Shown piece after piece: positions 1 to 27,668 of a DNA stretch of 27,668 nucleotides. Numbering within the stretch: the first letter of the stretch is position 1; each line of letters starts with the position of its first letter. This stretch comes from a virus (Duplodnaviria > Caudoviricetes), in IMG/VR virus record IMGVR_UViG_3300037311_000445, positions 1-27,668 of that record. One strand, given 5' to 3'. A program made the position numbers and the translations under genes. The notes beneath the pieces are model-generated. The model saw nothing but the letters and a program-made list of their open reading frames with translations. It was not told the origin of the DNA and ran no database searches.

Positions 1-1671
1 TTATGCTAAAAAATCGGGTGCTTGAATCGCTAGTAACACCGCATCGTAAAGGCTTTTTCCTGCGGTTCGAAATCACTTATCCTTATCATAGAATAGTTTG
101 TCCCCAAAGAATACCGTAACTAGAAGTCTTTTGAGTTCGACGTTAGACATTTCCCAAACCATTCTAGGTGACAGGTAGATGTTCTTTGCCTGAACCAATA
201 ACTCTTTTAGTTCCTGATCCGAGATTTTTTCATTCTCATCCAGTTGTTTTTGGTAGTTTTCTTTTTCAATACGCATCAATTCTCGTTCTGCTTCAAGTTC
301 TTCTACAAGATGTACATTATCTGTTTTGAGAATAATTCTACGTGCTTGTGTCATTTCCTTTTGAATTTTTTCTACTGCTTTCTGTTTCTCTTCATTGAGT
401 TTATTTTGAAACCCCTTTCTGTTTTCTCGGAGTCTTTTGATTACCTCTTCCATCAAATTTCGTACTTCTTCATTTACAGTGACCCTGGAAAGGAGGGCAT
501 CAAAATCTGCATGATATAAGTCACGTTTTACTTGAAATCTTTTGGGATCACTTTTGTTTTGGCATCCATAATAGGCATATCTACTATTACGTCCTTTTGC
601 TCGATATCCTGTTAGTTTTTTTTGGCAATACCCACAAAACATGAAATCCCTTAATGGAAAATCAGGATTGTTTTTGAGCATTGTCTTCCCTATGAATTTA
701 CTTTCGTGTCTTTTTTTCAGAATTTTATCGACTGTTTCCATGCTTATCAATGGTTCATGATGTGCAGGAATAAGTTCATCTATTCATCGTTGTGGATGAT
801 GAATAAATCCTGCCATGAAGTAGAGTCTATTCAAAGTGAATAGGGTTTCTACGATGGTCTTATACAATTCTGCCTTGGTATTATGTTGACTATTGCTTTG
901 TAAGCCTTTGTCTTTCATGTACCTAAAGACGGCTGATTCACTCTCGAGTACTCCGTTGGCATAGAGCTCTAATGCTTCTTTGACGATCGGTCACTTTGTT
1001 TCGTGAATGACTACCACACTGTTTTTTCATTGTCTTTCTCTTTTGTATCCAATCGGTACTAACCCAAACGGTCGATACCCTTCGAGGAGTCTTGCTCTCA
1101 TACCGTTCATCGCTTTTACCCTTGTGTTTCTTCTCTCGAATGCGGCGAAAGCATACAAGATGTTTTCTTGTAACATTCATGCACTCGTGTTGTAATCTAC
1201 AGGATACATCACATAGACGATCTCAACACCAGCCTCTCTGATCTTATTTGTCATCACCAGAGTTTCTGCTATGTTGTCATTTCTTGAGATTCTCGAGTTA
1301 TCTACGCAGATAAAATGCGTAATAATCGGCGTTCAATCTGTGTTGGCATACATACGAGGATCGTCACCAGGTTTGATTTTTTTCTTGTCCTTTTCTCGTT
1401 TGAGAATTCTCTTTTTTTGTTTATCGAGAATCTCTAGGACTTCATCAAAACCATCACGATCGAACGTCCCTCAGGATATTCAACCATCTTTGATGACCTT
1501 ATAGACCAGTGCATCGTTTTTGTCGCACCAATCTTTACACATGGATTCTTGTGTTTCCATACCGAAGCGTTCCTCAGCTTGACGCTTGGTACTTACACGA
1601 CAGTAGATCAAAGCTACCTTTTTTTGAGCAGACAAAGTGCTCTTGTTTTGGAATGGGTTTTGTTTATACAT
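1..1671 (-). CDS. Large serine recombinase (integrase), 556 aa
   Basis: N-terminal ALIYCRVST..Q catalytic motif, recombinase domain (EGY[W]PFG..PIGY, HEPLIS), Zn ribbon CGYC...YYGC and coiled coil. ORF-track pieces 1480-1809 and 73-750 are one frame joined through TGA codons, ending at TAA 1-3. Confidence 0.92.
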
Positions 1672-1889
1672 GGTGCGTTGTAAAAAAAGATAAAATCCTT
1701 TTTGGTTACCCAAATACCAAAGAAGGTCAGAAGGTCGTGTTTCTTTCCCAAACCGACCTTTTTTGGTATAACTAAAACTAGCCAAGTTTTCAAGCCAAGA
1801 ATAGCTCAATCATATACGTTCAAAGGTGTTCGGCAAAATCCACCAACTTTTCCACCTGTTGATCACTCAGGTGAGTATTTGTATCTAAC

Positions 1890-1933
1890 AAAAAACGCCT
1901 AGCATCATCAATAGATACTAGACGTTTTTTTTT
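1890..1933 (-). terminator. Intrinsic terminator-like hairpin upstream of the recombinase
   Basis: The minus strand reads AACGTCTAGTATC-TATTGAT-GATGCTAGGCGTT-TTTT, a stem completed by G-U pairs. A/T tracts on both sides suggest it may be bidirectional. Confidence 0.55.
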
Positions 1934-2125
1934 CACTGACCGACGAAGGGTCATCAATCCGTTCACAATGTACTCACTTTACGTTTTTTGTTTGGTGCAT
2001 GGCAGATATGTAAGGAGGATAAAAACATCACAAACATTCCGATAACATTCTCAATAAAGATGTAATTATTTTCTTGAAAAATTCATTCGCAAAAAAAGAA
2101 ATTCTGATAACTAAATATTCTTGAC

Positions 2126-2155
2126 TTGAAAAATAAAAAATTATTCGTATATAGT
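2126..2155 (+). promoter_or_regulatory. Putative sigma70-type promoter for the regulator/packaging operon
   Basis: TTGAAA (2126-2131), 18-nt spacer, TATAGT (2150-2155). The region is AT-rich, so a chance match is possible. Confidence 0.35.
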
Positions 2156-2238
2156 AGCCAATCTGGAAGGAAAAGAGCGTTTGTGGACACTCAATGCAGT
2201 ATTGCATTGTCTGTTGGCTGACGCTCTTTTTTATTTTT
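2156..2238 (+). promoter_or_regulatory. Structured 5' leader (terminator/antiterminator-like)
   Basis: AAAAGAGCGT 2171-2180 pairs with ACGCTCTTTT 2221-2230, followed by a T-rich run. An inner stem forms from CAATGCA/TGCATTG. A crossing alternative pairs AGCCAA 2156-2161 with TTGGCT 2214-2219. Confidence 0.4.
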
Positions 2239-2251
2239 CCAAAAAAAAGCC

Positions 2252-2683
2252 ATGCCACAAAAAAGAGGTAGGAAACCCGTCAACGGGTACATCACTGATT
2301 ACAAACTGTACAAAGATGCCTTTCATCATCTTCTCAAATATATCCATGAGAAGAATCTTCCGAGCTTATATACGAAAGGTAAAATAAACTTCTGAATTCA
2401 TGAACACGATATCATACTCTCCTATATGCTTGATAGTCTCAAAGTTGAGACAACGATAAAAATCGATCTCTCTGATCGTAGACACTGTGATGAACTGAAT
2501 AGAGCTATTCAGGATTTTTTCATTGAAACTCGATACTTGTATGAGCGAGATGGTACTGCTACCAAGAATCAAGACCTCGCAAAGATTCACTGAGTTTCTC
2601 CGCAAGCTATGAAGGTAACTCTTCAAAACATCAAAGACAAGATGAGCCAATTCCGTAACCGTCTGTGATATCAGTCAGAATAA
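2252..2683 (+). CDS. Sigma70 region-4-like HTH protein, probable late-gene transcriptional activator, 143 aa
   Basis: Missing from the ORF track; open with TGA=Gly. The C-terminal KNQDLAKIH[G]VSPQAMKVTLQNIKDKM is HTH-like. It lies shortly upstream of the packaging genes, as RinA/ArpU-type activators do. Confidence 0.65.
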
Positions 2684-2719
2684 TTTTTTTGTCAGATTTT
2701 TATTATTTTTTCTTATCTC

Positions 2720-3925
2720 ATGAAAATTATTAATCTGCCAGTGGATCAATTGATCCCGTATGAGTTCAATAACAAAATACATCCTGAGGATCAGATCAAC
2801 AAAATTGCAAATAGTATTCAGGAGTGCTGATTTAGATCTCCTATCCTGATTGATGAAAACAATGTCATCCTTGCAGGACATGGAAGATTGCTAGGTGCAA
2901 AGAAGCTATGATTGAAAGAAGTGCCAGTGATACAATTTACTGATCTGACAGAACTCCAAAAAAAGAAGTATCGTATCTTGGATAATAAACTCGCAGATCT
3001 TGCTGAATGGAATATTGAAAATTTGAAGATCGAACTTGCAGAGATTGGAGACGCTGATCTTACTGATCTATTTGATGATTTAGATTTGTGATTGGATGAA
3101 GTACTGGATGTTGATGAAGAGAAAGAAGATGACATCCCTGCCGTTCCTGAAACTCCTCGAGTACAACTGGGAGACGTGTTTGAACTCGGTAGTCATAGAT
3201 TGATTTGTGGTGATGCTACCAACTTGGAGACCGTAGAGCAACTCGTAGACGGTCAGCAGGCAGACCTTGTGATCACTGACCCACCCTACAACGTCAACTA
3301 TGAGTGAAGCAGTGGTATGAAAATCCAAAACGATGATATGTCGAATGCTGACTTTTATCAGTTCTTATATGACGTGTATACGAATATGTGTACGGTACAA
3401 AAAGAAGGCTGATCGATCTATGTGTTTCATGCTGATACCGAGGGAGAGAATTTCAGAAAAGCAATGGTCAATGCAGGCTACAAACTTTCTCAATGTCTCG
3501 TTCGAGTAAAAAACTCATTGGTGATGGGAAGACAAGACTATCATTGGAAGCATGAACCTATCTTGTATGGTTGGAAAAAGAATGGAGCACATCAATGGTA
3601 CTCTGACAGATCACAAACGACGGTCTGGAATTTTGATAAACCACTCAAGAATGATATTCACCCTACGATGAAACCAATCGAGATCATTGTGTATGCACTG
3701 AATAACTCCAGTAAGAAATGAGAGCTTGTGCTTGATGTTTTCTGAGGTTCTTGAAGCACGCTTATTGCATGTGAAAAGACAGCAAGGAGATGTTGTACGA
3801 TGGAGCTTGATCCGAAATATGCACAAGTGATTATTCAAAGATATTATGACTATACGAAAGGTAAAAAGACTATTTCGTGTCTTAATCGTAAGATCAAACT
3901 CAAGGATCATTTATCATTGTCATAG
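2720..3925 (+). CDS. ParB/Srx-domain fused DNA N4/N6-methyltransferase, 401 aa
   Basis: N-terminal ParB-like SIQEC[G]FRSPILID..ILAGHGR, then ITDPPYNV (motif IV), CLV[W]VKN..GRQDYHWKHEP, HPTMKP and VLDVF[G]GS[G]STLIACE (motif I). Confidence 0.93.
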
Positions 3926-3931
3926 TTCTCT

Positions 3932-4426
3932 ATGAAATATAATCGACCAAAACTTAAGATACAATACTTGGAGTGAGACTATCTCACTATTTTGGAATTC
4001 TACAAACAGCACCTTAACAGTACGAAACCAGTACCTAAAAATATCAATGCAATCAAGGTGCTTCCATGACAACGAAAGAAGATGACAAAAGGTCGATCAG
4101 ATGAAAAACAACTCATCCAAAAGAAAGTGGAACAACTTGTGGAAGAGGCAACTGCATCTATCCAAGAAAAGATCAAACAGGATGCTCAAGAGAAATTGGA
4201 GGTTGATGTGCATGAACTCATCAAGCAAAAGAAAGCTCTTTTTATTTTGATTAACAAAAAAATCGTTCATCTTGCCAAACATAATCCACAGGATATTCTC
4301 GCCAGGGAGCTCGATATTTTGTTGAATATGGTCAAGAGAGAACTGGGTGAGCCAACCTCTCTCACCAAAAATCACAACATAGAGGAAAAGGCATTTATTC
4401 CATCCGAGGATGAACTGGATGAGTAA
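3932..4426 (+). CDS. terS: Terminase small subunit (putative), 164 aa
   Basis: Begins MKYN[W]PKLKIQYLE[G], is helical, and lies directly upstream of and overlaps terL. Confidence 0.65.
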
Positions 4427-5915
4427 TCCAAGAATACTCTCTAAAGCCTGGCGTATGTCTCATCTGTATAAAATTGTTGATAAGGACTCAAGAACCATCA
4501 CCTTCAAGAGAAACCAAGCACAAGAAAAGTTGAGTGCATACATGAAAGAACTGAAAGAAAAATACTGATTCGTGAGACTGATTATTTTGAAAGCAAGACA
4601 GCTGGGTATGACCACGGATAGATTAGTTGATGGTCTGGATGAATGTCTTTTGAAAACCAATCAAAACATAGTTATCACCGCACACAATAGAGAAAAACAG
4701 AAGGAAATATTCCAAAAGGTGAAATACTCATACCAATACGTCCACGAGGCTCTTAAAAATGAAAGAGGTGTCCGATATAAGCCTAAACCAAAATATGATA
4801 ATGTGAACGAGTTATACTTTCCATCCAACAACTCCAAAATACAGGTCTCCTTGGATAGTAGATCAGGAACTCCTACCAAGTTGCATATCACCGAGCTTGC
4901 CTTCAGAACCGATGCCAGGGAGATGATGGCAGGTACCTTACCATCGATGCCAAAGCATAGTGACATTGTCATCGAAACGACTGCCAACGGTGTATGAAAT
5001 TACTTCTATGAGTTGTGGCACAAATACTATGGAAGGGATGATGGAGAGTTCAAGACGATCTTTATTGGTTGGTGGTTTGCTGACGAGTATCAAACACCAC
5101 TCCTTCCATGAGAGGTTATCAAACTACCTCCAGAGCTTCATCATTTAGAAAGCCTTGAACTTATTCCTGAACAGAAAAAATGGTATCTTGGTCAGTATGA
5201 TATTTTGGGAAGGGATGTATTTCAAGAGTATCCTTCAACACCTGAAGAAGCATTTTTGACAACAGGAGATACGGTCTTCTCTTTGCAAACGATCAAGAAC
5301 CTACCCAAGCAACCGTTCACTGAGGATGGAAAATATCCAAAGCTCAGAATTTACAGACCACCCACTGACTATTGTTTGTACGGTATCGATACCGCTGAAG
5401 GATGAAAAGACGGAGATAACTCTTCTATCAGTGTCAGGGATATGGACATGAATTTACTGGCATGTTACTACGCTCCCATCCCTCCTGATATGTTGTGTGA
5501 GATCATTGATAGGCTCATCGAACTATGATACAAAGGGATTATTGGTATTGAAAGAAACAACACCTGATTGAGTACGATTGTGAAAGCCAAAGATTATGCA
5601 CGGTTCAATATGCTGTATGCAGAAAGAACAATTGATAAGGTCACCAATCAACCGACCAGGAAAGTGTGATGGCAAACGAATACCAAGACGAGACCTTTGA
5701 TGATCAATGAGTATGAAGAAGCAATCAGACGTTCGTTTATTACTCAGGTTGATGAAAGACAAAGGACAGAAATGTACTCGTTCATCTATAATGAGAAACA
5801 TAAACCTGAAGCACAACAAGGAACACACGACGATGCAATCATGGCAGATGCTATTTGTTACCAGATGAGAAAAGAACAGCTCTACGATATGAGTTGGGCA
5901 TTGAAAGACCAATAG
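4419..5915 (+). CDS. terL: Terminase large subunit, 498 aa
   Basis: Walker A-like ILKARQLGMTT, LHITELAF (Walker B), ETTANGV[G]N, QEYPSTPEEAF, and nuclease motifs GIDTAEG[G] and HDDAIMADA. One frame through TGA codons. Confidence 0.93.
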
Positions 5916-5970
5916 ACTGATTTTTTTATACCGTGAGTATAAGCAGTGAAATTTTATCCACTGCTTTTTT
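5913..5970 (+). promoter_or_regulatory. Conserved late-promoter-like motif plus hairpin (copy 1, before portal)
   Basis: TAGACTGA-N12-GTGAG-TATAAG. Hairpin AAGCAGTG/CACTGCTT 5941-5966 followed by a T run. Confidence 0.7.
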
Positions 5971-5975
5971 CTTGG

Positions 5976-7442
5976 ATGCAACAAAAGATAACTCTCGACA
6001 GTATCATCACCAGCGAGGTCTCCAAAAGATCAAAGTTTCAAAAGATCTATGAGAACGAAGCCAGCCACTTTGTGTTGTGAACATACAAAGCCAGTGTTTT
6101 CAATATCAAATCCTATCTGAGCGACAAACAAGAAAAGGATGAATACTTGTATCTTACGGTCAATCTGCTTTCGTTGATGGCAAATACTACTGCCGATTAC
6201 CTGATCGGTGATGGTATTGAAATTGCTATTGATAACGAAGAGGCTCAAAAGAAATGGAACGAGATCGCTCATGCAAACAACTTTGATCAGTTGGTGTACA
6301 ATATTTCTTTGATGAATGGTATCTACGGCTATGCAATTCTCAGAGCAAGAAAAGATGAGGAACAACAAATCATCTTAGAAGAGATACCGTATGATTATTA
6401 CTTTCCACAAGTCGAAGGACTATTTTTGGGAGAAGAACCGAGAGTGATTTATTTGATCAGCAAGATCAATGAAACACTCAATGCACAAGTCCAATCCAAA
6501 GCAAAGATACAATCCTATACCAAGTTAGAGAATGGGAAGCGACTGATTGAATATGGGTTATTCAAAGTCTCACTCGATGGTTGTCAGTATACCTTAGAAC
6601 AAGAACTCGCTCCTGCTGAGCAGTTAGACTTCCTGAATATCTATCGTTTCGACAACAGAAAAACTTCCAACAAGTATCTCGGGATCAGTGATTATTGTGA
6701 TGTGCTTGATCTCTTAGAAGAGGTCAACGATAGGTTCACACAAATATCGGTACAGTTTATCAAACACCTCAACAGTAAAATTTCTCTTCCTGAATGAGTA
6801 TCTGCATTACTCCAAAACAAAGATAAGAAAATTCAGAACTTAGAAGTCTTTGTGCATAGAGCGGGAGAACAACCTGCTCAGTACATTGAAAACCATAACT
6901 CACTCATTCCCGAAGCTCAGAATTATATTGATAAAGTACTGAAACTAATCGGTGCAATCACACAAATCCCTATTTCTTTCTTTTGATTTGAAGAGTCAGG
7001 AGGTGCGGAGAAAGTGGAAGCATTGAGAATCAGACTGACAAAGTTTCTCAAGAAAATCCAAAGGAAACAAAGAATCTTAGAGTTGATGCTTATCAAGTTA
7101 GTGAAACAAACACTAACCTTTGCAGGTGTTCAATGAGAGTTTACCGTGGATATTAAATTCTCGGATGCGATGCTCAAAGACCTCCAACAAAACACACAGA
7201 TGTATATTGATCTTTTCAATACCTCTCTCGTCTCTCAGCATACAGCCATCGCAAACATCTTCAATCGAGATGACGAGATGGTCAAAAAAGAACTCAAACG
7301 CATCAATGATGAGCAAGATGAAAAGCTCAAAAAACAACAACTTTTATCTCTTTCTCCTGATACCAATGGCAATAATTGATCCAAACAAAAGCAACCAGGA
7401 ACTAAGAACGGTACTGATTCTTCTTCTGCTTACAAACAATAA
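5976..7442 (+). CDS. Portal protein (SPP1 gp6-like), 488 aa
   Basis: Position after terL and typical size. Motifs GISDY..V.DL.EE.N and SGGAEKVEALRIR. Track pieces 6147-6797 and 7146-7379 share one frame. Confidence 0.85.
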
Positions 7443-7548
7443 GGAGTTTTGGTGGAAACTTATCAGACTTCTCATCTTTGTGTCATTTGCAATTATCATA
7501 ATCAGTGTCTCGTGTATTTTACCACGGGTACTTCTTTTGAAACTCTAA
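7366..7548 (+). CDS. Small membrane protein, 60 aa, overlapping the portal 3' end
   Basis: ATG 7366 to TAA 7548 with a hydrophobic stretch LIRLLIFVSFAIIIISVSCILP. It fills the gap up to promoter motif 2. Confidence 0.4.
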   Translation: MAIIDPNKSNQELRTVLILLLLTNNKEFWWKLIRLLIFVSFAIIIISVSCILPRVLLLKL

Positions 7549-7604
7549 TAGGTTGATTTTTTATGTACGTGAGTATTGTGCATCGTAGTTTTATTTTCTA
7601 TGAT
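7549..7604 (+). promoter_or_regulatory. Conserved promoter motif plus hairpin (copy 2, before scaffold/capsid)
   Basis: TAGGTTGA-N12-GTGAG-TATTGT. The stem ATCGTAG 7582-7588 / CTATGAT 7598-7604 includes ATG 7600. Confidence 0.7.
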
Positions 7605-8241
7605 CAAATCTTCCATGCCAGATGATGTAAAACCAAACGGTACAGGTGCCGATACTACCTGAAACCCAGCTCCTGCAAGTGACACCCCACCTGCATGATG
7701 AGCCGACACTAAAACAGATCCAAAGGGTGATAATTCAAACGATACTATCCCTTCTTGGAGACTCAAAGAAGAAGCGGATAAACGTAGAGAGTTGGAAACA
7801 AAGCTCAAAGACTACGAAACCAAGGAAACGGAAAGAGAAAAGAAAAATCTCGAGAAACAAGGCAAGTATAAAGAGCTTCTTGATACTGCCAATAAAGAAG
7901 TGGAAACACTGACCGCTAAAGTTGGTGTCATTACCGAGTACGACACTGCCATTACGGGTGTTGTCGATGCTGAGCTTGCAACCATCAAAGCAAGCGTTGG
8001 TGATGAGAAGTTCGAAAAGATCACTTCATTACTCAATATCAATGCACTGACCGCACTGCAAAAACTCCAAATCTTACCTAAGCTTAAAGAGCTTGTCGGC
8101 GAGTTTGGAGAAAAGAAACCTGATCCGAAAGGTGGTCATAGTATCCCTCAACACGATACAACTACCTATGATAAAGCGAAAGGAGCTGGTGACTTCAACG
8201 GCATGCTTGGTTCAATTATCGAGTGAGTACTGAAAAAATAA
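7600..8241 (+). CDS. Head scaffolding protein, 213 aa (start 7600 or 7615)
   Basis: Low-complexity P/D/G N-terminus, then TIPSWRLKEEADKRRELE and a coiled coil with EKQGKYKEL. Located between portal and capsid. Confidence 0.75.
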
Positions 8242-8268
8242 TATTTTTACTTTTTGATAGCTTATCCT

Positions 8269-9435
8269 ATGTCACAATTATCATTTGATCTATCACAGAT
8301 CACCGAGAGACAAGTCCTGGACTTGTTTACTCAATTCCTCAAAGAACAATCCTCAGCATTGGAGATTTTTTTGAGAAACGGACAGAAATATAATGCAGGT
8401 ACTAACAACAAATATGAGTGGATGGAAAGCCAACTTACTCCTATGTCTTGGCAACTCAATGGTGCTATAACGCCATTAGTAACCAACACCAACTTCACCT
8501 TCGTATCAACGGCAGGATTAAGACCAAATATGATCTTAAGATTTGTCACGACATCAACGAATGGTGATGTCGGTAATGTACAAGTAAAGATTGTGAGTAT
8601 TACTTCTGCTACGGTAGCAGTCGGTGTTTTGTATGGTGGTACAACAGCCGTTGCACTTAACAACACCATGACAGCAAAACTCATGTCTGAAGCTGTACAA
8701 GAAAATGAAAAAAATATTGTTGGTGTCGATGAACGACAACCTACTATGGAATTCAACTTCTTCCAAATTTTCAGAAACGCTGTTGAACTTTCTGATACTG
8801 CATTGAACTCTGCGGTATATGGAAACGTGAACACCCTTGCTGAACAGCTCAAAGGAGCATTCTACAAGATGAGACAACAACTCTCTGAACAAGTATTGAG
8901 AGGTCGTAGAGTTGCAAGAACATCAGGTGAAAACGGTACCTTTGGAGGTATGTTTCAATATCTCGATGTAGCAGGTGGAAATGTTATTGATGCTGGTGGT
9001 GCCGCATTATCGCAAGCACTTATAAACAATCTTGTGCAGTTGATTATTGAAGACGGAGGTGTTGCAAATACCATTGTCTGTAATATTAACCAAGCAAGAA
9101 AAATCTCAGGATTCAATGTTGCAGGTAACAATCCCGTGATTGCTCAAAACTCTACTGATGCAGGTAGTTATGTATTGAGATTTATCTCTGATATTCCTGT
9201 CGCAGGTGGTGTGGTATCAAATATCCTCTTGGATGAAAAGATGCCAAATAATGGAATTCAGTTGATTGATATCAACAGGATGGCTCTTGTCCCTTATCAA
9301 AACAGAGGTGTGAAACTTGTACCAGGAACCCAACCAGGGCAAGATGGACAAACAGCAATCCTCAGAGGTGAATATTCAATGGTCGTGAGAGATGCAAAAT
9401 ACTCACACGGTATCATCAAAAATATTCTCCCATAA
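8269..9435 (+). CDS. Major capsid protein (SU10/DUF5309-like HK97 fold), 388 aa
   Basis: Follows the scaffold. Motifs KYEWME, NFFQIFRNAVELSDT, GTFGGM and a C-terminal GEYSMVVR..HG.I.N. Confidence 0.85.
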   Translation: MSQLSFDLSQITERQVLDLFTQFLKEQSSALEIFLRNGQKYNAGTNNKYEWMESQLTPMSWQLNGAITPLVTNTNFTFVSTAGLRPNMILRFVTTSTNGDVGNVQVKIVSITSATVAVGVLYGGTTAVALNNTMTAKLMSEAVQENEKNIVGVDERQPTMEFNFFQIFRNAVELSDTALNSAVYGNVNTLAEQLKGAFYKMRQQLSEQVLRGRRVARTSGENGTFGGMFQYLDVAGGNVIDAGGAALSQALINNLVQLIIEDGGVANTIVCNINQARKISGFNVAGNNPVIAQNSTDAGSYVLRFISDIPVAGGVVSNILLDEKMPNNGIQLIDINRMALVPYQNRGVKLVPGTQPGQDGQTAILRGEYSMVVRDAKYSHGIIKNILP

Positions 9436-9462
9436 TTTTTACTTTCTTAATCGCACACGCTC

Positions 9463-9810
9463 ATGCCTTCAAAAAAATCAAAACAAGCTCCTGTTGATGA
9501 AACACCAGAAACAGAAGATGAAAACATAGATGAAACAGATATCGAAACTCCTCCTGAAGAGGACGAGAACATAGAGCCTGAGGTGGAGAATGATCCTGTT
9601 CCTGAAGAGACACAAGAACCTCCTTTGGAACAGGCTGTTCACTTTAGAAATGCCAACATTACCTCGCTGTCATTCGTAACAGAAACGGGTAAGATGTACA
9701 GTTTTACTGATGGTGTTTTTAGTACGTATGATCAAAATGTTATTGAAAGACTCAAACAAACTGAGGACTTCAAAAACTGATTCATTACTGAATTTGACCC
9801 TGAAGCATAG
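9463..9810 (+). CDS. Acidic hypothetical virion-module protein, 115 aa
   Basis: E/D/P-rich N-terminus. Reads through TGA 9778-9780 to TAG 9808-9810. Confidence 0.65.
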
Positions 9811-9828
9811 TCTGACTTTTATTTTTTT

Positions 9829-10041
9829 ATGCATACTGCTATGGATGTTTGTATCACGAGAGATTGTCAGATAGACGACGTTTTTCATCACGAAGGTGAA
9901 GAACTCACGATTGAAGATCATCAATTTAATCCTGATTGTATGAGGAGAGTCGAGCCTCTCCCTGAAGAAGAGAAACCGACCGATGAAGCACCTGATGATC
10001 CACCACCTGACAATAAAAATTCTAAAAAAGGAAAAAAATAA
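9829..10041 (+). CDS. Small hypothetical head-module protein, 70 aa
   Basis: Clean ATG-TAA ORF after a T-rich leader, with an acidic/Pro then Lys-rich tail. Confidence 0.6.
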   Translation: MHTAMDVCITRDCQIDDVFHHEGEELTIEDHQFNPDCMRRVEPLPEEEKPTDEAPDDPPPDNKNSKKGKK

Positions 10042-10077
10042 TCTGACCGAAACGATGAGCATATGCTTGTCGTTTTT

Positions 10078-10108
10078 TAGATTTACTTTTTGTGGTTGTG
10101 AGTATGAT
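10078..10108 (+). promoter_or_regulatory. Conserved promoter motif (copy 3)
   Basis: TAGATTTA-N12-GTGAG-TATGAT. Confidence 0.7.
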
Positions 10109-10142
10109 GTCCGTACTTTTCATCCTTTATGCAACATCTCTC

Positions 10143-10568
10143 ATGACTCACAATATTACCGCACCCTTTGTGAAGACTACAACACTTATTACTAACCTTG
10201 CAAACGAAGCAGATGCAACGGTCGATAAGTATGTGCAAAGAGCATTGTCGATTGTTCTTTCGTATATCAACGGTCAGCAATTTTATGATGCAGAGACAGA
10301 TACCTACACCTTTCCTGAACAACTCATCCTTGCCGTGGTCTATGTCGTTGAAACCATCTATCTCGATCAGGGTATGTTTGCAGGAAAAAATAATCTGCAA
10401 TCAGAAAGCATCGGTGATTACAGCTATTCTAAAAAACAGGATGCCAAAGTTCTCCCACTTGATCTGCCTGCCAATATTATGGCGATGCTTGATCCGTACA
10501 AAAATTGGTGTGGAAATCTTGATGTTGATGTTGGGTGATACGATAGAGTTTATCCTGTAACTTCATAA
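10143..10568 (+). CDS. Head-tail adaptor (SPP1 gp15/HK97 gp6-like), 141 aa
   Basis: SESIGDYSYS and LPANIMAMLDPY motifs typical of adaptors, plus gene position. Confidence 0.75.
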
Positions 10569-10571
10569 CTC

Positions 10572-10904
10572 ATGCTCCCTAGTTTATATACTCAAGAATT
10601 CAGTCTCAAGATACCTGACACTACCAATAATGGAGGTATTCCTGTGCCTGCTCGAACAGAAATAGCAGTTTTTAAATGAAGACTTATTCGCTCTAGTAAA
10701 CAGCAAATTATCAATCTTACCCAAGGGAAAGTAGCGAGGGTACAATGAGAATTATACACACTCTATTGTGATGTCAGTGTTCCCATAATGAAAGATTATG
10801 CCGTAAAACTTACTGGTCATTTTTATCTCGTCAATACTGTGTATGTGGTGCATGATGCCTTGTGACCTCACCACCTCAGTTGCGATCTTACCGAACGACA
10901 TTAA
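10572..10904 (+). CDS. Head closure protein (putative), 110 aa
   Basis: Open with TGA=Gly. NNGGIPVPA[W]TE.. and a C-terminal PHHLSCDL; position after the adaptor. Confidence 0.6.
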
Positions 10905-11392
10905 TGGCAGACAATCTCGTGATGAATCAGGCAATCTTACAAAAGGTCATGCAAGCAGAAAAAGAAGCGTTACAAGCGACCGCTGAGTACGTCTACCAAC
11001 TCTTGAAAACGAAAATCAAAGAGCAAGCATACGACACAGGAGAGTTTGAAAAAAGCCTTTTTCTGAATGTGATCGGTGTGTGAAATATTATCCAACTTGG
11101 ATCAAGAACGCCTCAAGCAGTGGTTATGGAATACGGACGCAGACCATTACAAAAAAGACCTCCGATGGATGCACTCGTCCCCCGAGCAAAGCGTCATGGT
11201 ATGGTGCAATGATCTGCCACAAAATACAAAGACCTGAGCTCTAAAGAAAAAAGCACTGTCTATCTTCTTGCCAAAGCGATCGGTGTAAAAGGTATCGCTC
11301 CAAGATCAGTCTTCAGAAAAGTGTACGAACTATATGGAGATAAGATCAACACCTATTTTATTTCTGTTCTCCAAAAAAAACTATGAAGCTAA
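10904..11392 (+). CDS. Neck/tail completion protein (HK97 gp10-like), 162 aa
   Basis: YDTGEFEKS, VMEYGR, P[W]AKRHG and AKAIGVKGIAPR. TAATG coupling to the upstream gene. Confidence 0.7.
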
Positions 11393-11781
11393 AAAAAGCC
11401 ATTGCTGACTATCTTATGAATAACATCATCCTCCAACCTTTTCTTGATACGAGGGTATTCAGAAAGAAAACACCAGCAAATACAGCGACACCATTTGTCG
11501 TCTATGATACTGCTGGCTATCAAAATAGGTTAGGAAAATATCAATCAATCCATGGCTACCAAGGCAACAAACTCACCATAGATATTGTGTGAAAGTATGA
11601 AGAAGATGATCTACTTCATGAAATATCCGACATCATCGTTTCTCTTTTATGATGATTTATTGGTCAACTTACTCCTGATCGATCATGAACCATCGCACTC
11701 GAATGATCCGATGAAGGCTACGATTCCGAGACGAACTACAGCACGGTCAGGCTCTTTTTTCTTTGTAAGAACACCTTTTAA
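11383..11781 (+). CDS. Tail terminator protein (putative), 132 aa
   Basis: RVF...P....PFVVY motif and position before the tail tube gene. Confidence 0.65.
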
Positions 11782-11786
11782 TCTAA

Positions 11787-11817
11787 TAGATTGATATTTT
11801 TTTGATCTGATTATGAT
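11787..11817 (+). promoter_or_regulatory. Conserved promoter motif (copy 4, before tail tube)
   Basis: TAGATTGA-N12-CTGAT-TATGAT. Confidence 0.6.
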
Positions 11818-11852
11818 GCATATAACACTTTATTTTTTGTACCTCTTCACCT

Positions 11853-12623
11853 ATGTCACAACCTACAGGAATTGTAAATGATCAGAGACTTCTTGCTGGA
11901 GCCTGAGAGTTTTATTACGGTACATCCCTTGCATCGCTGGTAAGAATAGGTGCGTATAGAGATGCTACTATCGAATCAAAAAGAGAAAGTTCTGAACTTG
12001 TTTTTGATAATGACAAGATCAACAAATTCAAAAAGTGATCGGAGTTTTCTTTCAAGTTTAAACTTGCTGAAATTGATCCTGATACTCTTGCAAGCATCAA
12101 TCAAGGATGGATTACCAAAACGACTGTCCCTGGAACATTAGTCTCAGGTGCAACGCAGGTTCTCGCACCAAATACGGTACAATTTTTGAGTCTGATTGAG
12201 ATCGAACATCAGAATTTTGATTTTTCTACTGTGGTGATCTGAAATATTGTCTGATCAGTAAACTGACCAATCTCGGTAGCGGATTATATCCAAGTGATCT
12301 GACCAGGAAACAAAAGAAACATCTACTTCAAATCTTGAGGTACAGTAACGACCCTCAATCAAACGTTCACGATTACCTACAATTACACTCCTGCTCAAAG
12401 TAGGAAATTCACCTTTGCTGAGACTGGTATTGCAACTAGGTTTTATGCAAGATTTATTCATGAACGTCCTGATGGGAAACAAATTATTATCGATCTCAAA
12501 GATGTCCAAAATTTGACTTGATTAACGATAGACTTTGTTGGTAATAGCGACGACGATGTCGCAAGCGTTGATATCGAATTGAACGGTAAAGTCATCGCTG
12601 ATGGATTCACCTACGAAGTGTAA
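11853..12623 (+). CDS. Major tail (tube) protein, 256 aa
   Basis: Open only with TGA=Gly (MSQPTGIVNDQRLLAGA[G]EFYYG...FKLAEIDPDTLA). Beta-rich, located before the chaperones and tape measure. Confidence 0.7.
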
Positions 12624-12656
12624 TGGTTATTTTTTATCTTCTGCATACATTTTCCT

Positions 12657-13025
12657 ATGCTTGAAATTAATCTCGAGTGTTTTCTCTCCAAGGAAATAAC
12701 CATCAAACTAGGGAAGGATGTTTTTATCCTTGTCCAACCTACGGTCAGAGAGTTTGCAAAAATCATCTCCAAGACCGATAAGATCGGTACGGATGATGTC
12801 CAAAATACCAAGATCATGATTGAGATTCTCCAATCGTTCATCAAATATCCTGGTTGGTTTGGATACACCAAAGCAAAGTTTGGCTATATTCTCAAAGGAC
12901 TGACTCCTGAAAATTTGATGAAAGTCTGGAATGAGATTTTTTTTTGATTGGGGCTGACCAAGGAGCCACTGCATGACCTAGAGGAAAAACTGACACCGCA
13001 ACCGTCAGCTTCGTTACCCTCATAG
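12657..13025 (+). CDS. Tail assembly chaperone (gpG-like), 122 aa
   Basis: Located between tail tube and tape measure. Reads through TGA 12945 to TAG 13023-13025. Confidence 0.6.
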
Positions 13026-13216
13026 CCATTGCGATGAAATATTATACGCAATCGTTAGAAGCCACTATGGCAATGACTGCCTATCAATTTTTTTCTCTTG
13101 TACAAGAGATTGAATACCTAGAAGACCCACACAAACATTGTCCTGTCTCTCTTCCCAAAGAGAAGATGAAAAAACTGCAACAGAAGTCAGATTTTGAAGA
13201 ATTTTTATTTGGGTAA
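12938..13216 (+). CDS. Tail assembly chaperone extension (gpT-like), probably reached by -1 frameshift
   Basis: The -1 frame is open from the T TTT TTT heptamer (12938-12944) to TAA 13216 and includes track ORF 13034-13216. Confidence 0.55.
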
Positions 13217-13235
13217 GATAACTTACCCATTTTTT
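13210..13235 (+). terminator. Intrinsic terminator after the tail chaperones
   Basis: TGGGTAAG-ATAA-CTTACCCA followed by T6. Confidence 0.65.
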
Positions 13236-13299
13236 GTTGCAAATGCATTCCATTTCCCTATAAACACAAAAGTAAAACATTTATATTTGTGAAATAGTA

Positions 13300-13596
13300 A
13301 TGATGGATTGTATAAAATGCTTTAGCATATACACAAAAAAACATTGATTATTGAAATCATGAGCTCAAAGATATCATTGCAATGATTGCGATAAGACTTT
13401 TACTATATGATGAAGGTGAACATATTCTGACGTATTCAAAGAGAAAGTAGTAGAAAACTATTGTCATAGATGAATTAAGGCTCGTGAACTAATAAAGCAT
13501 TACAATATTTCATCAAGAACTTTGATCAAACGATCTCAAAATCATAGAGATAATTGTTCTCTGTGTTCTGATTCTATTTTAAATACAAGGTGATAA
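13300..13596 (+). CDS. InsA-like Zn-ribbon + HTH protein with extra Cys/His residues, 98 aa
   Basis: MDCIKC..KKH[G]..KS[G]AQRYHCNDCDKTF, then HTH ARELIKHYNISSRTLIK[W] and a C-terminal HRDNCSLC. Absent from the ORF track. Confidence 0.75.
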
Positions 13597-13598
13597 GA

Positions 13599-13970
13599 AT
13601 GAAAAATGTGATAATGCCAAGTATCATAGGAGTATGAGTGGAATCAACTACCAATTTTGTGTGATGATCTGAACTCACTATTGAACATATAGGATCAGAC
13701 TTAGTTGTTCATGGTTTACTTAATAGTGTTTGACCTGAAAAGATAGGTTTAACATGATATAAGGCAAGGTTTGCAGATGCGTTATTTCATGTTTTTGGTA
13801 AAGTTGTTGCTCATAATTGATATTCTATCGCTGAGTCTTTCGAGAATTCTGATATGATTGAATGTATACACGAACATTCTCATAGTTGACTTCTTATGTG
13901 GACTGCAATTTTATTATGCATTATGTCGGAACAAACATATAAGTTATATCAAGAGGACTATCGTAGGTAA
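13599..13970 (+). CDS. His-containing hypothetical protein with a hydrophobic C-terminal segment, 123 aa
   Basis: ATG 2 nt after the upstream stop; open with TGA=Gly. Contains CIHEHSHS followed by GLLMWTAILLCIM. Confidence 0.55.
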
Positions 13971-13977
13971 TAGAAAA

Positions 13978-14006
13978 TTAACATAAAACTTATTTATGAG
14001 TATAAG
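13978..14006 (+). promoter_or_regulatory. Canonical sigma70-like promoter for the COG0523 gene
   Basis: TTAACA-N17-TATAAG. Confidence 0.45.
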
Positions 14007-14113
14007 TAAATAAATAATCGTGAAATGAGAAAAAAAAGATACTATTTATAAATTATAAAAATAACTGTTCACAGTGTTCTAAAAATATTTACTCTTTAAT
14101 TTAAATTTAGCAT

Positions 14114-15166
14114 ATGAACAAAAGAAAAGCAATCCCAGTTACTGTACTAAGCTGATTTCTCGGTGCAGGAAAGACTACTATTCTTAATTATATATTAAAA
14201 AATAGAGAGAATAAAAAGTATGCTGTTATCGTAAATGATATGAGTACAATTAATATTGATAGTGAATTAGTGAAAGGAAATGGGTTTGGTAGAACTGAAG
14301 AAAAGTTAGTTGAAATGTCTAATGGCTGTATTTGCTGTACATTAAGAGAAGATCTCCTGATCGAGATTTCAAAACTTGCAAATGAGGGTAAATTTGATGG
14401 AATAATAATAGAATCAAGTGGTATTTCTGAACCTTTACCTGTTGCTGAAACCTTTACATTTGAAGACGAAAATGGACATAGACTTATGGATATAGCATGT
14501 TTAGACACACTCGTGACAGTTGTAGATGGGAAACAGTTTTTTGATCTCTATTCCAATTCAGAAAAACTTAATGAAGCAAATATTGGGCTCGGTGACGAAG
14601 ACGATCGTAGTATAGTTCATTTACTAGTAGATCAAATAGAGTTTGCTAATGTTATTTTAATTTCCAAAGTAGATATAGCTAGTAAAGACCAAATTTTAAA
14701 AGTTAAGGCAATAATTAAAAAGTTAAATCCAGATGCAAAAGTTTATGAGATATCAAACTGACAAATAGATTTAGGAAAAATCATAAATACTTCCCTTTTT
14801 GATATGAAAAATGCCCAAAATAATCCGTGACGGCTGAAAGAAATTCGTGGGGAACATAAACCCGAGACCGATGAATACGGGATTACTAGTTTTGTTTACT
14901 GCTCGGATAGACCATTTTCTCACTCCGTATTGCTAAAAATATTAGAAAACAATGAATTATCCAATGTGGTACGCTCAAAAGGATTTGTCTGGACTGATCA
15001 AAATCTAGAAGTTGCATTAATATGGTCTCAAGCAGGGAATATTATAACTTTAGATCCATATGGTTATCGGGAGATTGATGGTAAAGGTGAGCAAAAACTT
15101 GTTTTTATTGGCATGGATATAGACCAAACAAAAATCACTAAGTCCTTAGATCAAGCCCTGATATAG
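14114..15166 (+). CDS. COG0523/CobW-family GTPase (YciC/ZigA-like zinc metallochaperone), 350 aa
   Basis: IPVTVLS[G]FLGAGKTT, EMSNGCICCTLREDL, ESSGISEP, QIEFAN, P[G][W]LKEIRGEHKPETDEYGI, VRSKGFVW and QKLVFIG. Confidence 0.95.
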
Positions 15167-15272
15167 ACAAATTTTTCAGTTTTTTAGTTTAAAATGATGA
15201 ATTACAGAACGATCAAATAAGTGATTTCCAACATGGAAACCGATTTGATGTTACAATAAATTGTCGTACCAA

Positions 15273-15333
15273 TAAACTGATAATTTCTGTCACTGAATAT
15301 ACTACCTAGCACTTTACCTTGCTAGGTTTTTTT
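15273..15333 (+). promoter_or_regulatory. Conserved promoter motif plus hairpin (copy 5, before tape measure)
   Basis: TAAACTGA-N12-CTGAA-TATACT. Hairpin ACCTAGCA-CTTTACCT-TGCTAGGT followed by a T run just before ATG 15335. Confidence 0.65.
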
Positions 15334-15334
15334 C

Positions 15335-18300
15335 ATGGCAAAGACCATCTTCGAACTACTCTGGGATTTGAAGGTTGACAGAAATGGTATCGCTCAACAA
15401 CTCAATCAAGTGAGAGATGATATCAACGGTTTCAATCAAAGAATAAAGGATCAAACAGCGATCCAACTTTCTTTGAATGTGTGAAAACTCAAAGCCCAAC
15501 TCGACGAGGTCAAGAATCAATTGAAACTTGCAAGAGACCAATGAAACCGTGATTCAGTGATACAATTAACTGCTGATGCATCAAGACTTCAACAATCACT
15601 AACCCAGGCAGGAAGAGAGCTCAGAAACTATACGAGGACAGGGTCAGCAGATATTTCTGTCTTGTGAAAAAACTTTCAGTGAATCAATAGTGAAGTCCTC
15701 AAACAAGGGAGTATTATCCAAAGCACAGTGGAAAAAATGAAGATTTCCTTTGTGGGATTGAAAGAGGTATTGATCACCGCATTTTCTGTTACTGCATTAA
15801 CACAATTTGTCAGAGGTATCTTTGATCTGACCTCTCAAGTACAACAAGCAAAGATATCATTCACGACACTTTTCAAAAGTGAGGAAATAGCAGTGAAACT
15901 TCTCAAAGATATCCAGACCTTTGCTAAGCAGACACCGTTCGAGCAGTTTGGGTTGGTCGATGGTGCAAAAAGACTCGCCGCATATGGATTCAAAGCACAA
16001 CAGATTCTCCCGATTATGAAGTCGCTTGGAGATGCAGTTGCTGGTGTGGGATGATCGCAAGATACATTGAATGGTGTGATCGTAGCATTAGGACAAATGC
16101 AAACCAAAGGAAAACTCGTCCAACAAGAAGTGAATCAGATTGCAGAACGTGGTATTCCTATCTTTGAAATTTTGAGAGAAAAACTGTGATTAACGCAGGA
16201 GCAACTTGCTGATATCGGTAACCAAAACATCAGCTCTGCACAAGCTATACCATTGATTCTTGAAGGTATCAATGAGAAGTTTTGATGATTGATGGAACAA
16301 CAAGCACAGACGATTCAAGGAAGACTGAGCAACATTATTGATAGTTTCAAAATCAATATGTCCAAACTTGGTGAAGTATTGGAGCCTATTTTTTCAGGAA
16401 TACTCAGTAGTCTGTCAGCTATCATTACTCCTGCTTTCAATATTCTCATTCTTGGAGTCAAAGGATTTATGGCTGTCTTCAAAGCAGTCTTTGAGGGTGC
16501 AAATCTAATCTATACTATTTTTGCAAACAACTTTGTGATCATTACCAAGACAATTCTTGCATCATTCCTTACGGCGTTGGTGATCATGAAACAACAAACG
16601 ATTATCTCATTTGTGCAATGAGTCGTGAACCAGTTTGTCAGAGGGATGGTATTGATGGGAAGTTCAGTATTGAGTTTCTCGAGAGCATCGTTGAACTTCA
16701 TTGTGAATATCAGACAGATCACCACGGATGTCATCCAAGCAACGCTAGCCTTGTGAAGGAAAGCGATCGCTTGGACGGTAACGACGGCAAGGACATACGC
16801 TCAGATCATTGCAAACAACATCGCATCCTTTTCATTCCGTGCTTTGGGAACGAGTATCTTGAGTGTAATCAAAAATCTTATTTTCCTTGGTGCAAGGTTC
16901 TTCTTGATAGCATCCATCGTGACGGCAATCGTGGTGGCTATCTTTACGAACTGGAATACACTCAAAGAAAAGCTGAAACCTGTCTTTGATTTCATGGCAA
17001 AGATTGGTCAAGCTGTACCACAGGCTATTGCGAAGGCATGGAACTTTGCAGTGGATGTGATCTTTGGAGCAATCAAAGGTATTCTATCGTCAGGAAAAGC
17101 AGTCGCTGACTTTTTGAAAAATACCTTCAACGTAGATATCGGGACAGCGAATATCGACAAGTATATGGCGAGTATTGATCAAGCAAGAAATAATCTGCAA
17201 ACCAATGCTGACGAAGTGAAATCCATCTTTGAGGGTATCGCTGATGAGACAGGAAATGCCTTCACATTCATCAAAGATCAGGTCTTGGGAACAGGTGCAA
17301 GTACTGATAAGTTGGGCGATGATGTCTTATGATTGGCAGGAAAGTTTGATGACATGGGAAACTCCTCGGAAGATGCACACAAAAAGTGAGCAAAAGCAGG
17401 AGGTGAAGCTCAGGAACAACTCAAAGAGTTAGAAAGTACCACCAAAGACCTCGAAAAGGCAAATGATAAATTAGAAAAAACAATTCAGAACGTCAGTGAA
17501 GCTCAACAAGAGTACAAAGATGCGGTCGTGGATTCGACGAATACGATCAAAAATAATCTTAGAGAAACACAAAGAGAATATGATAAAACTATCAAGAAAA
17601 TTCAGGAAACGAGAGAAGAAGAGATCAAGAATATTGAACTCCAAAAGTCACAAGACAAAAATCAGAACGTGCAACAGTTCGCACAATGACAAGCAGAAGA
17701 CTTGGCAAAGTCTCAGCAAGAACAAACAAAGTTGGAAACCAAACTATCAGGAGAAAGTGATAGTGATAAGAGAGTGGAGCTTCAACAACAGATCAATGCA
17801 GAGATAGAAAAACAAGTACAGCTCCAAAAAAACCTTGATGATCTCAAAAAACAAGCTCAAAAAGATGGTGTGGTCAATATTGATCAGTTGATCCAAGAAC
17901 AGCAACTGAGAGCAAAGATGACCGATGAACAAAGGGCGTTTTATGATTTCAAGAAACAACAAGAAGGAGTTGATACCAAAGCTCAGCAGGATATTTTGAA
18001 AGCTAATCAGAAAGCGGTCGATGATCAGAAAGAAGCCGAGACAGAACTTGCTCAAACTCAGCAGTCATTGGAAAATCAAAAGAAAATTATCTCTGCATTG
18101 GATAATGTAAAGTCAGTCACCAAAGCACAAGTAGAGAGTTTTTTGAGTTCAGCGAGTTTTGCAAAGTTCGATGAAGATAGTCAAAAACTTTTAGAAAAAC
18201 TTCTTGATCTCAAATTGAAAATATCGGATGCCACTAGAGAAAAACAATCTGCTCAGGCGGATGTAACGAAAATAGGATGAAAACTACAGGAGGATAGTGC

Positions 18301-19084
18301 AAATACTCAACTTGCAAATATTGGGAAAACGAAAAAAGAATACCAAGAATTACTGACACAAATTAACGATGCACTCGCAAAATCAGAAACACTGAAAGCA
18401 CAGTCAAAAGAACTTTGATCGGTTTCTCTTTCTACACCATCCGCACAATCTTCCCTTCCAACACCAGAACAGCCGTCAGGAGAAAATACAGCCAATGATC
18501 AAGCGGTTTTAGAGACCAAAAAAGCGAACATTCAACAGCTCGCTGACTTCAAACTCGAGAAGTCTACCGAAGACACAGAAAACCAATTAACCTCATCTGA
18601 ACAGGAGATCGCTTTGCATCTTGCTACCATTCAACAAATACAGGATGCACAAACACAGTCTTTGGTACAACTACAACAGATACGACGTGCCTATTTTGCC
18701 AATCTTGTCTCTACTACGAGATCGACCGTGACTACTTTGATGGGAGAATACAGCAGATTGATTACTCAGCTTTTGTATATCATTTCCTTACAGCAAAGAG
18801 CTGGAGGTGGATGAAGGTGATTTGCTGTGGGTTGATTCACCTGAGGAACCGACAGAAACAAGATAGCGGGAGTCGTGCATCAGGGAGAATATGTGGTTCC
18901 GAAATGGATGGTCGATAAGTACACACCCTTGGTGAGTAATCTTGAAAATATCAGAATGAGAGGGTTCGCAACAGGAGGTTATACATCTACTACAAACAGG
19001 TCGGTCAACATCAATGGAAACATCCATGTGGGAAGCGGTCATGATCTCAATCAACAGTTAGACTACTGGAAATGGAAGATTTAG
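15335..19084 (+). CDS. Tape measure protein, 1249 aa
   Basis: Tape-measure domain FAKQTPFE..L..GAKRL.AYG..LGQMQTKGK..E.NQIAERGIP, hydrophobic helices, long coiled coils and a C-terminal GVVHQGEYVVP. Six track ORFs share this frame. Confidence 0.92.
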
Positions 19085-19085
19085 A

Positions 19086-19112
19086 AAAACTGGGGACACT
19101 GTCCCCAGTTTT
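19086..19112. repeat. 27-bp palindrome (13-bp arms), possible bidirectional terminator; copy of a DUF1016 internal sequence
   Basis: AAAACTGGGGACA-C-TGTCCCCAGTTTT, between convergent genes. Confidence 0.85.
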
Positions 19113-19126
19113 GTATTTGCTCAATT

Positions 19127-19145
19127 CTGCCGACACTGTCGGCAG
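19127..19145. repeat. 19-bp palindrome with the same GACA-C-TGTC core
   Basis: CTGCCGACA-C-TGTCGGCAG, 2 nt from the DUF1016 stop codon. Confidence 0.85.
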
Positions 19146-19147
19146 TT

Positions 19148-20167
19148 TTACAAGCCTTGTTCGTATTTCAATAATACTTCTTCAATTTGTTCTTGTGTTG
19201 GTAGTTTTTTTGCCTTATCTCAGAGGTGTTTACTCTCCTCATATTTACTTACTGCTATAGGTTTGTTAATATCCTTGAGTGCATAACGCACAATATGCTC
19301 TTTCTTATTTTTACAGATAAGTAGTCAGATGGTTGGATTATGTTCAGGTCTTTTGACAACTTCGTCTACAACATTTACATAAAAGTTAAGCTTTCCGACA
19401 AATTCAGGTTTGAAGTCTACTACTTTGAGTTCAACAACGATATAGCAGTTCAACTCTACATGAAAGAAAAGTAGATCAATGAAATATGAATCTCCCTCAA
19501 CTTTAATTTCGTATTGGCTTCCAATAAAAGCAAATCACATTCATAACTCCAATAAGAATTCTTGAATTCTTAGTAATAGTCAGTCGTGTAAATCTTTTTC
19601 TTTGTACTTTTTACCAAGACTTAAGAAATCAAATAAGTAACTATCTTTGAGTGCAAGTTTTGTATCTTCAGCTTGCTGAGCAACAAGTGTTTGATCGAGA
19701 TTATTGTCTTTGTGAGCAATCATAAATCTTTCGTAGTATTCTCCAGTTATCATGTTATCAAGCACTCTCGCAGACCATCATTCTTTTTTCGTAATAAGCA
19801 TGTAAAATTGTCTTTGTAAGTCGTCTTTACATTTTTCTAGTATGAGAAGGTTATTACTCCAGCTAATTTCTAGGGACAGTGTCCCCAGTTTTTCATTATC
19901 CTTGTATGCCTCGTAAAACTTCACCATTCTTCGGATGTTATCAGCAGTGAAACCTTTGATGCCAGGAAAGTCTCTTTTAAGATCAATTGATATATTTTCT
20001 ATAACACTCTTTCATCGGTCTTGTTTGTCAGAGATCATTTTCCCAATTCCTGAGTACAATATCAGTAAACTCTTGTTCACTGAAGACAATGCTTTGTACT
20101 GAGCTTCTTGGATTCTTGATTTAATCTCTAAGAGAAAATCTTTGTATTCGAGAGCGAGTTTTGTCAT
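19148..20167 (-). CDS. DUF1016/YhcG-family PD-(D/E)XK nuclease-domain protein, 339 aa
   Basis: VN..L..LY..IGKMI, D[W][G]KSVIE, GF...NI[W]RM..FY, ISWSNN, KDSYLFDFL, FLLELG.GFAFIGSQY, IDLLFFH..LNCYIVVELK...FKPEFVGKLNFY. Confidence 0.93.
19870..19894. repeat. In-gene imperfect palindrome; 19873-19894 is a perfect 22-bp inverted copy of 19084-19105
   Basis: The minus strand reads GAAAAACTGGGGACACTGTCCCTAG, encoding EKLGTLSL. Confidence 0.85.
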
Positions 20168-20247
20168 GAAAATAAAGTTATGAATAAAGCCAAATACGGG
20201 GAAATCCAAACTACTGAAACTTATAAGAATTTCCTTTTTTATCTCAA

Positions 20248-20311
20248 TACATTTACTTTAGATTGGTATGAATATAATAGGTTTCGTTTACTTTGCAAGC
20301 ATCAATCTATG
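20248..20311 (+). promoter_or_regulatory. Conserved promoter motif plus hairpin (copy 6, before distal tail gene)
   Basis: TACATTTA-N12-ATGAA-TATAAT. ATAGGTT pairs with AATCTAT, which overlaps ATG 20309. Confidence 0.6.
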
Positions 20312-21184
20312 ATCTGAAATCAATTCTTTCGAGATGGTTATAATCTCATGCAAACAAACCAAGACTACAGAATTGCAGTCAGTGATGTGCAATGGAGAAA
20401 ATTGAAGGTGTCGGACGATAAACAAGATTTGATTGGATACCATGGGACATTGACCTGACCGACGTATGCGAGAGGAAGGACAATCATCATCGAGGGCGTG
20501 ATCATAGCACCGATTAGAGAGTTAACTTCCAAAGCAATGGACTGGTTGGATGCTTTGTTTGCTTTGCAAGGTGTGCCGAGTACGGTCGAAACTAAAGAAC
20601 TCAAAATCATTGATGAGCAAATGAGAGAATGGGTGATCCGCTGTAAAGTTGATCAACCTGTAGATTATGAAATTGAAGAAGATAACGACCATAATGATGG
20701 AGCGATAAGAAGACGAAGGGTCACCTTGTTTGCCTCCGACCCTAAGTTTTATTCAACTATTGATTCATTGTTTTATGGTCAAGAAGGAAATTATGGTGGT
20801 TTCCAATTACCCAACACGATGTCCAACCAACGAAATATGACCTATAATGAGATCAATTGTTTGACTACTTCGAACGCTGATCAACCAATAAAAATAACCA
20901 TTACGGTAGGTGGAAATATCAACAAACCACTGACCATCTACAATGTCACAGCCAATAAATGGTTCATGCTCGACATCGATGCAGACCCTGGAGACGTGAT
21001 TGTCATCGATGCAAAAAATCAGACTGCTACCAAAAATAGTCTGAATGTTCTTGGGTATAGAGTTCCATGATCGCAACGACCAACCGTCAAAGGGATTACC
21101 AAATACGTCATGTACGATGTGGACGGATGAATCTACGGCAGTGACTTTGATGTCGCTCTTTCATTCAATAACTCGCTCCTGTAA
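20309..21184 (+). CDS. Distal tail (Dit-like) protein, 291 aa
   Basis: First structural gene after the tape measure. RGRTIIIEG.I, VTLFASDPKFYS and a beta-rich C-terminus. Confidence 0.7.
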
Positions 21185-22242
21185 TGGCAATTATTGGATA
21201 CGTGTATGATAGGCATAACAACTTGATCTGACAACTCTTTGACGTTGTTGGTTTTCAATGTTCATTGAAACTCAATGATGTATCGACAGGAGAACTCACT
21301 ATCAGCAATGAAAACTTGCTTGATGCCTTACTAATTTTGAAAGAAAATAATCGTATCAAAGTGATGGAAGGACAGAATGGGACGGAGAGATTACTGATCT
21401 CTTGATACATGAGAGGGATTGAAGCGACTCTAAAAAATACGGTCATAAAAATCGAGGATATGATCAGTTTTTTGGATGACAAAGTATTATTCAATCCAAT
21501 GACTTATACCTGACCAATCAACACCTTACTTCAACAAGTATTGACGCAGATTAATCTCAGAGAACAAACAGAACTGACGTGTATTAGTGATGTTAGTGCG
21601 AGTGTTACCAAAAAATATGAGAAGGGAGAAACGTTCGCAAACGTCCTCAAAGATCTGAGAGAAAATGCCTATGAATATATCGTTAGAGATACAGTTTTGT
21701 ATTTCAATCACACGATCGGAATTGATAGATCAGTACCTTCAAACGATTATTATGAGTTTGTACGAGATATAAACTCACCGTTGGATAGAACGATCAGAGA
21801 TGCAAAGCTAGTAATGGATATTAAACAAATGTGCAATTCCTGTATTGGAAAAGATGGTAATGCCTATGGTTATGCAGAAGACCTGACGAGCATCCAAGAG
21901 TTTTGAAGAATAGAAAGAAGTATGACCAATAGTGGAAATATTCAACAAGCGACACAAAACTACGTCAACGAGAGGAAAGATAGTATCAAGGAGTTTGATA
22001 TTTCTCCAAACATTCCTGACTTTTTTGCTTGTGATGTGGGAGATGTTGTCAGGGTGTATATCAATTCAGGAAACGATCTGATGTTTTATGATGGAAGCAT
22101 GAAAGTCATTGAAAAATCCTATACGGCTGGAGAGATGACAAAGGTGACCTTCAAATTGTGAAAAAGTAAGGTGAAAACTATTGATCTTGCTGAAAAACTC
22201 AGGGAGATAAACAGAAGGGTCGGAAAACTGGAACTTCAATAG
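21184..22242 (+). CDS. Baseplate hub / minor tail protein (Tal/Gp37-like), 352 aa
   Basis: TAATG-coupled to the Dit gene, with a C-terminal DVGDVVRV motif. One frame through TGA codons. Confidence 0.65.
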
Positions 22243-22300
22243 ATTTATTTTTTGGTGCGGTGAGTACAATGCTGTCATTTATTTATTGATAGCATTTTTT
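22240..22300 (+). promoter_or_regulatory. Conserved promoter motif plus hairpin (copy 7, before tail fibre)
   Basis: TAGATTTA-N12-GTGAG-TACAAT. Stem AATGCTGTCA-TTTATTTAT-TGATAGCATT followed by Ts, then ATG 22302. Confidence 0.7.
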
Positions 22301-22301
22301 C

Positions 22302-25300
22302 ATGGAAAGATGTTCACTGCTCAATGGAAATATAGCTAATCAAGATAGTGATTACTCAGCACCATTACTGGCTTTGACCGATGGTGGTGTTTTGCAATGA
22401 TTGCAAGTTTCCTTGAGCAGTGGAAATAACTTTCAGGTAACAACAGGAAGTGCATTGATCAAATGTACCAAAACCAACGGCGATAAAGTCCTGATTCATT
22501 TCCAAAATACGGCTATCAAAGCACTGAGTTTTGCCTGACCACAAAAAGTCCGAGTTGAAGTAAATCAGTCGAATTTGGACAATCCCTTACTCAATCCTAT
22601 CACCTGATTGGGTATCGGTGAGATCAAGTTTGGTTTGAACTATCCGATAAAAAACTATGTGCCATTGGCAGTGGTCAACGGATCAAATGTGGTCACCAAT
22701 GATCAGGTCGTGATCAACAATATTACGAATGTTATCAATCAAGCAATCACACAAATTCAGATTGGAGCGACTACCTTTTCAGGGACATCAGCTTGACCAT
22801 CCAATGTCTATAATCTGACCTATACAACACCAGTTCCTGCTTCCACTTCTGGTGATCCGACGAGTATCCCTCAGAATATTTTGTTGTATTTCAGATCGCA
22901 TCAAGCCAACACAACGAATATCCAAGTTTCCATCAATACCACTGAATGAGTCCTCACCGCACCATTGAAAAAAATGCATGATCAGGATTTGAGTGCAGGA
23001 GATATCGAAACCGATCAGCGAGTGATCATGCAACGAGATGGTATTAGTTTTCAAATGCAATCACAGATCGCTCAAGTCCCAGTAGGTACGGTGCAAAATG
23101 TAGCCATACAATGACAAGTCGGAGAAGACGTGACGGTTGGTCAGGTTTGATTTGTTGGAAAAGGAATTGTCGATAAACTCAGGATAGAACAACTTGAAGG
23201 AAATACTACCTACAATGTCGGTGATGGTGTGAATATCAGACTCAGAGCAATGATCCTTACAGGACGTGATAATATTCTCAGAAAAGTAACGGTCAATCTT
23301 GGTAAGGTTGGTAGTCCTGGTGATCAGCTCTACTGTAGAGTCTATGCAAAAGATGGAGTAACACTTGTTGCGTCAAGTACCAACTATTATGACAATGGTA
23401 CGATAGCGTCTAGTAATGAGCAAAGAAACTTCTTTTTTAGTGATCTCGTCTTACAGCCACAAACAAAATATTTCATCTCCTTTGAAAGAACAGGAGCGAA
23501 CAGTCCGACAAGTTATTACTCACTGAGATCATCGAATACAAACCTTGTGTATCCGTTAGGATATGTCGAGAAATACAATGGATCAGTGCGAGAATGGTTG
23601 CAGTGATATATTTGGGTTTCAATACAACTTGGATTTAATCATGAGCCAGGTAAACGATATTTATCACAACCTGAGTACGAATCTACTGCCTACATGGACG
23701 GTATTTTCACACAAAATAAAAATCAGAATCAGATTTGTGATATCGTACAAGACGGTACGGCTAGTTCATTTACCAATCTGACTCCTGGAAACAATTACTA
23801 TCTCAACAATGTGGATATAGGAAACAAGAATCAGCAACGAAATACGACCACCCACTTTGGATACGATATCACCAACCAAAACAAGGTCTGTATGAGTTTC
23901 AAACTTTCCTACGGTATGAATACCGACAAGATTTTCATGGCACTGGCGAGAGTAAATACACCGACCGATAATATAACATTCAGTATTCAAACTGATGATA
24001 ACGGGAAACCGTCAGGAACACTCGTGCATCCGAATGCCACAGGAACGATCGCAGGAAATAAGCTTATGACACAACCATATAGGAAAATGTACTCGTTCAA
24101 TGGATTTTTTGATTTGCAAGATACGACAATTTATTGGATCGTTTTGGAAAGAGATGGTGGACTCAATACCTCTCATTACTACAGTACGCAGATTTACAAC
24201 AGTGATACTTACACGAGAGGTAATATGATGGTTTATAATAACTTGAACTGGATCAATCAAAGCTGGGACATGTACTTTTCGTTTATGCAAGAATACGATG
24301 GAGTTAGACATCATAGCTACAATGAAAATAGAAACTTTGGAAATAATAGTGCATGAAGTATCGTATCCACTCAGAGCTTTCAATCAGTCGATCAAAAAAC
24401 AGTGCAATCCATCATGTTGGGAGTATGGCAAGTCTCTGCTCCGACAGATGGGATCAGGATAAGAATAGAGAAAAACTTTAGTCAGATACCATGAACTACC
24501 TGATACTATAACGGTAGTTGGAATAGTACGGATGTGCAATTTGGTACACCAACGATCGAAAAGTTTTCTCAGAGTTTTGTCGGAACACAAAACTTAGAAA
24601 CCTGACTACTGTCTCTCCATCTCAAGAAAAATAACGTACCGACCGATGCGATGGTAGTAAGGATTGAAACCGATAATGCAGGTTCACCAAGTGAACTATT
24701 GCTTGATCCAAACTCTACTGCTACCATCCAACCATCTGCTCTCAGTACGAGTTTTGATTGGATCACTATACAATTTCCAACATCGTTGAAGTTTACCTCT
24801 GGTACGAAGTATTGGATTGTTCTTCAAAGAACAGGTGCAACGAATACTGTACATAGCTACTCGGTTGGAAAACATACGAGTGATGTTTATACACCTGGAG
24901 AAACCAAAGCATATCTCACATGATCATGGACAGCTAACAGTGGAGATATTCTTTTCAGATTTGCTAATCAAGACTTTGATGTCGATGCTCCAAACGGAGA
25001 ACTTGTTAATCCTAATGCAGAAATCGTTGTGCCTGCGTCTCAGCTCTCTACAGGATTTAGAAATCAATCCTTCGACTTTCCTGCTGGATTTACTATCGCA
25101 CCAAACACGAAATACTGGATTGTGCTAAGTAGAACATGAAGCCAGTTTAGTACCTGATATTATCAATGTGCCGTGCATAACGGTGGGACATTCATGTATG
25201 GTCACTACATGGAAACCAGCAATGCGGTCTACAATGTTTCTTGATTAGAAAATAGGAACCTATTTTTCAATCTTGGTTTTCACTACGAAAGACCTGAAGG

Positions 25301-25769
25301 CATTATCAATAGTCAGATCGCATCATATCTCAACCGATGTACCTTTGTCGGAAGATGATTGAGTAATTCACAACTGGCAATGAAGAATGGAAAGATGGTA
25401 GGAGATAATCCAAAGACGATCAACGTCAGTGCCTGGACATACCATAGTGCCAGCTGTACCTATTGTAATACCGAAGCTTGGTGAAACGTTTTCACCGTCG
25501 GAATTGGAAGCATGAGATTTGAGGTGTGAGGATCAGGAAACCGATCGAGTACAGGAAGATTATATATGGCGGAGGATGAACAGACGCTTCTCAATGGTTG
25601 ATGAACATTGCTATACACGTTGAATACCTGAAGCATCACTTTTGTCGCCAACCCAACTAAAAAATACAGAATCAGATTGAACGGTGCGACTACCTGTGGT
25701 TCATGATGTGGTGCAAATCACTACGCACAAATTGTATTTGAACCGTACGCTGGTGTGCTGATCGTGTAA
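22302..25769 (+). CDS. Tail fibre / receptor-binding protein with four related beta-sandwich-like modules, 1155 aa
   Basis: Track ORFs at 22608, 23229, 23694 and 24651 are in frame. The motif T(K/I)Y(W/F)I.(L/F).R.G recurs four times. Confidence 0.8.
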
Positions 25770-25800
25770 GTAGTCAGACTTTTATCTTTTTTTCATACCG

Positions 25801-26178
25801 ATGATACTTCGTAATACTGCCAATGAGATACTGTTTTGAGTGAAACCATGAAGCTTTGTAAATATCCCTGATGCACACTCGGACAGGATTAATGAGCTCG
25901 TAGAAGCCTGATTTGAAGAACTCGGAGAGGTACTGTATATGTCACTCGAGGACTTTGATCCAAGGATATGTTTTCGTGCATTGAAAGAGATTATCAGAAA
26001 TAACTTTGACGGTGATGTGGATGCGATGACTATCGTGGATATGAAGCTCAAGTATATCGAACTCGGTCTTACCGAAAGAATACCACTGATCACCGACGAT
26101 GAAAACAACTGCCAAGGTTTCCAAGATAGCTACGAAACTACTAAAGAGGAAAGAGAGGCAGAAGAGAACGAGTCATAA
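25801..26178 (+). CDS. Hypothetical acidic protein, 125 aa (possible fibre chaperone)
   Basis: Extends track ORF 25939-26178 upstream through TGA codons to ATG 25801. Confidence 0.6.
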
Positions 26179-26199
26179 TTTATCCCATTATCATACACC

Positions 26200-26466
26200 A
26201 TGTTTCAACATATCAAAGACAATGCGATCACAATTACCATCAGTGCTTTTGTTGGAGTACTGGCATTTGTGATTTCTCAAACCTGGACGATTTCTCAGAG
26301 CTATAGTCAGCTTCAAGACAGGATTAATTACATCGAAAAAACCTATGTCAACAAAACGGAGTTTGAAAAGCTTCAGGTCAAGATGGACTACATCTTGGAA
26401 AATATCGGAGAAGTGAAAGACGACGTAAAAGATCTGAAAAAGTCCTTTATTCCATGACAAAAATAA
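26200..26466 (+). CDS. Single-TM coiled-coil lysis-module protein (holin-like), 88 aa
   Basis: N-terminal TM segment AITITISAFVGVLAFVI, then a coiled coil. Located upstream of the endolysin. Confidence 0.6.
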
Positions 26467-26467
26467 G

Positions 26468-26668
26468 ATGCTCAGACGTTATAATCTGTTTCATAGTGTT
26501 GTGAAATTCACCGTCTTCATCCTAAGTATGGGTGCTGTTTTGTGATTGGCATTAGGAAAGATCACAGGAGAACAATATTTGGGAATTCTGACTGCATTCA
26601 TGACCTGATATTTCTCAGGTAGAGTGCCGAGTTCCAAGCCCGAGCCTACCGTCAAAGATTTTACTTAG
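26468..26668 (+). CDS. Putative two-TM holin, 66 aa
   Basis: FTVFILSMGAVL[G]LALGKITGEQYLGILTAFMT[G]YFS; directly before the endolysin. Confidence 0.6.
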
Positions 26669-26680
26669 TCATTCATCACT

Positions 26681-27286
26681 ATGGTACAACCAGTAAGAAA
26701 TAACGATATCAACTCTCTGAGTCCAAGCTACAGAAAAAAGTTTGATCCTTTCCGAAAAGAGGTCAAAGCACTGCGTCCTGATGCAGAGATTTTTGAAGCT
26801 AAGAGATCGTATGAAAGACAACTCCGACTACGAAACGAAAGTAATAGGAGAGAAAAACAAGGATTACCAAGACTGACCCGAACAATGAAAAGCAGACATC
26901 TCACGGGTGATGCAGTCGACATCGTTTTCATGGATGATGAAAGTACTCCGCAGTATGACAACAAACCCATGTGGAAATGACCCTATGACAAGCTCATTGA
27001 GATTGCCAAAAAGTATGGCATCAAAAATCTCAAGCCAAGAGAAACATGTCACTTTGAAGACGATGGTACACCTTTATCTCTTATTCAAAACTTCATGCTT
27101 ACCTTCGAAAAAATCTATAAAGACAAATTTGCAAAAGTTCCTGATACCAAGAAAATCACCTCCCAAGTTGCTAATTGGTATCCGATGATCAAGGATAAGA
27201 CTCCTGCTCAGCAGATGGAAGAACTGACTTGGTTGATTGCGATCAAGGTTGAGGAGTTGAATCAAAAGATTTCTCCTTCTTCATAG
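26681..27286 (+). CDS. Endolysin, peptidase M15 (L-Ala-D-Glu peptidase-like), 201 aa
   Basis: E..RSYERQ, T[W]TMKSRHLTGDAVD and E.CHFE zinc-ligand pattern. Track ORFs 26681 and 27095 are one frame. Confidence 0.85.
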
Positions 27287-27440
27287 TTTCTTCTTTCTCG
27301 GTTTCGAGAAAAATATTGATCAGTTCATATAAAGCTTTTCCTACAGGATTTTCTTCTGTAGAAGGTTTTTGGTATATCATTTTGTCATTTGAAGAAGTAA
27401 AAGTAGATGAGAAGCTACTTTATTTTTTCAAACTTACAGC

Positions 27441-27668
27441 ATGAACATCAAAAAATGAAAAACAGTAAACGGTAAGTATGAAGCTATCATTGACGACGAT
27501 GGTAATGTTCAGAAAGTTATTGTTGAACATCCTAATGCTCACCATGTACCAGGAATTACATCGGACAGGGTCAGGAACCTAGCAGTGACATTGGAAATTA
27601 CTCCCATGAGTGAATCGGAGAGCAAGAGACTCGCTACTTTTTTGACGATGTGATTGAAAGATGGATAA
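27441..27668 (+). CDS. Hypothetical protein, 75 aa
   Basis: ATG 27441 to TAA at the window end; open with TGA=Gly. Confidence 0.55.

Follow-up and report, generated by a model that had tools for sequence, protein, structure and literature searches.

The window analysed here is a stretch of 27,668 nt (positions 1..27668 of IMG/VR record IMGVR_UViG_3300037311_000445, a Caudoviricetes virus). Comparison of its genes with their homologs confirmed that, as far as sequences can tell, its code assigns TGA to glycine and both CGA and CGG to tryptophan. The whole is very probably best explained by a partial prophage of an Absconditabacterales bacterium, from an order of ultra-small cells, in which TGA stands at glycine and CGA/CGG at tryptophan positions, predicted to be read by the tRNAs of the host. 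An initial annotation had proposed a phage with a recoded genome: the codon meanings hold, but the element likely borrows the altered code already predicted for its host rather than having a code of its own or a new one.

The code itself is known for the host order, and no new decoding mechanism is revealed. The assignment of CGA/CGG to Trp is extended to the viruses of this host, for which no earlier report was found in the literature searched. Table 25 renders about 46% of the Trp codons of the window (47/102) as Arg, and the database copies of the window's kin show the same mistranslation.

The element and its genes

The window contains an integrase gene and, in late-operon order, terminase, portal, capsid, tape measure, distal tail and lysis genes:

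1..1671, minus strand: large serine integrase, 556 aa (Pfam Resolvase and Zn_ribbon_recom above the cut-off, Recombinase below it; PHROG 95)
62..71, plus strand: T-loop-like att-arm DNA motif, overlapping integrase codon 535 (sole exact match in the window)
2252..2683, plus strand: putative late-gene regulator, weak HTH (HTH_10, E 0.07 only; function suggested by position)
2720..3925, plus strand: ParB-like/N6-N4 DNA methyltransferase (Pfam/PHROG; TGA at Gly 3743 and 3752, CGA at Trp 3503)
3932-4426, plus strand: putative small terminase (no family match)
4419-5915, plus strand: large terminase (PHROG terminase matches and tblastn to annotated TerL; CGG at 5601)
within 5946..11781, plus strand: portal, putative scaffold, head-tail connectors (Pfam/PHROG)
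8269-9435, plus strand: SU10-type major capsid protein (Pfam/PHROG; TGA at 0/35 Gly codons)
11853..13216, plus strand: major tail protein (PHROG 807) and putative tail chaperones (from position)
13300-13596, plus strand: moron slot 1a, IS1-like zinc-finger/HTH ORF (PHROG transposase, E 5e-5)
13599-13970, plus strand: moron slot 1a, second ORF (no family match)
14114..15166, plus strand: moron slot 1b, CobW/COG0523-type GTPase (Pfam; homolog columns)
15335..19084, plus strand: tape measure protein (TMP_3, PHROGs)
19148..20167, minus strand: moron slot 2, YhcG/DUF1016 PD-(D/E)XK protein (Pfam; 7 TGA, 2 CGA)
20180..25769, plus strand: distal tail protein, Tal-like protein (both Pfam/PHROG) and large putative receptor-binding protein
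25801..27286, plus strand: lysis module with small ORFs, holin-like proteins and M15-type endolysin (Pfam/PHROG)

The integrase matches proteins named Absconditabacterales at 77% and 64%, and has in-frame TGA and eight CGA. CGA is also frequent in the putative receptor-binding protein (1155 aa, 8 CGA, no convincing family match) and in the endolysin (26681-27286, 4 CGA).

The window probably covers the left-hand 27.7 kb of a temperate tailed phage that is integrated in an Absconditabacterales bacterium. Sibling elements are integrated beside tRNA genes. Both ends of the window are stop codons and the record holds no host flank, so that the host of the window is deduced from the siblings. The early module (recombination, replication, repressor) would lie outside the window; in one sibling, G005, RecT-like and PD-(D/E)XK genes stand to the right, and no repressor ORF was recognised there by eye. 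A tRNA 3' end is predicted about 95 nt left of position 1, with RecT/exonuclease genes to the right. BLAST detected no second copy of the tRNA 3' portion at the distal end of G005 or of another sibling, G001; only a shared core of 5-8 nt was seen. The hairpin beside the tRNA matched no Rfam family above the cut-off in seven loci. Scans of IMG/VR, in which records near the window's own may be absent, with the terminase, the capsid protein, an integrase alignment and CobW returned no close relatives. Among GenBank phages, the endolysin has no match and terminase matches remain below 60% identity (about 30% for the best rows).

Codon meanings from homologous proteins

The 29 called genes (8,476 codons) contain 137 TGA, 55 TGG, 44 CGA and 3 CGG, and TGA lies inside 27 of the 30 listed ORFs. 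With table 11, stop-free stretches of at least 450 nt account for 29% of the window, versus 89% with table 25.

Codon decoding, of the kind proposed in the initial annotation, was run on the alignment columns of distant homologs from four protein families, close and recoded-looking kin being taken out. The standard meaning is returned for 58 of 62 codons, the exceptions being TGA, CGA, CGG and GCG. TGA decodes as Gly (summed log-odds 44.2, 25 columns) and CGA as Trp (14.0, versus −15.2 for Arg, 11 columns). CGG also decodes as Trp (8.6 versus −5.3 for Arg, 2 columns), a meaning based on three sites of the window plus 19 sibling codons that face CGA or TGG. GCG appears odd on three columns, and its reassignment was rejected: it exchanges with Ala codons among siblings and is thus read as Ala. 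RNA editing was rejected by reasoning, since C-to-U conversion would turn CGA into UGA, that is, Gly.

The codons cited in the initial annotation are all present (TGA at 14153, 3743 and 3752; CGA at 3503, 3944, 26879 and, on the minus strand, 20017-20015; CGG at 14831). The placing of TGA at conserved glycines is borne out, with Gly in 120/120 homologs at 14153 (the CobW Walker A motif), 113/120 at 3743 and 110/120 at 3752. The claim that CGA and CGG occupy family-conserved tryptophans is justified at 3503 (W 109/120) and 14831 (W 119/120), but too strong for three other sites. Trp is the commonest residue at 20017 but occurs in only 50/127 homologs; site 26879 has no Trp in weak PDB endolysin matches (E 0.24-0.57), and its sibling codons are TGG (2), CAT (2), TCA (1) and CGA (1); site 3944, compared with siblings alone, is TGG in 2/6. 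In the integrase, Trp is found in 58/96 homologs at 1074 and 67/97 at 603. Five more CGA sites within the four families (3158, 462, 285, 1398 and 19933) stand in columns where another residue outnumbers Trp or where gaps prevail.

A further CGG, at 15068, is absent from the initial annotation; its column has Trp in 109/118 homologs. Avoidance of TGA in the capsid gene was considered as a family rule and rejected, being true for only 4/7 siblings with data.

Codon exchange among sibling prophages

The window was compared with 13 sibling groups, which are mutually related and do not count as 13 independent lineages. Among the 304 aligned sibling codons that face a CGA of the window, 103 are TGG and none is AGA, AGG or CGT. 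The exchange runs both ways: 31/43 CGA sites exchange with TGG, and 31/53 TGG sites with CGA/CGG, which upholds the view that Trp has three codons here. The third CGG (5601, terminase) is TGG in 5/6 siblings, and both CGA sites of the putative late-gene regulator exchange with TGG/CGG. None of the 272 sites with an Arg codon (AGA/AGG/CGT/CGC) exchanges with CGA or CGG. Synonymous swapping between orthologs, with no counter-case in 272, is a different type of support for the CGA/CGG reassignment.

These counts refute a host that is a code-25 bacterium outside Absconditabacterales, where only TGA is reassigned and the Trp matches of CGA arise by chance. Genomes in which TGA is recoded and CGA/CGG stand at Arg columns do exist (L296, L297, L300, L301, L304), but the pattern of the window is the opposite in both columns and swaps, and its close siblings fall within the order of SR1 RAAC1; such a host is extremely improbable.

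Host lineage, tRNAs and release factors

The assignment to a phage of the Absconditabacteria lineage is supported. The nearest named homologs of the window proteins are from Absconditabacterales or SR1, a close capsid homolog occurs in 6/141 Absconditabacterales genomes, and siblings G001-G006 all lie within the order of SR1 RAAC1, G001 having 85-89% DNA identity to the window.

The tRNAs and the release factor loss that the initial annotation suggested looking for were found in the sibling hosts. The G001 and G005 host genomes each have tRNAs with anticodons UCA, UCG, CCG and CCA. The tRNA(UCA) is of the Gly type; the UCG and CCG tRNAs carry G73 but no A20, which is retained in the UCU, CCU and GCG tRNAs (numbering by eye). 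In 5/5 sibling hosts there is one full-length release factor locus, which scores higher as prfA and lies below the prfB cut-off, with the reservation that four of these hosts are MAGs and may be incomplete, only G005 being titled a complete genome. Host tRNA(UCA) would bring Gly to UGA, left free by the loss of RF2, and tRNA(UCG) and tRNA(CCG), without A20 and with G73, would be charged with Trp. The phage has very probably drifted into this code across all its gene classes.

Code-4/code-15 gut phages have been described (10.1101/2021.08.26.457843) and proposed to time their late genes by forcing a code of their own on a host with the standard one, and the right arm of the element lies outside the window. 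However, no tRNA gene is present in the 27,668-nt window or inside the G005 sibling region, the integrase is recoded as well, and it is in the capsid gene that TGA is avoided. The siblings' host genes, RF1 included, carry in-frame TGA, and these recoded flanks largely refute a timing switch, which is scarcely credible here.

Relation to known codes and phages

From cellular genomes, Shulgina and Eddy (2021, eLife, PMC8629427) had predicted the combination of UGA=Gly with CGA/CGG=Trp in the order to which the host belongs. The three reassignments, the tRNA set and the identity marks all match, CGG is likewise rarer than CGA and Arg is mostly AGA; the difference is that the present case is a prophage. 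CGA amounts to 52 per 10,000 codons in whole genes here versus fewer than 37 among Pfam-aligned codons there, which is not a like-for-like comparison. The tRNA(UCA) of G001 has A3-U70, as in its other Gly tRNAs, versus G3-C70 in that study.

Code-25 phages or prophages of Absconditabacteria have been reported by Liu et al. 2023 (PMC10746230; 15 prophages), by Borges et al. (10.1101/2021.08.26.457843) and for RSA-ATP1 (PMC13059738). Similarly, the window has in-frame TGA as Gly in about 90% of its genes, and prophages share the host code. Like both prophages in PMC13059738, it is without tRNAs, whereas RSA-ATP1 carries its own tRNA-Gly(UCA). The main texts of these three reports contain neither of the strings "CGA" and "CGG". 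Phages of recoded Bacilli with AGG=Met (two assemblies, PMC8629427) also follow a sense-codon reassignment of the host and use its tRNAs; they differ in codon and host, and no stop reassignment is mentioned in the account of them given there. According to PMC13695967, Arg-codon reassignments are still without experimental verification.

An induced prophage would provide abundant proteins for a proteomic test. Yakimov et al. 2022 reportedly may hold proteomic data on the Absconditabacterales code.

Codon 535 of the integrase

Integrase codon 535 (CGA, nt 69-67, minus strand) does not behave as a Trp codon. Arg is found there in 50/87 homologs, and the 12 sibling groups have CGA (8) or CGC (4), never TGG. 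CGA could therefore be read ambiguously, mostly as Trp and partly as Arg, codon 535 keeping some Arg. This is unlikely, given that no Arg site exchanges with CGA/CGG elsewhere and that the column is unusual in standard-code homologs too: it is mostly Arg, with CGA (63) and AGA (30), but no CGC, CGT or CGG among the codons listed, unlike their other Arg columns, and GGA, TTG, CAA and GAA are tolerated.

The codon lies inside the conserved att-arm motif, to which its failure to behave as Trp is ascribed. In 46/47 distant loci, 64-67 nt separate the motif from the end of the tRNA, and a constraint on the DNA would suffice to account for codon 535 with no need for an Arg reading. Codon 535, which the initial annotation does not mention, is the sole CGA that fails to exchange with TGG by reason of a DNA motif.

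The integrase resembles A118/LI-type serine integrases (Rutherford et al. 2013, PMC3783163) in its catalytic, recombinase and zinc-ribbon domains and in the shift of the motif between the attB and attP halves. Unlike in those systems, the T-arm of the tRNA serves as the motif on the attB side, and many different tRNAs, as well as tmRNA, are targeted. The shift measures 4 bp on the core versus 5 bp on the inner motif, and the motif has additional copies.

Moron genes and their probable origin

The CobW GTPase contains three TGA (one in the Walker A motif), two CGG at conserved Trp and no CGA. In a tree, with an AU test, it groups among copies that use the standard code, which suggests that this moron probably came from a standard-code pool and was recoded later; imported cargo of this kind would convert after arrival. 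Its relatives include one, P0001, at 77% identity. Its lower share of TGA (3/25) is not significant (p 0.16). CGG versus CGA is 2 versus 0 in CobW and 1 versus 44 in long-resident genes.

These observations invite a tentative reading, to which we give somewhat less than an even chance, in which the prophage family records the imposition of the code. CobW would be part-converted via one-step TGG-to-CGG changes, residents having moved on to CGA. At codon 535, the att motif would have blocked purging, so that with the code change an Arg typical of the family became Trp; one clade would have escaped by changing all motif copies together. A bolder extension is that the integrase itself represses early genes, the additional copies of the motif serving as its operators.

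The initial annotation had left open whether the morons were acquired from, or adapted within, the same code pool. Both are recoded, as it stated, but a choice between the two is feasible: CobW falls under later recoding, whereas relatives of YhcG and of the IS1-like ORF occur within the order. A 79% identical copy of YhcG occupies the same slot in G001, and three Absconditabacterales genomes match the IS1-like ORF (TGA at 7/7 Gly, one CGA) at 67-76% in DNA.

Predicted codon reassignment

The window is a complete virus record (27,668 bases) in which stop-free stretches of at least 450 nt cover 29% under table 11 vs 89% under table 25. The 29 called genes occupy 92% of it and contain 137 TGA, 55 TGG, 44 CGA and 3 CGG codons. 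TGA is in frame in 27 of 30 ORFs, in line with the 90% given, in the text available, for code-25 phages of code-25 hosts, and the recoded codons of the window are not confined to late genes. The features discussed below are the following.

1–1671, minus strand: large serine integrase (codon 535 is the CGA at nt 69–67)
62–71, plus strand: T-loop-like att-arm motif
8269–9435: capsid gene
13300–13596, plus strand: IS1-like ORF
13599–13970: ORF next to CobW
14114–15166, plus strand: CobW
19148–20167, minus strand: YhcG

The initial annotation read TGA as Gly and CGA and CGG as Trp. All the codon coordinates that it cited are correct in the window sequence; the observation is confirmed, and its interpretation is supported by homologs and siblings (related prophages). 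Homologs were gathered for CobW (the best 120 of 8,000 scored), the methyltransferase (at least 120), YhcG (at least 150) and the integrase (98, of which 97 were used after removal of the near-identical P0121). The queries were table-25 translations with Arg at CGA/CGG, a bias against Trp. TGA falls on Gly columns: among the matches listed, position 14153 is Gly in 120 of 120 CobW homologs. Likewise among the matches listed, the two CGG sites of CobW are on Trp columns (119/120 and 109/118) and the CGA at 3503, in the methyltransferase, faces Trp in 109/120. At four integrase CGA sites, Trp is found in 58–67 of 96–97 homologs. In alignments of close kin, CGA columns alternate between W and R; the minority of Arg is consistent with database translation of close kin with Arg at CGA.

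A Codetta-like sum, which left out close kin (6 CobW, 13 integrase and 13 methyltransferase rows) and 9 further recoded-looking rows, gives G 44.2 for TGA, W 14.0 and R −15.2 for CGA (11 columns), and W 8.6 and R −5.3 for CGG, with 2 columns from the 3 CGG of the window. The CGA and CGG columns thus favour Trp over Arg. The sum returns the standard meaning for 58 of 62 codons, a figure that is partly circular because standard codons are present in the query. Counting against the Trp reading, CGA is on variable or gapped columns at 3158, 462, 285, 1398 and 19933, and on an Arg column at 69 (integrase codon 535). An odd result for GCG rests on 3 columns and was judged to be noise.

Close siblings were found by a genome scan with integrase alignment in SR1/Absconditabacterales records and MAGs, and 13 sibling groups were aligned codon by codon, with X placed at the test codons. 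These groups are kin to one another, G002 and G003 being nearly identical, so the swap counts are not independent events. Opposite window CGA (304 codons), siblings have CGA 168, TGG 103, CGG 9 and CGC 4 times, and never AGA, AGG or CGT. TGG swaps occur at 31 of the 43 CGA sites, an Arg-codon swap at one. None of the 272 AGA/AGG/CGT/CGC sites swaps with CGA/CGG in the 13 groups, and 133 of them do swap among Arg codons. Were CGA an Arg codon, CGA–AGA should rank among the most frequent swaps.

The capsid gene has no TGA among 35 Gly codons, vs 137/516 elsewhere in the window (p 6e-5). TGA is also low in the capsid genes of sibling hosts G001, G005 and G006 and of locus L011 (1–3 of 35–36 Gly codons), and is not avoided in those of G002, G003 and G004 (9–11 of 34). 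Slower UGA decoding in some hosts may be involved. The ORF at 13599–13970 is open only under table 25 (7 TGA), has a His-rich patch and no match in family searches, and may not be a gene.

Host lineage and decoding

The record begins and ends precisely at stop codons, suggesting a provirus that was cut back to gene boundaries. Profile searches recognise an integrase, methyltransferase, terminase, portal, SU10-type capsid, connectors, tail tube, tape measure, distal tail and endolysin. The capsid protein is 75–99% identical in 6 of 141 genomes of the order of SR1 RAAC1 (with a weak match in a seventh), and G001 DNA is 85–89% identical to most of the window. The G005 element (about 45 kb) starts at a tRNA-Leu 3' end, continues with the same late operon and cargo as the window, and extends to genes for RecT-like and exonuclease proteins and to a 440-aa gene without a known family, named rep by position only; the right arm is thus probably absent from the window. 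As a control, five TGA-recoded loci of genomes that do not belong to the order keep CGA/CGG at Arg columns. The double signature thus points to Absconditabacterales, in support of the proposed phage lineage.

The tRNA search found no tRNA gene in the window. In G001 and G005, 39 and 37 tRNAs were recovered (numbering by eye). Both hosts have the UCA, UCG and CCG tRNAs that the annotation expected: tRNA(UCA) has G1-C72, C2-G71 and U73, the UCG and CCG tRNAs have G73 and no A20, and A20 is kept in the UCU, CCU and GCG tRNAs. These tRNA features correspond to the criteria for the recoded code in PMC8629427. In five sibling hosts the top prfB hit falls on the prfA locus and scores below the prfB cut-off, in agreement with the expected loss of RF2. 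With RF2 lost and this tRNA set present, UGA would be unclaimed and available for Gly, and the host tRNAs are predicted to insert Trp at CGA/CGG.

The available text of PMC8629427 predicts the TGA/CGA/CGG code for the whole clade and describes two phages that follow an AGG=Met host, while that of PMC13695967 calls Arg reassignments unverified. Published work describes code-25 phages and prophages from this lineage, with no CGA or CGG in the main texts, and the literature searched, which covered few subscription journals, contained no phage reported to read CGA/CGG as Trp. A recoded phage is an expected consequence of the published host code; it adds useful independent evidence for that code, and two side results.

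Four loci titled Peribacteria or Microscillaceae (L004, L007, L011, L012) carry this integrase with in-frame TGA. The three Peribacteria-titled ones are in the order of SR1 RAAC1, so that titles or bins are likely wrong. G001 (L185:6434-7360) and G005 (L181:18315-19247) encode, in the interval from terminase to portal, membrane-anchored proteins that resemble each other, with a DsbA/thioredoxin domain in the G001 copy; the window has no counterpart there. In sibling L007/L106 the methyltransferase directly precedes the tape measure gene end; the head module is absent, as is the greater part of the tape measure gene, either in a deleted prophage or by misassembly.

Integrase codon 535

Codon 535 is CGA in 8 sibling groups and CGC in 4. 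Its column in standard-code homologs has CGA 63, AGA 30, GGA 8, TTG 5, CAA 3 and GAA 3, and their other Arg columns mostly CGC, CGT and CGG. The codon is the centre of the T-loop-like motif, and a constraint on the DNA, rather than decoding of CGA as Arg, appears the simpler reading. Distances were taken at 56 of 80 genome loci (codon 535 aligned, tRNA/tmRNA end within 500 nt). Of the 47 distant loci, 46 have the motif 64–67 nt away from the tRNA end. All 9 of the 9 close siblings have it at 159–162 nt, together with another copy exactly 95 nt closer to that end, and in one clade the copies have changed in concert. With the 95-nt repeat, the integrase of this phage subfamily keeps a stop codon of its own that lies outside the att arm. 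In three siblings the far end carries the motif too, and its distance from the shared core exceeds that of the tRNA T-arm by 4 bp (5 bp if measured by the inner motif), a shift resembling that described for A118-type integrases in the text available. Members of the integrase family are located at the 3' ends of tmRNA and of a wide range of tRNAs, in 49 of the 61 distant loci examined (L002-L011, L252-L281, L012-L081), with near-identical elements at tRNA-Lys (L003) and tmRNA (L104).

The motif (window 62-71; L002-L011; L183:16400-17010; L282-L287) occurs repeatedly at both sibling ends: in a terminator-like hairpin 3' of the tRNA, within the integrase gene, ahead of the rep-like gene by about 33 nt, within the 5' end of that gene, and at the far att site. 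In the G005 element, 4 of 5 matches to a short motif pattern are at the ends. No repressor ORF was recognised by eye there; the integrase may thus double as repressor, a candidate role.

Cargo genes

The initial annotation proposed that the cargo was acquired from or adapted within the same code pool. Two genes have relatives within the order: a 79% copy of YhcG occupies the corresponding slot in G001 and has CGA at the two sites, and the IS1-like ORF has 67–76% DNA matches. CobW groups with standard-code copies. Its matches within the order are 44–51% identical, and its nearest relative, P0001, is 77% identical. Among the 401 genomes of a class sample, the best match (G183, 65%) lacks TGA and encodes Arg with CGG. 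Two quick trees (84 and 25 rows) place it with G183 and proteins named Pacebacteria and Parcubacteria, apart from a clade of TGA-recoded copies. An AU test, under a simpler model and with the group named after the first tree was seen, rejects its joining 10 such copies (p 5e-6). CobW has 2 CGG and no CGA, vs 1 and 44 elsewhere in the window (p 0.003, tiny counts). CobW would thus have been imported from a standard-code pool and converted afterwards. Against this, five proteins from databases that belong to its broad clade appear TGA-recoded, and in one Arg occupies a Trp column.

Genes for metal handling recur in the cargo slots: the window has CobW, G001 has a cation-efflux transporter in that slot, and P-type ATPases are present in G001 and G005 (sibling loci L186:2124-3035, L186:16383-18635 and L182:462-2411).
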